Origin: Pseudomonadota bacterium
Lineage (GTDB): Bacteria > Bdellovibrionota_B > Oligoflexia > Oligoflexales > CAIMVM01
Length of the DNA: 64,000 nucleotides
NCBI GenBank assembly: GCA_037142195.1
Contig: JBAXBA010000005.1
Span: 430 to 64,429, forward strand
Direction: 5' to 3'
The notes under the pieces: generated by a model
What the model was told of the DNA's origin: nothing
Database searches by the model: none
The model's input: the letters and a program-made list of their open reading frames with translations, nothing else
Translations under genes and position numbers: made by a program
In this document: piece by piece, positions 1 to 64,000 of the stretch
How positions within the stretch are numbered: position 1 is the stretch's first letter
Layout: each line of letters begins with the position of its first letter

Positions 1-122
1 CTAAAACAGAAGTCATGTCGATCATTCAGAAAGCGGAGGCCCTGGACATACGGACACCAGAAGTCGAAGCCACAGTCGCCGACAAGTCAGTTGATTCGTC
101 TAAGCCTCGCAGCGCGTCCTAG
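1..122 (+). CDS. 3' end of an unidentified CDS truncated by the window edge
   Basis: Open frame from position 3 (KTEVMSIIQKAEALDIRTPEVEATVADKSVDSSKPRSAS) ending in TAG at 120-122, 2 nt before the next ATG, which suggests operonic coupling. Confidence 0.55.
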   Translation, partial: KTEVMSIIQKAEALDIRTPEVEATVADKSVDSSKPRSAS

Positions 123-124
123 AG

Positions 125-781
125 ATGAGTAATCTTATTATGTCTAACTCCCAGCTAAAAAACCCTATAGCACAAAAGTTCATGCTTTATTTGCGCTTTT
201 TAAGCACTGCCCTTCTTTTTTTTGGAACTTGGGGACCACGGGCGCATGGAGATACGATCGATGGAAAATTGGGACTAGAGCAAACGCAAGTTATTAGCAC
301 CGTTTATTTAGGTAAAGTCCTCACCACCCCCGAAGCAAGCCTCACCTACGGAAAAGAATTCGTCGATCGATGGACTCTATTTGCGGAGTATCAAACGAAT
401 TCAAAAAATACGCTTTCCGCTGGTGTTTTTGGAATTTCCTATGATTCAGAGGATCTCAGAGCCAAAGGCGGAGCCATTTATAATGATGGAAGTGCAGAAA
501 TCGTCAAAGCACCTATTTGGGTATTTAGAACGTCATTTGGCATCGGTCTATTTAAATACGTGGACATACTTAAAAGCAGCAATCCTGCATTGGGAAAACT
601 CAACAATGTCCCTGTTCAAGCGGACATGTACGGTCTAAAGTTCAGTGCTACAGGGCTCTATTTTTTAAACCCCAATTATGCCATTTCAGGATCTTTTTCT
701 TATTCTGTTGCGAGTGCTTCCAGTTTTGGAATTTCTTCTTCCGCAGCATCCTTGGGTCTATTGTATGTTTCTTTACATTAA
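125..781 (+). CDS. Exported protein, probable small outer-membrane beta-barrel
   Basis: 218 aa. Signal-peptide-like segment ending AHG-D; amphipathic strands rich in G/F/Y (FRTSFGIGLFKY, GLKFSATGLYF, ISGSFSYSV, SLGLLY). Confidence 0.6.
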   Translation: MSNLIMSNSQLKNPIAQKFMLYLRFLSTALLFFGTWGPRAHGDTIDGKLGLEQTQVISTVYLGKVLTTPEASLTYGKEFVDRWTLFAEYQTNSKNTLSAGVFGISYDSEDLRAKGGAIYNDGSAEIVKAPIWVFRTSFGIGLFKYVDILKSSNPALGKLNNVPVQADMYGLKFSATGLYFLNPNYAISGSFSYSVASASSFGISSSAASLGLLYVSLH

Positions 782-1437
782 TTGCTGCAATTTTTGACCT
801 ATTGCTTGGCATTCCTTTTCTTGCAAATTACGCGTTACTTGAATTCGCCGTTCTAGAAAATCAAATAAAAATTCACGAAGCTGTGGTTTAACAGTCTTTA
901 TCAAAAAAAATTCAGATATAAAGTTACACGCTTCATGAAGTCTTTGTCGAACCATAGAAGTAAGCTCAAATCATTTTTTAAAAAAGTATATCTAAGACAT
1001 ACCGTTTGATGTCGATTATCCATGTAACTTATTAATAGATCCTCTTTCAGTTTGTGATTAGCGACCATTTCCATCAAGCGCCAAGCAAAAAATACTGAAT
1101 CGCGCTCTCACTCTCTTTATGAAGTGTGGGTTCGGAAAATCGGTTTTTTGCGCAAAATATCTTGTTGCTCTCTGATGGCAATTAAGAATATTCTGCGTCA
1201 AACCCGGAAGATTTTGCCCGTCACGAGCGACTTTGCTTGACGCCCCATTCAAAAGTTTTGGCTACTCTCCTTCTATTGACGCGCGTTTTTCTCGCACTTA
1301 GTCAGACACCATGCCCCAAAAATATCGACATCAGATACGTAAGACTTTGGGCCAAGATTCTTTTGAGATACAATAAAAGGTGTCGCTTCTGCGCATCATG
1401 TGGGAGTGCCTTAACCTGCCTAGTACAAGGACACTGA

Positions 1438-2946
1438 GTGAGAGAGTCTCCTTACCATATTCTGATTTTTTCTTTTTGTCTTGGTTTTGCAACCAGCGCA
1501 CTGGCCCAGCGTTTGGTGATTGAGTCCCCATCGCAAGGCCCAGTGACCAAAGTTATTTACGGGAAGATCACTGAAAAATCGATTTTTATATTCGAAAATG
1601 AATTTCCACTCATCCGCGATGAGGCAGCCAGTAAGACGGTCAATGCCCCTATTGAGTACGAAGCTAACCAAGCTGCAAAGGCAACCTCCAGGGAGCCCAC
1701 AGCAACGCAAGGCTCTCGTCGCACGGTGTTGACTTCTTTTGTCATACCACAGGACGAGGTGGTCCGGTGTATGAACAGTCCACGATTCATGGGATTCAAA
1801 AGTCTGGTGGTTGCTCTCAAAGAGAAAATTAACAGTGTGGTTATTAACAGGGGCAGCGACAGTGGCTCATGCCCCGATAAAATAGCTGCTACCCTTTCTA
1901 AAACATTGCCGGACCTCAACATTGCCGTTGAAAGTTCCGGTGACGATGGCATCAAAATCTATCTTGGTGCTGTATCGGTCGGCAACTTGACTAAACCAGC
2001 AGCCCTCGCCGCATCGGCAGATACAGGCGAAGCTCCGCTCTTGCGTTCTTTAGCTGATGTTGTCAAATGGGCACACATAACCGTAGGAGAGCAAAATATT
2101 ATTCCTGAGGCCAATGGTTGGTTTGTGATTGAAGTGGCCAAGCAAATGGAATACCAAGTAGAGATGGTCGTGCCTGGCTATAAGCCTTTGACATCAAAGG
2201 TTTATGCATTGCTTGTTAGTGCCGACGTATCGCAGGTCACGAAAGGTCAAGGTTACTCCACAAGGTCAGCCGAGTTTAACAAACCCGCACTTGCCATCAA
2301 GGTAACTGAGACCCCGTACCTCGCCAAGAAAACCATTATAGATGGTGGTCTTGGTGGAGGTTATGGATTTGGGCGGGAGGTCCCCGGTGAAAAGAAAGGA
2401 CAGAGAACCGTCGCCCTATTCGGGCTTGAGCGACGTGAATGGTATGACGCTTTTGGTTGCCGCGCAGGGTTATTTTATTCGCGCGCCCCTGCCACAGTAG
2501 TTCCATCGACATACACAGTCAGAACCTCTGGCTTTTATGATGGCTCCATGCTGGAAGATGAACTCTTCTTCCGCGTTGGTGCGGGTTTTGAATGGTTTCA
2601 TGCAAAATTAACTGAGCCCAAAGAAAAGGTGATCACGGAGTCCGACTTGCCCACAGCGAATATACCGCAGCAGGTCCTATCACCCATGTTTACGCTTTCC
2701 ATGCATACGATTCTCTTTGATCGTTTGATCGTCTCACCAAGCTTGGTCGTGACGCCGCTTTACATCGCCTCGATTGGCTTCTACACATCCAAAAGCCCAG
2801 GGCTTGAGGTGAGCGCTAAAGTTTTTAAGAACTGGATCCTAGCCCTACAAGTTGGCACCGAGGTGCACCGCTACCCGAGTCAGCTCGGAGAGACACGCCT
2901 TCTGCTTGATTATGGTCTTTTGACCTTGAAGCGTGGCGTGTTTTAA
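1438..2946 (+). CDS. Exported protein with periplasmic N-terminal region (PEGA-like motif) and probable C-terminal outer-membrane beta-barrel
   Basis: 502 aa, GTG start, signal peptide ending ALA-Q. YQVEMVVPGYKP resembles PEGA. The last ~200 aa are alternating beta strands (GGLGGGYGFG, FFRVGAGFEWF, WILALQVG) ending in a terminal Phe (LLTLKRGVF), as in BAM substrates. Confidence 0.6.
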   Translation: MRESPYHILIFSFCLGFATSALAQRLVIESPSQGPVTKVIYGKITEKSIFIFENEFPLIRDEAASKTVNAPIEYEANQAAKATSREPTATQGSRRTVLTSFVIPQDEVVRCMNSPRFMGFKSLVVALKEKINSVVINRGSDSGSCPDKIAATLSKTLPDLNIAVESSGDDGIKIYLGAVSVGNLTKPAALAASADTGEAPLLRSLADVVKWAHITVGEQNIIPEANGWFVIEVAKQMEYQVEMVVPGYKPLTSKVYALLVSADVSQVTKGQGYSTRSAEFNKPALAIKVTETPYLAKKTIIDGGLGGGYGFGREVPGEKKGQRTVALFGLERREWYDAFGCRAGLFYSRAPATVVPSTYTVRTSGFYDGSMLEDELFFRVGAGFEWFHAKLTEPKEKVITESDLPTANIPQQVLSPMFTLSMHTILFDRLIVSPSLVVTPLYIASIGFYTSKSPGLEVSAKVFKNWILALQVGTEVHRYPSQLGETRLLLDYGLLTLKRGVF

Positions 2947-2959
2947 GACGGGAACCATC

Positions 2960-5900
2960 TTACTGCGAGAGATTGAGGATTCTCGAGATCGTCCTAAAAA
3001 TCAGGCGATCGGTTTTGAAGGAGGCAAATATTTCAGGAATATTGTCATTGTTGATATCAACTACCGAGATGCTGGTTGGGTCTGCCCCTTCCCCGCCCCA
3101 TAGGGCTGGTTTACATACCCCCGCTGCGCTGCTCGTACAAGTATAGAATGACTGCCCCACATTTCCTGTCAAAGTTTGCCGGGTCATCGACACAACGACA
3201 TCACCGTAACCGTCCGCATTGACATCGCCAACATCAAGGTCTCCCACGTATCCATTTAAAGCGATATAGCTACCAACGGTGCCTACGGACAAAGAGAACG
3301 CACCTGTGCTCGCATTGGTCACCGTTAAAGTAACGTTGTTTAAAATCCTCATGGAGTTGTTTAAATCAAGTCCGCCAATGGCCACATCCATGCCGGTTGC
3401 TGTCGATGTCGTTAGACGGGCAAACTTCATCGCAGTTCCGTTAGCTCCACCAGATTGGTTGATGGTGCTTCCGGTCTGGAGCACCCAGTTAGCGTCAGCA
3501 TTACGCCGGCTAATCCAAACAGCTTGAGTGGTGTAGCACAGAGTTGCCAGCTCCGGACGGCCATCCTGGTCGATATCAATGGCTTGAATCGAGCGCGGAT
3601 CGGTACACCCATTGAGAATATTATCAATGCGTTCCGCAGAAACAAAAGATCCGTCACCGTTTCCTTTCAGCCATGCTGCCACTGGTGAGAGCCCTGAGGT
3701 TGAGTTAATACCGACGATAACCACATCGGCAATACCATCCTGGTCCAGGTCCGCAATTGCCACTGCTTTAGGTTTAATGTCCTGACCAACTCCCAGCTCA
3801 TAAAGTGCCGGTGTTGCAAAATCACCATTGCTGCCACCAAGCGTAATAGCCACCCCACGGCTGGAATACCCGACGACCACTAGATCTGGTATCCCGTCGT
3901 TATTCAAGTCACCAACATCCATAATATTTTGGTTTGGATAGGTGTTGGGATACCCTTGCTGAACCCCCATGGAATTAAAGTAAGGATCTGGGAAGCATCC
4001 GCTTGCATCGGCTGGACAGCCACCCATGCTAGGGTTGGATAAATAGGCTGGGGATGGATTGGTGGCAATACTTAAGGTTGTTGCCCCCGAACTATTCGAC
4101 ACATAAGAGCCCACAAATGACTGGCTAGGAGAAAATGCAAACATATCCATAACGTTGTCGCCATTGGCATCACCAAACTTGGTGGCACCGATATCTGCGG
4201 GCATGAGGAACGACGTTGGAAACGCATCCAACATGGCGGCGCCCTTGAGCGGATCCAAAGAGCTCGAACCATTTCGCGCATAGACAATAAAATAAGGGTT
4301 CCCTGTGTAGTGATCATGTCCGGTGAATACAATATCGCGTCGCGTAGGTACGACAGGAATGGTCAGCGTCACACCGTTTGCTGCGCTTGATCCCAGAGCA
4401 TTTTGATTGATGGTGATGGTGGATGCGCCTGTGTTAACTGCCGTTACGTAAGCATAGTTGGCAATGTTGGTTCCGGATACTGATTGTCCAACTGCAATAT
4501 TGGTTGTCGACGATACGGTCATCGTCGGGCTGCCTGCGACGGTCGTAGCAGTCGGATAGACAAAAGACGTTGAAACTAATGGAACCTGCATCAACTCTTG
4601 GTTGGCACCCGCAGGCGCTGGGTAATCGATTCTAAGCGATGGTGTGCTGGCTTCAAACGGCGTTGTGCACGTTGCTGCAGAGCATTGATTAGGAAGCACG
4701 GCAAGACAGCTTTGCTGATATTGGTAACCGCCACCGTTGATCGCAGGCATCCAATACTCGCGACCACAGGTGGCCACAAGGGCTGGATAGGAACAGCTGC
4801 TTGATCCATCGATGCAGTAGGGAATCAGCTTTGCTGCTGCAGTCGTTGTCGTACCTCGACTCTGAAGCTGAGCCGTGGAGGCAGTGCCGCCCACAAACCC
4901 ATTGCCACTTGTCGGTGTTATGTAGACTCTAATATTTGCAGAGTTTGTGTTGGCTGTGCCCATGGCAAATGCCGCATCCGAGTATCCATCATTATTAAAG
5001 TCTGATACTGCGAGACCGCCTGGCCAAGTTTGTCCCACAAGGAGTTCATCTTGGTTGTTGCTTGATGCCGTTGAATGAATTTGGAAATCTCCTAGGCATT
5101 GGCCGCCACTATAAGTTTGTCTTGCTAGATAGCCGAAGGCCGAGTTTGATCCGCCTTGATCCATGCCTAAAATGACAATCCCTGGACAAGTGTCACTGGA
5201 GTTTGCTGCGCCGAGAGTCGGTTTAGCCGCTTTAAACCAGCCAACGCCCATATTGGTTACATCTCTCATCGCACGGCTTCCCGATGAGTAAAGTATGGGG
5301 CGTGCTGCCGCGGGGCCATAAAATTGTAGGCTGCTGGAGCCGGTGACACCTGGTGAGACGAAATTATAATTCATCGTGATGGTGTAGTTACCTGCGCTGC
5401 CCGTGATGCTTGCGACGGTTGTGCCAGCTTGAATGCCAGTTCCAGAAACTTGCTGCCCGGCAAAGATCTGAGGGGAGCCAAGTGATGCCACTCCTAGAAT
5501 CGTGTTGGTATTGACTGTCACATTGCCTGTTATCGTCGTGACCGCCTGCTGGGTAATCGAAACAGCGGTTGTCGTCGCGGTAGCGTTAGCGGAAAGCGTC
5601 AGCGTATAGGGGCCGGAGCCAGAAATACCCGTGATCGTTGTGTTTACAGGTATGCCAACGCCATAAATAACAGCCCCCACCCAAAGTCCTGTGACGGACG
5701 GAACACTCGTCATGGAGCTGCCACCAGATGTGATGTTTCCTGTGGTCGTGACATAGCCCTTAAAAATCGCGGCTCGCTGACTGGCGCTGCTGCAGTTGCC
5801 GTTAACGGCACATGTATTCAACATCGCGTAGATCATGGAGTCTGCAGTCGACGTGCCTGAAACAATCAAATCTTGGCGGCCATTGTTCACGCTATCCGGT

Positions 5901-8900
5901 CTTAGGTCACTGCGAACCTGCAGGTAGTAGGGATAGTTGGCAGCGTTGGCGCCGTTAGGCATCGGAAAGCAGGTTGACGAATTTGTAGAGAATCCGTTTG
6001 GCATACCAAACGTATCCACAGTGCCGCTATTCCACAGAACACAAACCTGCTTGCTAACCCTGTCAACGAAAACAATATCTAGCTTGGCATCCTGGTCGAT
6101 ATCAGCAATCCGCACATAGTTGATGTCGCTTGCAATCGATAAGGGAACATTTATCGAGGTGACGTTAGCACCAGCGAGAGGGATACGACCTTCGGCGTCG
6201 ATTTTCACAATTTGAAGGGATCTAGGTGCCGTATCAGCACGTGAGTGCACAACAAATTGCTGCGAGTTGCCGGTAATAGGGGCAATATCATAGGCCTGAG
6301 GATAGCATTGGGATTGACCCGTGCAGGGATCAGACCAACGGGCGGTTTTAAGATCAAGTCTCTTGCCAACGCTATTGACCTTTAGGGGCATATTTTTTGA
6401 TGCCACGAATCCATGTTGGTCCGTGAGTGACACAGCTAGAGTATAAGTCCCAGCTGCGTTGGGGGTTCCATAAATGCGACCTGTGGAATTGCTATAGTTT
6501 AGTCCAATGCCTGACAATGTTGTAGCTGCAGGAGATGTCACGGATACAGAATAAGTAAGTCTGGTCGCGGTGGAGCTCCCGTTAAACTGATTCACCCCGC
6601 CTGTTCGCCTGATGTCATACGCGTAGGGTGTGCCGACGACGGCCATTGGCAAGGATGAGTCTGTGAGTTTTGGCGGAATCGTGACATAAAGTGTATAAGC
6701 CGCAGCAGCTGTCTGATTGCCCAAAGAGTCCGTAGCGATGACACTAAAACTGTAGGTGCCACCATTGACAGCGGTATTGTAGGCCGGAGTCCCCTGGATT
6801 TTTCCGGCTGATGTGAGCGTCATGCCACTGGGTAAGCTGCCACTTGAAAGCGCGTAGGTGTATGGGGAATATCCGCCATTTGCATTAAGTTGCACTCCAG
6901 AACCATTGTTGTAAGCAACACCAGTCGCCGCTCTGGCAATGGTTGACGAAGCTAAGGTCAAGAGATTTCGAACCGAGACTGTGAATGCCCTCGTGGTTGA
7001 AAGAGCTGATGGGGTGCTGCTGTCAGTCACGGTTATATACGCAGAGTAGTCTCCGGAAGTCGAGTTAGTGAATCCTGCCAACGCACCCGTCGTTGGGTGG
7101 ATCGTCACACCGTTTGGTAATCCCGTGGCGGCATAAGTGTAGGGCGTTGTTCCACCTGAGACATTAATTTGGGCGGCATAATTCACACCGATCGCCACCA
7201 TCGGCAGGGAAGTGTTTAAAATCAAAACGCCATTCACCGTATCAATACATTTTACAGAAGCTCCCGATATTTGTGAGAGGCTGTCTGTCACGCGCACGGT
7301 GAATGAACCAGTGGGGCAAGTATTTGCGACGGAGGCAATGCCGCTCATCAAACCAGAAGTTGCTAAGCTTAGGCCAGCAGGCGCAGATCCTGCAGTGACG
7401 GCAAATGAGTAAGGCCCACGACCACCGCTAGCAGTTAATGTATAGCTGTAGGCAGACCCCAATACAGCGGCTGTTGGTGTCGCGCTTGTGACACTTGGCA
7501 CACTCACAATAGTGGTTAGGATCAGTGGAACGGTAGCACTGACATTGTTATTCGAATCCCTCGCCCGAACATAGATAGTGTAATTGGTTCCCGGAGACAT
7601 GGCTCCTGAATTCGTGGCCGCTGTTCCGAAGAATGCACCTGAGCTAGTGAGACCAATGCCAGACGGCAAGCTGCCTGTATATTGAAAGGTGTAGGGTCCG
7701 GATCCGCCAGTAGCCGTTAGACTGGTGGAGCTATTGGAATAAGCTGAACCTTCTGTGGCATTGGCAAGACTGCTATTGGTAATATTCACGGTAAAATTGT
7801 CCGTCGTTAAAGCGTAGGCGGTCGACGTTTGCACGTTGTTAGCATCGACGCTCTTGATCGTAAAGTTACGGGTGAGCCCCGCCTCGGATTCAGCAACTGT
7901 CCCGGATATTACGCCAGTTGATGCGTTCAGCGCCAAGCCCGATGGGAGTGTTCCAGACGTAAGACTATAAATATAAGGCGCCTGACCACCAGTGGTGGAA
8001 ATAAATCCATTGTAGTTTGCAGACGGAATGGCAGTGGGGAGTGTTGACGGTGAGATGGCTGTTGTGTAGCTTCCCACGAATCCTGGATAGCTTCCGCTAG
8101 TGGTCAAATTGGTGGTATCTGTGACCTGAACCGTGAAGAGATAGGCAGAGCCCTTTGTGCTGTATGCTGGCGTGCCCGAAATCACGCCTGAGGACGTCGA
8201 TAGTGACAATCCGCTAGGTAGACTTCCGTTTGAGATCGAATAGGCATAAGGCGGTGTTCCGCCTGACACGCTAATGGCTGCAACGTAGGGAGATCCCGCG
8301 CTCGGAGCAGGTATCGTCTGCGAGGCAATGGAAAGGCTAGCGGCAGTGCTTGATGCAACGGTTGCCGTATAGGTTTTATTGGCAGTTTGGTTGCTGGCGT
8401 CGGTCGTCGTGACTGTGAACGCAAAGGATTGCCCCGCAGTCGTGACGGATGGCGTTCCCGATAGGGTTCCGGAGCTCGGATTGAGGCTTACACCTGTGGG
8501 CAGAGAGCCTGAAGAAATCGTAAATGTGTAAGGCGACGAGCCTCCTGTCACGACGATCGGATAGGAGTAGGAAATCCCAGCAATAAATTGCGACAAGGAT
8601 GTTGAATTTATCGTGAGCAAAGATGTACCGGCATTTATGGTCCCTGTGAAGGATTTGACATCAAACGCACTGGATGCATCAGTTACGGTAATTGAAAAAC
8701 CGTAGCTCGCATTAGCGGAACTGACCGGGATGGTGCCCGTAATCGCTCCTGTGCTTGCGTTCAGTGCCAAGCCTGTTGGTAACGTACCACTGGTGAGAGC
8801 AAACGTTAGCGGAGTAATGCCACCTGCAGTCGATATGCCTGTGGAGACTGGACCCACGCCAAGACCTGGAATAGTTGTGGATACTACCTTTACGCTGCCC

Positions 8901-11263
8901 ACGGGGTTATTGGCAATGGTTCCGATAAATTGCTGGGTGACAGTTTGTGAACCTGAATCTGAAGCCCGCACTGTAAAGGAATAAGCCTGACCTCCTGATG
9001 TGACAGCAGGAGTTCCTGATAGGACCCCCGTCGTCGGATGGATAGCAAGACCAGCTGGTAGGCTACCTGTGATGATAGTAAAGCCATAGGGCGTAGTTCC
9101 GCCCGAAACCGTAAGTGGGAAGGAATACGCGACGCCAGCTGTGACGGGAGATAGCTGTGTGGAGAGTATTGACAATACGGAAGATCCAGCATTGACAGTT
9201 CCGGTGAAGCTTTTGCTTGAAGAAATTCCGGCGGAATCAACCACGGTCACGGAAAATCCGTAGTTGGTGTTACCTTGCGAAATCGGCACTGTACCGGTTA
9301 TGGCGCCTGTTGTAGTGTTGATCGAAAGTCCGGAGGGCAAAGCTCCGCTTGAAACCGCGAAAGTCAGTGGTGTAACGCCGCCAGACGTCGACACGCCCGT
9401 GGACACCGCCCCTACTGCGATGCCAGGAATCGTTGTGGAGACAATCTGCACTCCACCAACAGGGTTAGCGGCAACTGTTCCAACCAGGGAAACCGTTTGA
9501 GTTTGCGAAGCCGCATCGGTCACACGGATGGTAAACGAATAGGCTTGGCCACCAGATGTAATCGCTGGGGACCCCGAAATTATACCTGTTGACGCACCAA
9601 GCGAAAGGCCTGAAGGCAGCGTGCCGCTAGTGACGGCGAATGCGTAGGGTTTTGAACCACCTGATACCGCGATGGGAAATGAGTACGTAATGCCAGCAGT
9701 CACCGGAGAGATCGCCGTTGTGATCATTGATAACAGCGCCGAACCGGGATTAATGGTACCAGAAAAACTTTTGCTTGCTGTGGCACCTGCTGCATCCGCG
9801 ACAGCGATGGAAAATCCATAGTTAGCGTTGCCTGCAGAAACGGGGATGGTTCCCGTGATGGCACCTGTTGTGGTGTTGATCGAGAGGCCAGCTGGTAACG
9901 TTCCACTGGAAACACTGAACACCAGGGGAGCGACGCCGCCACTTGTTGAAATCCCCGTAGAAACGGCCCCCACAGCCATGCCAGGTACCGTCGTCGATAC
10001 GATCTGAATGGAGCCCACTGGGTTTGATGCAACGGTGCCAACAAATGAGTTCGTCTGACTTTGAGCACTCGCATCAGTCACCCTGATAGTCACGCTATAG
10101 GAACGACCTCCGGTAGTGATACCTGGAGTGCCTGAGATAATACCCGTTGCGCTATCAAGACTGAGTCCCGTTGGGAGTGCCCCCGATGCTACCGAGAATG
10201 CATAGGGAGCCGTGCCGCCTGTTGCAGAAAGGGGGAAGTTATAACTAATGCCCGCAGCAATAGTCGAAAGGCTTGTTGTGATCAAAGTCAACACCGAGGA
10301 ACCAGGATTGATGGTTCCCGTAAAGCTTCGCGTTGCCGCAGAGCCAGAAGAGTCCGTCACAGTTACGGAGAAGCCGTAGCTCGAGTTGGCAGCACTGACA
10401 GGCACGGTGCCGCTTATGGAGCCAGTCATCGGGTCAATGGAAAGTCCTGATGGCAAGGTTCCACTGCTGACCGTAAAATGCAGAGGCGTGGCTCCGCCCG
10501 CCGTAGAAATTCCCGTCGAAACAGCCCCCACGCCCACACCTGGAATCGATGTCGACACAATTTGAATCGCTCCGACAGGGTTGGCAGAGACTTGGCCTAC
10601 AAATGAAATCGTCTGTATTTGGGATGCAGAATCAGAGACCTTGACCACGACTACATAGGATTGTCCACCAGAGCTAATCGCCGCAGTTCCTGAAATGACC
10701 CCTGTCGTTTCGTCAAGCAAAAGCCCAGCAGGCAATAAGCCGGTGGAGATGGCGAATTTATACGGCGTGGTTCCGCCAACGACCGCAACCGGAAATGAAT
10801 AAGGCACACCCGCAGTCACCGCAGACATCTCGGTGCTCACAATTGACAGCAAGGCATTTCCTGGATCCACTTTACAATTAAATACACGAAGATCGGATAA
10901 CCCCGCAGCATCGGTCACTTTGATGGTTGGTGTATAGGTTTGATTCGCGGCAGCTGGAGGAATGGTTCCACTGATTTGGCCCGTGAGTGGATCCATGATC
11001 AGCCCACTTGGGAGCTGGCCATCTGAGATGGAGAATGTGAGAGGCAACACGCCCCCTGCAGTAGAAATACCAGTTTGAACTACGCCGACGGTCATACCTG
11101 GAAGTGTTTTTGAAACAATTTTGACACCGGACGCCGAAGCTTGACCAGCTGAAAGATCTGCTACCTTGCCACCGCAAGCTTGCAATAGCAGAAGAGACAG
11201 TATCGTTACCATACTGACAAGCACTGAATGGATGCGTCCTAACATGGGATTGAAGTGTTTCAT
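2960..11263 (-). CDS. Giant surface lipoprotein 1 (~2767 aa): 17 putative-Ig (He_PIG) domains plus FG-GAP/VCBS propeller head; probable adhesin
   Basis: Start reassigned to ATG at 11263 (AGGAG RBS upstream). Lipobox LLQA-C. Repeated GGxxPYxFxxxSGxLPxGLxLxxxTGxISGTP motif. C-terminal DxD/NxDG blades (DIDQDAK, DFNNDG, DANGDN, DLNNDG, DLDQDG, DIDQDG, DVNADG, DINNDN). Confidence 0.9.
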   Translation of the reverse strand: MKHFNPMLGRIHSVLVSMVTILSLLLLQACGGKVADLSAGQASASGVKIVSKTLPGMTVGVVQTGISTAGGVLPLTFSISDGQLPSGLIMDPLTGQISGTIPPAAANQTYTPTIKVTDAAGLSDLRVFNCKVDPGNALLSIVSTEMSAVTAGVPYSFPVAVVGGTTPYKFAISTGLLPAGLLLDETTGVISGTAAISSGGQSYVVVVKVSDSASQIQTISFVGQVSANPVGAIQIVSTSIPGVGVGAVSTGISTAGGATPLHFTVSSGTLPSGLSIDPMTGSISGTVPVSAANSSYGFSVTVTDSSGSAATRSFTGTINPGSSVLTLITTSLSTIAAGISYNFPLSATGGTAPYAFSVASGALPTGLSLDSATGIISGTPGITTGGRSYSVTIRVTDASAQSQTNSFVGTVASNPVGSIQIVSTTVPGMAVGAVSTGISTSGGVAPLVFSVSSGTLPAGLSINTTTGAITGTIPVSAGNANYGFSIAVADAAGATASKSFSGTINPGSALLSMITTAISPVTAGITYSFPIAVSGGSKPYAFAVTSGTLPSGLSLGASTGIISGSPAITSGGQAYSFTIRVTDAASQTQTVSLVGTVAANPVGGVQIVSTTIPGIAVGAVSTGVSTSGGVTPLTFAVSSGALPSGLSINTTTGAITGTVPISQGNTNYGFSVTVVDSAGISSSKSFTGTVNAGSSVLSILSTQLSPVTAGVAYSFPLTVSGGTTPYGFTIITGSLPAGLAIHPTTGVLSGTPAVTSGGQAYSFTVRASDSGSQTVTQQFIGTIANNPVGSVKVVSTTIPGLGVGPVSTGISTAGGITPLTFALTSGTLPTGLALNASTGAITGTIPVSSANASYGFSITVTDASSAFDVKSFTGTINAGTSLLTINSTSLSQFIAGISYSYPIVVTGGSSPYTFTISSGSLPTGVSLNPSSGTLSGTPSVTTAGQSFAFTVTTTDASNQTANKTYTATVASSTAASLSIASQTIPAPSAGSPYVAAISVSGGTPPYAYSISNGSLPSGLSLSTSSGVISGTPAYSTKGSAYLFTVQVTDTTNLTTSGSYPGFVGSYTTAISPSTLPTAIPSANYNGFISTTGGQAPYIYSLTSGTLPSGLALNASTGVISGTVAESEAGLTRNFTIKSVDANNVQTSTAYALTTDNFTVNITNSSLANATEGSAYSNSSTSLTATGGSGPYTFQYTGSLPSGIGLTSSGAFFGTAATNSGAMSPGTNYTIYVRARDSNNNVSATVPLILTTIVSVPSVTSATPTAAVLGSAYSYTLTASGGRGPYSFAVTAGSAPAGLSLATSGLMSGIASVANTCPTGSFTVRVTDSLSQISGASVKCIDTVNGVLILNTSLPMVAIGVNYAAQINVSGGTTPYTYAATGLPNGVTIHPTTGALAGFTNSTSGDYSAYITVTDSSTPSALSTTRAFTVSVRNLLTLASSTIARAATGVAYNNGSGVQLNANGGYSPYTYALSSGSLPSGMTLTSAGKIQGTPAYNTAVNGGTYSFSVIATDSLGNQTAAAAYTLYVTIPPKLTDSSLPMAVVGTPYAYDIRRTGGVNQFNGSSTATRLTYSVSVTSPAATTLSGIGLNYSNSTGRIYGTPNAAGTYTLAVSLTDQHGFVASKNMPLKVNSVGKRLDLKTARWSDPCTGQSQCYPQAYDIAPITGNSQQFVVHSRADTAPRSLQIVKIDAEGRIPLAGANVTSINVPLSIASDINYVRIADIDQDAKLDIVFVDRVSKQVCVLWNSGTVDTFGMPNGFSTNSSTCFPMPNGANAANYPYYLQVRSDLRPDSVNNGRQDLIVSGTSTADSMIYAMLNTCAVNGNCSSASQRAAIFKGYVTTTGNITSGGSSMTSVPSVTGLWVGAVIYGVGIPVNTTITGISGSGPYTLTLSANATATTTAVSITQQAVTTITGNVTVNTNTILGVASLGSPQIFAGQQVSGTGIQAGTTVASITGSAGNYTITMNYNFVSPGVTGSSSLQFYGPAAARPILYSSGSRAMRDVTNMGVGWFKAAKPTLGAANSSDTCPGIVILGMDQGGSNSAFGYLARQTYSGGQCLGDFQIHSTASSNNQDELLVGQTWPGGLAVSDFNNDGYSDAAFAMGTANTNSANIRVYITPTSGNGFVGGTASTAQLQSRGTTTTAAAKLIPYCIDGSSSCSYPALVATCGREYWMPAINGGGYQYQQSCLAVLPNQCSAATCTTPFEASTPSLRIDYPAPAGANQELMQVPLVSTSFVYPTATTVAGSPTMTVSSTTNIAVGQSVSGTNIANYAYVTAVNTGASTITINQNALGSSAANGVTLTIPVVPTRRDIVFTGHDHYTGNPYFIVYARNGSSSLDPLKGAAMLDAFPTSFLMPADIGATKFGDANGDNVMDMFAFSPSQSFVGSYVSNSSGATTLSIATNPSPAYLSNPSMGGCPADASGCFPDPYFNSMGVQQGYPNTYPNQNIMDVGDLNNDGIPDLVVVGYSSRGVAITLGGSNGDFATPALYELGVGQDIKPKAVAIADLDQDGIADVVIVGINSTSGLSPVAAWLKGNGDGSFVSAERIDNILNGCTDPRSIQAIDIDQDGRPELATLCYTTQAVWISRRNADANWVLQTGSTINQSGGANGTAMKFARLTTSTATGMDVAIGGLDLNNSMRILNNVTLTVTNASTGAFSLSVGTVGSYIALNGYVGDLDVGDVNADGYGDVVVSMTRQTLTGNVGQSFYTCTSSAAGVCKPALWGGEGADPTSISVVDINNDNIPEIFASFKTDRLIFRTISRILNLSQ
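8336..11125 (-). repeat. Five tandem two-domain (A+B) Ig units, 558-nt / 186-aa period, in giant lipoprotein 1
   Basis: The Asn codon of the NPVG junction recurs at 10580, 10022, 9464 and 8906, exactly 558 nt apart. A domains begin xIVSTxIPG; B domains begin LxxxTxxLS. Confidence 0.9.
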
Positions 11264-11627
11264 AGCATCTCCTTGCAAACTAACTTTCGCACAGAAAAAA
11301 TTAGGCGAATTTCCTAGCAACGGTTAGCCCCCTTCATGTTTGGGCTAGAACCCTTCCCGCCTTTAAGTCAGTTCGGCTTCTCTCCGTATAAGTTAATAGA
11401 TTTCTAAAAGGCGCAATAAAAACGGGTTGTTAATCGCGCTAAATGAGTAGAATTACCTAAACTCAATTCCCTAAATTCACAGGACAAATGGGAACAGAAC
11501 TGCATAATCTCAAGAAATAAGTAACGATTTGCCGTGTCTAAGCAAACCAGAATAATGCCCACTTGGTGGCCTCAGTTATAAGTTTCCTGTAGCGGATGGT
11601 TTTATCTTTCGCACAAGTTATTTTGTG

Positions 11628-14600
11628 CTAATAAGAGATATTGAGTATTCTAGCGATCGTTCTGAACATCAATCGGTCCAGGTAGTAGCTTATAAACAGA
11701 TCTTCCTGACCATCGCCGTCCACATCACCTGAAGTCACTGCGTTGGCTAATATACCTTCCATTCCCCAGCTTTTTGGTTGGCATAGACCATCGCCCGTAG
11801 ACGTACAAGTGTACCAGATACTTCCTGAGTATAATAAGCTGCCAGTTTGTCGCTGCATGGGGACAATGACATCACCGCGTCCATCAGAATCAAGATCGGC
11901 TATTCCAATGTCAGAGGGATAACCAAAAAGAATTACGTAAGGCCCGTAGGTTCCCGCGGACAGTGTGAAGGCTCCCGTGGAGTTATTAATACTTGATATC
12001 GTTACCCCAGAGATCATGCGCAGCGATCTTGTTGCATCCAAGCCTGCAAGTGCGACATCGACACCAGAAGCAGAACCTGTGCTGAGTCGTCCCCATTTCA
12101 TAACAACCCCGTAGCTACCTGCTCCTGCTGCATTGATATTTGTGGCTGACGTAATCCATGATCCGCTGGGATACGCTGTGCTGACAAACCGTCTGCTCAC
12201 TATAATTTGCTGGCTTGTATAACAAATGACTGCCAACTCCGGTCTACCGTCTAAATCGATGTCAACAGCCTGCACAGACCGAGGATCTGTACAAGAACCG
12301 ACGACTCCGTCAATATTCGTCGGAGTCTGGAATGTGCCATCACCGTTTCCTTTAAATTGGCGGGCTACACCAATGCTAGCTCCTGGAGTCTTGTCAACTC
12401 CAACCACGATCAAGTCCAAGATACCGTCTTGGTCCACATCAGAAAGCGCGATGGATTGAGGTGCATTAGCCTTAAACCATAGTCCAGAGATTGTTATGGA
12501 CCCTGATGACCCTGTGTAAGCGGAAGAAAGGTTAAGTACATAAGGTCCAGACCCCGTGATGCTAGAGATGGTTGTACCTGAACCGATGCCGGTTCCGGTA
12601 ACCAATTGTCCAGCATATAAAGCTGGTGAACCAAGATTGACCAGGCCTGTAATCTGCGTGCTGTTGCTCGTAGCTGTACCTGTCACGTTAGTCGCAAATG
12701 TTCCCATTTCATAGAGTTTTGGCTGTGCGAAGTCACCATAAACAGATCCCATGGCCGTCGATACTCCGCGACTCCAGTATCCAGAGACCACGGCATCTGG
12801 AATGCCGTCTTGATTGAGGTCGCCCGTATCCAAAATGTTTTGATTGTTATAAGTATTTGGATAAGTTTGTTGCACGCCCAGCGAATTAAAAACAGGATCT
12901 GGGAAACAAGACGCCGCATCGGTTGGACAGCCGTTTTGTGAGGGGTTAGCCAGGTAATAAGGAGCGGGTCCTACGCCTACGCCGGTACTCACACCAACTG
13001 AGTTTGAAACATAAGATCCCATAAAGGACTGCTGTGGAGAGACCGTATAAAGGTCCAATAGACCATCCCCATTAGAGTCACCCATGCGCATCGTGCCAAT
13101 GTCGGCCGCCTGTAAATAAGCTCCAGGAAACGAATCTAGCATTGTTGCCGCCTTAAACGGATCCGTGGTGCTTGATCCATTGCGGGCAAATACAGTGAAA
13201 TACGGGAACGAATATCCTGCATCCGTAGAAATGGTGGCGACATCAAGCCTTGTGGGAACAGACGGCACTGAGATTTTTACGCCCGTTAAGGTTGATCCGG
13301 TCACTGCTGGTTGATTGATCGTTATGGTACTTCCCGAGGCATTCGTCACATAGGAATAGGGAGGAATCACCGACTGTGGAATGACTATGGCAGCACTGCC
13401 CTGTGCGGCAATCGCGCCAAAATTCATGGTGATAGAGTTCACTGTTTTTGATACGACGTAGTTATTTGCCAAAAGCGCCACACAGTTCGCCGTGACGCAG
13501 GTCACTGGCTGGCCGATTTGGATGTTGGTTGTACTAGAAAGTCCAGTAATCGTCGCACTTCCATTTGTGATCGTCGCCCCAGTCAAATAAACGGGAGCAA
13601 CTGCTGCTTTTCGTGAGGTGATCGAAACATTGGTCGCAGAAGCTGTACCGAGCATCGTTTGGTTTAAGGTAATGGTGCCGGATGCGACTGCTGTAATAAA
13701 GGTATTAGCCGGGATCAATGCACAATTGGCTGTCATGCACCTGATCGCTTGACCAACTTGCAGCTGGGATGTGATCGATGTGGAAATATTAGTAATCGTG
13801 TTCGTGTTTTTCACATCCCCTGAGAATGTCAGAAAGCTATCTGCACAAGCGTCATCAATGCACATTAGGGGCTGACCTGTTTGGATACTGGCGATGGAGG
13901 ACACAGCCGTGATGCTCGTACTTGCATTTGTGATGGTGCCATTGGGTGTCAGATTGCTGGTCGAGACTAGGGGAGCAGGAAATAAATAACCGTTGTTGGG
14001 GCCAGGATAATCAATCCTCGCGGCTGGAGTCGCATTCTCAAAGGGGGTCGAACAGCCGGGTGTTGAGCACTGGTTGGGAATCACGGAAAGACATCCATAA
14101 TTTTGCGTTCCTGACGCGTTGGTTCCTCTGGTACATTTAGCGACCAGTGACGGATAGCTGCAGCTTGCGGAACCATTAAGACAGTAGCTGAGCAATGTAT
14201 CGCCTCCAAGATAGCTTGCGCCGCGACTTTGTAGCTGAGTAGTAAACGAGTTGCCTCCTGAAAAGCTATTGCCCGTATTACCGTTAATATATCCACGAAT
14301 ACTTGCGGATGTTCCCATGTTTTGCGATAACGACGTCACAACATCCGAGATGCCATCACTATTAAAGTCATCGACCGCGATCCAAGAGGGGTAAGCGCCA
14401 CTTCCGGAAATCAGATACTCGTCAGAAGCGTTATGGGTCGTAAAATCACCGGCACACTGGCTGCCTGTCCAGGTCTGGCGAACCACGTACCAGTAGCTAA
14501 AGCTGTTGTTTCCATTCCAGGTTCCTGCGACGACAACGCCCGGACAATCATTGACGCTTTGAGCTTTAACCGTCGGTAGGTTTGGTTTTGCCGCAATGAA

Positions 14601-17600
14601 CCAACCGATTTTGATATCATAGATGTAAGATAGACCCATAGAGCCACTTACAAGGGGCGTATGGGCGTTAGGTCCAAAGACCAAAATGGATGTGGCTGCA
14701 CTCGCCGAAGCGGCACTGGACATCGTGACGCTCGTATTGGCCACGATAGAGACTACGGTAGATCCTGCAGGAAAATTCCCCCCAGAGACCGATTGACCGA
14801 CGCTGATCCCAGCAGTGGAAGCAGTGGTGAAGGTACTCGAGTTTAAGGTGCTATTGCCAGTCAGAGTGTTGCCTGTCGGCCAAGAGATGCCAACGCCTGA
14901 AGTATTGGAGCTGGCATTTTGTGACATGGTAATACACGGCGTGGTGCCGCAGCCCGAGTTGACAGCGGTGATGGTTGTATTTGCTGGAATGTTTGCGCCG
15001 ATTACGGGTAGGCCAACCGCAAGGCCCGTGCTGCTTGTCAGAGAGTTGATGGTATTACCGCTTGTGGTTCCCGTGGCCGCGGCATAATTACGAAAAATCG
15101 TCGATCTAGAAGCGGTACACGCTCCATTGACCGCACAGTTGTTATAGAGCATGAAGAACGTTCCTTGGTTGTTACCATTCATGGAGGTCACGATGATGTC
15201 TTGTTTACCGTAGTTAGTTGCATCTGGTCTTAAATTGTTGGTGACCGAAAATGTATAAGGATAGTTGTTACTATTAGCGCCCGTAGGAATCGGGAAACAA
15301 TCGGTATTGCCAGCGGAAAATCCGCTCGGCATCCCGTAGGAATCGACGTTGACTAAGCCTCCGCTGCCAGCATTCCACATCACACAGATCATTTTGTTAG
15401 TGGTATCATTATAGAGAATATCCTTGTATCCATCTTGATCCATGTCGGCCACACGCACGTTCAAGGGCGTGATGGCATTGGGACGGGAGGGCAAGGGAAC
15501 GTTAATCGTGACAATCCCAGTTCCAGCCAAAGGCACCCGACCTGTGGAGTCAATTTTTGCGATCTGGAGTGACCGTGGAGTCGTGTCTGTGCGTTGGGAG
15601 ATGAGAAATTGTTGTGAGGTGTTGGTTATTGCGTCTATCGTTGCAGTTCCTGGGTTGCACTGGGTGCTGCCTGTGCAAGGATCAGATACGTGGGCGGATT
15701 TTAAATCAAGTGTTTTACCGGTTGCGCGAATCGTGAGCGAGAGATTTTTTGTACCGGTAAAGCCATATTGATCGGTGATGGTAATACCGACCGTATAGGT
15801 TCCAGAGGCAGTGGGTGTGCCGTAAATTCTTCCTGTCGTCGCACCATAAGCGAGCCCGCTTGACGTAAGTCCAGTAACCGCATAACTCAGCTGCGTCGCG
15901 TTAGCGCCGGCGGTTAATAGATTCACACCGCCTGTGCGCTTGATGTCGTAGGCATAGGGCACGCCTACGACAGCTGCGGGCATGACTGATCCAACCACTT
16001 TAGGTGGCACCGTAATATTTATAGTGAAGCTGGCAGCCGAGGAAACATTGCCGATCGTATCCCTTGCAGTGACAGCAAACGTATAACCCCCCCCATAACT
16101 GGCTGCGAGATTGCTTGGTGTTCCAGAAATCAAGCCATCAGAGGACATAGAGAGTCCTGGAGGCAAAGAACCAGATGTAATTTTGTAGATATAAGAATTG
16201 CCCGGCGCCTGACCGCCCGAAGCAGCTAACTGAACGCCGCTGCCATTATTGTAGGGCACACCAACGGCACCTCGCACCAGGGTGGTGCCCGTTAGGGTGA
16301 CTAAATTAATGACGGAGATCTGAAAGGTTCTCGTACTCTTAAGCGGCGGTGTAGAGCTGTCGCTAATGGTGATGTAAAGTGTGTAGATGCCAGGTGCCGC
16401 GGACACGCCTGTGGATTTTAGCTCACCGGTAGCGGAAACGAGGCTAAAACTATTTGGTAAATTTGTCGCCGAGTAAGTGAATGGCGAGGTCCCCCCAGAA
16501 CCCATCATGGTTGTGGAATAACTAGGTCCGACGATGGCGGCAGGGAGTCCACCGTTTGTGATCAAAACGCCGTTGAGCGCTGTAATGCATTTGATGGACG
16601 CCGCTGAGATCTGCGACAAGGCGTCTGTAACCCTGACCGTGAATTGCCCAGCAGGACAGCTAACCAAAGTGGTTGGAATGCCGGATATGGTTCCAGAATC
16701 AGCGATCGTCAAACCAGCAGGTAAAGATCCACCTGTCACAGCAAAGGCATAGGGTGCACGACCTCCGGTGGCTGTTACCGTATAGGAATAAGCTGACCCA
16801 AGAACTCCCGAGTCAGGGGTGAAAGCATCAACTTCGGGGCTGCTTACAACCGTGCGCAGCGCCAAAGTAACGGGCGTGCTGATACGATTGAGCGCATCAC
16901 GCGCACGAACGGTGATGCTGGTTGAAGTGCCTGGCGAAACGCCTCCTGTATTCACAGCAGGTGTGCCAAAGAATACCCCCGTGGATGTCAATCCCATTCC
17001 GGAAGGCAAAGTTCCCGTGTACTCAAATGTATAGGGCCCGGTACCGCCAGTTGCCGCAAGTGCCGTCGACGCGTTGGAATAGGCGATCCCCTCGGTGGCT
17101 GGGGATAGTGATGATGTCGTCACCGAAACCACAAAAGAGCTCGTGGTAAACGAGTATGTCGAGCTGGTTTGCACACCGTTGGCATCAGTGCTTTTGATGG
17201 TGAAGTTCCTTGTGAGTCCAGCCTCAGATTCTGCAATCGTGCCGCCAAGAGATCCATTGGAAGAGTTGAGCGCCAGACCAGAAGGAAGGTTACCAGACGT
17301 GCGTGCATAGGTGTAGGGTGCCTGACCTCCTGAAGAGGCCAGGTAAACACTGTAGGCGCCCCCTGGAGCTCCGTCAGGAAGAGACGCTGGCAGCAACGTG
17401 GTCAAATAGTCGCCCACGGTGCCGGTGTAGGTTTGCTCACTGGTCAAACTGTTACTATCGGTGACTCGAATCACAAAAAGATAGGATGAGATTCTAGCAC
17501 TTTTATTGACCGTGCCAGAAATCCCTCCCGTTGCGGAGTTTAAAGTCAAGCCACCAGGAAGACTGCCTGAGCTGACTGAGAATGTATAAGGCGATGTTCC

Positions 17601-20600
17601 ACCTGACACCGCGAGTCCTACAGCATAGTTTTGACCGGCAACCGGGATAGGAATGGTGCTGGTCGTGATCGACATATTGGCAATAGAGCTTGATTGCACT
17701 GTGCCGATGTAGGTTTTACTAATGGATAAGCCACCGGTGTCGGCGACCCTAATAGTGAATCCATAAGAGTTTCCTGCTGCTGCAAAAGTCGGTTTTCCTG
17801 AGATGATGCCGCTCACGGTATTGAGTGTGATGCCTTCTGGTAACAAGCCACTGGTCACGCTAAACGAATAAGGTGCCGTTCCACCTGTCATTACCAGGGG
17901 CATCGAATAACTGATCCCTGCGCTGAATGGGGCCAGATTCACAGAATGATTCGTTAGGATGGAGTCTCCCGGATCGACGGTTCCTGTGAAGGCTTTAAGA
18001 TCGGAAGCTCCGGTGTCGTCGGTCACGGTGAGTGAGAAGCCATAGTTTGCATTGCCAGCACTAACTGGAATCGTGCCAGTGATAGCACCCGTTGTGGAGT
18101 TTAAGCTTAGCCCCTCAGGCAGGGCTCCTGAGGAGATGGTAAATGTAATCGGCATCACCCCGCCAACAGTTGGCAGACCCGTACTCACTGGACCGACCGC
18201 AATTCCTGTCATTGTGGAGGATGCGAATTTGACAGGGGGTATGGGGTTGTTGCCCACATTGCCAACTATCGATAGGGTTTGTACCTGGCTTAGGGTATCC
18301 GTCACACGGATGGTAAATGAATAGGCTGCCCCTGCAGAAGTCAGGCTTGGCGTTCCGGCGATGAGCCCTGTCGATGGACCCATCGATGTGCCAATGGGAA
18401 GGCTTCCAGCTCCGATAGTAAAGTTATAAGGAGGACTCCCGCCGACAACAGTGACTGGAAAATTGTAAGGTATGCCAGCTGTAAAGTTTGGTACTTGTGT
18501 ACTGATCATGGCCAGAATGTGTGTTCCAGGGTCTATAATTCCGGTGAAACTTTTGGTTGCTGTGCTACCGGTTGAATCCGTCACTGAGATGGAAAAGCCG
18601 TAGTTTGCGTTACCCGCCGAGAGAGGCAGAGTTCCAGTGATGGAACCATTGCTGGTGTCAAGTGCTAGTCCAGTGGGCAAGGTACCACCTGCCAAAGCAA
18701 ATGTTAACGGCGCAAGCCCGCCAAACACGGAAATCCCCGTGGAGACCGTTCCCACCATAATGCCAGGGACATTGTTCGATACAATTTGGACTGGGCTCAC
18801 TGTGATATATTGGACGTTGCCCACAAACGATGCCGACTGTGTTTGCGACACATGATCCGTCACGGTAATCGAAACCGAGAAAGCTTCGCCTCCCGAGGTC
18901 AGAGGTGGGGTTCCGGATATAACTCCTGTTGTTGGATCTAACGAAAGTCCAGATGGAAGAGCACCGCCTGAAATAGAGAAAACATAAGGCGTGACGCCAC
19001 CAGTCACAGCGACCGCGTAATTGTAGTTTATGCCTACGGTAATCGGAGCAAATTCTGTCGACACCAGATTTAAGACCGTGTCTTTCGGGTCGACCGTTCC
19101 TGAGTAGCTACGATTGGCGGATAACCCTGTCGCATCAGTGACGGATATCGAAAAACCAAAATTATGGTTACCTTCAGACACTGGTATGGTTCCAGAAATC
19201 ATTCCGGTTGATGTATTTAAAGTGAGACCATTCGGCAAAGTTCCGCTTGTGAGTGCAAAAGTCAAAGGAGGCACGCCCCCAGATGTTGAGATTCCATAGC
19301 TGAGCGGGCCAACGGCAATACCAGGCAGCGATGTAGTCAAGACTTGCAAAATGCCGTAAGGATTTGCTGCGATGTTTCCCACAAAAGAGGCTGTTTTTTC
19401 TTGCCCCCCAGCATCTGAGACCTTAATGGTAGCTGAATAAGAGGTCCCGCCAGATGTAAGATCAGGAGTTCCAGCGAGAGTGCCCGTATCTGGGTCTAAA
19501 GCTAGTCCAGGAGGTAGCGAGCCTCCAGGAACAGTGAATCTGTAAGGTGTCATGCCACCCGCCACTGCAAACTTATAAGAGCAGTGCACGCCGGCGGCGA
19601 CAGCCGGTATATTATTGCTAACCAGCGTTAGGACCGATGATCCTGGGTCGATCCGTCCCGTAAAACTGCGACTTGTCGCCACGCCCACTGCATCCCGAAC
19701 GGTGATAGAAAAACCGTACGTGGAATTGGCAGCTGTGATTGGGATAGAACCGCTCAAGATCCCCGTTGAGGGATGGAGTGTCAGTCCAGCCGGTAGGGTC
19801 CCACTGGTCAAAGTAAACGTCAAAGGCAAGGCTCCACCCGTGGTTGAAATGCCTGTAGAGACAGCCCCAACGGCTAGTCCGGGAATAGCGGTAGACAATA
19901 TCTGCACCACCCCGGTGGGATTGGGATTCACTGTACTTTGGAATGTAGCCATGGCAGTTTGATTCAGAGCGTCAGTGCCTTTGATGGCGATGACGAAATT
20001 TTGTCCACCGCTTGTAAGTGCAGGAGTTCCTGAAATAAGGCCGTTTGACGGGTTTAGAGTCAATCCGATGGGAAGCTTTCCAGATGTAAGCGCATAGGAG
20101 TAAGGCTTCACGCCACCGGTCATTTGAATCGCAAATGAATAGCTAACACCAGCCGACATGGATGCAAGCTGCGAGGTCAGAAAGGAAACCTCAGAGCTTC
20201 CAGGTGCGACGCTTCCACTAAATTTTCTAGTGGCAGAATTCCCACCAGAGTCGAACACCTCGGCAGTAAACGCATAATTTTGATTTGCATATTGGTTCCC
20301 TATGGAGCCAGAGATCGTTCCAGCGCTTTGATCCAGAGTTAAGCCTATTGGCAATGCTCCTGACGAAATCGTGTACTTGAGAGGCATAGCGCCCCCTATC
20401 GTAGAGATCGCCGTAGCCACCTCTCCAACCTGAATGCCCTGAATGCTTGTCGATACGATTTGAACGGGTGAGAGGGCTGGAGCACTGGAGGTCACCTGTG
20501 CCACCTTACCGCTACAGGCATGCAAAGCAAAACCAAGCAAAGCCCACGCTAGCATTAAGGTGCTGCGCAACTTCTGTACTTTTTTTTGCATCCCCTGGCC

Positions 20601-20603
20601 CAT
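11628..20603 (-). CDS. Giant surface lipoprotein 2 (2991 aa), paralog of lipoprotein 1
   Basis: GAGGGG RBS; lipobox LHA-C; same 17 He_PIG domains and FG-GAP/VCBS head. Colinear with paralog 1 (AESEAGLTRNFTIKS, PYAYDIxRTGGVN, CTDPRSxQAxDID, DRLxFRTIxRILN). Confidence 0.9.
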   Translation of the reverse strand: MGQGMQKKVQKLRSTLMLAWALLGFALHACSGKVAQVTSSAPALSPVQIVSTSIQGIQVGEVATAISTIGGAMPLKYTISSGALPIGLTLDQSAGTISGSIGNQYANQNYAFTAEVFDSGGNSATRKFSGSVAPGSSEVSFLTSQLASMSAGVSYSFAIQMTGGVKPYSYALTSGKLPIGLTLNPSNGLISGTPALTSGGQNFVIAIKGTDALNQTAMATFQSTVNPNPTGVVQILSTAIPGLAVGAVSTGISTTGGALPLTFTLTSGTLPAGLTLHPSTGILSGSIPITAANSTYGFSITVRDAVGVATSRSFTGRIDPGSSVLTLVSNNIPAVAAGVHCSYKFAVAGGMTPYRFTVPGGSLPPGLALDPDTGTLAGTPDLTSGGTSYSATIKVSDAGGQEKTASFVGNIAANPYGILQVLTTSLPGIAVGPLSYGISTSGGVPPLTFALTSGTLPNGLTLNTSTGMISGTIPVSEGNHNFGFSISVTDATGLSANRSYSGTVDPKDTVLNLVSTEFAPITVGINYNYAVAVTGGVTPYVFSISGGALPSGLSLDPTTGVISGTPPLTSGGEAFSVSITVTDHVSQTQSASFVGNVQYITVSPVQIVSNNVPGIMVGTVSTGISVFGGLAPLTFALAGGTLPTGLALDTSNGSITGTLPLSAGNANYGFSISVTDSTGSTATKSFTGIIDPGTHILAMISTQVPNFTAGIPYNFPVTVVGGSPPYNFTIGAGSLPIGTSMGPSTGLIAGTPSLTSAGAAYSFTIRVTDTLSQVQTLSIVGNVGNNPIPPVKFASSTMTGIAVGPVSTGLPTVGGVMPITFTISSGALPEGLSLNSTTGAITGTIPVSAGNANYGFSLTVTDDTGASDLKAFTGTVDPGDSILTNHSVNLAPFSAGISYSMPLVMTGGTAPYSFSVTSGLLPEGITLNTVSGIISGKPTFAAAGNSYGFTIRVADTGGLSISKTYIGTVQSSSIANMSITTSTIPIPVAGQNYAVGLAVSGGTSPYTFSVSSGSLPGGLTLNSATGGISGTVNKSARISSYLFVIRVTDSNSLTSEQTYTGTVGDYLTTLLPASLPDGAPGGAYSVYLASSGGQAPYTYARTSGNLPSGLALNSSNGSLGGTIAESEAGLTRNFTIKSTDANGVQTSSTYSFTTSSFVVSVTTSSLSPATEGIAYSNASTALAATGGTGPYTFEYTGTLPSGMGLTSTGVFFGTPAVNTGGVSPGTSTSITVRARDALNRISTPVTLALRTVVSSPEVDAFTPDSGVLGSAYSYTVTATGGRAPYAFAVTGGSLPAGLTIADSGTISGIPTTLVSCPAGQFTVRVTDALSQISAASIKCITALNGVLITNGGLPAAIVGPSYSTTMMGSGGTSPFTYSATNLPNSFSLVSATGELKSTGVSAAPGIYTLYITISDSSTPPLKSTRTFQISVINLVTLTGTTLVRGAVGVPYNNGSGVQLAASGGQAPGNSYIYKITSGSLPPGLSMSSDGLISGTPSNLAASYGGGYTFAVTARDTIGNVSSAASFTINITVPPKVVGSVMPAAVVGVPYAYDIKRTGGVNLLTAGANATQLSYAVTGLTSSGLAYGATTGRIYGTPTASGTYTVGITITDQYGFTGTKNLSLTIRATGKTLDLKSAHVSDPCTGSTQCNPGTATIDAITNTSQQFLISQRTDTTPRSLQIAKIDSTGRVPLAGTGIVTINVPLPSRPNAITPLNVRVADMDQDGYKDILYNDTTNKMICVMWNAGSGGLVNVDSYGMPSGFSAGNTDCFPIPTGANSNNYPYTFSVTNNLRPDATNYGKQDIIVTSMNGNNQGTFFMLYNNCAVNGACTASRSTIFRNYAAATGTTSGNTINSLTSSTGLAVGLPVIGANIPANTTITAVNSGCGTTPCITMSQNASSNTSGVGISWPTGNTLTGNSTLNSSTFTTASTAGISVGQSVSGGNFPAGSTVVSIVANTSVTMSSAASASAATSILVFGPNAHTPLVSGSMGLSYIYDIKIGWFIAAKPNLPTVKAQSVNDCPGVVVAGTWNGNNSFSYWYVVRQTWTGSQCAGDFTTHNASDEYLISGSGAYPSWIAVDDFNSDGISDVVTSLSQNMGTSASIRGYINGNTGNSFSGGNSFTTQLQSRGASYLGGDTLLSYCLNGSASCSYPSLVAKCTRGTNASGTQNYGCLSVIPNQCSTPGCSTPFENATPAARIDYPGPNNGYLFPAPLVSTSNLTPNGTITNASTSITAVSSIASIQTGQPLMCIDDACADSFLTFSGDVKNTNTITNISTSITSQLQVGQAIRCMTANCALIPANTFITAVASGTITLNQTMLGTASATNVSITSRKAAVAPVYLTGATITNGSATITGLSSTTNIQIGQPVTCVTANCVALLANNYVVSKTVNSITMNFGAIAAQGSAAIVIPQSVIPPYSYVTNASGSTITINQPAVTGSTLTGVKISVPSVPTRLDVATISTDAGYSFPYFTVFARNGSSTTDPFKAATMLDSFPGAYLQAADIGTMRMGDSNGDGLLDLYTVSPQQSFMGSYVSNSVGVSTGVGVGPAPYYLANPSQNGCPTDAASCFPDPVFNSLGVQQTYPNTYNNQNILDTGDLNQDGIPDAVVSGYWSRGVSTAMGSVYGDFAQPKLYEMGTFATNVTGTATSNSTQITGLVNLGSPALYAGQLVTGTGIGSGTTISSITGSGPYVLNLSSAYTGSSGSITISGLWFKANAPQSIALSDVDQDGILDLIVVGVDKTPGASIGVARQFKGNGDGTFQTPTNIDGVVGSCTDPRSVQAVDIDLDGRPELAVICYTSQQIIVSRRFVSTAYPSGSWITSATNINAAGAGSYGVVMKWGRLSTGSASGVDVALAGLDATRSLRMISGVTISSINNSTGAFTLSAGTYGPYVILFGYPSDIGIADLDSDGRGDVIVPMQRQTGSLLYSGSIWYTCTSTGDGLCQPKSWGMEGILANAVTSGDVDGDGQEDLFISYYLDRLMFRTIARILNISY
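17676..20465 (-). repeat. Five tandem A+B Ig units, 558-nt period, in giant lipoprotein 2
   Basis: Equivalent junction codons at 19920, 19362, 18804 and 18246, exactly 558 nt apart. Confidence 0.9.
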
Positions 20604-21536
20604 AGAATCTAACCCCTCGACTTCTTATGGATTCTGTTTGGAATTCCCTGTCACTCTTGATATGGAATTCGGATCCCCGTCGCAAATATTCCTATCTGGT
20701 AATCTCGGCAGATTAAATGAGAGGTTGAGTTTTTTGTAATAATAACCTCATAACAAAGGGTTAAGACTCTACCTATAGCCTGGCTAATGGCACGCCAGAG
20801 GCCGCTTCTAAAGATTATTTTGTGCTGACTTTGTCGCATGTTGGACCTAAAATGGGATGGCTGCATACTCAAGCCCCATAATTCCTTGAATGGGTCTTAG
20901 ATTTCTTCAATAGGGAACTTCGTCTTTAAACGGTGGTGACTTTAGGGATGCGTGATGGGTGGCTAGGAGTCCCGGCCTTGAATCGTTTTGTAAATAATCA
21001 AAAACAAAAGCAACTAGAAAGAATTAAGCAACTTGATCGGCGCTGTGCAGCCCCTAGGCGTGCTCGCCATCGCAGGCACCTAAACAGTTCTGATTGCAAT
21101 TAGAACAATCTAATTTCGACTTTTGACCAAACAGTCCCATTCATTTGGTCCTTATCATTCTGGAAGTCCCGCAACCATGGAGCGATTCTTTATCGCAACT
21201 GGAAGACTGCGATCTGAACGTTCCAAAAAACAAAAACTCGAGGAAATCATGGTGATAAATATACTAGCAAATTAAGGAAGCGATTCCTGATTAGGCCGAT
21301 ACTATGCAGATTTATAAGAGCGTTAAAGACTGTCGTCGCGTCTTCTTGATACTTAAAAATGTCATTCTACGTACCTAGGCCTTGCAGCGAGTCCTATCTT
21401 GCCATTCACCCAGACTCGTTTTAAAGTCATGCAGATCCTCCAACAAGTATGATATGATTACATAGATGTATGCAGTCGATTTATCGGTTGGGCAGCATTT
21501 CAATTTTATGGATGTTCCATAAATCCTGGAGGGGAA

Positions 21537-22088
21537 ATGGCCAGTAAAATTTCTTTGTGGATAACGCTCTTGATTCTGCAGATGAGCCTCAGCGCCTGCA
21601 GCAAAGCGAAGCCAAGTCACTCACCTTTGGAACGAGCCCCTTCTATGGATATAGGGCAAATGAATGGCGAATGGCACGTGGTCGCGCGGATCCCTACTAT
21701 TTTGGATCGGGAAGCGACTGATATGCGCATGACCTTTCGTGTCATGCAAGACTTTTCGATGGATATCGACTGGTTGTTCAAAAAAAATTCGGGGAGCGAA
21801 GACACGAAACACTCATTTAGAGGTCAAGCAGGTCGCGCGCGCGAAACAACACTATGGACTATATCTCCTTTCTGGCCTCTGAACTTCACCTATCAAGTTT
21901 TGGAGTTCTCTGGCGACTATAGCTGGATTGTTGTGGGCTCCGCCGATCGTAAATATCTTTGGATCCTCTCGAGAATCGATCAAATGGATCCTTTGCTAAT
22001 CGACGGATTACTGCAGAGGGCGGAAAAATCAAAGTTTGAAGTATCTGCTGTAGTGAAGGCCGGAAAATCCGAGTCCAGCAAACCATGA
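21537..22088 (+). CDS. blc: Lipocalin-family lipoprotein (Blc-like)
   Basis: Lipobox LSA-C; lipocalin motifs GEWHVVAR and DYSWIVVGSADRKYLWILSR; GGAGGGG RBS. Confidence 0.85.
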   Translation: MASKISLWITLLILQMSLSACSKAKPSHSPLERAPSMDIGQMNGEWHVVARIPTILDREATDMRMTFRVMQDFSMDIDWLFKKNSGSEDTKHSFRGQAGRARETTLWTISPFWPLNFTYQVLEFSGDYSWIVVGSADRKYLWILSRIDQMDPLLIDGLLQRAEKSKFEVSAVVKAGKSESSKP

Positions 22089-22305
22089 TGATACCTGCGA
22101 TGGCATAAATCCTGATATTTTACCAGTATTCTGGCTGATTTTACGCCAGTTCGAATAGCCATTTCGAACCCTCCCATAGCAGCTTCAATCGAATTTAAAG
22201 AAGGGAAATCGATGGCAGGACGTTGCAATGCTGTGGTTTTTAGGCGTCGAAGACCGAGATCGTATCGTTACTAACCAAAGAGGCAATGTCTAGGTCTATA
22301 GACTG

Positions 22306-23487
22306 TTTCTTGACCAGCTCCCTTCGACCTCAATAGGAATTACATTAAGTATGTTCTTCCTGGTCAAAATTTTCTCGGTGAAGTTTCCAGATGTCTTTAT
22401 TGGCCTGACCGGTCAACGTTTGAGTTTGAGTATGGATTAGAACTTGCAGTTCCTGTCCTGTGCTCTCCCAATGAAGTTGCCGACTGTGTTCCATCAGAAT
22501 CTGATGGAGTCACCTATTTATTTAAAATCCAGAGCGACCCTTAAGATCAACAACGCCTTTTATGAATATCGGCATCTTTGACCTTGACGCGAAACATAGA
22601 AAGGAGATGAGACGAGGCAGTAACATGTCGCGAATACCAGGGACTAAGTCGCCCCAAAAACTCTGATTTTTGCCCGTGAATGGGTTCGTAAATAGATCTC
22701 TTTGACGACAAAATTGGATTTTGCAGCCGTAGGTTTTTGCACTTTCTTGGCTATGGTCCATTCAAGAATGGAATTGCTGATCCCGGAGCTTTTCATGCAA
22801 TGCGACACGTCCATAAAAAAACCTCCTCCCCCCAGAATTTTTGCTTGATGTGGAGATCGATCTAGACAGCAGCCATAATTTTGCCGCACTGCAAGAAACT
22901 CGGCAATCCGCTTGTTTTAGCAGAAGACACACAGACGGCATTTGGGTACTCAAGTGGAGGGCGCCTGGAGCTATAAAGGGAGCCTTATCAATACTACGAG
23001 GTGTTTCGCTTAATTTTAGAAAAAGCACCAATTTTAGTACAAGTGGAAGGGACATAGCATTGGTGGCCAAAACCGGCCTATCTCCCAAAGAATCCTCACC
23101 CATATGGCATCAATATTATCAACGCATCCACGGGCGAGTTTTAGGAGTTAGGACATACTTACAGATTCTCTAATGGTGACGGCCATCTTGAAGATATAGA
23201 AATTGCCGACCTCAATGGAGCTAGATATGGAGATATAATTACAATGACGCTGCGAAAAACCGAGAAGTCAGCTTCAGCTGGAGGCTGCTGCTGTAACTGT
23301 CGATCGTTTCAGCGGGAATTGCACTCTAACGGAGGCAGGTATGGAAGTCGTCTGGGCTAGTTCTGTTATTGTCAGGATGCTCATGGATGATGAAGCAACG
23401 GGACTCACCATGGAGGATAATGGTGTCGAAAAATTGATTTTTAGAACGATTTCTCGAATGCACAATCTGCGAGTGAGGTTTCATTAA
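22306..23487 (+). pseudogene. Decayed remnant of the C-terminal propeller head of a third paralog of giant lipoproteins 1/2
   Basis: Manual translation across frames gives colinear matches: PGQNFLG~PSQSFVG; PNEVADCVP~PTDAASCFP; IDLD..FSRRHTDGIWVL~IDQD..ISRRNADANWVL; STSGRDIAL~TATGMDVAI; INASTGEF*~TNASTGAF; IADLNGARYGDII~VGDVNADGYGDVV; GMEVVWASSV~GMEGILANAV; KLIFRTISRMHNL~RLIFRTISRILNL. Contains frameshifts and in-frame stops. The 5' boundary is approximate. Confidence 0.8.
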
Positions 23488-23519
23488 GTAAATCATTGAT
23501 GTTTTAGCGGGAGTACATC

Positions 23520-23876
23520 GTGGCTATTTTAGGAAGAGTTTTTCTTGTTCTCATTATTGGCGCCTTTCCAATAGGAGTTTATCTTTTTGCAAGAACTGGA
23601 CATGCACCGGGGAGCCCTGCCCCTTCAAAAGAGTTAACCACAAGCAAGCTGTCTTCGATCAGTACTGCGGAAAGCCTAGATCTGATCAATAAAGGAATCG
23701 AATCTAAAGCTATTGAAATCAAAGAAATCAATGTTCAAATTCTAGAAAACCGTGGCAAAATTCTACGTCTTGAAGATGAACGCCAAAACAAGCTTAAAGC
23801 TCTTCAGGAACTACAAGTAAAATTGTCGACTATTATTGAAGATGCGATCCCTAAGAAGACTACAACAATCCAATAA
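23520..23876 (+). CDS. Small membrane-anchored coiled-coil protein
   Basis: GTG start with GGGAG RBS; N-terminal hydrophobic helix; heptad-like E/K/L/I-rich C-terminal half; followed by a terminator-like hairpin. Confidence 0.7.
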   Translation: MAILGRVFLVLIIGAFPIGVYLFARTGHAPGSPAPSKELTTSKLSSISTAESLDLINKGIESKAIEIKEINVQILENRGKILRLEDERQNKLKALQELQVKLSTIIEDAIPKKTTTIQ

Positions 23877-23910
23877 GTTCGCATAAGAGCTTTTGATAAG
23901 AACGAAACGG

Positions 23911-23938
23911 ATGCTTCCTAAAGGTGGGAGCATTTTTT
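23911..23938 (+). terminator. Probable rho-independent terminator
   Basis: ATGCTTCC-taaaggt-GGGAGCAT stem (one G-U pair) followed by a T run, 35 nt after the stop codon. Confidence 0.6.
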
Positions 23939-24239
23939 CATTGCTCATTAGAGCAGAGCCTATTTAAGTGCCAACATGGAGTAAAAAAGACTCATTTTAG
24001 TCTCACCTTTAACACTTGGAAACCACTGGACCAGACAAGGTGAGCCCACATCCGTTTGGAAAACCAATTTCTGCTCTATCCCCCTTGGCAACCTGCACAC
24101 CTTCCGAGGACCGAATGTTAGTAATTGAAAACACAAGCTATTTCGTCCTGTTTTATCAAACCTTAAATAAAATGAAAAAGCTCATGATTCTGGCGGATTA
24201 GCCGATCTATCCCAAAGATAAAGTTAGGGAGAACTACCT

Positions 24240-27200
24240 ATGCTCAAGTTCTTAGGCGTTTTGGTATTTTTAATAGCAACGCTATCATGCAGCAAGCAAG
24301 CGCTACAGCTATCTACGTCTAAAGGGGATTCCATTAAAGATCCCACTGCTGGCGACGCCTCCAGTGAAATTAGCTATTCTGGCGCTCTCATGATTGATAG
24401 CATTAAGAGCGAAATGGTGGCCATGCGCTATTCCTTAGATCAGATAACCACTGTCGTTAATGCTGCCAAAACGGAAGTCAGCCTTGCTAGCAACTTATCC
24501 ATTGAAAGCAGCCGGGAACTTTCCCTCGATGGGGAAGGGAAAAGCCTCAGAATGGCTTCCATCGCTGTCGCCAAAGGATCTATTCGAGCACTGAAGGAAA
24601 CTTCCCTACCGGAAGATGCAGGCATTCTGTTTCAGCTGGCTAACAGTGCTAGACCAGAACAACTGAGCATGGCCACGATTATTAAGGGCCAAACCAAAGG
24701 CATGGGTCTTGTAAAATCTCGAGGTAAAATCGCCGGCATGAGTTCTGTGGTATTGGCCCAAGCTACTTCCGAAATGGCTTCCACAGCGCTGAGCACCGGA
24801 GCTAAAACTGGCATGATCACGAGTGATAATGCACCGCAAATGATCTCAGCCATTGCGAAAAGTTTATTTGGGAACTTAAAAAGCACCAGCATGGAATTAG
24901 ATGCTGAGAAGATCATTCCTTCATTTTCTAACTCTCTATCCGGACTTAAACAAGTCAATCTCCTTAAAGAAGCACTGATTCTCGTCACTCAAAGCATGAT
25001 TTCTGAAAGTATTTCTGGTATTAAAGCCAACAATCTTGAAAGCATGACCGCGGAAATTCTTCCTAATATTATATCCAACACTATGGTAGGCACCTATTCT
25101 GTTGCAGGCTCTAGTGAAAACTTTGCATCAGCTGCTGCTGAAGTCGGAAAAAGCGCTCTTTCATCAGTCAATCAACTAGGACTGATAAAGTCTAAAGATG
25201 ATGGATCCACTTTCGCGACACTCGTGTTTTCATCAAGCATAAAGTCAATGGATAAGATTCCCGATTGGAATGTAGATCAGCTCACCAATATCGCAGTCGC
25301 GATGCAGCAAAAAGCTATGGAATCCGCCAAAGATCTTGGCTTTTCTGGAAATGACACCGCTGATATTTTAGTGAACGCGACCGTATCTATGGTGAAAAGC
25401 ATGGGAGCTCTTGATCGGATACAGGATTTGGTAGTTGCTAACGACACTTTGACTCAATCCTTTAATCGTGTCACAGAAGCCACAACGAAAGACCTGAGCT
25501 CCAGCATTGAAGGTGTGAGTAAGGACTATAGCGCGGCCATGCAAACCGCAGTAAGCACTGCTGCGACTGAGGGTGCAGCGACCTCTCCCACTGTTCAGCC
25601 CACCCAGCCCGCACCGGTTCCTGGCCCAACACTAGCCATACCTACTTTGATTACCCGTGTGGCGCCTACAATGAATAGATCCATAGGCAATGTCGTGGCG
25701 TTTACGATAGGCAGTGCCGTACCCGGTCAAACTATCAAATTCTACTCGGACAGCAGTTGTACTACTCTTCTGGGACAAGGCGTTTACACCTCTTCAGCTG
25801 TAACGCTTCCTATCACTCTAGCTGCCCCTGGGGCCTACTTTTTCTATGTGAAGTCTTTTGATGCCAGTCTTAATTTTTCTGCTTGCGCCAATACGGGTGA
25901 GACTTATGTCCTGGACAACTCTGCGTCTTCACCTTCCGCTACTCTCGTTTCGCCCTCGGCTGTCGTAGGAAACAGCAATCTAGTTACGCTGGGCCTGTCT
26001 ATGCTAGAGGCAAATGCTACGGTGGAAATCTATAGCGATAGCCTTTGCGCGTCCTCCTTACTCGGCAGCGCTGTAGTGACAAATTCCTCACAAAATTTAA
26101 CCGCGGTTCTTCCAAGCACTGGAATGTATAACTTCTACCTCAAACAAACGGACGATTTAGGCAATGCGAGCCCTTGTGTAAACTCGGGGCTTTCCTATTT
26201 ATATGACACGACGCCCCCATCAAACCTATCATTAAGCCTTGTGAACCCTTCTACGTCACCTTCAAATCTCAATACCATCACGTTAAGAGCCAATGGCACG
26301 GAGCCCAATAGTACAGTCTTCCTCTATAACAGCGCTAGCTGTATCAGCACTCCCCTGTCATCTAAGCCAGGCATCTCAGGCTCAACAGACTTCCCCGTAA
26401 ATGGTCTTTTGGAGGGATCTAATCTGTTCTATGCTAAACAAGTTGATGCTGCAGGAAATGCTTCTTCTTGTTCCCCTGGTTTATCTTATATTCTAGACTC
26501 TACTCCGCCCCAGCTTCCAGTTGTCACACTAGAGGCTGGCCAAGCCCCCTTTTCCTCCAGCTCCAGTGTGAATCTCAGGATAAACCTGGCCGAGACAGGG
26601 GGAACCTTAAAAATCTATTCCAATAGCACTTGTACGGCACTTCAGACCACTTTAACCGCATCTAGCATGTCAATGCCCGTGGTACTTTCTGCTCAAACAG
26701 AAGGCCCCCACACCTACTACGCTACTCACACCGATAGTCTTGGAAATACTTCTGCCTGCAGCACAAGTTTTGCTTCCTGGACCAAAGACTCCGTCAGTCC
26801 TACACCACCTCAATTGAATGCAGCCACAAGCCCAGCGGGCCCAAGCGCAACGACAAACATCACTGTAAGCGGAACCGCAGAGGCATTTTCTACTGTGCAA
26901 CTCTATAGTGATGCGGCTTGTTCGACAGCACTCACTGGTCAAAGTCAGACCTCGGGTTCAGGATCTTTTTCTGTACCATTTAATATCCCAACACCTAATT
27001 CCACCTATATGTTCTTTGCAAAGGCTGTCGATCAAGCTCAAAACTCCTCAGGCTGCAGCACAACCAGTGCAAGCTACATTCACAATTCTAGCATTCCTTC
27101 CGTTATAAACGTCTCCAGTTCGACCAGCTCCAACCTGACAGTAGGGGGCACGATCGATATATCCGTAGTGTTCTCTGAATCCGTTTATGTTTCGGGATCA

Positions 27201-30200
27201 CCACGCCTAGAATTAGAACTAGGTTCCAGTCCAAAATATGCCTACTATCTCTCCGGTTCTGGAACATCTGTCCTGCTTTTTCGCTATACGGTTGTAAGCG
27301 GCGACAATACCAACGACCTTGATTACAAGACACCGAGTGCTCTTTCCACTAATGGCGGAACCGTAAAAAATGTTTCACCTGTCGATGCTGTTTTAGCTCT
27401 TCCAAGCCCTGGGACCCCGAACTCTCTTGGCTTCAATCAAAATATCAGAGTAGATACAACATCGCCCATGATTTCAACTATCTTATCTCAATCCACCCTT
27501 GAAGATATACCGTTGAGCCCCATTTCCTATACGATCACTGATGCAGGAAATATTTTAGATTGCGTGTCTTCAGTGACCGTTACCACAAGTAATCCGAGCG
27601 TGCTTCCTCTTGCAAATATAATCAAATCAGGTCAAGCACCCAATTGCCTCTTGACCCTCGTCTCTGAACTAAATAGCTTCGGAGCGTCTACTGTTACCGT
27701 CACCGTAAATGATGGAATCACGGCTGCTGCTTCTACAAGTTTCCTGTTCTCAGTCACTTCCGTAAATGATCTGCCTTCCATTTCCGACGTTGCCGATCAG
27801 TCCATGAATGAGGATGGACCTGCAATGAACCTTTCTGTCGTCATTAATGATGTCGACAATAATCTTAATTGCAACACTTCACTTTCTGCAACTTCCAGCA
27901 ATTCCACTCTCATTTCAAATTCATCTATAGTCTTTTCTGGCACTGCTCCCAACTGCTATGTTTCTTTGACTCCTAGCCCTAATCAGAATGGCACGGCCAT
28001 CATCACCCTAAGCGTCACCGATGGCTCGGCAACGGCTATGGATACTTTTGTTTTAAATGTCATCCCGGTTAATGACCCACCCACGATTTCTTCCTTTCCA
28101 AGTCAGGTTATGATGAATGAAGACTCTACAGCAATTGTCAATGTCCTATTAAACGACATCGACAACAGCCTCCCCTGTTCCGCATTAACGATTACAAACT
28201 CGTCAAACTCGGCTCTTCTGCCTCCTACATCGCCCAACATAGTTATGGGCGGAACAGCTCCCAACTGCACTTTAACATTGAATCCAGCTCTCAACCAAAA
28301 TGGTTCCTCAACCATTAGCATGAATGCCTTTGATGGAACCACTACCTCTGGAACGGTGAACTTCAATGTCAACGTCACTCCCGTAGATGATCCTCCAACT
28401 ATACCGGCAATCCCCCCGCAAGTTGCTATATTAGGATTTGCAAAAACCTTCACGTTTCCAGTCAACGATGTGGATTCCACAGTAAGCTGTATTTTCTATG
28501 CCCCTACTAGCTCAAATACGGCGGTAATTACGAGCGCACACATAGCCCTCGCGTCAGGAGGTACAAATTTTTGTAGTGTGACGATCAGCGCTATGGGACC
28601 ATCCCCTGGAAATAGCAACATTACCGTAACCGTAAAAGACGATACGAGTGTGGCTACCCAAACTTTCAATATCACTATTACGAAACAATGGTATCAGGAA
28701 GCTTATATTAAGGCGCCAAATTCTCTTTCAGTATCCTCCCTTAACTTTGGTCGGTCCGTATCTCTTAACGATTCCACATTAGCTGTCGGAGCTGAGTTTG
28801 AAGGGAATGCCCAATCGAACATAACTCCCACAATTACTACGAACACAAACTCTATGGCCAACGCTGGAGCTGTTTATGTGTTCGGAAGAACAGGAACGAA
28901 TTGGTCCATTCAGTCATATATCAAGGCATCCAACAATAGAGCAGGCAACTATTTTGGAAATGAAGTCTCCCTTTCCGGAGACACTCTGGCTGTTGCGGCT
29001 TATCAAGAGGGATCTCAACAAACCACCATAACGACCGGCATAACCAACAATACGGCGAACGGCGCCCTAACTTCCGGAGCTGCCTACATTTTTAAACGAA
29101 CGAGCGGCAATTGGAGCCAAGAAGCGTTTATCAAACCTAACAATTCCGAGAGCCAAGATTTCTTTGGGCAGTCTATAAGCCTCAGTGGAAATACTTTGTT
29201 GGTGGGAGCTACTCAGGAAGATTCCAGCGAGTCCACCATCACCCAGACAGCATTGACTACTAACAACTCGTATGCCCAATCAGGCGCAGCTTACCTATTT
29301 AGCCGTATGGGGACGATCTGGACTCAAGATGCCTACATAAAAGCTTCAAACGTAGGAGCTGATGACTACTTTGGTGAGCCGGTTGCCATTTCGGGAGATA
29401 CGATTGCTATTGGTGCTTGGAACGAAGCGAGTTCTCAAAACACTATATCCAATACGACAGCGCCTGCAAGCCCTGATAATAGTGCTACTGGGTCAGGAGC
29501 CGTCTACATATACCGAAAAGATGCGGTTAATCAGTGGAGACAAGAAGCCTACATCAAGGCAAGTAACGCCGAGCAAAATGACAACTTCAGCAGCAGCTTG
29601 TCTTTATCGGGAAATATGTTAGCCGTCGGCTCCCCGATGGAAAGTAGCAACCTCACCACCATTAGCTTCGGAACTGCCTTTACCACTAACAATTCCAGTC
29701 CAGGCTCAGGTGCCGTATATATGTTTAATAGATCCGGAAGTGTTTGGTCCCAGCAAGCCTATATAAAAGCTTCTAACAACCGCACCAATAATCGTTTCGG
29801 AGATCAACTTTCCTTATCTGGCTCGACTTTAGCTGTAGGTGTGATGCTTGATGACAGCAATCAAACCACCATTACTTATGGCCCGCCTGCAAGTACAAAT
29901 TTAAACATGTCAGAGTCGGGCGCTACTTTCCTCTATAAATACATCTCCGGAAGCTGGTATGAAAAGAATTATATCAAGCCTGCCAATACGCATAATGCGG
30001 ACAACTTCGGTTTCTCCATATCACTTTCAGGGGACTCTTTAGCAGTAGGAGCCCCCCAAGAAAGCAGCAATCAAACTACCATTACAAATGGATCTCAACC
30101 GAGTCCCAACATAAGTCTTCCCAACTCTGGAGCGACTTATATTTACAGAAATATGGATATTGCGGCTGACCCTGATCTTAGAATCATCGCAAAAACAAGT

Positions 30201-30446
30201 ACCAGCATCACCTTGGCGTGGAATCCCAATTTAGGGTATGCGACTCAAGTTAGAATTGTACCTGCCATCTTGGGTGACGCCGATCCTCAAGACTGCAATG
30301 CTACCCAATACATCCTTTTGAATCCTGGAGTAAACACTTACCTTTACCAGGGACTCAACCCCTCGATGCGTTATGGTTTTAGAGTGTGCGCTAATAATGG
30401 AACGACCACACCGGGAAGCGTGATTTGGGAATCGACGACCCCTTAA
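24240..30446 (+). CDS. Giant surface lipoprotein 3 (2068 aa): helical N-region, Ig-like and cadherin-like repeats, 7-blade FG-GAP_2 propeller, C-terminal FN3-like domain
   Basis: Lipobox TLS-C; ~430 aa A/S/M-rich helical region; P/T linker. Five Ig repeats each carry YSDxxC...DxxxNxSxC, followed by one VxFSExVxVxGxPxL Ig domain and four VNDxP cadherin-like repeats. Then seven WxQxAYIK..FG..SLSGxTLAVGA blades and a TSITLAW...GLNPSMRYGFRV FN3 signature. Confidence 0.9.
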   Translation: MLKFLGVLVFLIATLSCSKQALQLSTSKGDSIKDPTAGDASSEISYSGALMIDSIKSEMVAMRYSLDQITTVVNAAKTEVSLASNLSIESSRELSLDGEGKSLRMASIAVAKGSIRALKETSLPEDAGILFQLANSARPEQLSMATIIKGQTKGMGLVKSRGKIAGMSSVVLAQATSEMASTALSTGAKTGMITSDNAPQMISAIAKSLFGNLKSTSMELDAEKIIPSFSNSLSGLKQVNLLKEALILVTQSMISESISGIKANNLESMTAEILPNIISNTMVGTYSVAGSSENFASAAAEVGKSALSSVNQLGLIKSKDDGSTFATLVFSSSIKSMDKIPDWNVDQLTNIAVAMQQKAMESAKDLGFSGNDTADILVNATVSMVKSMGALDRIQDLVVANDTLTQSFNRVTEATTKDLSSSIEGVSKDYSAAMQTAVSTAATEGAATSPTVQPTQPAPVPGPTLAIPTLITRVAPTMNRSIGNVVAFTIGSAVPGQTIKFYSDSSCTTLLGQGVYTSSAVTLPITLAAPGAYFFYVKSFDASLNFSACANTGETYVLDNSASSPSATLVSPSAVVGNSNLVTLGLSMLEANATVEIYSDSLCASSLLGSAVVTNSSQNLTAVLPSTGMYNFYLKQTDDLGNASPCVNSGLSYLYDTTPPSNLSLSLVNPSTSPSNLNTITLRANGTEPNSTVFLYNSASCISTPLSSKPGISGSTDFPVNGLLEGSNLFYAKQVDAAGNASSCSPGLSYILDSTPPQLPVVTLEAGQAPFSSSSSVNLRINLAETGGTLKIYSNSTCTALQTTLTASSMSMPVVLSAQTEGPHTYYATHTDSLGNTSACSTSFASWTKDSVSPTPPQLNAATSPAGPSATTNITVSGTAEAFSTVQLYSDAACSTALTGQSQTSGSGSFSVPFNIPTPNSTYMFFAKAVDQAQNSSGCSTTSASYIHNSSIPSVINVSSSTSSNLTVGGTIDISVVFSESVYVSGSPRLELELGSSPKYAYYLSGSGTSVLLFRYTVVSGDNTNDLDYKTPSALSTNGGTVKNVSPVDAVLALPSPGTPNSLGFNQNIRVDTTSPMISTILSQSTLEDIPLSPISYTITDAGNILDCVSSVTVTTSNPSVLPLANIIKSGQAPNCLLTLVSELNSFGASTVTVTVNDGITAAASTSFLFSVTSVNDLPSISDVADQSMNEDGPAMNLSVVINDVDNNLNCNTSLSATSSNSTLISNSSIVFSGTAPNCYVSLTPSPNQNGTAIITLSVTDGSATAMDTFVLNVIPVNDPPTISSFPSQVMMNEDSTAIVNVLLNDIDNSLPCSALTITNSSNSALLPPTSPNIVMGGTAPNCTLTLNPALNQNGSSTISMNAFDGTTTSGTVNFNVNVTPVDDPPTIPAIPPQVAILGFAKTFTFPVNDVDSTVSCIFYAPTSSNTAVITSAHIALASGGTNFCSVTISAMGPSPGNSNITVTVKDDTSVATQTFNITITKQWYQEAYIKAPNSLSVSSLNFGRSVSLNDSTLAVGAEFEGNAQSNITPTITTNTNSMANAGAVYVFGRTGTNWSIQSYIKASNNRAGNYFGNEVSLSGDTLAVAAYQEGSQQTTITTGITNNTANGALTSGAAYIFKRTSGNWSQEAFIKPNNSESQDFFGQSISLSGNTLLVGATQEDSSESTITQTALTTNNSYAQSGAAYLFSRMGTIWTQDAYIKASNVGADDYFGEPVAISGDTIAIGAWNEASSQNTISNTTAPASPDNSATGSGAVYIYRKDAVNQWRQEAYIKASNAEQNDNFSSSLSLSGNMLAVGSPMESSNLTTISFGTAFTTNNSSPGSGAVYMFNRSGSVWSQQAYIKASNNRTNNRFGDQLSLSGSTLAVGVMLDDSNQTTITYGPPASTNLNMSESGATFLYKYISGSWYEKNYIKPANTHNADNFGFSISLSGDSLAVGAPQESSNQTTITNGSQPSPNISLPNSGATYIYRNMDIAADPDLRIIAKTSTSITLAWNPNLGYATQVRIVPAILGDADPQDCNATQYILLNPGVNTYLYQGLNPSMRYGFRVCANNGTTTPGSVIWESTTP
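28689..30153 (+). repeat. Seven FG-GAP_2 (integrin-alpha-like) repeats forming a beta-propeller
   Basis: Blades begin WYQEAYIK, WSIQSYIK, WSQEAFIK, WTQDAYIK, WRQEAYIK, WSQQAYIK and WYEKNYIK. Confidence 0.85.
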
Positions 30447-31220
30447 TAGGACGAATGCATTTGAAATCTGGCTGTTCTTAAATGAGACATTTAGCTTGCA
30501 CTTTCCATTTGCCCTGATCTTACCGTGATAAAGGATTTGTACCAAAAAAGACCCTTGAGATCGCGAATTGTGTGAGTTGGCAAAGAAAAAGTCTTACAAC
30601 AGAATTCCTAGATGGAAGTATTTGAGGGTGCAGCTCAGGAGAAGATTATTCGCAGCAAGTTCTTGAAATTTGAAAAATCTAGGACGTTTTAATTCCTATA
30701 AGCTCGTTTTTAATAAGCCAGGGAAATTCTCATATAACACTTTCTATCCTTGAAAGATATTGGTGGAAACAGGTTGATATTTCCATCGCGGCTGGCTAGA
30801 TTCGTTAGAAAATAGCCAAGCTTCTAACTCTGAAAAATCTTATTGTAGGAAACCCCATGCGGTAGGCTTAACGTAACTCTAGTAGCCTACCAATTTTGCA
30901 TTCCTCATTTTAAAAGGGTCGATGAAGTTCTAGGGAATTATGGTATTACGTTCTTTGTTTAAATCAGCTCCATAAATATATGTATGACAATATGATACCC
31001 GCCGATGTGTTTTAGCATACAGAAAACCTTCTACGGAAGTAGCGTGAATTGCTTCTGGAACAGCACAGAACACACTGGAGTCTAGAGGTCCTTCTAAATG
31101 TTATGCCGCTAGAAAAACTTTTTTATAAATCTTTTGACTTTATGTTTGCTCCTAATGGCATTCGCTCTTAAACTCTAAACCAACACAAGTGATTTTTTAT
31201 AAACTCCGATGAGGTGTGCT

Positions 31221-32750
31221 ATGAAACCCTGTCTTCACGGTCTCTTTTTTACGTTATCCTGGATTGCTTGTTCCCAAGGATTTGCAAATCCTTCTGCTGT
31301 GGCATCACGCCCGAAACCTGCATCGATCACCCAAGATGTGGGTTCTTCTATAGAAGATATTTTTGAATATGACAAAACTAGCGTTGCCTGCGGGAAGTAC
31401 TGGGCATTTTTAGATGAGAGCGACCAACCCAAAAGCGGTGTCCCAGAGACGGATTTGCGGCGCGAAGAAGTCCTCTGTGGTAAGTGGCTTTTTTTGTCAT
31501 GGGAAACCACCGGAAAGCTTCCCCTTCCTGAGTTACTCTTCGACGCCATTCAAAGGTCATGGCCGGAAAGAGTCGGAACTCATTTTGAAAAGCTTGGCTT
31601 CCTCCCGAATCCTTTCGACAAGCGAGGCAGACCACTGGGAGTCACAAGATCAACAACAAAATATACAGGACTTCCAGCGGTCAATATTTCCTGCTCGGCC
31701 TGCCATGTGGGCCAACTTCCAGATGGCAGATTCGCAGTAGGCGCTCCCAACACCAAACTAGACATGAGTACCTTTAACCTTATGTCTTACTATCCGCTTT
31801 TTGCTACCATGTCGAACCAAGATCGCGCCCTTCTTCACCCCGAGGTACGCGCCTACTATCTCGAACTGGAAAAGACAGAAAAAAATCGTATAGGAAATGG
31901 CAAAGGGGGAATCGATTGGTCCAATGTCATTTTCAAGTACTCGAAACTTTTACGCTGGCTTCATATTGGCTCCAAAGGCTTGCCTGATGCTCAATATGTA
32001 GTGATGCCACCAGAAAGAGACCTCCTTTCCTGGATTCATGGCAAGCCAGGCGTCTTCAACCCCGGGGCACCTATGCTTACTCTCCAAGTAAAAGGAGTCC
32101 CTAATCTGGCTGTTCCTCAAATATGGGGCGTTTCTGGATATGAGCAAGATTTCGCAAATGGCGAGGTCGCACCCGTTGGCCAAACTACGAAATACTCATC
32201 CCTAGAAAAATTTGCAGCGGATGCTATGATTTATGCCTATCAGGATCCGGCCTTAAATCGTTCGCGCAATATCCGGCCCCTAGTCGCTTACTTAAGACAA
32301 ATAGAAACCCCAAAAACTCTCGAAACCCTAGATGCGATGTCTGTGACTTCGGGCCAAGCCATCTTCACTCGCTCTTGTAAATCCTGTCATGATGGAGCTT
32401 CAGGCGAATCCACGAAACTCTATGGAGCCCGTGAAGTAGAAAGCATACCAGCACTAGAAAATCCTAGGGCGGGCTATATAGCTACAACCCCTATCTCTAA
32501 ACTCATCGCAGAACTTAGTGACGCCTTAGGGGCCCGCATCGAGCCACAACCCATCGGCATTAAAAGTAGACGATTGACGGGCCTTTGGGCGCGAAAAAAC
32601 CTCATGACCCATGGATCTGTAAAAGACATAGATGACCTTCTCTGTTTGCAGGGCGCAAGATCTTCTGAAGGATTTACCCATAGAGATATTTGTAATGACC
32701 TGAACTTTTCGGAACGACAGAGTTTGCTGAGCTACCTCAAGACACTCTAA
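31221..32750 (+). CDS. Exported di-heme c-type cytochrome, RoxA / di-heme peroxidase-like superfamily
   Basis: Start likely ATG 31221 (GAGGT RBS); signal peptide; two CxxCH motifs (CSACH, CKSCH). LTGLWARKNLMTHGSV and ERQSLLSYLKTL resemble the LxGxWxxxPYxHNGSVP and ExxxLxEYLKTL motifs of this family. Confidence 0.75.
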   Translation: MKPCLHGLFFTLSWIACSQGFANPSAVASRPKPASITQDVGSSIEDIFEYDKTSVACGKYWAFLDESDQPKSGVPETDLRREEVLCGKWLFLSWETTGKLPLPELLFDAIQRSWPERVGTHFEKLGFLPNPFDKRGRPLGVTRSTTKYTGLPAVNISCSACHVGQLPDGRFAVGAPNTKLDMSTFNLMSYYPLFATMSNQDRALLHPEVRAYYLELEKTEKNRIGNGKGGIDWSNVIFKYSKLLRWLHIGSKGLPDAQYVVMPPERDLLSWIHGKPGVFNPGAPMLTLQVKGVPNLAVPQIWGVSGYEQDFANGEVAPVGQTTKYSSLEKFAADAMIYAYQDPALNRSRNIRPLVAYLRQIETPKTLETLDAMSVTSGQAIFTRSCKSCHDGASGESTKLYGAREVESIPALENPRAGYIATTPISKLIAELSDALGARIEPQPIGIKSRRLTGLWARKNLMTHGSVKDIDDLLCLQGARSSEGFTHRDICNDLNFSERQSLLSYLKTL

Positions 32751-33256
32751 ATCCAGGCCACAAGAGACCTTTCTTTGCTTAGAAGCATGCCTCAAGCTCA
32801 TAAGGCTTGTTGCATTGCAAAGGCACCCAAGTTTCCCAACTAGAGTTTTGATTCTAGGCTCTAGGCTCCTCAGTTTCTTGGACCAAGAGCCGCCCCTATG
32901 GGTAGTAAGCAAAGCCACCTGTGCCCAATTTCTCGTTTTTAAAGGTTCTCTCGGGAATAGGATCTGAATGGTATCGACTTATCCCATCTGCTTGGGACCG
33001 GTTTTCAAGCGCCTAAAAAGTACCTTGGGAAATGGAAAATTGCTGTATGTATTTTCCAAAATTACCTGATACTCATTTGCTCCGACATAAAATTAATGTA
33101 CTATCTGTACCCATGTCACAATGTCAGATTTGCAAAGCAAGAGGACTTACTTTAGAGTTTGTCAAAGGGGAACCTCTTTCATTTAGAAACCTTGCGCTGT
33201 GAATGCGTTAAATATCATCTTCCGTGAGACATTTTTAGGAATAGGGGAGTATTGCT

Positions 33257-35344
33257 ATGAAGTCTAAACTTAGAAGTTTTACATTGTTTTTGCTGATGGG
33301 TTTAACTGTAGCAGGCTGCGAAGCACTTAGGGTACCTAACGATCGAGATGTTCCCTACAGCTCAAAAGCAGCTTCTACACCCTTTTCAGTAAACCCCCTT
33401 GACAAATCTTGTGGCGGCTTTCCGGCCCTTAGAATTGAAACTAAGACGGGTTACTGCGTTGGACTCATAAAGCAACTTAATGACCCTTTGTTTCAGCCCC
33501 GCGTTCTCCTAGAAATCCCTGGCAAGCCCGGTGAATTTTTGGTTTCAGACTTTGCGGGATGGAGTTCGACATCGGGAAAGATTTGGTATTTCAAATCTGG
33601 CAACGATTTTTCAAAGGTTCAGCTGGTTCCTATAATTACAAATTTATCTGTTGTGCATCAACTTATCGCCGGCCCAGAAGGACTTATCTATTTTAGTGAG
33701 GACTCTCGCATACGGGCATTTCCTGTCTCCGCTATTTCTGGCCCCAATCCCATCGCACCCGCAAACCTAAAAACCGTTTTAGACAACCTCCCCCCCATGA
33801 ACCGTGGGGGCACAAAAAATTCCATGCATCCGATTAAGAATTTTATTTTTACTCCCTCCAATGATTTGATCGTAAATATTGGTGCCTACACGGATCACTG
33901 TTCAGGGTTTCTAGGGAAAATTTGTGATGAGGCCGATTTATCGTTTGGAAAGGGTTCTAGTGACCCGTTAAACCACGGTTCTGTACTTCGACTCTACCCG
34001 TTTAAAGGGTCTGTCGCCAAAGGTTGGGACCCTCAGTATAGGCTGGTCGCTCAAGGTCTAAGAAATTCCATGGGGCTTTTGTTTACCCCTGCAGGCGATC
34101 TCTTGCAGGTCGAAAACTCTAGAGACTTTAATGAATCCTTTAGGCCCACAGAAGAACTCAATCTCATTTCTCGTGATGTGATAGCTGGAAAGATTCCCGC
34201 CAAACACTACGGCTGGCCTTATTGTTATGACTATAATAGCACAAGCGACGAATGGAAAAACGGCCCTTTTTCCTGTAATCCCGCTCAAAATCCCAACTAT
34301 CAACCTCCTTTTATGATGCTTCCCCCCCACGGCGCGCCACTTGGGATTTTGCGTTACAAGGGCGGTTTGTTTCCTGAGCTGAAGGACAAGTTGCTGATTT
34401 CCCTTCATGGGTACCGCAGCCCTGGGCATAGGCTTATCGCCATTTCAACAAATGCAGGAAATCCTATCCCACCTTCAGGCAAAGGAAGCTATCTCGATGA
34501 CGATTTAGGTGGTGGAACGGAATCCATACAACGTTTTTTTCCTGACAGTCCTTCAACGGGTGCATTTGACTATATAATCCATGGTTGGTACGAAGCTCCT
34601 AAATTTCGACCCAAGGGCGCCCCAGTTGCTATTACGGAAGCCAGCGACGGAAGTATTTACTTGGCTGACGATAAATCCAATTCCATCTTGCGGATCGCGA
34701 AACCTGGCCCTAATTTTGTAAAGTTACCTGCACCAGACATACCGAATCTCTCCAAAGCCTACAGTGATATCATTAAAGAATCACCCAGGTTGCAGAGTGC
34801 CTACCAGACTTTTGTGACAAAAGTTGTAAAATCTCCCCAATGTCAAGGCTGTCATGATTCCTATGTCAATTTAAATGACAAAGTAGACGACGAGTATAAA
34901 CATTTGCGTTATGTCATGTCCCTTGGGACTTGGGTCGTGCCAGGTGATTTAGAAAAAAGTACTCTCTTCACCAAGCTGTCTCCCCCATTAAAAAGTGCGA
35001 TGCCTCCCATAGACCAGCCTTACAAGTCTCTTGAAGAAGCCACCTCTGCCCTTGAGACCGTCAAGAGTTTTGTGATGGCATTTCCCTCACAGGACCAAAT
35101 CTGGAAAGTAAAATCTGAAGGCGCCCCCATCAAAGGGCTCAAGAAAGGAGCTGCAGGAAACGCACTTTGCGGAACAGCCCCAAAAGGCCACCACGTGTTT
35201 GCCATTTCCAACACTCCTTCCCAGCTAGGCGGTAAAAAAGTATTGGAAGTCCTTATAGGACGTCCCTCTGCTTTAGCGAATGCTAAAGAATGCGAGAGCT
35301 TTAATTCCTTCTTTATCAATTTAGAGGATTTGCAAAAAATCTAA
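33257..35344 (+). CDS. Lipoprotein: PQQ-dependent sugar (glucose/sorbosone) dehydrogenase-like propeller fused to a mono-heme cytochrome c domain
   Basis: Lipobox VAG-C; GLRNSMGL, EELNLI, HYGWPYCY, HGAPLG, LISLHG and PVAITEASDGSIYLADD are GSDH/SndH motifs. C-terminal CQGCH...VVPGDLEKSTL...MPP resembles planctomycete-type cytochrome c. Confidence 0.8.
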   Translation: MKSKLRSFTLFLLMGLTVAGCEALRVPNDRDVPYSSKAASTPFSVNPLDKSCGGFPALRIETKTGYCVGLIKQLNDPLFQPRVLLEIPGKPGEFLVSDFAGWSSTSGKIWYFKSGNDFSKVQLVPIITNLSVVHQLIAGPEGLIYFSEDSRIRAFPVSAISGPNPIAPANLKTVLDNLPPMNRGGTKNSMHPIKNFIFTPSNDLIVNIGAYTDHCSGFLGKICDEADLSFGKGSSDPLNHGSVLRLYPFKGSVAKGWDPQYRLVAQGLRNSMGLLFTPAGDLLQVENSRDFNESFRPTEELNLISRDVIAGKIPAKHYGWPYCYDYNSTSDEWKNGPFSCNPAQNPNYQPPFMMLPPHGAPLGILRYKGGLFPELKDKLLISLHGYRSPGHRLIAISTNAGNPIPPSGKGSYLDDDLGGGTESIQRFFPDSPSTGAFDYIIHGWYEAPKFRPKGAPVAITEASDGSIYLADDKSNSILRIAKPGPNFVKLPAPDIPNLSKAYSDIIKESPRLQSAYQTFVTKVVKSPQCQGCHDSYVNLNDKVDDEYKHLRYVMSLGTWVVPGDLEKSTLFTKLSPPLKSAMPPIDQPYKSLEEATSALETVKSFVMAFPSQDQIWKVKSEGAPIKGLKKGAAGNALCGTAPKGHHVFAISNTPSQLGGKKVLEVLIGRPSALANAKECESFNSFFINLEDLQKI

Positions 35345-35444
35345 CCACATTAATACGACGACACCTTTTCTAAAAAATTCTTTTTGGAAAAGCGAAAGAC
35401 TAAGTAATAGCTCGCTAGAGCTTTCCTATAAGAGGAGTGAAGAG

Positions 35445-36170
35445 ATGATAACTGCTAGACTTTCGCAAGACCGTGGAGCCGTTGATTTTGGTTGGCTTAA
35501 AAGTTGGCATAGCTTTTCTTTTGGGGACTACTACGATCCGAAGTTTATGGGCTTTTCCACTCTTCGCGTCATAAACGACGATATTATTAAAAATGGCGCT
35601 GGCTTTCCGCCTCATTCCCATCGAGATATGGAAATTATCACGTTTGTCACCAAAGGCATCATTGCCCACGAAGACTCCACGGGCTCCAAAGGGGAAATCA
35701 CCGCAGGTGAAATCCAAGTCATGACAGCTGGGCAAGGCATAACCCATAGTGAATATGCCAAAGGCGAAGTCCCCTGCGAACTTTTTCAAATCTGGATCAC
35801 TCCCGAGAGAAAAGGACTGGCCCCCAAGTATCGTCAGTACTCATGGCTTAAGGAATTTCAAAACGGCTCTCTAAGTCCTAAAGGGGGATCCTTAGCTGGT
35901 GATTTAGAGGATTTTATTCTCCTAGCTTCTCAAGATGGCAAAAACCATTCCATTTCCATCAGTGCAGATGCCTCCATGTATTTTGCGGATATTAAGGCTC
36001 CTAAAAATATTACTATATCGACAACGCGCCGCTACTACCTGCAGGTAATTTCAGGCGCCCTTCAGGTATCCGATCAAAGCTTAAAGGATCGTGATGCGTT
36101 GATGATTTTTGGTGAGAAAGAATTGAGTTTAAAGGGAACCGGCAGCTTTCTGTTGTTTGACCTTCCCTAA
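35445..36170 (+). CDS. Pirin-family protein (YhhW-like)
   Basis: GWLKSWHSFSFGDYYDP, LRVINDD, GFPPHSHRDMEI, HEDSTG, QVMTAGQGITHSE and FQIWI motifs. Confidence 0.92.
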   Translation: MITARLSQDRGAVDFGWLKSWHSFSFGDYYDPKFMGFSTLRVINDDIIKNGAGFPPHSHRDMEIITFVTKGIIAHEDSTGSKGEITAGEIQVMTAGQGITHSEYAKGEVPCELFQIWITPERKGLAPKYRQYSWLKEFQNGSLSPKGGSLAGDLEDFILLASQDGKNHSISISADASMYFADIKAPKNITISTTRRYYLQVISGALQVSDQSLKDRDALMIFGEKELSLKGTGSFLLFDLP

Positions 36171-36239
36171 ACGGCTGTTGCTTTCTGGGTGTGCCATCAG
36201 TTTCTCTCATTCCATTCTATTTTGGGACTTGTAAATTAA

Positions 36240-37175
36240 ATGCCATCTTTTACTCAATTAGAATACGCCCTCGCCTTAGATCGAGAACGGCATTTTGGAA
36301 AAGCGGCGAAAGCTTGCCATGTATCTCAGCCAAGTCTTTCGACATTGATCCTCAAGCTTGAAGGCGAGTTAGGATTTAGCCTCTTTGATCGCAGTAAAAA
36401 GCCCATTTTGCCCACCGAGGAAGGCGAGGCCTTTCTTAGGGAGGCCCGCGAAATTATGAAACGAGTGGAGTCGCTGGGAAGCCTTAAAAGCGAAGAAGGC
36501 CCAAAAGGAACCTATCGCCTCGGAATTATTCCTACCATGGCGCCTAGTCTGATTCCTAAAATTGTCTTATATGTTTCCAAACATCTCCCGCTGGTCCAAT
36601 TTCAAATCTTAGAGATGAAAACCACAGATATTGTGAGAGCTCTAGGTCGTGATGAAATCGATGGTGGTATCCTGGCGACCCCTTTAAAGGAACCTGGGAT
36701 CTTTGAAAACCCGCTTTTTTACGAACCCTTTCTGCTATTTACCAGCGCCGACAGCCCTTTAAAGAATAAAACGTTTTTGAAAGAAGAAGACTTAAAGGGA
36801 AATCAAATCTGGCTGGTGGGAGAAGGTCATTGCTTTCGAGGGCAGGTTCTGCAAATTTGCAGCAACCAGGCGGATCACGTCTATTCCAACATTCAATTAG
36901 AGAGTAGCGGTATGGCGACCGTCCTTGAGCTGGTCAAAGCCACCAAAGGAGCCACTTTGATTCCCTATTTAAATACTCTCGGCATGCCGGAGGAGGGTTT
37001 AAGCACCTTTGCCAAACCTTGGCCGGCAAGAGAGGTTTCGCTGGTCATGTCCCGCCCCCGTTATAAATCAAGAATCCATGAAGCCATCATGGCAGCCGTC
37101 ACGGAAAGCATTCCCAGCGCCATTCAGTCTCTCAAAGCGAAAGACGTGCACGTGATCGGCCTTTCCAGAGCTTAG
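36240..37175 (+). CDS. oxyR: LysR-family regulator, hydrogen-peroxide sensor OxyR-like
   Basis: LysR HTH (RHFGKAAKACHVSQPSLS); GEGHCFRGQVLQIC retains both redox cysteines with OxyR C199/C208 spacing. Confidence 0.8.
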   Translation: MPSFTQLEYALALDRERHFGKAAKACHVSQPSLSTLILKLEGELGFSLFDRSKKPILPTEEGEAFLREAREIMKRVESLGSLKSEEGPKGTYRLGIIPTMAPSLIPKIVLYVSKHLPLVQFQILEMKTTDIVRALGRDEIDGGILATPLKEPGIFENPLFYEPFLLFTSADSPLKNKTFLKEEDLKGNQIWLVGEGHCFRGQVLQICSNQADHVYSNIQLESSGMATVLELVKATKGATLIPYLNTLGMPEEGLSTFAKPWPAREVSLVMSRPRYKSRIHEAIMAAVTESIPSAIQSLKAKDVHVIGLSRA

Positions 37176-37320
37176 ATAGACTTTGTGGGATGGCTCTTTT
37201 CTGTTGTACCTCTGCATACCTAGCTGAAATCATGGCCAAAGCCCATAGTGGCGCTGGTTTAGAGGTAGACGCCAACTCCATAAGGCGATACCATGCCCAA
37301 CTGTTTTCAAGTGAGGGCTC

Positions 37321-39243
37321 ATGATTAAGCTTCAAGATCTATCGAAATCCTTTGGCACAAGAGTGCTATTTCAGCGACTCAACTATCATTTTCCTACTGG
37401 AAAGCGGATCTCTTTAGTCGGATCAAACGGCGCTGGAAAGTCGACGTTACTAAGCCTTATGACTGGACAACTCGACTGCGATGAAGGACAGATCCTTTAC
37501 CCTAAAACTGTAGAACTGGGCTTTCTTCCGCAAGAGCCCAACCCCAATCCAAAATCGACTGTGGTCGAAGAGTCTATGAATGGCAGCGGACGCATGCAGC
37601 GCCTAAAACAGGATTACGACCGTGCCTTATCCGCCCTAGAAAAGGAATGGACCCCTGAGCTTCAAAAAAGGTTCGATGCTGCCGAAACCCTTTGGATTCA
37701 AGCTGGGGGAGAGGGATTAGAGTCTAAGGCAAAGTCTGTTCTCATGGGATTAGGATTTAGCCACGAAACCCTTGAAAAAGATCCTAGAAGCCTTTCCGGC
37801 GGCTGGCGCATGCGCTTAGAACTCGCCAAAATATTTATCAATCAGCCTGATTTTTTAATCCTCGATGAACCGACCAACCACTTAGACTTACCGAGTTTAA
37901 TTTGGGTGGAAAAATGGCTTTTAAGCTTTAAGGGAACTTTGCTTTTTGTCTCCCATGACCGGGAACTTTTGAACCGCCTTTCGGAGATCACTCTCCATCT
38001 CGCGAATAAAGCATTGACTCCTTATGCCGGAAACTTTGACTTCTTTTTAGAATCACGCGAGTTAAAACAAGAACAGGACGCCAAAGCTGCGGAAGGCCTT
38101 CGCAAGCGGCGCGCGTCCCTTGAAGAATTTGTCACTAAGTTTGGGGCCAAAGCCTCGAAGGCAGCTCAGGCAAGATCCAAAGCCAAGCTGATTGGCCGCC
38201 TAAAATCCATGGAAGACGAGTTTAACCAAGACGATGACACCTCTTCAATTGGATTTTCCTTCCCCCCGCCTGCCGGATCTGGACGGGAGGTTTTGCGGGT
38301 CGAGTCTTTGGATATTGGTTATACCTTGCCCCTCTCTAAAAACGTTCATTTCAAATTGGAAAAAGGCCAAAAAATCGCCATTATCGGCGCCAACGGCATC
38401 GGAAAATCAACACTACTAAAGACCTTGTCAGGCCGCCTTTCACCACTGGCGGGAAAGTTTGAATTTGGTTTCAATGTAATGCCCACCTATTTTGCCCAAG
38501 ATCAGCTTGAAATCTTTGATAGCGAAAGGTCGGTCTTTGAAAACATTATGGCATCTTCCGATGCTAACGTAGGTCAAAAGCAAATCATGGGGATTCTTGG
38601 TTCTTTTCTTTTTCGAGGCAGTGACGCCCAGAAGAAAGTAAAAGTTCTCTCTGGTGGTGAAAAATCTCGCTTAGGTTTGGCATGTCTTTTGACTCAAAAA
38701 AGCAACTTTCTCCTTTTAGATGAACCCACAAACCATCTCGATATGTCTTCAGCATCCATGCTGAGCGCCGCCCTGGATGATTATGAAGGGAGCGCTCTTT
38801 TTGTCAGCCACGACCGAGACTTTATCAATTCCGTAGCCACTCATGTTTTCGTTATGCTTGCGGATGGACGAAGCCGCATTTTTGAAGGCAATTTAGCTGA
38901 CTATGAGAGACTTTCGGTACTTCAGGGATTTCCCAATGTTTTGCAAACCGCTGAGGAGCCGGTAAAGGTTAAGGCTGAGTCCGTAAACACAAACGGAAAG
39001 GCCGAACATGAACAACGCCAAGCGGAAAAACGTGAGCGTCAAAAGAAGGAACGAGATCTAAAAAAGATCGAATCCGAAATGGAACAACTTCAAGTGACTC
39101 ATAAAAAGCTAGAGTTGGCGATTTCTCATGCTGAAGACTCCAGTCAAGGATTGGAACTCCAAAATCAACTCCTTCAAACTCTCCATAATTTGGCTGAACT
39201 CGAAGAGAGATGGCTGGAAGCTACGTCAAAAGAGGAAACCTGA
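37321..39243 (+). CDS. ABC-F family ATPase (YheS/Uup-like ribosome-associated protein)
   Basis: Two ABC domains (GSNGAGKST, LSGGWRMR, LDEPTNHLD; GANGIGKST, LSGGEKSR, LDEPTNHLD), no TM segments, C-terminal coiled coil. Confidence 0.93.
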   Translation: MIKLQDLSKSFGTRVLFQRLNYHFPTGKRISLVGSNGAGKSTLLSLMTGQLDCDEGQILYPKTVELGFLPQEPNPNPKSTVVEESMNGSGRMQRLKQDYDRALSALEKEWTPELQKRFDAAETLWIQAGGEGLESKAKSVLMGLGFSHETLEKDPRSLSGGWRMRLELAKIFINQPDFLILDEPTNHLDLPSLIWVEKWLLSFKGTLLFVSHDRELLNRLSEITLHLANKALTPYAGNFDFFLESRELKQEQDAKAAEGLRKRRASLEEFVTKFGAKASKAAQARSKAKLIGRLKSMEDEFNQDDDTSSIGFSFPPPAGSGREVLRVESLDIGYTLPLSKNVHFKLEKGQKIAIIGANGIGKSTLLKTLSGRLSPLAGKFEFGFNVMPTYFAQDQLEIFDSERSVFENIMASSDANVGQKQIMGILGSFLFRGSDAQKKVKVLSGGEKSRLGLACLLTQKSNFLLLDEPTNHLDMSSASMLSAALDDYEGSALFVSHDRDFINSVATHVFVMLADGRSRIFEGNLADYERLSVLQGFPNVLQTAEEPVKVKAESVNTNGKAEHEQRQAEKRERQKKERDLKKIESEMEQLQVTHKKLELAISHAEDSSQGLELQNQLLQTLHNLAELEERWLEATSKEET

Positions 39244-39372
39244 GGGAAGCTGGCCGGTTGATTTGAGATGCTCAATTTAATGAGTCCCTTAAAAAATGAA
39301 GATCGATAAACAGCAGGCGTTGCCAAAATAAGAACTCACTTAGGAGTGAAATTTGTAACGAGTGTTTGGATT

Positions 39373-40956
39373 TTAGTCTCCCTTGATTTCCGTTAACGAT
39401 ACATAGAGCGAAGTCCCTTGCCGATTGCATTTAAACTTCTTTCCACCGGCATGGGAGCTCGAACTCAGAACTACAAAATGACTTTGCCAATCTAAGCCGA
39501 CTAAAGCATCTTTGACCAATATGGACGCCACGAAGTTGGAAGCGGAAACCTCTGAATCACTGAGAACTTGGTCTATGGGGAGAGAGGCGTTCATCTTTTT
39601 TGCGAGCTGAATATCCAAAGTTCGCACCACCACGCGAGCATTCGCATTGGCCTTTTTTGCTGAAAGACCATCTGTTAGATTTCTAATCTCATTTTGAGAA
39701 GCGATCACGACTCCCTTCGCTCTCCCGATATGGGCCCTCTTTAACGACTCAGCATCCAACTCGCGACCTTGAACAATCGGCACCAACTTTCTAAGGTCTT
39801 CTGAATAGTCGTCTTTTCCTCCATCAGATACAGCGATGACATTTTCCCCTAGAGCGGTCAACTCTCTTGTAATACTGTAGCCCAGCTTTCCAAGTCCCGA
39901 AACGATGATGTGAGGCTTTTGGTCTCTAAATTGAGGCCCCACTAGATTTCTAAAACGCACAGAAATCATCCTATCGTTAATGAACGAAATGAGCCCGGCT
40001 ACCATCACTAGCGAAAAGAACATTAATATAGATCCGTATATCTTAATCCAAGGTGTTGCATTCTGAAGAGATATGTCACCAAAGCCGGTTGTGGTCATGA
40101 GAGTCGATACAAAATATATAGAATCGAAAACATCCAAAGAAAGACTTTCCCGAAAGATATAAATACTAGAAAGGAAAATAGCCACTATAAAACCAAAGAG
40201 CACTTTAATCTGTTCCGGTATGTCCGTGAAACTTTGATAGACGTTTTTTATCGCCGTAACTACTTTTTTATGCCCGCTGAGTATACCCCTTGAAAGCGCT
40301 CCAGGAATCGAGGGGCTTTTAAAAGGTGAATTATCTGGACTCTTTATGACAAGAACTTTCCAAAGCCCGTGGCCAACGCTGGCTAAAACTTCGTCAGTAG
40401 TTCTTACATTGCCCTCAGACGTAACACCACAAACTAGGAAATGGTTTTCCAAGACGTCAGAAACTTCATTCTTAGAAAGATCAGACAGAGAAATTTCTTG
40501 CAGTAAATAGATGGATTGGTCAATAACCGCCTCGCCGAGTATACTTTTTCCTAAACTCGCCCGCACAAACATCGGCGTTGCAAGTGCTGTTGGATTCCAG
40601 GCTTCCAAATGAGGAAGCTGATCCTTTAAATGTTGAGCTAGGTCATCATGCTGAAGCCGCATGACGATTCGTACTTCGGGATTTAATCGGAATGCATCGA
40701 AAGCAATAGAAATGTTGTGGGAATCTGAATCGGTTACAATCACAATAACCTGTGCCTTTTGAATGCCAGCTTTATCCAATAGATCTTCACGCCGCGCGTC
40801 CCCAAAAAACACTTGAGCCCTTGATCCGCTTAAATATTGGTCCCAATCGGGGTGCGTTTTAAAAGTGACTATAGAAATCGTCGTAGAACTTACCTTTTCA
40901 AGGTAACCCAATATCCTAAATCCTACGCTCCCTAAGCCACAAACTATGGTATGAAT
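39373..40956 (-). CDS. Potassium channel family protein with two TrkA-N/RCK NAD-binding domains
   Basis: Two TM helices around a pore helix and the filter TTTGFGD; Rossmann motif HIIVSGLGKLG. The first Rossmann motif HTIVCGLGSVG lies in frame upstream of the called TTG (40911), so the start is extended to ATT at 40956. Confidence 0.8.
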   Translation of the reverse strand: MHTIVCGLGSVGFRILGYLEKVSSTTISIVTFKTHPDWDQYLSGSRAQVFFGDARREDLLDKAGIQKAQVIVIVTDSDSHNISIAFDAFRLNPEVRIVMRLQHDDLAQHLKDQLPHLEAWNPTALATPMFVRASLGKSILGEAVIDQSIYLLQEISLSDLSKNEVSDVLENHFLVCGVTSEGNVRTTDEVLASVGHGLWKVLVIKSPDNSPFKSPSIPGALSRGILSGHKKVVTAIKNVYQSFTDIPEQIKVLFGFIVAIFLSSIYIFRESLSLDVFDSIYFVSTLMTTTGFGDISLQNATPWIKIYGSILMFFSLVMVAGLISFINDRMISVRFRNLVGPQFRDQKPHIIVSGLGKLGYSITRELTALGENVIAVSDGGKDDYSEDLRKLVPIVQGRELDAESLKRAHIGRAKGVVIASQNEIRNLTDGLSAKKANANARVVVRTLDIQLAKKMNASLPIDQVLSDSEVSASNFVASILVKDALVGLDWQSHFVVLSSSSHAGGKKFKCNRQGTSLYVSLTEIKGD

Positions 40957-41508
40957 AGTATAATTACCTTTAAAATTTAATATGATTATAAGACATTGCA
41001 GAAATCCTGTCGATCTAAAGACGCCACAATCTCTTATAAAGATTCCATTTTCGCCGCCCAGATGTTTTAGGATAAATTTAATTCTTGACCAAGAAAATGT
41101 AAGAAATCAGTAAGATGTTGAAACTCTCTTTTTGAATCGATTGGCTGAATCGCCTACTATCCTTTTAAATTAAAACCTGGGAGATCGTCGCCATCAATGT
41201 CTTTCGCTGACATCAATAGCTGGAATTGTTTCCAAATTCCAAAACAGCTCTACTAAAACTTTTCTTAAGGCAACATGGAAAGTGGCTTAAAAACCTAAAG
41301 GGAATCTCCAAAGACTCGCGATCTTAAATAGATTCCCATACAATTGACGAGACACACCCCATGGCTTGCTGCGACTCGATACTTGGTGTTGGCTGGAACC
41401 TGCATAGACAAAAAGAACCCAGTAACTATAGCCTTCACCTAGTCCACGAGATGCCGCTGGGAGAGGAATGAGATGGACTGTTTTCCACTAAAATTGACGG
41501 CTTCAGCC

Positions 41509-42402
41509 CTAGGGTACAACTAGCACCGGAATGCCGCCATTAAAAGCTCCGTATTGCACCACACAAGTCCCATTTATCAGATCCATTCTAGCCTTGCCAT
41601 CAGATGTTTGATTGACGACTCCCCAAGGAATATTCATACCATCTACAGTCATATAGGCGACGTTGTTGGAATCATAGTGCACGGGAGTAACATTAGAAGT
41701 TCTCACGCCATTGCGGAAAACGGGAGACGTTATGCTATTCACGCTATAGCCTTTACCGTTAGATAGCACGACATACATACTTGTAAATTTAGAGACCACC
41801 GTCGTGGCACCCGTCATGAAATTTGCGGTTGCGGTTTGGCTAAACTGACTGCCCCCGACGCTCACCGTCTGATTTCGAGCCATTACTTCTGGGGCGCAGG
41901 CGGCATAAGTTGGCGGAAGAGGTTGAGGCTCAGGAACAGGAGTTGAAGGCGGATTGGATACGGGAGGAGTTCCCTTAGAAGGCGGGACGTAAGTGCTTGA
42001 CGCAGGGGGCGGCGCTTGTTTGGAATAGACAGGTACATTGGATTGCGAAGGATAGCTGTTTTGGGCATCAGGCCCTGGAAATCCGTACCCAGGTATCCAA
42101 AAATTTCCGACAATTTGATTGGAACCATAATAAGGAATATAGCCTGGATTGGTACCATTTCCTACCGTACCACCCTTGCCTACCACGGTTTGACCATTAT
42201 TATAGGGGTAGCTTTGGGCTGGCTGGTTCTGGTAACCATTTCCGGAGTAGTTGGGATAGGAACCCGGATTCGGCTGATAGTTGGGATTTCCTAAGCAGCC
42301 AGTGCTATTGCATTTTTGATCATCTATAGAAACGATTTTACGGTTAGTTCCACCTGTGGACTGGCAACCAACGACCAACGTCACAAATATAAATGCACGC
42401 AT
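41509..42402 (-). CDS. Hypothetical lipoprotein with N/Y/Q/G/P low-complexity region and small C-terminal beta domain
   Basis: GGAGG RBS; short signal with lipobox VVG-C; NPNYQPNPGSYPNY-type tract; Pro-rich linker. Confidence 0.75.
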   Translation of the reverse strand: MRAFIFVTLVVGCQSTGGTNRKIVSIDDQKCNSTGCLGNPNYQPNPGSYPNYSGNGYQNQPAQSYPYNNGQTVVGKGGTVGNGTNPGYIPYYGSNQIVGNFWIPGYGFPGPDAQNSYPSQSNVPVYSKQAPPPASSTYVPPSKGTPPVSNPPSTPVPEPQPLPPTYAACAPEVMARNQTVSVGGSQFSQTATANFMTGATTVVSKFTSMYVVLSNGKGYSVNSITSPVFRNGVRTSNVTPVHYDSNNVAYMTVDGMNIPWGVVNQTSDGKARMDLINGTCVVQYGAFNGGIPVLVVP

Positions 42403-43402
42403 GCAACCTCCAATCCCTCTAGCGAGACTTGTTGTACCTTTAATGTAACTTGGAAATTAAGGTAATCTACTCGGCAAATTATACCGTCACCTTGTACTTA
42501 CAAAAAAGCCCCCTCGTGAAATTAAGAAACTCTTTTTTGAACTCAAGGGTACAAAAATAAGGAAAGGCTAAACCTCGCCCTAGTGGCAGTTGAATGGAAG
42601 CATATTAGAGAATAAGGCTAGAAACTTTCTACTTAGTTCTTAAGCCATGCTTTTCTGATTCCAGACCTTGCACTGCTGTTTTGATCTGTTCGCAAGGTGC
42701 AGGAAACTTCTGCAAACAATCTGTGAAATACCTTCTTTCTGAGTGGAGCCGAGAATGCTTCTCTGCCGCGTCCTAGCCGAAAGCAACTCTCTTCATGATC
42801 CTTTGAAACATTCCAAACCTATGAAAAACATAAACCATCAAACCCATTCGCAAGTGGTCCAAGTGACTTCAGATTTCCTAGGGCCCATTACCGTGAACTT
42901 ACCAAGTGGCACTCGATCATGTGTTTAAGGAAGCTCTCATAATCCTTAATCTTTAAAAAGATCTTTTGTCAGATCAACCACAAGAAAAAATAGAAAAGCT
43001 AAGAGCACCTCTGTATCTTGAATACTATTTAATATGGTGTGGGTCATTAACATAAGGTTTAACTTCCGAAAACCAGGAAGAAGGATATTTTAACCAAAAC
43101 TCGCTTAAATCCAAAAAGACTTTACCGCACATGCCACTAACCCCATCAAACCACAAAAAATCCCTTTCTTTGCACGGACGAGATCGTTTTGGAAAAATTC
43201 TTCATGGAATCATGGCCTTATTTCGTTATGGAAAGGATTAGAATTTGATCGTCGTTAGGTGATTTCAGGCGACGATTTTAGTCAACTTTGGTAGAGTAGG
43301 ATGCTTAAGGACGTGCAATCTATTGATAAGCAAGAATGGCGATGATGATATAACTTGCCTTTGCATTTTATACTCGTCGCACGTACAGAAGGTGAAAACA
43401 GT

Positions 43403-45328
43403 ATGTGTGGAATCTTAGCAGTATTTTCCCCCAAAAATTTCTCAGTCGATCCTATCAAATTGAAAAATGCGGCAGACATAATGTACCATCGCGGGCCCGA
43501 CGGCCAAAACATCTGGCATGACGCCAAGCACCAGGTTGGTTTAGGACATGCGCGCTTATCTATTATTGATTTGAACCATGGGCACCAGCCTCTAAAAAAC
43601 CAAGATGCCACTTGCATCGCAGTCGTCAATGGTGAACTCTACGACTACAAAAGAATCCGTGCTGAGCTACAGGCAGATGGGGCTGTTTTTCGTACAGAGT
43701 CCGATAGCGAAATCCTTCTTCATTTGTGGGAGAAGTACGGAGCCGAATGCGTACACCATATGCGAGGAGAGTTTTCCTTTGTGCTTTGGGATGCTCGCCA
43801 GGAAGTATTATTTGTAGGGCGAGACCGTTTTGGGATTAAACCTCTCTATTTTGCCCAGAGCCAAGACACTTGGTTTTTTGCGTCAGAAGTAAAAGCTTTG
43901 AAGTCCCTCGGGATTCCTTTGTCTTTTGAAGCTACGGCAACCATGCTTGCTTTTACATACGGTCTTTGCGACTCAAGAACTTTGTTTGATGGTGTGGAAC
44001 AGCTCCCTCCAGGCCATACGCTGCTCCTTTCCAAAGGGCATTCTTCACTTAAAAAATATTGGGATTTCCATTACCCGCTCCGTGGCCACACCTCAAACAT
44101 GGACTTTCAGGATGCCGTTTCCACTCTCCGCTCCCACCTTTTGGAATCCGTGGAATTGCGTTTGGGAGCCGACGTTCCAGTCTCAGTCTACTTGAGCGGC
44201 GGAATTGACTCTTCAGTTCTAGCTGGCATGGCACAACAGGTGAGTTCCTATGCTCCGAAATGCTATACGGTCAGTTTTCAGGACGCAAATTTTGATGAAC
44301 TTTCTTTTGCAAAGGAGACAGCCGAAAAGTTCCATTTGCCCCTCCATGTCCTAAGCGTCTCTGATAGCGATTTGGCAGATCATTTCTCAGAGGCCATTTA
44401 CCGCGCAGAAAGCCTCATCGAAAACCCTGCCCCCATAGCCAAATTTTTGCTAAGTCGAGAAGTACACCAAAACGGAGACCGCGTGGTGCTCACTGGTGAA
44501 GGATCCGATGAGATCTTTGGTGGATATCCGCACTTTAGACAAGATATGTTTCTTCACAATCGTGAAGGACAAGATCCAGCAGAACTTAAAGATTTTCAGG
44601 AATTAATTACAAAAGCAAATTCACGTTTTTCTGGTGGGCTCTTGGGAGACTTTGTTGCTAGTGGGCAAAAAGATTTTGATACCCTTCTTGGATTTACTCC
44701 CATGATCTATAAAACTATTAGCTCCGCTAGTGAACGCGTGATGGGACTGTTTGATGATCCATCACTCGTAGCAAAAAAGAAAGATAGCCTTGCCAAGATG
44801 TTTCTATCATCTTTCGAAATCAACGGGCAGCTGGCAGGCCGTGACCCTCTCAATATTTCCATGTATTTGTGGTCAAAATCATTTCTCATCAATCGACTTT
44901 TAAGGGCCTATGGCGATGGCATGGAAATGAGTCATTCTGTTGAAGGACGGGTCCCCTTTTTAGATCATAAACTCGTGGAATTTGTTAAAACCTTGCCAAC
45001 TCATTTCAAATCTCGGGGACTGACCGATAAATATATCCTTAGAGAGGCTGCAAAGCCTTTTATCTCAGAAAGCATCTATCGACGGCAGAAGCACCCTTTT
45101 TCAGCCCCCGTGATGCCCATGGGCAGTAAGAGCCGACTCAATCAATTTATGCGCGACACTTTGAAGAGCGATGCTATGAGACGTATCGGCATTTTCAGTA
45201 AGAAAGCATGCGAGGGCATTGCGGATCATTTAGGTGACTCAGCCGCCCCCAATGAACCGAACATCGAAATGCTCGCCCTTAGAATGGCCAGCATGGCTGT
45301 TATACAGGAAAGACTCATTGAAAGTTAA
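43403..45328 (+). CDS. asnB: Asparagine synthase (glutamine-hydrolyzing) family amidotransferase
   Basis: True start MCGI at 43403 (Ntn-hydrolase Cys1); HRGPD, LGHARLSIID, NGELY, RDRFGIKPLY, LSGGIDSS, LTGEGSDEIFGGY and EGRVPFLD motifs. Confidence 0.93.
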   Translation: MCGILAVFSPKNFSVDPIKLKNAADIMYHRGPDGQNIWHDAKHQVGLGHARLSIIDLNHGHQPLKNQDATCIAVVNGELYDYKRIRAELQADGAVFRTESDSEILLHLWEKYGAECVHHMRGEFSFVLWDARQEVLFVGRDRFGIKPLYFAQSQDTWFFASEVKALKSLGIPLSFEATATMLAFTYGLCDSRTLFDGVEQLPPGHTLLLSKGHSSLKKYWDFHYPLRGHTSNMDFQDAVSTLRSHLLESVELRLGADVPVSVYLSGGIDSSVLAGMAQQVSSYAPKCYTVSFQDANFDELSFAKETAEKFHLPLHVLSVSDSDLADHFSEAIYRAESLIENPAPIAKFLLSREVHQNGDRVVLTGEGSDEIFGGYPHFRQDMFLHNREGQDPAELKDFQELITKANSRFSGGLLGDFVASGQKDFDTLLGFTPMIYKTISSASERVMGLFDDPSLVAKKKDSLAKMFLSSFEINGQLAGRDPLNISMYLWSKSFLINRLLRAYGDGMEMSHSVEGRVPFLDHKLVEFVKTLPTHFKSRGLTDKYILREAAKPFISESIYRRQKHPFSAPVMPMGSKSRLNQFMRDTLKSDAMRRIGIFSKKACEGIADHLGDSAAPNEPNIEMLALRMASMAVIQERLIES

Positions 45329-45481
45329 CGGGAACGCTCTTTAGTTCGCAATAAAATCCTTAGAAAGCATTGCATTCAAATCTTCTGAAAGGATTAGATG
45401 CCATGCTTTTAAGTTTTCTTGAAACGCCTTGATGCATACCTCTTAAAAAGGCCCTCTTAATTAAAAGAAGTTTTCTAGCGG

Positions 45482-45997
45482 TCAAAGTATCTTTTCAAAT
45501 CGCAAGTCCGCCCACAGTCTACCTTGCCAATAAGTAAAGTCGGGAATGGTATGGAAGTGGCTATAGTTCATTTTTTCGTAAAGCCTTATGGCAGGATGGT
45601 TAAACTCAAAGACACCTAACTCAATCCGTCTGCCTCCCTGCTTGGCCACCTCGATTTCTAAAAACTCTAAAGCTTTAGTGCCAAATCCTCGACCTCTAAA
45701 CTCCTCAGATCCGATGCCAATACCGAGCCATGCGGTCTTGGGTTGAGATTTAAGAAGAGCTGGATGTTCGAAAACAAAATTGAATTCACCAACAAGCTCA
45801 TTATTCTCATAAATTCCAAAGCGAGTTGCCTTGTCGGAGTTCAGGGACTGTTGTAAGTGCTGCCAAGATTTGAATACTGGAGGTGCTTCTAAATCTTTGT
45901 TGACTGTACAAAAAGCGGCATATTTCGGATCATTTCCCCAGGAAAACATACATTTCGCTTCACACTCACCTATCTTCTCCATGGGACGGATTTGCAT
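45482..45997 (-). CDS. GNAT-family N-acetyltransferase
   Basis: Acetyl-CoA motif FRGRGFG; LGVFEFNHPAIRLYEK. Confidence 0.85.
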   Translation of the reverse strand: MQIRPMEKIGECEAKCMFSWGNDPKYAAFCTVNKDLEAPPVFKSWQHLQQSLNSDKATRFGIYENNELVGEFNFVFEHPALLKSQPKTAWLGIGIGSEEFRGRGFGTKALEFLEIEVAKQGGRRIELGVFEFNHPAIRLYEKMNYSHFHTIPDFTYWQGRLWADLRFEKIL

Positions 45998-46119
45998 TTT
46001 TATCCTTGTCAGTCAGCTGTTTATGATTCCCCAGTCTTTAGACTCGTCTGAAAAACTAGGAAATTACAGTGATTCTCCGTTTCAATCGCCTCATTATAAG
46101 CTGTAAATGATAATTAGAA

Positions 46120-46509
46120 CTAAGTTTCAAACTTGCGATCAGCAGGATGGTTAATCCCGTCCATGACCGGAACTACACCCAGTTCAAAAGGATTTACCCC
46201 TTCTAGGCACGCCACATTGAAACCGAACTGATTGGGGTTCGAACGCCGTTGATGATGGGTATAGATTCCGCATACGGAACAGAAGTAGTGTTTTGCCGTC
46301 ATCGTATTAAACTGATAAAGCGTAAGCTTTTCTTGACCTTTAACAATTTTCAGACCTTCAAGAGAGACTGAGGCAGCAATAGCCCCCCGCATTCTACACA
46401 TAGAACAATCACAGCGCCTAGGATTTTCTATGCCATTAGGTAGATGCAATTCGAATTGAATCGCCTTGCAGTGGCATGATGCTTTATGGAATTCATTTAT
46501 AGCAATCAT
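46120..46509 (-). CDS. GFA / CENP-V family zinc protein
   Basis: CHC...CDCSMC...HYFCSVCGIYTHHQRRSNP...NVACLEG motifs. Confidence 0.9.
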   Translation of the reverse strand: MIAINEFHKASCHCKAIQFELHLPNGIENPRRCDCSMCRMRGAIAASVSLEGLKIVKGQEKLTLYQFNTMTAKHYFCSVCGIYTHHQRRSNPNQFGFNVACLEGVNPFELGVVPVMDGINHPADRKFET

Positions 46510-47069
46510 TAAAACCTCAACCGATAGAATCAGAGTGCATTTTATACAAAGAACGACCTATTTCCATAGAAATATTCCAAAAAGCACCAAAGAATTGTCT
46601 TTTCAGCTGAATTTGCTTAGGAAAATACGTTAAAACAAACTTCTTGCAACCACCAACAGAGACAATGTAGTCGATTTTTTCATTTGGCACGAGTCTCGTC
46701 TATAGCTAGGCATCAGAATAGAACAAGTCGTCTTCCGATCTCTAGCAATCACGACTGTCGAATTCATTCCGCTAGACTTGAAACTAAATGATGAGGCAAA
46801 TGCCAGTTCTGCGCATATAAATGGCGCTTTAATTGTAGGGCGTCATTTCCCCTGAGGGCTTTAGTGCAGAAATCTACAATGAGAATCCATACTCATAAAA
46901 TCTTCTACCCTCTCACCATTTAATACAGCCTCGACTAGGCATTGTAGATTCAGTCCTAATGCGCTCCGACACTGATTCTCCCTCCCTTAGGAACAAAGGC
47001 TAGGAAAAAGGAATTGACTCATGTCGTGTTTTAAACTGAGAATAGAACAAACTGTACCAGGAGAGCGAT

Positions 47070-47966
47070 TTGAAAGCAAAATTAGTATATGCCGTAGCGG
47101 CATGCTGCAGTTTGTTCTTATCCGGCGTTTCTCAGTCTTCGGATGTTCGTGAATTGCCTCGTCACTTATGGGTTGATCAGCTTCAAGACAAGTCTCCACC
47201 TATTATGGACCGAGAGTCCTTTGAAAAATTAGTCGTGAGTGTTTTGTCCTACTTTGACAAATACGCTGCTAAGAATCGTGCAAAAATTACTTACGAGATA
47301 TTTTGGGATAGCTCCTCAAGCGGAGCTTTTACTCTACGAAAAGATCAGGGACATACATGGCATTTTTTCGTTTATGATGGAGTTCTTAGACTTCCCTATG
47401 CGACTGAAGATCTCATTTCATCGATACTATGTCACGAAGTTGGACATCATCTTGGAGGATATCCCTTTAAAGAAAATGCATGGGCTGCTGCAGAGGGACA
47501 AGCTGACTATTTTGCGATGCATGTCTGTCTACCTGAACTTTTTGCTCGTAAACCCCAAAAAAACGCCGAATATCGCGATCGAGCTCCTTTAGTCTTAAAG
47601 CAGCTTTGTGACAAGTCCTTCGCCGATCCCATAAGACGAGATGTCTGCTACCGAGAAGCAGTAACCGTTGAAACCCTTCTTAAATACGAAGGAAGTGATG
47701 GCAAAGTTAAGCTCTCGCTTACAAATAGAGATCCTCTCAAAGTTGACACTACTAACTTACTTCATCCTGGTGCGCAGTGTAGAATCGACACCGCTATTTC
47801 CGGCGCCATGTGCAGCATGAAATTTCAACTAGGATATGTCCCTGGATATTTTGATAAGGGTCAGAATACGCCTGAAGCTGAGTTAGACTCTAATCAGTAT
47901 GTATGTAATGGTGAAGGCCAATTGTCATCCCGTCCGTCATGCTGGTATCACTCTGTAGTTCATTAA
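47070..47966 (+). CDS. Secreted zinc metallopeptidase (HExxH)
   Basis: TTG start with AGGAG RBS; signal peptide; ILCHEVGHHLGG, downstream EGQADYFA and HPGAQCR; Cys-rich C-terminus. Confidence 0.75.
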   Translation: MKAKLVYAVAACCSLFLSGVSQSSDVRELPRHLWVDQLQDKSPPIMDRESFEKLVVSVLSYFDKYAAKNRAKITYEIFWDSSSSGAFTLRKDQGHTWHFFVYDGVLRLPYATEDLISSILCHEVGHHLGGYPFKENAWAAAEGQADYFAMHVCLPELFARKPQKNAEYRDRAPLVLKQLCDKSFADPIRRDVCYREAVTVETLLKYEGSDGKVKLSLTNRDPLKVDTTNLLHPGAQCRIDTAISGAMCSMKFQLGYVPGYFDKGQNTPEAELDSNQYVCNGEGQLSSRPSCWYHSVVH

Positions 47967-48173
47967 GTGACTTCCTGTCGCCGCACTCAATCCCTTGATG
48001 CAACAGAGTTAAGATAGATAAATCAAACAAAGACAAATAATTTTCTTGTTTTATGGAGACCTAATAGAGGACAATAGATAAAACGCATATTTAGGGGATC
48101 AGGTGTGAATTTAGGTACTACTAAATTGTGTTTTATGCTTCTTTTAACGGCTATTTTCGTAATTTAAGGAGAA

Positions 48174-49112
48174 ATGATGAAAATACTTGGAATTGCACTG
48201 GCAGTCGTTTTGGTGTCTGGCTTAAGTTTGGCAAATCCGCCCAGACCACATCATTCCGGCGAAGCCCCGTGGAGGGAGCCTCTGTCGGAAGATCGGTCAA
48301 AAGATTTTTCCGTCCGAGAGGCTAATGGAGAGAAAATTGTCGTAGATAACTTCTTAGGAATGGAATGGGCTGGAAAAGCCTCAGAAAACTTGGATTGGTA
48401 TGGAGCTTATGACTATTGTGAAAAATCAACCTATGCAGGATATTCTGATTGGCGTCTACCCACCTACTGGGAGATGATTAGTATTCAGTTGAAGTATACA
48501 AAGGAACAAGGGGTCTATCCTATCTTTTCGCATTTAAAAGGCAAAAGAGCCATTTGGTCAAGCGATGATAGTGTTTCCATTGATCAGCCGGACTGGGATG
48601 ATCGCTGGGCGCTATTTGTTGAGCCCGGCTTGGTTACTTTTGAATTAATTAAGGAAGAATACACTGCGCAATGTATTAGAGGTGAAGAAAAGCCAGCAGC
48701 TGGCCCACAGGGACAAGATCGGTATAAAGAGATACAGCCAGACCTTATTTTAGATACAAAAGCTAATTTGCTTTGGACCGGCCCTAGAAATCCTAAAGTT
48801 AGTAAAGAACTGCTCTTTACTGATGTTGAGAATTGGTATGTTGCTAATCTTTGGTGCGAGGATTTAGTATTTGCTGGGCGATCGGATTGGCGTTTGCCCC
48901 GTTTAGATGAAGTCGTCATTATTGGTGATTTAAGAATCCCTACAGTTTTTACCAGCATGCCTAAAATCCCCAACTCTCCCCTAGGTTTTTGGACGTCTAG
49001 CGCGGCCATTAATCCCGTCGGTCCCGCGAATTGGATTGTCGATCTTTTAGGACAGGCCTATGTTCATAGTAAAGAAGAAAAGCATATATTTGGTTGCGTC
49101 CATTCAAATTAA
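48174..49112 (+). CDS. Secreted protein with two DUF1566 (Lcl C-terminal) domains
   Basis: Signal peptide; two copies of D..xxL/MxW...W..A..xC......G.SDWRLP..xE...W(S/T)S...xCI/V. Confidence 0.8.
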   Translation: MMKILGIALAVVLVSGLSLANPPRPHHSGEAPWREPLSEDRSKDFSVREANGEKIVVDNFLGMEWAGKASENLDWYGAYDYCEKSTYAGYSDWRLPTYWEMISIQLKYTKEQGVYPIFSHLKGKRAIWSSDDSVSIDQPDWDDRWALFVEPGLVTFELIKEEYTAQCIRGEEKPAAGPQGQDRYKEIQPDLILDTKANLLWTGPRNPKVSKELLFTDVENWYVANLWCEDLVFAGRSDWRLPRLDEVVIIGDLRIPTVFTSMPKIPNSPLGFWTSSAAINPVGPANWIVDLLGQAYVHSKEEKHIFGCVHSN

Positions 49113-49121
49113 GGAGGATTT

Positions 49122-50648
49122 ATGAAATTTCTATTATTTGCACTTATAATTTCATCGCCAGCTTTTGCAGAAAAAGTAGTTGTATTTAAAGATCATATTC
49201 AGACTTTGCCCGCAGAATTTGTGCGATCCCAGGATGCAAGCACTTACACCGTTAAAAAATACTGGAATACGCCTCGATTTGCAATTCAGTCTCTTCCCGA
49301 TAATCCATGGGAGAACGCAAAGCGACAGAAAAATTTAGCTGTTCTTTTAAAAGACACAGCTGATTTCGGAGCAATCCCCAAAAATGGCATCAAGTCAATT
49401 GAGGAAAATACTCCCTATCAAGAAGAAGATTTTTTGGGGAATGATCATTTTGATCCCGTCAGTTGCCCGGGAGTTATCTATGGATTCCATCATTATTCAG
49501 AAGCGACTCAGCGTTTAGAATCTGCTACATCCTGTGACGTTTATTCCATTAGACCTAGTGGGCGATGGCAGTACACAATCAATGTTGTCTCTTCTACGCC
49601 CAAGTTAATCGAAGTTTTTGAACATGGGTCCAAGATCGGTGAATCAAGAACGGGAAAGATTGAATTAAATTTCAACTATGGCTATCGTCAGCGCTATTTT
49701 GTAATCTCTGGTTCGCCTGGAGAATATCGGACAAATATTTTCCCTACAAAAGCCAATCGCTCCAAAGAGAAATTAGTCAATTTTGCATTCTCAGATCAAT
49801 TTTCAAATGCTTACGGCTTTGGGGTTCCTAATTCTGTAAAACTTATGGGTCCAACCGCTAATACATCAAAATATATTGGCGCTAACATGATGGCAGCTGA
49901 AAGTTTTTGGACAAAAGGCTTTAAGGGCAAAGGCATTAAAGTAGCGGTTGTGGATACAGGCATTGATGCGCGTCATCCTCTATTGGAGGGTGTAGTGCGA
50001 AGTGGCATTGAAATCTTCGGCATGAACACATCTCCTGAGGATTTTGATGATTTCTATGGACATGGAACTCATGTTGCTGGAATCATCCACCAAGTAGCTC
50101 CTGAAGCAGAAATCATGGCGGTTCGTGTTTTTGATGAGACTCAAGATACCGGAGTGGAAACTCTCTCCAAAGGAATCAGATGGGCCATCGATAACGGCGC
50201 TAATGTGATTAATTTGAGCTTAGGCGGGCCGGACGGTTCAAAGGATTTTAAAAAGATCTTTGAATATGGCGTCTCAAAGGGAGTTTTATTTGCTATTGCA
50301 ACTGGAAACGAAAGAGGCTTTGTTCCGCTCTTTCCTGCTATTTATGCAGGTGACCTTCCAGGACTAGGATTGGCGGTCGGCGCCGCCAATGCATGGGGCA
50401 ACATAGCACCCTTTTCAAACTGGGGTGGAAATAATTTGAATATGAAAATGGCTACAAGCCATGGTGTGGGTGTATCATCGGCTAAATTCCATACAGACGA
50501 AATGGTCAATATGTCTGGAACTTCCATGGCATCGCCCCAAATCGCAGGCATTCTGGCTTTGTATAAAAATGCGTTTCCTAATCTCAAAAATCAGGAGCTT
50601 GTGGATTTGATTTCTAAGAATGTAGTTCGAGCAGCTGTTGATGATTGA
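49122..50648 (+). CDS. Secreted subtilisin-like serine peptidase (S8)
   Basis: Catalytic triad motifs VAVVDTG, HGTHVAG and GTSMASP; oxyanion ATGN; signal peptide; AGGAGG RBS immediately after the previous stop. Confidence 0.92.
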   Translation: MKFLLFALIISSPAFAEKVVVFKDHIQTLPAEFVRSQDASTYTVKKYWNTPRFAIQSLPDNPWENAKRQKNLAVLLKDTADFGAIPKNGIKSIEENTPYQEEDFLGNDHFDPVSCPGVIYGFHHYSEATQRLESATSCDVYSIRPSGRWQYTINVVSSTPKLIEVFEHGSKIGESRTGKIELNFNYGYRQRYFVISGSPGEYRTNIFPTKANRSKEKLVNFAFSDQFSNAYGFGVPNSVKLMGPTANTSKYIGANMMAAESFWTKGFKGKGIKVAVVDTGIDARHPLLEGVVRSGIEIFGMNTSPEDFDDFYGHGTHVAGIIHQVAPEAEIMAVRVFDETQDTGVETLSKGIRWAIDNGANVINLSLGGPDGSKDFKKIFEYGVSKGVLFAIATGNERGFVPLFPAIYAGDLPGLGLAVGAANAWGNIAPFSNWGGNNLNMKMATSHGVGVSSAKFHTDEMVNMSGTSMASPQIAGILALYKNAFPNLKNQELVDLISKNVVRAAVDD

Positions 50649-50676
50649 TTGATAGTTGTAAAAGTAAAAGTATCGT

Positions 50677-50706
50677 CCGAGCTGGCTTCTCACCAGCTCG
50701 GTTTCT
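50677..50706 (+). terminator. Probable rho-independent terminator
   Basis: Perfect 9-bp stem CCGAGCTGG-cttctca-CCAGCTCGG followed by TTTCT, just after the S8 stop. Confidence 0.65.
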
Positions 50707-51014
50707 AATCTTGTATGTTTGCAAATAGCTGTTTAAGCGTCTATCTATGCCTACTTATGCGCCGCTCCCAAAACATGCATATTCCAGTTCCGAAAATCGA
50801 CGAGAACATATGACTATAGCAACAGTAAGGCTAGATAACTTTTTGCTATCTTTTGTAACCTATAATAACAACGAACACACATAGTTCTGTTACTACTTAC
50901 TGATAGATAATCGGCTCTCCCCAATTGAGGATTGATTTTGAAAGAAATGGTGTGGCACACTCATAATTATAAAGTTTCAATGAAGAAACTGGGTCGTCTT
51001 TCAAGGAGGAATGA

Positions 51015-52508
51015 ATGCGTACGAAGTTATTTTCCGCAGCTTGTTGGTCGTTGGCTCTCACAGCCACAGCCGAACCATTAACCCTCATCCAAGTACAAAA
51101 GTCCCTTGCTAGTAAAAACGCCCCGTGGACGGCGGCTGATACAGGCGTCATCGAATCTCTTGGCGTCTATCAGAAAGCGAATCCGTTTGGCTTAGCGGCA
51201 ATGCCTGAGGGCGACGACGGCGCCTTGGAGATCGAAGATAAGAACCAATCTGCCGATTTGCCTTCGGCACTGGATTGGCGCAATTACGAGGGGATGAATT
51301 TCTTATCAAGTATCCGCAATCAAGCTTTCTGCGGTAGCTGTGTTGCGTTCGCTGCCATCGGCGCCTTTGAGGGGCGTTTAAAAGTTGCTGCCAAGAGTCC
51401 CCAGATGAGTGTCGATCTTTCGGAACAACATTTGTTTCAAGATATTGGCGGCTGTGATTCTGGTTCCTTCCCTCAGCTTGCTGCCATGAGTTTGCAGAGT
51501 TCGGGAACTACCGATGAGGCTTGCACGCCCTATACACTAGGCCGAATGGGCATGAGCAAGGGCGCCAGTGAGTGTGCTGATGTAAAAAGTCGTCTTCATA
51601 AAATTGATGGCTACACTTCACTTTCTAAAAGCAAGATTAAAGCCGCACTCCAGAATGGTCCTGTTACGACAGCCATGGCTGTTTTTGAAGACTTTATGTT
51701 TTACAAAAGCGGCATTTACCAACATACGACAGGCAAGAGATTAGGTGGACACGCAGTGGGTATCGTCGGTTACGATGATGTCGCTGGCGTTTGGATTGTC
51801 CGTAATAGCTGGGGCACATCTTGGGGGGAAGATGGCTACTTCCGTATCCCTTATAATAATGACAGCGGTGTTGGCAACGGTGGCATTGCTTACAAAGTAG
51901 CGGATCCCGCCATTGAGGTTGGACTCGACAATGCTCAAAATTTTGCCGTGCTGAGCGGTAAGGTGAAAATCCAAGGCGTTTCCTATCGCGGCACGTCCTT
52001 GAAAAGCGTTCGTTACACTTTGCAAGGGCGCGGCGCTAACAGCTTTAGCTCCGTCAAAGGATCTATAGACCTCAACAGCCTAGAAGCCGAGATTGATACG
52101 ACAGCGTTAGAGACTGGCGTCTATGAACTTTCGGTTATCAGCGAAAGACAAGATGGCTCCCCTTCAAATCCTTGGTTTCAGCTGGTGCAGGTGGTCAATG
52201 GCGAGCAAAATATCGCCATGACTCTAGTGCCTGAGTTTCCCACCGATAAACCGGCAAGCGGCCGTGTTTATATCCGATTGGAAAGCAAATTTGAGAAGGT
52301 GGGATTAACTTTTGCTGACATTCACTTCCGCAAGACGGACGGCTCAGCCGAAAAGACGGTACGCACTGAAAATCCTGGTGATGCGGCAAAAGTTGGCTGG
52401 CGCACCCCGATGATGCCAAATGGTGAGTACGAAGTCACTGCAGAGGGGTTCCTTGGTGATCTTCAGCATTTTACATCTAATAAGCTTATCGTTAACATTG
52501 CAAACTAG
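51015..52508 (+). CDS. Secreted papain-like cysteine peptidase (C1A) with C-terminal Ig-like domains
   Basis: LDWRN, NQAFCGSCVAFA, LSEQ, GGHAVGIVGY and WIVRNSWGTSWGEDGYF motifs; C-terminal IDTTALETGVY and WRTPMMPNGEY Ig-like motifs. Confidence 0.92.
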   Translation: MRTKLFSAACWSLALTATAEPLTLIQVQKSLASKNAPWTAADTGVIESLGVYQKANPFGLAAMPEGDDGALEIEDKNQSADLPSALDWRNYEGMNFLSSIRNQAFCGSCVAFAAIGAFEGRLKVAAKSPQMSVDLSEQHLFQDIGGCDSGSFPQLAAMSLQSSGTTDEACTPYTLGRMGMSKGASECADVKSRLHKIDGYTSLSKSKIKAALQNGPVTTAMAVFEDFMFYKSGIYQHTTGKRLGGHAVGIVGYDDVAGVWIVRNSWGTSWGEDGYFRIPYNNDSGVGNGGIAYKVADPAIEVGLDNAQNFAVLSGKVKIQGVSYRGTSLKSVRYTLQGRGANSFSSVKGSIDLNSLEAEIDTTALETGVYELSVISERQDGSPSNPWFQLVQVVNGEQNIAMTLVPEFPTDKPASGRVYIRLESKFEKVGLTFADIHFRKTDGSAEKTVRTENPGDAAKVGWRTPMMPNGEYEVTAEGFLGDLQHFTSNKLIVNIAN

Positions 52509-52532
52509 TAGTCATTAAAAGCTAGAAAAACA

Positions 52533-52573
52533 GACAAAGCCCTTCTTGGGAACGAGGAGGACTTTGTTATTTT
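52533..52573 (+). terminator. Possible terminator hairpin
   Basis: Imperfect stem ACAAAG-c-CCTTCTT / GAGGAGG-a-CTTTGT followed by TATTTT. Confidence 0.4.
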
Positions 52574-53063
52574 GAGCTTCCCCATATTATGATGGAATCC
52601 ATTCAGTACCTTAAGAAGAGATAAAAGATACGCTTCAAACAAGAAAATTCACAACCCAGGGTAATGCATTTAAACATTGATAGCGCAATGTAAGGGCAAT
52701 TTTAAGACTCTGATACTCGGCAAAAAACATTTCCAGCAACTTTCAAGCCATTTCTAAGTATTTTCCCAGAAATCTGCGCGTGAAGTAAAAAGCTAATCTT
52801 TTTTTCCGATGATTTCCAAAGTCATGAGCAATGGCTATGCTTTGAGGGAAGGATGAGATTACTGCCGCAGGGACCCTTGTCGCAAATATCTAGCAAATTC
52901 TTCAGACGAGCCAAGAAGGCTTGAGGGCTATGTAATCTCTGGTGAGCTTCTCACATATTTTCGAGCCCTAACTCCTAAACCGTCTGGAACTTTGACAAGG
53001 ATAATGGAAGCAAAATTCCGTTCTTTAGAGCGGAGTCCCACAAAGCGGAATAAAAAAACTAAA

Positions 53064-55757
53064 TCACCCCGTATTGCGCATGCCAGCGGAAATTCCATTA
53101 ATGGAAATTACTAAAGCTTCTTTTAAGCTCGCCGAATCGTCGCCGTTTCGAAGCCGCTTTAACAGCTCAACTTGTATCAAATTGAGAGGATCCACGTAAG
53201 GATTTCTAAGTCGAATCGATCGTTTTAGGACTGAGTTACTTGCTAAAAGTTCGTCTGACTGAATGGCCGTCAAAACTGCAGATTGGGTGAGTCGGAAATT
53301 TTCTCTAAGGACTTCACCAAGAGCCATTAATGGGCTTTGTTTAGGAAGAAGGTTGACATCATAGTGACAAGCAATATTGAAGTCGGCCTTTGCAAGTACC
53401 ATTTCAATAAGAGCTAAAGTGGATTGAAAGAAAGGCCAATTTGCCGCCATTTCTAAAAGAATTGGTCGATCTTGAGATGAAAGCTTGCTTTCAAGAGCAC
53501 GACCCACACCTAACCAAACAGGCAGCATAAAACGAGTCTGGGTCCAGGCAAAAATCCAGGGAATCGCGCGCAATGACTTAATGTCAGCGACCCCTCCCCT
53601 TCGACTGGGACGACTTCCAATATTCAAACTCCCCAGCTCATTAACCGGAGTTGCTAAGGTAAAATACTCTTGGAAGTGAGCATCGCCATACACAACCTGT
53701 CGGTACTCTTGGCTGCTAAGTTCAGCGAGCTGATCCATGATGTCGCTCCAAACCTTAGGAATAGCTGGACCTTTTTTAAGGGAGGCCGAAAGGGTGCCAG
53801 CGACATACAGGTCCAAATTTCTGATAGCAATTTCCGGAATTCCAAACTTGGCCTGAATCATTTCACCCTGCTCGGTAACTCGTAGAGTTTTGTCTACAGA
53901 ACCTGGGGGCTGGGACATAATCGCCAAATAAGTTGGACCGCCACCACGCCCCACGGTTCCCCCGCGCCCATGAAACAGAGTTAGATCAACTTCAAAAGAT
54001 TTACAAAGAGACACTAAGGATTCTTGAGCTTTATAAAGAGCCCAAGCAGCCGCCATTCTACCCGCGTCTTTCGAAGAGTCGGAATACCCTATCATAATCT
54101 CTTGCTTACGATCCATACGCTCAACGTAACTTGAATTTTTGAAGAGACTCTCCATAATACGCGGGCTGTTATATAGGTCATTTTCAGTCTCAAAAAGAGG
54201 TACTACTTTTAAAATCCTCCTCCCACATATTTCTTTTTGGAGCAGCTCGACGGCCAGTACGTCACTAGCAGCTCCCGCCATGGAAATGATGTAAGAACCA
54301 AACGCATCTTTCCCAAATTCCTCGATAACTTTAAAGACATCAAGTACGGCAAGTGTAGACTCGGAGAATTTCGTGCGACTATTTATTAAAGGCCTTTCAG
54401 ACCGAAGTTCATTTGAAAGCAACTGAACTCGCTCTTCCTCAGACATATCTCGATATTGTCCCATTCCCGCTTGCGTGAGAACCTCATCTAACGCAGCCAA
54501 ATGCTTGGAAGACTCTTGACGCAAATCCAATTTAGCTAGACAGAATCCAAAACAAGAAAATCTTTTGATAACATCGTAAAGAAGGCCGTTGGCAATGTCA
54601 CCAGCAGATATTTCGACTAAAGAGTCAAACATCAAAAGAAGGCGTTGTTCAAATTCCTGTTTAGACAGAACTACACTTTGATCTATAGTCACTACTTCAT
54701 ATTTGCTTTTCATTAAATCGATATCACGCAATGCTCTAATACATTTCAACAGTTCTTTGATGACATATCTATAGGGCTCCCTGTTTTGCTTTGCATGGTG
54801 CAAAAGTTCAGAGCTAGCTCTTGATAGGGAAAGTTCCTCAGAAAGACTTCTCAGATCTCGTTCATAGAGTTCAAATGCCATCCAACGCGAAAGAAAGCAC
54901 ACCTCTCTGGTAACTTCTGGCAAGACAAAAGGATTGCCATCTCGATCCCCGCCCATCCATGAGCCGAAAGAAATGGGGACAAATGGAATTGGTGGACACT
55001 TGCCCAAGTGAAGGAGTGAGGCTTGATCTAGGGATCGACAATAGGCTGGAATCGCACGCCATAGAGTTTGTTCTATGACACTCAGCCCACTTCTGGCTTC
55101 TTCCAATGGGGTGGGTTTACTGCGAATAATTTCATCGGTCAGCCAGGCGGACTTAATTTCTTTTTGCAAGGCATGAGTAAGATCTGAGTGTTCTTTAGCT
55201 GTTGTTTGCCCCACTCCCCTATCTAGCAGTATTTTAGCGATGTTATTGTGCTTTTTTATAAGAGTTCTTCGCACCACTTCGGTAGGATGAGCCGTGAGTA
55301 CGAGATCAACTTTTATCTCTGAAAGTGTTTTAAAGATTTCTTCGCTGCTAAACCCGTCAGTGGATAGGTCAAGCAAAACAGCTTCAATAGAGCCCCGCTG
55401 AGGTTTAGCATTTCTATCCAACTGAAACTCACGTCGACGCCTTACGCGATGAACTTGCTCCGCAATATTTGCTAGAGTTAAAAAATGTTCAAACCCGCGC
55501 GCCACCTGGCATGAGTCTTGATCACTTAACTTCGCTAGGTGACTTTGAATAGCAGAAAACTGTGTGCCGCCCTGCTCACGGCCCATCTTAGAAAGGCGCC
55601 TGACCGTTTCAATACTCTCAAATACGAGTTCACCAGACTGCGACCGAATCACAGATCCTAAAATATTTCCTAATAGTTTTACATCATCTCGGAGAGCGGC
55701 GTCAGTAGCCGCCGCTGGATTTTTTAATCCGTCGCTCACAGAAGCCTCATCGCTCAT
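53064..55757 (-). CDS. ppc: Phosphoenolpyruvate carboxylase
   Basis: VLTAHPTE, WMGGDRDGNP, QEIMIGYSDSSKDAG, FHGRGGTVGRGGGP, LRAIPWIF and the C-terminal RNTG. Confidence 0.97.
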   Translation of the reverse strand: MSDEASVSDGLKNPAAATDAALRDDVKLLGNILGSVIRSQSGELVFESIETVRRLSKMGREQGGTQFSAIQSHLAKLSDQDSCQVARGFEHFLTLANIAEQVHRVRRRREFQLDRNAKPQRGSIEAVLLDLSTDGFSSEEIFKTLSEIKVDLVLTAHPTEVVRRTLIKKHNNIAKILLDRGVGQTTAKEHSDLTHALQKEIKSAWLTDEIIRSKPTPLEEARSGLSVIEQTLWRAIPAYCRSLDQASLLHLGKCPPIPFVPISFGSWMGGDRDGNPFVLPEVTREVCFLSRWMAFELYERDLRSLSEELSLSRASSELLHHAKQNREPYRYVIKELLKCIRALRDIDLMKSKYEVVTIDQSVVLSKQEFEQRLLLMFDSLVEISAGDIANGLLYDVIKRFSCFGFCLAKLDLRQESSKHLAALDEVLTQAGMGQYRDMSEEERVQLLSNELRSERPLINSRTKFSESTLAVLDVFKVIEEFGKDAFGSYIISMAGAASDVLAVELLQKEICGRRILKVVPLFETENDLYNSPRIMESLFKNSSYVERMDRKQEIMIGYSDSSKDAGRMAAAWALYKAQESLVSLCKSFEVDLTLFHGRGGTVGRGGGPTYLAIMSQPPGSVDKTLRVTEQGEMIQAKFGIPEIAIRNLDLYVAGTLSASLKKGPAIPKVWSDIMDQLAELSSQEYRQVVYGDAHFQEYFTLATPVNELGSLNIGSRPSRRGGVADIKSLRAIPWIFAWTQTRFMLPVWLGVGRALESKLSSQDRPILLEMAANWPFFQSTLALIEMVLAKADFNIACHYDVNLLPKQSPLMALGEVLRENFRLTQSAVLTAIQSDELLASNSVLKRSIRLRNPYVDPLNLIQVELLKRLRNGDDSASLKEALVISINGISAGMRNTG

Positions 55758-56348
55758 GTTTTAAATCTCACATCCTGAAATCATTACATCTTAGTTTAGT
55801 CCTATAGACAGCTTTGATTGTATTACTTATAGATCCATCCACAAGGTTAAATTTGATACTAGATTCCTGCTTCCTCACGGCTGGTTTAACTTTCAGACCC
55901 TTTATCGCGGTCGAGAAAGAACTTTCCTCACTACAGGCTTTGCCACACACCTCGACCCCACAGATTTCGCGTCAAGATCGCAATCAAGGGGCTTCAAAAA
56001 TTCCGGATTTGAAAACCTACGGAGCCATCACTTCCGAGATAAGGTAGAAAACTTCATTCTCGGGAATGTGCGGAATGAGCTTCCTTATGGGAAGCAAGGC
56101 TGCCACTTTGTTTGTCGGTCATAAAAATTTTCTACTTTTAAAAGTCTCCAGATCATTTTTGGGCTTCTGCACCAAGTAGCATCACCTTAAGATTGTACAA
56201 CTGCAGCACTCTTTTTCTCAAACACTTTGCGCTAGGCTTAAGCTATGAAATAGATATGTCATTTTGGAAGAGGCTCTTTATTTGGTGTGACGTAAAAATG
56301 GTGAATCGATTTTATAAATTCTATAATTGGCTTAATGGAAAAACGGCA

Positions 56349-56378
56349 AAGCACGGAAAAAGTGAGTTTCCCGTGCTT
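56349..56378 (-). terminator. Possible terminator downstream of amt
   Basis: Inverted repeat AAGCACGG...CCGTGCTT about 60 nt past the amt stop, with a T-rich tail on the minus strand. Confidence 0.4.
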
Positions 56379-56435
56379 CCCTCAGCCCAAAAATGTCTTG
56401 TGTAAGAAGTCGCCTATGATCTCCTCAAGTTTCGT

Positions 56436-57809
56436 CTAAGTATGAGATTCTTTAAGGTGGACAGGAACATACTTAGGTGTGGATTTGAGATCGATTGGGG
56501 CTGTGCGAGGTGGCACGTCCACTAGGCTTTCTCCATGTTGACTCAAGTCCAAACCAATGTCTTCTTCTTCATCTGAAACTCTTAATCCCATAGTCAAATC
56601 GACAAATTTAAAGATAAGGAGCGATCCCACAAATGAAAAAGCCGCCACATAACCTAATCCTAAACAATGTGTTAAAAACGTCTTTGTAGGTCCAAAGATG
56701 AGGCCCACATCTTTTGCAAAAATACCCGTTAAGAGCATTCCCATAATGCCACCCACACCGTGACACGGAAACACATCCAAAGTATCGTCAATTTTGGTTT
56801 TCGATTTCAAAACAACAACACATGCGGAAACAATGCTTGCAATAGCGCCAATAAAGATGCTTGCTCCTATGGAAACATAGCCAGCAGCGGGCGTAATGGC
56901 TACTAAACCGACTACAGCACCAATACATGCGCCCACAGCGTTAGGCTTTTGACCCCTATAGACATCGAACAATACCCATGCAATAGCCGCTGAAGCTGCT
57001 GCCGAATTTGTGGTAGCAAGCGCCAATGCTGCCTGTTCGTTAGCTCCTAGAGCAGAACCCGCATTGAATCCAAACCATCCAAACCAAAGCATGCCTGTTC
57101 CGAGAATCACATAAGGAATATTTGCTGGGGCATGGGTCGTCGTCCCGTGACTTTTACGCCGGCCCAAAAGAATCACACCAGCTAAAGCTCCGATTCCTGC
57201 TGACATGTGAACCACAGTGCCGCCAGCAAAATCCAGAAGACCCATGGTACGTAGAAATCCCGAGGGATGCCAGGTCCAATGGGCTAAAGGCGCGTAAATG
57301 AATAGAATAAACAAAGAGATAAACATAATATAACTTTTAAATTTAATTCTCTCGGCAATCGCACCCGTTACTAGTGCTGGCGTAATAACAGCAAACTTAA
57401 GCTGAAACATAGCAAACAAAATAAGAGGAATCGTCGGCGACAAGTCTGGGTGTGTCGCTCCTGAAACACCTTTTAACATAAAAAATGTCAACGGATTTCC
57501 GATAAGGCCGCCGAGGGAATCCCCGAAGGCTAAGCTAAATCCCACTATGACCCAAATGAGGCTAATGATTCCCATAGAAATAAAGCTTTGAACCATAGTC
57601 GAGATTACATTTTTAGGACTGACCATCCCGCCATAGAAGAAAGCGAGCCCAGGTGTCATAAACAGCACGAAACTTGTGGCGGTGAGCATCCAGGCAACAT
57701 CGGCAGGGTTTATCGGCCCACCTACTTTAAGTGGCGCTGATGTAGGCATAAGACCCACGTAAACACAAAAACCAATCAATAAAAACAATAGCAAGCTACT
57801 TCGCTTCAT
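56436..57809 (-). CDS. amtB: Ammonium transporter (Amt family)
   Basis: Start reassigned to ATG 57809 (purine-rich RBS). MTPGLAFFYGG, FQLKFA, DFAGGTVVH, LWFGWFGFNAGS and IDDTLDVFPCHG motifs; both pore His retained. Confidence 0.95.
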   Translation of the reverse strand: MKRSSLLLFLLIGFCVYVGLMPTSAPLKVGGPINPADVAWMLTATSFVLFMTPGLAFFYGGMVSPKNVISTMVQSFISMGIISLIWVIVGFSLAFGDSLGGLIGNPLTFFMLKGVSGATHPDLSPTIPLILFAMFQLKFAVITPALVTGAIAERIKFKSYIMFISLFILFIYAPLAHWTWHPSGFLRTMGLLDFAGGTVVHMSAGIGALAGVILLGRRKSHGTTTHAPANIPYVILGTGMLWFGWFGFNAGSALGANEQAALALATTNSAAASAAIAWVLFDVYRGQKPNAVGACIGAVVGLVAITPAAGYVSIGASIFIGAIASIVSACVVVLKSKTKIDDTLDVFPCHGVGGIMGMLLTGIFAKDVGLIFGPTKTFLTHCLGLGYVAAFSFVGSLLIFKFVDLTMGLRVSDEEEDIGLDLSQHGESLVDVPPRTAPIDLKSTPKYVPVHLKESHT

Positions 57810-58525
57810 TCTCTTCCCCCCGGTTAAGAAATTAGTCAAAAAAAATATATGAGATGAATTAGCTAAACGACTGATCGAGTAAATGCAAGACCAAAATTCT
57901 AATATTGCTTTCGACAGACATCGACAATTGTATTTTGACACTATAAAACAAGTCCTATTTTACGAGTAGAAAATATTTTCCACGAAATTCGCAAATAGGA
58001 ACGAGCGCAAATCCATTTGAAATTCTTGATGCTCATCGCGGCAAGCAGAGGATCCTCATATTCCAACAAGTCAATTTGCCCGGTTAAGTTTCCTAGGGGC
58101 TCCTTTGCCAAGCTGTCTTTGCTGGCCTATGCCATTTGGGGCTTTTTGGGAAATGTCTTGCAATTTTAGGCGAGTTCATTTAGGTCATAAGCAATAAAAA
58201 TCGCAGTTTTGACTTTTTTCTGGTCCGGGGGGAGTAGGATGGAGCCGAGTTATCTGATTGGGTTAAAAATAGGCCACCTTTTGGTGGTAGTAAGTACCGT
58301 TTCCCATCATCAGCCTTCTGAGCTTATAAACTTCCGAGATTCATGAAACATGAGATGGGAAAAAATGGGTTTCTAATCCAGTAGCAAGCCATTTCTATTT
58401 GGCCAACTCAGGATTTAGTGCCCTTTTTGACCTTTCAATAGTCGAGAGTACGACGGATTCACGCATCATGAGAACTAGGGCTCGAATTCGTAATTTCGCC
58501 TGGACATAGGCTCGAGAGGATAAAA

Positions 58526-61500
58526 ATGAAAGAGCAACATTACAGATGGGATCATCCTACATCGCAACATCTGGATGATCCGCGTGAAGACCAGCGCGAC
58601 GCATGTGGCGTCGGTTTTATTGCAAATATGACGGGGAAGAAGTCCCATAAAACCCTTCAAGATGGCCTAGAAATCCTTTGCAATATGGATCATCGCGGAG
58701 GAATAGCAGCGGACAATCAAACCAGTGATGGTTCAGGAATTCTTATTCAGATACCCCATGGAATTCTAAAGGCAGAAGCTGAGGGGATGGGGCGTTCCTT
58801 GCCTGAAGCAGGTTCCTATGCTCTGGGGATGATGTTTCTTCCTGGGGAAGCTGAGGAAGTCATCTATTGGAAGACGTTCCTTGCAAATCTCTGCAGCAAA
58901 TTTCATTTAGAGGTTTTATTTTTTAGGGATGTTCCCGTCGCTAGCGAGACCCTAGGGCCTATTGCTAAAGCTACGGAACCAGAAGTGACACAATGCGTAG
59001 TTTTAGATCGCCCTCAGGCTTTCTCTTCAAAGAGTCTCGAATGGCGTCTTTACCTCCTTCGAAAGCACATGGAGGCTGAGGGAGTCCTTAGATACGGCAT
59101 CAAGCAAAGGCGATTTTATGTGGCGAGTCTATCGCTAGATTCTGTTTGCTATAAAGGCTTGGTTCAGGCGAAGGATCTCGCCAACTATTTCCTAGATCTC
59201 AAGGATGCGAGATTTGAGACAGCATTTGCTATGGTGCATCAAAGATTTAGCACCAACACCTTGCCATCGTGGCCCTTAGCGCAGCCGTTTCGGATGATTT
59301 CCCATAATGGGGAAATCAATACTCTTCGTGGCAATATCAACGCCATGCAAGCGAGAAGTTTTCTATTTGAAAATGAAAGTTTGCTCGAGGATTTTCAGTC
59401 GCTAGGCCCAGTGTGTTTGCCGGGAATGAGTGATTCTTCGATGCTTGATAATGCCGCGGAATTTCTAGTAGCGACGGGGCGACCTTTAGCTCAGGTTTTA
59501 TCCATGCTGATTCCAGAACCCTGGGAGCAGAACTCAGAAATGGAATCCGATCTAAAAGACTACTATGAATATCATTCCTACGTTATGGAGCCCTGGGACG
59601 GACCAGCATTTGTTGGTTTTTGTCATGGCCACGAAATTGGTGCCATTTTAGATCGCAATGGTCTAAGGCCTGGAAGATATTGGATCACTCGCGATGGTTT
59701 CGTTGTTATGGCTTCAGAAGTCGGCGTTCTTCCTAGGAAGCCAGAAGAAATATTGGAACGAGGACGGCTTAGGCCAGGTTCCATGTTTCTCCTAAACATG
59801 AAGTCAGGCACCATCGTCCCGGATGCGACCATCAAGAAAGAACTTTCGGCATTTAGGCCCTATGGAGCCTGGTTGGAACAAAAACGCATACATTTAGATG
59901 ATTTGCCTCTAGCTAAACGTCAAGAGAGAGAAAGGGATTCTGACTCCACAAGCCAGCAAAAACTCGTTTCTTTTGGCTATTCCAAAGAGGATCTTCGCTT
60001 GATCCTTGCTCCCATGGCTAATCAAGGAAAGGAGCCCATCGGCTCAATGGGAAACGATGCTCCTCTAGCGATTCTTTCGCAAAAGAGGCCTCTTCTCTAT
60101 AACTATTTTAAACAACTTTTTGCGCAAGTTACCAACCCTCCCATAGACGCATTGAGGGAGAAGTTAGTGACTTCTCTTTCTGTACATCTTGGGGCAGAGT
60201 CTAACCTCCTAGAATCCACTCCTAAGCATTGCGCTGTTCTTAAGATGTCTCAACCGATACTAACAAGCTTGGATCTATTAAGAATAGAGCAGTCGGGCTT
60301 GCCTTATTTAAGATCCGTTAGAATTTCTACAACTTATTTGATCGATGGCAACTCTTTAGAACTAGAGCTGGATACGTTAGCTGAGAACGTGATCCTAGCC
60401 GTAGAACGTGGGATTGCCATCATCATTTTAAGTGATTTAGATGTGGGCCCTAGTCGGGCCGCCATACCGGCACTCTTGGCAGTATCGAGTGTCCATCACG
60501 CCCTAATGAGATCCGGACATCGATCAAAATGCAGTCTCATAGTGGAGAGCGGCGAGCCGCGTGAGGTTCATCACTTTGCACTTTTAATTGGTTTTGGGGC
60601 GGCTGCCATTCACCCCTACTTAGCGCTAGAAATGGTCGCTCAAGGAGAGAAAATTTTTGGGTTTGATCCCGAAATTTGTCCCGAAAAAAGACAAATCAAC
60701 TTTATCAAAAGCATTTGCGATGGGATTTTGAAGACCATGTCAAAAATGGGAATCTCGGTCCTTCATTCCTATCGAGGCGCCCAGATCTTTGAATGTCTTG
60801 GATTGAGCCAAAACCTGATCAACCGATACTTTTCGTCGACACCTGGACGCCTCGAGGGTCTTGATCTTGAAGATATTGAAGAGGACATTAGGGCACGTCA
60901 TGGGAAAGCCTATCTAGAAGCTGTTTCCGATTCTTCTCTTTCCGATTTTTCTCTTTCCAAATCCCTGAGCCTTTCAGATAATGGAATTTATGCTTGGCGT
61001 AAAGGGGGAGAATCTCATCTCCATCGCCCGGAAATGATTGCTAGTTTGCAAAAGTCAGTACGCAGGAATAGTAGAGACGATTTTAAAGCCTTTTGCGAAA
61101 CTATTGATCGTGGATCTTCTGGACCATTGACGCTGCGAAACCTACTTTCCTTTCGTAAAATACGGGCCTCGATTCCTTTAACAGAAGTCGAAGACATCAA
61201 GTCGATTGTAAAAAGAATGGCAACTGGAGCCATGAGTTTTGGATCTATTAGCAAAGAAACCCATGAAACCATTGCCATAGCTATGAATCGAATCGGAGCT
61301 AGGAGCAACTCAGGAGAAGGCGGTGAGGACTTTAAACGATACTCGCCTGATAGCAATGGCGACAGTCGACGAAGCGCTATCAAGCAAATTGCGAGCGCAA
61401 GATTTGGAGTCACCAGTCACTACCTCACTCAGGCTGATGAATTGCAAATAAAAATTTCCCAAGGTGCTAAGCCGGGCGAGGGAGGTCAACTTCCAGGATT

Positions 61501-63151
61501 TAAAGTTGATGAAGAGATTGCTAGAGTGCGCCACAGCACACCTGGTGTGACTCTCATTTCTCCACCTCCTCATCACGACATTTACTCGATCGAAGACTTG
61601 GCACAACTCATTTATGACTTAAAGAATGCCAACTCGAAAGCTCGGATAAGTGTGAAGCTGGTAGCAGAATCAGGCGTCGGAACCATTGCAGCGGGGGTAG
61701 CAAAGGCTAAAGCAGACGTCATTTTGATAAGTGGTCACGAAGGCGGCACAGGTGCAAGCCCCCTTTCTTCCGTACATCATGCCGGGGTACCTTGGGAGCT
61801 AGGGCTTTCAGAAACCCATAGAGTTCTAGTGGAAAACCATCTTCGCGGACGTGTGGTGTTGCAGACCGATGGTCTCCTGCGAACGCCCCGAGATATCGTC
61901 ATAGCGGCCCTTTTGGGAGCAGAAGAATGGGGAATTGGAACCGGCGCCTTGCTCACTTTGGGATGTGTAATGATGAGAAAATGCCATCTCAATACATGTC
62001 CAGTAGGGATCGCCACTCAAGATCCTGAGCTCAGAAAGAAGTTCCAAGGTCAGCCAGAACACTTGATCAACTATATATTTTTAATTGCAGAGGGCGTACG
62101 CGAGCTTATGGCCGAGTTGGGTTTTTCAACTCTACAGGATATGATCGGTCGGGTCGATCTTTTGGAGAAAGATCCTTCTATAACGGACCCTCGTTTGAAA
62201 AAAATAGACTTAAGCAGCATTCTTACTCCGGCGAAAGTAAGTAATATGTCGATTGACGAAGGCAGTACCTATAATGATTTTGCCTTGGAGCGTTGTTTGG
62301 ATGCGGCCGCATTGATTCCTGCATGCCGGGAAGCCATAGAGACTCGGCGTTCTGTCGAGTTAAGCCAAAGTCTTACAAGCTTTGATCGCAGCACGGGCAC
62401 GATGCTGTCTGCGGTCATTTCCCAAAAGTGGGGTCATGGTGGTCTTCCTGATGGTACTATCAAGCTTCAGTTTGATGGCGCTGCAGGCCAAAGCTTTATG
62501 GCTTTTGGTGCCCACGGTATCACGGCTATTTTAATGGGAGAGGTTAATGATTATTGTGCGAAAGGACTCTCTGGAGCTACAGTGATTGTAAAACCTGAGA
62601 TTGGCAGTCTTGGCCAGGCAGAAGACCAAGTAATTTGTGGAAATACAGCATTGTATGGGGCGACATCAGGACACCTTTATTTAAGAGGCAAAGCCGGCGA
62701 ACGTTTTGCTGTGCGCAATAGCGGAGCTCACGCGGTTGTAGAGGGTCTTGGCGATCATGGCTGCGAATATATGACAGGTGGCACCGTGGTGGTACTCGGT
62801 GAGATTGGTCGAAATTTTGCCGCTGGTATGAGTGGCGGCTATGCTTTTGTCTACGACCAGAAAAAAGCTTCGGACCGGGCGATCAACCGTGAGCTGGTAC
62901 ACGTAGAAAAATGCCTCCAGGAAAAGGACGCGCTCTATCTAAAGAAGCAGCTCCAAAAACATTTCTCATACACAGCAAGTGCTGTTGCCGCGCGGATACT
63001 CAATAACTGGGAACAAGAACGTGCACATTTTGTTTTGGTCATACCAATAGAGTATAGGGATTTGATGGATAGACGCGAGGCCAAACAGCACCCAAAACCT
63101 TTAACCAAAACCCTAGATATTGATTACATGGGAGGTGGCATTCGTGAGTGA
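58526..63151 (+). CDS. gltB: Glutamate synthase large subunit
   Basis: Propeptide then CGVGF; HQRFSTNT, HNGEINT, EPWDGPA, QGAKPGEGGQLPG and SPPPHHDIYSIEDL; 3Fe-4S motif CVMMRKCHLNTCPVG. Confidence 0.97.
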   Translation: MKEQHYRWDHPTSQHLDDPREDQRDACGVGFIANMTGKKSHKTLQDGLEILCNMDHRGGIAADNQTSDGSGILIQIPHGILKAEAEGMGRSLPEAGSYALGMMFLPGEAEEVIYWKTFLANLCSKFHLEVLFFRDVPVASETLGPIAKATEPEVTQCVVLDRPQAFSSKSLEWRLYLLRKHMEAEGVLRYGIKQRRFYVASLSLDSVCYKGLVQAKDLANYFLDLKDARFETAFAMVHQRFSTNTLPSWPLAQPFRMISHNGEINTLRGNINAMQARSFLFENESLLEDFQSLGPVCLPGMSDSSMLDNAAEFLVATGRPLAQVLSMLIPEPWEQNSEMESDLKDYYEYHSYVMEPWDGPAFVGFCHGHEIGAILDRNGLRPGRYWITRDGFVVMASEVGVLPRKPEEILERGRLRPGSMFLLNMKSGTIVPDATIKKELSAFRPYGAWLEQKRIHLDDLPLAKRQERERDSDSTSQQKLVSFGYSKEDLRLILAPMANQGKEPIGSMGNDAPLAILSQKRPLLYNYFKQLFAQVTNPPIDALREKLVTSLSVHLGAESNLLESTPKHCAVLKMSQPILTSLDLLRIEQSGLPYLRSVRISTTYLIDGNSLELELDTLAENVILAVERGIAIIILSDLDVGPSRAAIPALLAVSSVHHALMRSGHRSKCSLIVESGEPREVHHFALLIGFGAAAIHPYLALEMVAQGEKIFGFDPEICPEKRQINFIKSICDGILKTMSKMGISVLHSYRGAQIFECLGLSQNLINRYFSSTPGRLEGLDLEDIEEDIRARHGKAYLEAVSDSSLSDFSLSKSLSLSDNGIYAWRKGGESHLHRPEMIASLQKSVRRNSRDDFKAFCETIDRGSSGPLTLRNLLSFRKIRASIPLTEVEDIKSIVKRMATGAMSFGSISKETHETIAIAMNRIGARSNSGEGGEDFKRYSPDSNGDSRRSAIKQIASARFGVTSHYLTQADELQIKISQGAKPGEGGQLPGFKVDEEIARVRHSTPGVTLISPPPHHDIYSIEDLAQLIYDLKNANSKARISVKLVAESGVGTIAAGVAKAKADVILISGHEGGTGASPLSSVHHAGVPWELGLSETHRVLVENHLRGRVVLQTDGLLRTPRDIVIAALLGAEEWGIGTGALLTLGCVMMRKCHLNTCPVGIATQDPELRKKFQGQPEHLINYIFLIAEGVRELMAELGFSTLQDMIGRVDLLEKDPSITDPRLKKIDLSSILTPAKVSNMSIDEGSTYNDFALERCLDAAALIPACREAIETRRSVELSQSLTSFDRSTGTMLSAVISQKWGHGGLPDGTIKLQFDGAAGQSFMAFGAHGITAILMGEVNDYCAKGLSGATVIVKPEIGSLGQAEDQVICGNTALYGATSGHLYLRGKAGERFAVRNSGAHAVVEGLGDHGCEYMTGGTVVVLGEIGRNFAAGMSGGYAFVYDQKKASDRAINRELVHVEKCLQEKDALYLKKQLQKHFSYTASAVAARILNNWEQERAHFVLVIPIEYRDLMDRREAKQHPKPLTKTLDIDYMGGGIRE

Positions 63152-64000
63152 AGTACAGGGGATTTTAAAAATCGATAGAAAGACTCCGGAAAAAGAATTG
63201 CCCCAACTGAGGCTGCGCCATAGTAAGGAGTTTACGACTCGCTTGTCCAGACAGCATTTGGCAGAACAAGGGTCGCGGTGTATGGACTGTGGAGTGCCTT
63301 TTTGCCACAATGCTTGTCCTCTAGGAAATGTCATTCCCGAGTGGAATCAGTTGACGTCAGAGGAAGACTATCGATCTGCGCTTGAGGCGCTTTTAGCCAC
63401 AAATAATTTTCCCGAGTTTACAGGCCGCATCTGTCCCGCCCCTTGCGAGACGGCTTGCGTTTTAGGGCTGAATGAGGATCCAGTTTCGATTGAGGCCATC
63501 GAGATGTCACTCGCCGATTTAGGATTTGAAAAAGGCTGGATTAGAGCGCAACCACCCCAGCTCCGAACAGGAAGAAAGGTGGCCGTAGTCGGAAGTGGGC
63601 CTGCTGGCCTTGCCGCTGCTCAGCAGCTAAATCGAGCTGGTCACTTGGTAACGGTTTTCGAGCGAGCAGAAAAGCCAGGCGGTCTTTTGATGTACGGAAT
63701 CCCTGAATTTAAACTCGATAAAACAAGGGTAGCTCGACGGATCGACCTCTTAAAAGAAGAAGGGATACTCTTTCGTTGCGGGGTCCACGTCGGTGTTGAT
63801 GTGACTATGGCTGAAATGGGCGAGGACTTTGACGCGACGATACTAGCATGTGGCGCGGCAAAGAAACGAGATGTGCAGATTCCAGGTCGAGAGTCAAAAG
63901 GGATTTATTTTGCGGAGCAGTTTTTAACTTCGGCAGTTATTTGGGGGTCAAGTGGGCAAGCACTTGATGGGTTAAAGATTAGTGCTGCCGGCAAGGACGT
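63144..64000 (+). CDS. gltD: Glutamate synthase small subunit, 5' part (runs off the window; absent from the ORF track)
   Basis: GGAGG RBS and GTG at 63144 overlapping the gltB stop. Manual translation gives MSEVQGILKIDRK...RCMDCGVPFCHNACPLGNVIPEWN...TNNFPEFTGRICPAPCE...VAVVGSGPAGLAAA. Confidence 0.95.
   Translation, partial: MSEVQGILKIDRKTPEKELPQLRLRHSKEFTTRLSRQHLAEQGSRCMDCGVPFCHNACPLGNVIPEWNQLTSEEDYRSALEALLATNNFPEFTGRICPAPCETACVLGLNEDPVSIEAIEMSLADLGFEKGWIRAQPPQLRTGRKVAVVGSGPAGLAAAQQLNRAGHLVTVFERAEKPGGLLMYGIPEFKLDKTRVARRIDLLKEEGILFRCGVHVGVDVTMAEMGEDFDATILACGAAKKRDVQIPGRESKGIYFAEQFLTSAVIWGSSGQALDGLKISAAGKD

Follow-up and report, generated by a model that had tools for sequence, protein, structure and literature searches.

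The window analysed here, a 64,000-nucleotide stretch of DNA, encodes two giant predicted lipoproteins, p2 and p1, whose genes follow one another in the same direction on the minus strand. The p1 open reading frame probably starts at the ATG at 11263, giving a protein of 2767 aa, the same length as its database copy P0003. As the original prediction held, the two genes are colinear tandem paralogs (50% identity by BLASTP). Each product carries a signal resembling a lipobox, 17 He_PIG domains and an FG-GAP head. Its claim that the length difference stems mostly from a module of ~70 aa also agrees with our pairwise MAFFT alignment, in which the surplus of p2 over p1 consists of three insertions of 236 aa in total, corresponding to three module equivalents. 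The p2-only blocks comprise 121 and 41 aa (p2 residues 2222-2342 and 2372-2412) and 29 and 45 aa (p2 residues 2636-2714). A further giant protein, with FG-GAP_2 matches in Pfam, is encoded near the pair at 24240-30446. The features of the locus are listed in the table.

Table. Features of the p1/p2 locus, in positions of the window (aa, residues of the encoded protein)
Feature	Position	Strand	Description
P0331	1438-2946	+	502 aa; convergent with p1; candidate partner of the giant proteins
p1	2960-11320	-	ORF of 2786 aa; giant predicted lipoprotein
p1 head	2963-6400	-	predicted FG-GAP double propeller; 8 D-x-D-x-D-G-type motifs
p1 site S2 module	4367-4555	-	aa 2256-2318; inside blade 7 of propeller 1
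p1 site S1, second module	5348-5533	-	aa 1930-1991
p1 site S1, first module	5552-5743	-	aa 1860-1923
p1 stalk	6401-11173	-	17 He_PIG Ig-like domains (Pfam, 17 stretches, E 1e-170)
p1 signal peptide	11174-11263	-	ends in lipobox-like L-Q-A-C; Cys codon 11174-11176
Terminator-like hairpin	11525-11549	-	just 3' of the p2 stop; consensus match only
p2	11628-20603	-	2991 aa; giant predicted lipoprotein
p2 head	11631-15752	-	predicted FG-GAP double propeller with six module equivalents; 8 D-x-D-x-D-G-type motifs
p2 site S3 module	12492-12686	-	aa 2640-2704; in propeller 2; absent from p1
p2 site S2, host module C-half	13281-13367	-	aa 2413-2441; HMM positions 32-61
p2 site S2, two complete modules	13386-13805	-	13626-13805 (aa 2267-2326) and 13386-13583 (aa 2341-2406)
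p2 site S2, host module N-half	13860-13946	-	aa 2220-2248; HMM positions 1-29
p2 site S1, two tandem modules	14691-15077	-	full copies 14886-15077 (aa 1843-1906) and 14691-14861 (aa 1915-1971)
p2 stalk	15753-20513	-	17 He_PIG Ig-like domains (Pfam)
p2 lipobox-like Cys30	20514-20516	-	codon

The signal Cys is invariant in all 25 family members, each of which has a small residue (A, S or G) at position -1, and the G-K-V-A motif that follows the Cys in p1 is conserved in 22 of the 25. The residues at positions -2 and -3 (Q, H, P, T) are non-canonical, a point against lipidation. On balance, p1 and p2 are probably lipidated, and they would be anchored in the outer membrane and exposed at the cell surface. 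The stalk had been predicted to be constant, which is true of the p1/p2 pair; elsewhere in the family it varies, from 7 to 32 He_PIG domains among the six homologs scanned. Each stalk contains 3 Cys, versus 20 in the head of p1 and 28 in that of p2.

At the C-terminus, both proteins match FG-GAP and FG-GAP_3 in Pfam. The AF2 model of the head (pLDDT 81.8, pTM 0.81) contains only beta structure, arranged in about 14 blades of four strands, and it superimposes on seven-bladed propellers with Z of 20-21 over 290-320 residues (VIA-align), several of these matches covering residues 707..1144 of the model. The head thus models as two seven-bladed FG-GAP beta-propellers. The modules are assigned to blade loops from DSSP strings, pLDDT values and the ranges of the alignments.

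The module spans 60-70 aa and is confined to p1 and p2 in the whole 4.0-Mb genome, as searched with a module HMM against six-frame ORFs. The HMM recovers three copies in p1 and six in p2, all inside the ranges predicted earlier. One of these ranges, 13263-13952 in p2, had been read as three copies; the range is right, and what it holds is one module split around two complete ones rather than three copies in tandem. Both complete modules, positioned between the halves of the host module, carry a Cys-x4-Cys loop. As a less circular control, an HMM built from the three p1 copies only was run on p2 against a background of 200 shuffled heads. Four p2 copies scored 13.5-31.2 bits versus a shuffled-head maximum of 7.2 bits; the half copies were borderline at 7.9 and 6.4 bits, and the copy at residues 2341-2406 did not rise above 5 bits with this small model. 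Site S2 of p2 holds two modules nested within a split one along the chain, and they would presumably be nested in three dimensions as well.

Next to p1 lies the gene P0331, whose product contains a signal peptide, a CarboxypepD_reg/PEGA-like middle and a C-terminal part resembling an outer-membrane barrel, with Phe as its last residue. A Pfam search returned no family even at E<=5 and a profile search of solved chains no match below E 0.2, and the protein looks like an outer-membrane barrel outside known families. In the phylum set, the head is present in 8 of 131 genomes (4 of 55 genera), and the P0331 family in 10, including all 8 head-bearing ones, in counts that include kin, five of the eight belonging to one genus. 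In a ninth genome, G058, degraded head pieces adjoin a P0331 homolog. The giant and barrel genes lie side by side in convergent orientation in G000, G027, G085, G058 and the metagenome contig L056, and G085 keeps the gene order of the window, p2-like and then p1-like. G080 has the barrel gene, and no head was found in it; neither gene was found in G001 (RpoB 100% identical; 95% complete, 370 contigs), where both may simply be unassembled. The barrel gene thus co-occurs with the giant genes, and P0331 probably exports, anchors or otherwise serves their products. It is rather doubtful that the link reflects shared ancestry or genomic-island transfer with no functional tie, even though the locus seems to have been exchanged horizontally (families at 72% RpoB identity have p1 stalks that are 84% identical), its distribution is patchy, and the barrel gene lies away from any giant gene in G032 and contig L055. 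The pairing holds in three other families at 26-30% identity for the barrel and about 35% for the head, even in genomes with the two genes on different contigs, and some head-bearing genomes should have lost the barrel gene if it were a mere passenger.

Homologs of the head bear out the proposal that module number and site vary. Across 26 family members, the count per protein ranges from 2 to 7 module equivalents, distributed over four sites: S1 holds two copies in 21 proteins, three in 2 and one in 3; S2 holds one copy in 21, two in 2, and a split module with two nested copies in 3; S3 is filled in 3 proteins and S0 in 2. Sites S1 and S2 are filled in every one of these closer homologs. In contrast, the module HMM found no copy in the distant homologs of G027 and G040 (about 35% identity), in which the blades are contiguous and the alignment runs uninterrupted through S1 and S2; the module-free homolog of G040 retains the He_PIG and FG-GAP architecture. 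Since these two homologs have none, the modules are insertions rather than blades, and the folding of the isolated module as a barrel in models (see below) further supports the predicted autonomous inserted domains. A module tree, built on some 60 aligned residues, joins the S3 modules of the p2 clade to the second S1 copies of the p1 clade at a support of 0.97, and the S0 modules to the first S1 copies of the p2 clade at 0.96. The new sites S0 and S3 and the nesting belong to one clade and are kept in three proteins that are 52-79% identical there. Divergence is faster in the head than in the stalk, a mosaic pattern of conservation: when p1 is compared with its p1-like counterpart in G085, the stalks are 84.0% identical, as against 57.5% for the propeller-1 scaffold and 38.7% for the S1 modules, and a further comparison gave a similar picture. 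This mosaic goes beyond the original prediction, as do the split module, the module-free homologs and the barrel gene at 1438-2946.

The isolated module was modelled as a six-stranded beta-barrel (pLDDT 86.3, pTM 0.75), and the same six strands are present in the head model. Its best solved match, by sequence profile and by fold, is Gp7, a phage decoration protein in PDB entry 8ECI (profile E 0.01; Foldseek TM 0.70, rmsd 2.7, 27% identity; VIA-align Z 8.3, rmsd 2.4 over 70 residues). All Foldseek E-values against the PDB exceed 0.04, and the fold is a common small barrel that also matches F1/V1-ATPase crown and translation-factor domains (VIA-align Z 4.5-6.6). Seven matches in BFVD at E<=1e-3, with TM of about 0.8 and up to 41% identity, are predicted phage tail-collar, fibre and virion proteins, and PHROGs gave weak matches to virion structural proteins; the likeness to phage structural proteins, suggested in the original prediction, is thus real. 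The module has no model in either Pfam or NCBIfam, and its profile retrieves 5180 representative proteins at E<=1e-3, of which 805 remain at the stricter E<=1e-10. Many of these carry long tandem arrays, up to 24 stretches per protein, and the module also occurs in the outer parts of hook-associated or flagellin-like flagellar proteins.

Gp7 of Arthrobacter phage Bridgette is a free protein of 126 aa that attaches as dimers around capsid pentamers (10.1101/2022.09.09.507160). Because this one solved relative decorates a capsid, the modules could by analogy be structural. On such a reading, the architecture stands as described, the modules are padding or stabilisers whose number follows neutral copy-number drift of a duplication-prone repeat, and any binding resides in the propellers. 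The long arrays, typical of spacer or extender repeats, and the constant filling of S1 and S2 would fit it. We nevertheless consider it unlikely, given that S0, S3 and the nesting arose in one clade and were kept, that no part of the p1 clade diverges faster than the S1 modules, and that tail collars, fibres and outer flagellar parts are exposed, interaction-prone positions.

The explanation that we favour as a whole, with moderate confidence, is that p1 and p2 are tandem paralogs within a rare family of giant cell-envelope adhesins, built of a lipid-anchored Ig stalk, a double propeller and plug-in modules, the module being a member of a very large unnamed family used also on phage virions. 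In this putative model, the lipoprotein-type signal would allow an N-terminal lipid to anchor the protein in the outer membrane, from which the stalk of 17 He_PIG Ig domains would extend. The tip would consist of two seven-bladed FG-GAP propellers, presumably calcium-binding and rich in disulfides. Small six-stranded barrels grafted into the head loops would have been duplicated within the head, would have relocated from site to site and from one paralog to the other and, in p2, would have come to lie one inside another, yielding a variable displayed surface on a constant scaffold. The modules most likely add or alter a surface that binds ligands, which would be glycans or proteins belonging to other cells or particles. 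It is quite improbable that p1 and p2 instead form part of an envelope or coat, or a scaffold that spans the periplasm or is secreted, such as an S-layer-like sheet or an FG-GAP sensor or enzyme platform: FG-GAP/VCBS propellers do occur across extracellular proteins of varied function, a giant FG-GAP_2 protein is encoded nearby, and identical contigs over p1 in the RNA library of the sample best holding this DNA hint weakly that p1 may be an abundant product, but Pfam and NCBIfam searches found no enzymatic, toxin or S-layer domain in either protein, and one N-terminal anchor followed by a long Ig stalk with a globular head at its far end is how adhesins are usually built. The architecture of p1 and p2 suggests an adhesin that changes its binding target by adding or moving modules.

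This arrangement is reminiscent of several known systems. The mosaic adhesive trimer (MAT) proteins of Bdellovibrio are trimeric beta-helical fibres with a conserved N-terminal domain of ~130 aa and, in 13 of 21, an S74 chaperone-protease domain; as p1 and p2 are predicted to be, they are long surface proteins with conserved proximal and diversified distal parts and elements common to phage fibres (PMC10769870). In contrast, p1 and p2 have an Ig stalk, propellers and a lipobox-like signal. Membership of the MAT family was considered and rejected, as p1 and p2 lack a beta-helix and, by Pfam, an S74 domain. Giant RTX adhesins of Gram-negative bacteria, such as LapA, MpIBP and SiiE, share the very long Ig-like stalk, variable in length among relatives of p1 and p2, which holds ligand-binding modules, putative ones in p1 and p2, away from the cell. 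RTX adhesins are exported by type I secretion, bear RTX repeats at the C-terminus and are retained by an N-terminal plug, whereas p1 and p2 lack RTX repeats by Pfam and have a lipobox-like N-terminal anchor and a double-propeller tip. Surface lipoproteins have dedicated outer-membrane helpers, such as Slam/DUF560 and similar proteins; P0331 is comparable as a predicted barrel with a periplasmic N-terminal part, encoded beside a predicted lipoprotein and co-occurring with it, but differs in matching no Pfam family.

Among phage proteins, the module differs from Gp7 in being an insert in a cellular propeller. Small barrels within receptor-binding tailspikes (the phi92 and K1F endosialidases, the phi92 colanidase gp150 and the KP34p57 depolymerase) match it weakly (Foldseek E 0.04-0.4, VIA-align Z 6.7). 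In the endosialidases, the small barrel is itself an insert in a beta-propeller, an arrangement for which our literature search found no paper; tailspikes are trimeric enzymes, whereas p1 and p2 have no visible catalytic domain. Finally, the head resembles integrin alpha in its seven-bladed FG-GAP propeller with D-x-D-x-D-G calcium loops and in an autonomous domain, optional among relatives, in a loop between blades. In integrin alpha-type propellers, the inserted domain is the I domain. In the p1/p2 family, the insert is a six-stranded barrel of 60-70 aa rather than a VWA domain, up to seven inserts occupy four sites, some of them nested, in two propellers, and they are carried by a bacterial protein of lipoprotein type that has a He_PIG stalk.

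The two giant predicted lipoproteins p1 and p2 are colinear and share 50% identity. For p1, the ATG at 11263 is the most likely start; the resulting protein of 2767 residues is also present in the protein collection, as P0003. Pfam analysis revealed 17 He_PIG Ig-like stretches in each protein (PF05345; 555 and 489 bits, gathering cut-off 24), with FG-GAP_3 (77 and 86 bits, cut-off 26.9) and FG-GAP (51 and 68 bits, cut-off 22.1) toward both C-termini. The pair had been predicted to differ by copies of a module of about 70 residues inserted in loops of the C-terminal head. Indeed, pairwise alignment places the extra length of p2 at the modules, in two places: 121 plus 41 residues at p2 2222–2412, and 29 plus 45 residues at p2 2636–2714. 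Against all six-frame ORFs of the 4.0-Mb genome, the module profile matched p1 and p2 only, with three copies in p1 and, in p2, five full copies plus one N-terminal and one C-terminal half; every copy lies within a range proposed in the original prediction. As a less circular control, a profile was built from the three p1 copies alone, with 200 shuffled heads as background. Four p2 copies scored 13.5 to 31.2 bits, versus a shuffled-head maximum of 7.2 bits, the two half copies were borderline, and one full p2 copy was missed by this small model. The two-paralog module observation is confirmed. The G+C content of p1 and p2 is 0.49–0.53 against 0.43–0.46 in the flanks, which may reflect only their Gly/Ala/Thr-rich composition.

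Features of the window, with positions on the whole stretch
Feature	Position	Strand	Description
p1	2960-11320	minus	ORF of 2786 aa
p2	11628-20603	minus	ORF of 2991 aa, in tandem with p1
P0331	1438-2946	plus	502 aa, convergent
Small protein gene	125-781	plus	218 aa, signal-like N-terminus, alternating hydrophobic pattern, without Pfam match; from its sequence, possibly a small outer-membrane barrel
Lipocalin	21537-22088	plus	Lipocalin_2, E 1e-20; between p2 and the third giant gene
Third giant protein	24240-30446	plus	2068 aa, about 3.6 kb from p2 on the opposite strand; seven FG-GAP_2 stretches plus Big_9, cadherin-like and fn3 matches; no match to the module profile
Secreted-protein gene run	48174-52508	plus	Lcl_C domain protein, subtilase S8, papain-like C1 protease

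Translations and the family alignment display a signal peptide with a charged n-region and a hydrophobic h-region. The hydrophobic stretch is followed by a small residue, a Cys and the motif G-K-V-A. All 25 family members have the +1 Cys and an A, S or G at position –1, and 22 of them carry G-K-V-A. Positions –2 and –3 of the lipobox are not canonical, –2 often being Q, H, P or S (L-Q-A-C in p1 and L-H-A-C in p2). We read the N-terminus as a putative lipoprotein signal, in which the Cys that would carry the lipid is followed by a family-specific motif. The first He_PIG domain of both proteins starts within about 20 residues of the signal. The stalk of He_PIG domains had been proposed to be constant; this holds only within the p1/p2 pair, and the six homologs scanned carry 7, 8, 16, 16, 20 and 32 He_PIG stretches. 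At the C-terminal end, the motif R-T-I-x-R-x-L-N-x-S-Q/Y is kept in 24 of 25 members, the remaining sequence being cut off, and corresponds to the last propeller strand of the head model.

The p1 head (1146 residues) was aligned to that of p2 and to 24 homologs from the database, and its structure was then predicted. The model is all-beta (mean pLDDT 81.8, pTM 0.81) and contains about fourteen four-strand groups by DSSP. VIA-align matched it to seven-bladed propellers (Z 20–21, 290–320 residues aligned), many rows spanning model residues 707–1144. When the complete head was compared with the PDB, Foldseek returned the multi-propeller proteins DDB1, SF3B3 and CPSF160 at a TM of about 0.2, which indicates a multi-propeller build and nothing further. 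We read the modelled head as two putative seven-bladed FG-GAP propellers, the blade numbering and exact loops being taken from the DSSP string. Eight D-x-D-x-D-G-type motifs per head were counted at the sequence level. Moreover, the p1 and p2 heads contain 20 and 28 Cys residues, respectively, versus 3 per stalk, and many of these are invariant across the family. These features would fit a calcium-binding, disulfide-bonded protein outside the cytoplasm. An Atlas search with the head yielded generic FG-GAP clusters only (scores ≤0.82). Separately, 35 contig loci retrieved with patterns from the head alignment were discarded as unrelated FG-GAP proteins, the patterns being generic FG-GAP motifs.

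Comparison of 26 family members (p1, p2 and P0004–P0027) located the modules at four sites, S0–S3.

Insertion sites of the module in the head of 26 family members
Site	Location	Copies
S0	between blades 1 and 2	1 copy in 2/26 proteins
S1	between blades 3 and 4	2 copies in 21/26, 3 in 2/26, 1 in 3/26
S2	within blade 7	1 copy in 21/26, 2 in 2/26, split module plus two nested copies in 3/26
S3	hairpin of blade 10, propeller 2	1 copy in 3/26 proteins

Neither number nor position is invariant among these proteins. Furthermore, the module profile finds no copy in two more distant homologs, about 35% identical, which are encoded in G027 and G040. In BLASTP, p1 runs straight across S1 and S2 in both. 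At S1, 168–200 p1 residues stand opposite 24–48 residues of the module-free homologs, and at S2 the flanking alignments overlap on the module-free sequence. The module-free protein of G040 retains a lipobox-like start, 11 He_PIG domains and an FG-GAP head. The modules are accordingly inserted domains rather than integral blades. Three members of the p1 clade (P0006, P0007 and P0008) carry a different insert of about 50 residues just after S1, resembling T-Y-I-I-x-S-L-G-T-S-N-F-T...F-T-A-T-G, owing to which their scaffold is 65–80 residues longer; it may represent a second type of plug-in.

At S2 of p2, P0021 and P0023, the profile order is an N-terminal half (positions 1–29), two full modules and a C-terminal half (positions 32–61). 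A tandem array would give whole units; this order is the one expected from insertion of two modules into a host module. The six p2 copies of the original prediction were correctly placed, but its S2 group is a host module split around two whole ones. Together, the two p2 halves match the one module that p1 has at S2. At its end the host half has a Cys-x4-Cys loop, the same as the two inserted modules have at that turn, and from sequence we read the arrangement as a putative insertion in the beta3–beta4 turn of the host. In p2, a blade would thus host a module that itself hosts two modules.

A FastTree phylogeny of 87 full modules, which is weak because it relies on about 60 columns, places the S3 modules of the p2 clade not beside their own S1 modules but, at support 0.97, beside the second S1 module found in the p1 clade. 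The S0 modules join the first S1 module of the clade they belong to (support 0.96), and the S1 triple of P0016 and the S2 pair of P0010 are local duplications. At the level of these sequences, the tree shows apparent movement between sites. Variable number and place, module-free homologs and movement in the tree all speak for the modules being plug-ins. The central idea of the original prediction, a scaffold displaying variable modules, thus survives its own tests, its function being what we infer. With inserts ranging from none through one, two and three to nested ones on a single double-propeller scaffold, the family forms a natural graft series, useful for the study of adhesin specificity change and as a template for engineered display scaffolds.

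The three module segments of the p1 head model (217–285, 286–360 and 615–682) have six strands each at pLDDT 78–94. An isolated S2 module, modelled from an alignment of 14 copies (pLDDT 86.3, pTM 0.75), has the same six strands as within the head. A likeness to phage structural proteins had been suggested in the original prediction, and database comparisons bear it out. The best solved match by all methods is the Gp7 decoration protein of Arthrobacter phage Bridgette (8ECI). The profile match, a tentative one at E 0.01 and 19 bits, aligned 61 positions, including the V-G...G-I-P-x-G-T-T-I core; Foldseek gave a TM of 0.70, an rmsd of 2.7 and 27% identity; and VIA ranked it first among 48161 chains (Z 8.3, rmsd 2.4 over 70 residues). 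Gp7 sits as dimers around capsid pentamers, according to the report of that structure (bioRxiv 10.1101/2022.09.09.507160). In BFVD, a set of predicted viral structures, seven matches were found at E≤1e-3 (E down to 4e-6, TM about 0.8, rmsd 1.3–1.7), among them virion and fibre proteins of cyanophages and, at 41% identity, a Bordetella phage tail collar protein. By Foldseek, VIA and BFVD, the fold common to the module and Gp7 covers the whole domain. PHROGs gave weak matches to virion structural proteins. Next among the solved structures come small barrels found in capsule depolymerases, in the colanidase and endosialidase of phi92 and in a phage tail tube protein. Because translation-factor barrels and the F1/V1 ATPase crown barrels match too, the module fold is a common one.

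Searching 1.84 billion representative proteins with the 14-copy module profile gave 5180 matches at E≤1e-3, of which 805 remain at E≤1e-10 and 65 at E≤1e-30; a single protein carries as many as 24 module stretches. The carrier sequences read contain the V-G-x-x-V-x-G-x-G-I-P-x-G-T-T-I core in clean tandem arrays, hence the matches are not low-complexity noise. Pfam analysis of 33 carriers taken from the best 150 found Ferritin_2 in six at E≤1e-9 and in a seventh at E 9e-4, below the Pfam cut-off. Flagellin_N occurred in three, Big_13 in two, PEP-CTERM and DUF11 in one each, and a sub-threshold RecR_C alone in one; 18 were without any match. Across these 33 carriers the module itself has no Pfam model, and NCBIfam likewise has none. 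The six Ferritin_2 carriers combine that domain with 8–13 module copies. In the Flagellin_N/FlgL-like carriers (P0059, P0073, P0075 and others), 8–12 tandem modules replace the usual outer domains, and one carrier is named flagellar hook-associated protein 3, from a Geobacter strain. The module is a very large domain family without a name, common to phages and flagellar proteins. It connects the surfaces of phage virions with cellular adhesins and with the outer domains of flagellar proteins, and a family model of it would annotate thousands of 'hypothetical' proteins.

Next to p1, and outside the coordinates of the original prediction, lies the convergent gene of P0331, whose product has a signal peptide, two conserved Cys residues and a C-terminal Phe. 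In Atlas, its middle part resembles CarboxypepD_reg/PEGA domains attached to outer-membrane barrels (score 0.91). The C-terminal 200–300 residues are outer-membrane-barrel-like in Atlas's own model (TM by row 0.66–0.75). This likeness is generic, covering outer-membrane barrels, DUF481 and PEGA. No Pfam family, the DUF560 barrel of the Slam translocators included, was found for any of four homologs at E≤5, and no solved chain matched below E 0.2. P0331 is a putative barrel of no known family.

The distribution of P0331 follows that of the head. Within the same order (41 genomes), the only four genomes with a P0331 match are the four that have the head. Across 131 genomes of the phylum, the head (E≤1e-40) occurs in eight and the P0331 family in ten, all eight included; five of these eight belong to one genus, leaving four independent lineages. 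G058, which has P0331 but no full head, carries degraded head pieces right beside its P0331 copy. At this locus (G058:C94:7344-9438), head query residues 773–870 are fused directly to 1030–1145, beside a shortened P0331 homolog, and it looks like a decaying copy. In G080, the P0331 family is present and the head was not found. The two genes are adjacent and convergent in the genome studied here (G000), G027, G085, G058 and a 2.1-kb metagenome contig; they lie about 6 kb apart in G040, and apart in G032 and contig L055. The gene order of G085, p2-like and then p1-like, is as in the window. Some surface lipoproteins have dedicated helpers. By analogy, and with no claim of membership, P0331 is a candidate exporter or anchor of the giant proteins. 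Co-occurring as it does, it offers a candidate route for a very large lipoprotein to reach or stay at the cell surface outside model organisms.

The family is rare and patchy, with 24 database homologs besides p1 and p2 and, within the phylum set, members in four of the 55 genera. Two congeneric genomes gave no match to the family; one of them has an RpoB that is 100% identical, but its assembly comprises 370 contigs, so the family may lie in unassembled sequence there. We used RpoB as a yardstick between G000 and G085, a member of a different family, in which it is 72% identical. The stalk of p1 shares 84.0% (1336/1590) with the p1-like stalk of G085:C15 (L058 9699-17144), the propeller-1 scaffold 57.5%, the S1 modules 38.7% and the S2 module 79.4%. 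P0005 and P0007 show the same mosaic of conservation; in the p2 clade the contrast between stalk and head is absent, identity being 65–79% throughout. That the stalk exceeds RpoB in identity suggests either that the stalk or locus passed between lineages or that the head has diverged much faster. PEP carboxylase and the glutamate synthase large subunit, both encoded in the window, were not found in G085, G032 and G027 at E≤1e-50, which hints at differing core metabolism within the order. Named relatives of the PEP carboxylase reach only about 50% identity and come from MAGs labelled Deltaproteobacteria or Bradymonadaceae. DNA of the window is present in freshwater metagenome runs of four studies. 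The contigs matching 2960–20603 displayed no joints, indels or module-number variants, and such contigs drop rare variants. No RNA run is listed among the runs containing the window DNA. The RNA library of the best-matching sample contains six identical contigs on p1 (3165–10224) and none on p2, at most a weak hint of p1 transcription, as DNA can occur in such libraries.

Taken together, we read p1 and p2 as probable modular giant adhesins, with three features worth follow-up: nested grafting on a propeller scaffold, the very large nameless domain family common to phages and flagellar proteins, and the strictly co-occurring gene of a putative barrel. A wider and rather doubtful model would make the locus a self-contained surface-display system. 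In this model, a dedicated outer-membrane barrel of no known family would export or hold a giant N-terminally lipidated adhesin, whose double-propeller head would serve as an evolvable socket board. A phage-type receptor-binding barrel would be copied, moved between sites and paralogs and inserted into itself, resulting in retargeting, and the locus or stalk would be exchanged between families of a little-known freshwater phylum.

Assignment to the RTX adhesins was rejected, as there is no RTX/HemolysinCabind Pfam match and the C-terminus is the last propeller strand. The mosaic adhesive trimer (MAT) fibres of Bdellovibrio have a trimeric beta-helix, often an S74 domain and a conserved, beta-rich N-terminal domain of about 130 residues directly after the signal peptide (PMC10769870). 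At that position p1 and p2 have their first He_PIG domain; they were rejected as MAT fibres, given that their Pfam matches are He_PIG and FG-GAP only, without Peptidase_S74, and that their heads model as propellers. The original prediction did not recognise the architecture as described; targeted literature searches likewise found no account of a He_PIG plus FG-GAP lipoprotein or of the module, and it is on this ground that we call it undescribed. With phage virion surface proteins, p1 and p2 have the module in common as a building block. Giant repeat adhesins carry binding modules at the distal end of a long Ig stalk, a layout common to p1 and p2, where binding by the modules is predicted. 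The insertion itself is reminiscent of the integrin alpha subunit with an inserted domain, in which an optional binding domain lies between the propeller blades.

Follow-up and report, generated by a model that had tools for sequence, protein, structure and literature searches.

How can a domain be cut in two by whole copies of its own family within a single polypeptide? The question is raised by one of two giant paralogous genes in a 64,000-nt stretch of DNA from an uncultured Oligoflexales bacterium, referred to here as the window. P0001 (11628..20603 on the minus strand; "paralog 2" of an earlier note on this DNA) is an ORF of 2991 aa encoding a putative lipoprotein, and its paralog P0002 ("paralog 1") lies at 2960-11320. 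Both display a fibrillar adhesin-like build, combining 17 He_PIG stretches per paralog with C-terminal FG-GAP and FG-GAP_3 domains (Pfam; for P0001, He_PIG 6.2e-150, FG-GAP_3 3.6e-24 and FG-GAP 4.7e-19). The N-terminus of P0001 (...GFALHAC/SGK), read by eye, is lipobox-like and signal-peptide-like, and the protein is predicted from its sequence to be an N-terminally lipid-anchored, extracytoplasmic surface protein. No paper on an Oligoflexales He_PIG/FG-GAP family was found among the literature matches listed. The C-terminal FG-GAP propeller region of P0001 bears six small barrel modules, for which no Pfam family, including the endosialidase barrel families, was found when the whole proteins were searched at E<=0.1. 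Within its own genome, the module is confined to P0001 and P0002, as judged from a six-frame scan of 16,090 ORFs of at least 60 aa. An AF2 model of P0002 aa 1653-2786 contains two propellers (model residues ~1..714 and 708..1134; Z 24-27 by VIA-align), and integrin alpha chains match this model at Z ~23-25.6.

The earlier note had described, at 13263-13952 on the minus strand, a module split by two complete modules of the same kind. These coordinates proved exact, the checked translation corresponding to residues 2218-2447 of P0001. A profile HMM of 66 positions was built from the 8 intact modules of both paralogs, the split module being excluded from the build. The first half of the host module M1, A1 (13833..13952 (-), aa 2218-2257, LTPNG...CIDDACADSF), comprises strands 1-3 and matches the profile at residues 2222-2249 (hmm 3-30, i-E 2.7e-6) with a low score of 14.8 bits. 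It is followed by M2, a first complete guest barrel with its linker (13587..13832 (-), aa 2258-2339; match at residues 2258-2330, hmm 1-66, i-E 3.6e-23), and by M3, a second complete guest barrel (13371..13586 (-), aa 2340-2411; match at residues 2340-2410, hmm 1-66, i-E 1.5e-21). The second half of the host, B1 (13263..13370 (-), aa 2412-2447, VIPPYSYV...KISVP), carries strands 4-6 and matches at residues 2413-2446 (hmm 32-66, i-E 3e-5), again with a low score of 11.5 bits, and from there the chain enters the return strand of the propeller, VPSVPTRLD. A1 and B1 are complementary halves of the profile flanking two full matches, as the earlier note had proposed, and the topology, read from the sequence, is confirmed as that of a host module interrupted by two complete copies of its own family. 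At 154 aa, the insert has double the length of the host module (about 77 aa), and the A and B halves are all homologous to one another (22-44% identity).

The paralog P0002 provides the uninterrupted counterpart. At 4355..4555 (-), it carries the same module unbroken (aa 2256-2322), recovered as a single HMM 1-66 match with an i-E of 2.8e-23, in agreement with what had been noted earlier. In the AF2 model of P0002, this module (model residues 604-670) forms six strands with block pLDDT values of 76-88 and has propeller strands on either side, inside the first propeller. The BLASTP alignment of P0001 with P0002 breaks at the insert, residues 5-2244 corresponding to 26-2279 and residues 2406-2634 to 2275-2510, and P0001 is longer by ~161 residues at the break. 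B1 and the B half of the unbroken P0002 module share 46% identity over 48 columns (E 4e-6, BLASTP). Other modules of P0001 are found elsewhere in the two propellers. Modules a and b (14670..15083 (-), aa 1841-1978, HMM matches at 1843-1908 and 1914-1977) are an un-nested tandem pair in propeller 1. Module f (12480..12686 (-), aa 2640-2708, HMM 1-66, i-E 4.7e-19) adds a further barrel to one of the loops of propeller 2 and is absent from P0002, where the BLASTP alignment shows a gap (P0001 2634/2715 versus P0002 2510/2517). At the DNA level, direct repeats in 13100-14100 are limited to one 29-nt and one 16-nt imperfect pair, indicating that the duplication is not recent.

The three modules of the segment are further distinguished by a CxxxxC loop, located in each at the place of the usual turn: CIDDAC in M1 (13845-13862 (-)), CMTANC in M2 (13722-13739 (-)), between strand 3 and strand 4, and CVTANC in M3 (13482-13499 (-)). 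The other six modules of the two paralogs carry a G-x-[GN]-[IF] turn at this position, and in the unbroken P0002 module a GTNI turn stands where P0001 has CIDDAC and the insert. In the AF2 model, the CMTANC loop of M2 contains a short helix at model residues 101-105. The insertion point lies five residues beyond CIDDAC, after which the two complete copies follow, so the claim that the insertion comes just after the host loop holds as well. All six Cys (C57/C62 in the host, C98/C103 in M2 and C178/C183 in M3; alignment A2) are invariant in the 8 orthologs. The earlier note had supposed that a disulfide staple lets the loop accept further copies, a putative role on which two observations bear: in every one of the 8 orthologs M2 and M3 have the same CxxxxC loop without any insert, and the nesting appears to have arisen only once. 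The CxxxxC pairs would be disulfides stiffening the crossover from strand 3 to strand 4.

The conservation of this arrangement was followed in orthologs and in more distant relatives. The nesting is neither a chance arrangement nor an assembly artefact: eight of eight orthologs (60-89% identity, from separate sources) have the same module order as well as the six Cys. A search for the 285-aa segment in 60 relatives (2 of the same genus and 58 of the same order; E<=1e-5) did not recover it, while genome contigs yielded one locus, in an Oligoflexales MAG (64% identity), and the sole match in metagenome contigs (33%) was to one module. Among the relatives, 12 proteins carry a single uninterrupted module at this site, one carries a tandem pair (P0014, residues 1480-1540 and 1551-1610) and one has no module there (P0024). 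The earlier note had proposed looking for homologs with 0, 1 or 2 nested copies; two copies (the 8 orthologs) and zero copies were found, and a single nested copy was seen in 0 of 27 proteins. An IQ-TREE phylogeny of 76 modules, which replaced an earlier FastTree run giving the same clade (SH 0.87), unites the host-site modules, M2 and M3 in one clade (97/86) that excludes modules a, b, f and g, and this common clade implies that the guests are descended from the lineage of the host. The split hosts cluster tightly beside the unbroken host modules (99/95). Inside the host and guest clade, branching support is just 62-81%, and nothing ties the guests to the split hosts in particular.

Structure prediction, which had been suggested as a check, was performed on the nested segment with AF2 and an 8-row alignment, giving five models with pLDDT values from 48.9 to 75.6. 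A larger alignment (MAFFT) to which un-nested relatives had been added put their B half on the B half of M2; it was judged misaligned, liable to skew the folding, and was not used. The best model has a pLDDT of 75.6 and a pTM of 0.61, with 48 disordered residues. Both guests are modelled as complete six-stranded barrels, each resembling one solved barrel. By VIA-align, model residues 64-146 (M2) resemble the decoration protein of phage Bridgette (8eci; Z 9.1, rmsd 2.3, 74 aligned, 26% identity) and model residues 145-221 (M3) a tail-tube domain of phage Mystique (9n71; Z 8.3, rmsd 3.0, 74 aligned). The host halves are likewise modelled as strands, at model residues 30-33, 39-41 and 54-57 for A1 (block pLDDT 83-88) and at 227-232, 235-238 and 248-255 for B1 (block pLDDT 77-90), and the strand patterns of A1 plus B1, M2 and M3 agree, with six strands per module. 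In addition, a VIA-align match to the P22 coat I-domain extends over model residues 21..261 with 78 aligned residues (Z 5.0), which is the size of A1 plus B1. Homology and model confidence together suggest that A1 and B1 still close into one barrel. A complex prediction of A1 (columns 27-66 of alignment A2) with B1 (221-257) scored 0.17 and 0.19, below the mark of 0.32, which is evidence in neither direction.

A nested domain insertion with host and guests from one family is the explanation that we consider probable. Among the rivals, the one that survives best, although improbable, supposes that the host barrel is dead, A1 and B1 being mere linkers or strand extensions, so that the segment would amount to two barrels on a stalk and not three. 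It draws on the low HMM scores of the halves and on their lower conservation relative to the guests, with a mean pairwise identity of 62% versus 70% and fewer invariant columns (12/40 and 12/37 versus 33/81 and 31/73). However, the halves are as conserved as the flanking propeller strands (59-72%) and keep the register of the profile, 3-30 and 32-66, and their strands map one-to-one onto the intact P0002 module. Three-strand pieces left unpaired would rarely be modelled, as these are, as strands with pLDDT values of 77-90, and the grouping of split hosts beside unbroken host modules in the tree also speaks against a dead host.

Distinctly less probable is a domain-swapped or alternative pairing, in which M2 or M3 would supply the strands that complete A1, or the halves would be exchanged, possibly between molecules, and the nesting in the sequence would not mirror the domains in space. 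Mispairing is chemically conceivable given the homology of all A and B halves, and RIFT-type barrels can form from two separate chains (PMC11258233). Against this, M2 and M3 are contiguous complete barrels in both the AF2 model and the VIA-align matches, so only A1 and B1 are left to pair together, and a pTM of 0.61 despite the disordered residues argues for a defined arrangement. An ordinary tandem array of circularly permuted units with their boundary at the CxxxxC loop, produced by simple tandem duplication and named in the earlier note as the refuting case, can be set aside as scarcely credible, for although tandem pairs occur elsewhere in the family (a and b; P0014) and MAFFT can place the B half of un-nested relatives on that of M2, such an array needs alternating halves and is excluded by the observed order A/AB/AB/B (A A B A B B), while the P0002 alignment resumes at B1 and on into the propeller, not at the B half of M2, and single solved barrels match M2 and M3 end to end.

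The nature of the barrel itself was addressed by several searches. The module profile has a single match in the PDB, the 8eci decoration protein (E 0.0068, 19.7 bits), making homology to this barrel borderline. With the nested model as a query, Foldseek found nothing in the PDB at E<=0.001, the small barrels being matched by VIA-align alone. Against BFVD, Foldseek gave 41 matches at E<=0.001, mostly to phage fibre and structural proteins; with TM scores of 0.2-0.33 and rmsd values >10 A, these support only the notion of phage-like barrel arrays. A PHROGs scan of 8 modules returned weak matches (best 3.7e-4), each family reaching at most 2 of the 8, and in the ESM Atlas the recognition score was under the useful level and the nearest clusters are without a name. 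VIA-align also lists RIFT-like neighbours, namely L3, EF-Tu domain 2, riboflavin synthase and the N-terminal barrel of F1-ATPase, at Z scores (4.7-6.8) under those that VIA-align takes as specific. RIFT barrels, as in L3 and translation factors, are described as pseudo-twofold (PMC11258233). On the predicted model, the module may be a RIFT-type barrel, a lead and not a classification since Z scores of 5-9 are common for small barrels.

The stalk of the protein is made up of 17 Ig-like He_PIG repeats, and two FG-GAP beta-propellers that carry six-stranded barrels of ~66 aa form its head. Barrel M1 sits in a hairpin loop of propeller 1, and under nested insertion, copies from its own lineage would have been inserted, in the lineage of this paralog, between its strands 3 and 4, past the CxxxxC loop. 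The chain would thus run from strands 1-3 of M1 through the whole of M2 and the whole of M3 to strands 4-6 of M1, with M2 and M3 nested in M1 and M1 in the propeller. The three barrels may form a compact, doubly tethered cluster presenting three binding surfaces at one site, whose putative ligands, by analogy with the barrels of phage decoration proteins, tail spikes and endosialidases, are likely glycans or other surface structures. The earlier note had imagined a branched tip, which is plausible because the domains belong to the double-propeller head at the C-terminus, a long way from the lipid anchor at the N-terminus. The resemblance of the barrel to pseudo-twofold RIFT-type barrels may have made nesting geometrically easy, since in these the seam between the three-strand halves would correspond by symmetry to the gap that separates the two termini. 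A broader and tentative extension, which we regard as possible but doubtful, is that the ~66-aa barrel is a self-compatible block, any copy accepting any other at the pseudo-twofold seam, so that the family would grow by intragenic copy-and-insert into propeller loops (a/b, c, f, g) and into the mid-seam of c, the CxxxxC loop keeping the opened seam rigid.

Domains nested within their own kind have been published before and are structurally documented, in Si3 and in the PH domains of myosin X, and P0001 is a real but modest new example. In the crystal structure of Si3 of the cyanobacterial RNA polymerase beta' subunit (PMC10895346), there are eight SBHM domains. Similar to P0001, copies of a small beta-domain are not in simple tandem, SBHM-2 to -5 being assembled from distant parts of the chain with other copies inside, and the whole set is itself inserted in a host loop. 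The fold differs, a sandwich-barrel hybrid motif in Si3 versus a six-stranded barrel in P0001; SBHM entries are absent among the 50 VIA-align matches listed, which does not exclude them. Si3 is cytoplasmic, enzymatic and far more deeply nested, whereas P0001 has one level with two guests, is adhesin-like and has Cys-pair loops. In myosin X, the PH1N-PH2-PH1C arrangement forms a rigid supramodule with juxtaposed binding pockets (PMC3216653), which is the functional logic proposed here for the P0001 cluster. The two differ in that the PH fold of myosin X is eukaryotic, cytoplasmic and lipid-binding with a single guest, while P0001 has two tandem guests in an insert (154 aa) twice as long as its host (about 77 aa).

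Phage virion proteins offer the closest barrels. The phi92 endosialidase (4hiz), LKA1 gp49, the Klebsiella K1 lyase, the P22 coat I-domain and Bridgette gp7 (8eci) share a small six-stranded barrel, with VIA-align Z scores of 9.1 for 8eci, 7.7 for 4ru4 and 7w1c and 5.2 for residues 255-338 of 4hiz. Here too, the barrels are inserted in the loops of a bigger protein, which in the endosialidase is a propeller, and have surface-display roles. Each of them, however, was inserted singly and does not lie within another copy of its kind, while the host in P0001 is a bacterial lipoprotein. Integrin alpha chains with an I domain also use an FG-GAP propeller as a scaffold and place a ligand-binding domain between blades or strands; that domain has a von Willebrand A fold and occurs once and un-nested, whereas the Oligoflexales protein has two propellers with up to seven small barrels.

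The finding opens no long-standing question. It provides a small and clean series from nature in which the tolerance of a domain for its own copies can be studied, and in which the same propeller loop is empty, holds one barrel, holds a tandem pair or holds one barrel containing two others. An insert twice the size of its host also runs counter to a 2026 survey, which reports as a general rule that hosts exceed their inserts in size (PMC13114784). In addition, an unannotated barrel module without a Pfam match links a bacterial surface protein to the barrels of phage decoration proteins and tail spikes. If the self-compatible block reading is true, the growth rule of phage fibres and of Si3 of RNA polymerase would now be found in a bacterial adhesin in which every step, from an empty loop to one barrel, a tandem pair and two barrels nested in one, survives in living relatives.

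The split module lies in P0001, a putative lipoprotein of 2991 aa whose giant gene (11628-20603, minus strand) adjoins that of its paralog P0002 (2960-11320, minus strand; also giant, 2786 aa). Both translations begin with a signal-peptide and lipobox-like N terminus, and Pfam assigns to each 17 He_PIG Ig-like stretches and FG-GAP/FG-GAP_3 repeats at the C terminus. Window positions 13263-13952 (minus strand) translate as P0001 residues 2218-2447. In a scan of the window's own genome, the barrel module was found in the P0001 and P0002 genes only, and by the module HMM it is absent from a third giant ORF (24240-30446, plus strand; 2068 aa), which carries FG-GAP_2 (6.1e-58) and Big_9 domains. 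Further along, a run of predicted secreted-type proteins (48174-52508, plus strand) includes an Lcl_C-domain protein, a subtilase (Peptidase_S8) and a papain-family peptidase (Peptidase_C1).

The module HMM (66 positions) was built from eight intact Thr/Ser/Gly-rich modules of about 66 aa from P0001 and P0002, excluding the split module. Four matches give the halves of the P0001 nest (A, strands 1-3; B, strands 4-6) the order A / AB / AB / B, i.e., the host half A1 (residues 2222-2249, profile 3-30, i-E 2.7e-6), the guests M2 (2258-2330) and M3 (2340-2410), both covering profile 1-66, and the host half B1 (2413-2446, profile 32-66, i-E 3e-5). The two partial matches flanking the insert are complementary parts of one profile. 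BLASTP between the paralogs, which pairs P0001 5-2244 with P0002 26-2279 and P0001 2406-2634 with P0002 2275-2510, breaks at the same point and leaves about 161 surplus residues in P0001, and B1 matches the unbroken P0002 module at E 4e-6. In the three nest modules, CIDDAC, CMTANC and CVTANC take the place of the G-x-[GN]-[IF] turn found in the other six, and the insert starts five residues past the second Cys of the host CIDDAC. Hence the earlier note, which described a module uninterrupted in the paralog but split in P0001 around two complete ones, with a CxxxxC loop in all three and the insertion after that of the host, is borne out, and its internal boundaries agree exactly with the translation. 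The refuting case that it had raised, a tandem array of circularly permuted repeats, is rejected, because any tandem array, permuted or not, alternates A and B, while the observed order is A A B A B B. An A A B B order is beyond the reach of a single tandem duplication; it requires either an in-frame copy inserted out of tandem or a two-step process.

The nest was modelled with AlphaFold2 from P0001 residues 2192-2476 and the eight nested orthologs, and the best of five models (48.9-75.6) was kept (mean pLDDT 75.6, pTM 0.61); values below 50 were confined to the propeller-derived flanks. M2 and M3 have six strands each, the CxxxxC of M2 being modelled as a short helix, and A1 and B1 have three each (block pLDDT 83-88 and 77-90, respectively). 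Foldseek gave no PDB match to the nest model at E<=0.001. With VIA-align, M2 (model 64-146) matched the decoration protein 8eci of phage Bridgette (Z 9.1, rmsd 2.3, 74 aligned, 26% identity) and M3 (model 145-221) a phage tail-tube domain (Z 8.3). By sequence, 8eci was also the sole PDB match of the module profile (E 0.0068); it is described as gp7 of this phage, a protein that binds in dimeric form around the pentamer of the capsid (bioRxiv 10.1101/2022.09.09.507160). Neighbours at Z 4.7-7.7 include phage domains (the tail-spike inserts of LKA1 gp49 and K1 lyase, the endosialidase-propeller barrel of 4hiz, residues 255-338, and the P22 coat I-domain) and cellular ones (Uba1 FCCH, ribosomal protein L3, EF-Tu domain 2, riboflavin synthase and the F1-ATPase N-terminal barrel), the latter including the classic RIFT barrels. 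Two-fold pseudo-symmetry has been described for the RIFT barrels of L3 and several translation factors (PMC11258233). The P22 I-domain row spans model residues 21..261 (78 aligned, Z 5.0). From this row, the matching confident strands and the homology to unbroken modules, all indirect, we infer that A1 and B1 probably pair into one barrel. The structure prediction that the note had proposed thus yielded two six-stranded guests matched to single barrels and confident strands in both host halves.

A homolog search with the nest region gave 15 proteins at E<=0.001 (8000 candidates scored). By the module HMM, eight of 16 proteins have the nested order (P0001, P0003-P0009), seven have one unbroken module at the host site (P0002, P0010-13, P0015, P0016) and one has two tandem modules there (P0014). 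The nested proteins are about 3000 aa long and 60-89% identical in the nest region, and the six nest Cys are invariant in all eight in the alignment. Their mean pairwise identity is 62% in the host halves, 70% in the guests and 59-72% in the flanks. An Oligoflexales MAG contig shows 64% identity across all 285 segment residues, and a search of 60 related genomes did not recover the nest segment. An exhaustive phmmer search with P0001 residues 2100-2560 against 1.84 billion representatives returned 14 proteins at E<=0.001, 11 of them new. Five (P0017-P0021) have a single unbroken module following the RIDY anchor; the module is present in P0022, in which the anchor was not placed; and four (P0023, P0025-27) are uninformative on the state of the host site. 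The homolog comparison suggested by the note thus recovered two nested copies in eight proteins and none in relatives, but exactly one nested copy in none of 27 proteins.

In the remaining protein, P0024, a distant relative of 824 aa, the anchor and the return strand of the flanking propeller are joined directly (…PIVTSG|LNDVALIG…) at aa ~370-400 with no barrel, leaving an apparently empty host site. The AlphaFold2 model of P0002 residues 1653-2786 (16 rows; pLDDT 67.8, pTM 0.62) corresponds by VIA-align to two beta-propellers (about residues 1..714 and 708..1134, Z 24-27), with integrin alpha chains among the matches. The unbroken counterpart of M1, the split host barrel, lies at model residues 604-670, within the range of the first propeller and between strands at 579-594 and 677-695. 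Because this module sits inside the propeller range and the P0024 site is empty, the comparison shows M1 itself to be an insert in a propeller hairpin, a third nesting level.

Since identity between modules is 17-44% (28% for M2 against M3) and no long DNA repeat was found at the nest, the nesting event is old, as judged from divergence. In an IQ-TREE analysis of 76 modules over few (66) columns, with split hosts joined in silico, M2 (100/100), M3 (100/98) and the split hosts (99/95) each form a clade. All host-site modules, M2 and M3 together form one clade (97/86) of unresolved internal order, separate from modules a, b, f and g found elsewhere in these proteins; the guests thus descend from the host-site lineage. 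The shared motif suggests that they may have been copied after CxxxxC arose.

Module f (window 12480-12686, minus strand; P0001 aa 2640-2708), an extra barrel in a second-propeller loop, is present in P0001 and seven nested orthologs and not in P0002 or the ~2000-aa relatives. It clusters with P0002 module b in the phylogeny, suggestive of a further intragenic copy-and-insert event. A seventh module, g, occurs in half of the eight nested orthologs (P0005 aa 1684-1750, P0006 1698-1764, P0008 1699-1763, P0009 1697-1764), at an additional position preceding modules a and b, and falls inside the module-a clade of the tree, so that the family has 3 to 7 modules per protein. In P0014, a ~2000-aa relative, the tandem modules at the host propeller site (aa 1480-1540 and 1551-1610) are not nested, and the extra copy groups with module-a types, outside the host-site clade. 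The host-site module of P0015 and P0016 has a longer strand 3-4 turn (…IYISTNYTYGNGIP…), with neither Cys nor domain insert; the length of this loop therefore varies in other lineages too. Module a of P0001 (window 14877-15083, minus strand) has a Cys pair (SGCGTTPCITM, C-x5-C) that differs from those of the nest, being in the loop after strand 4-5, and is consensus-level in the family alignment. Other C-x4-C pairs (e.g., QCSTPGC) occur in the propeller immediately upstream of the nest.

Insertion of one domain into another is widespread. According to a 2026 survey, 20% of multidomain proteins show it, 65.8% of the events involve different homology groups, inserts are generally smaller than their hosts, and nesting reaches six levels in the RNA polymerase of cyanobacteria (PMC13114784). 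Same-fold nesting is also already known from solved structures of Si3, in which SBHM-2 to -5 are discontinuous (PMC10895346), and of myosin X, with its PH1N-PH2-PH1C supramodule (PMC3216653). In P0001, adjacent termini would let a barrel be spliced into a loop and, if the fold is pseudo-twofold, the seam between its two halves would be the symmetry mate of the termini and a natural acceptor for a further copy. For Cys pairs conserved in an exported protein, the simplest reading would be disulfides stiffening the strand 3-4 crossover, and double tethering should keep the three barrels compact on the propeller head. By analogy with PH1N-PH2-PH1C of myosin X, such a cluster would bring several binding surfaces together at a single site. 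Particular to the P0001 nest are its host protein, a bacterial adhesin-like lipoprotein, a module without Pfam annotation, two tandem guests that jointly reach twice the size of their host, Cys-pair loops common to all three copies, and living relatives that keep the empty, single and tandem states of the site.
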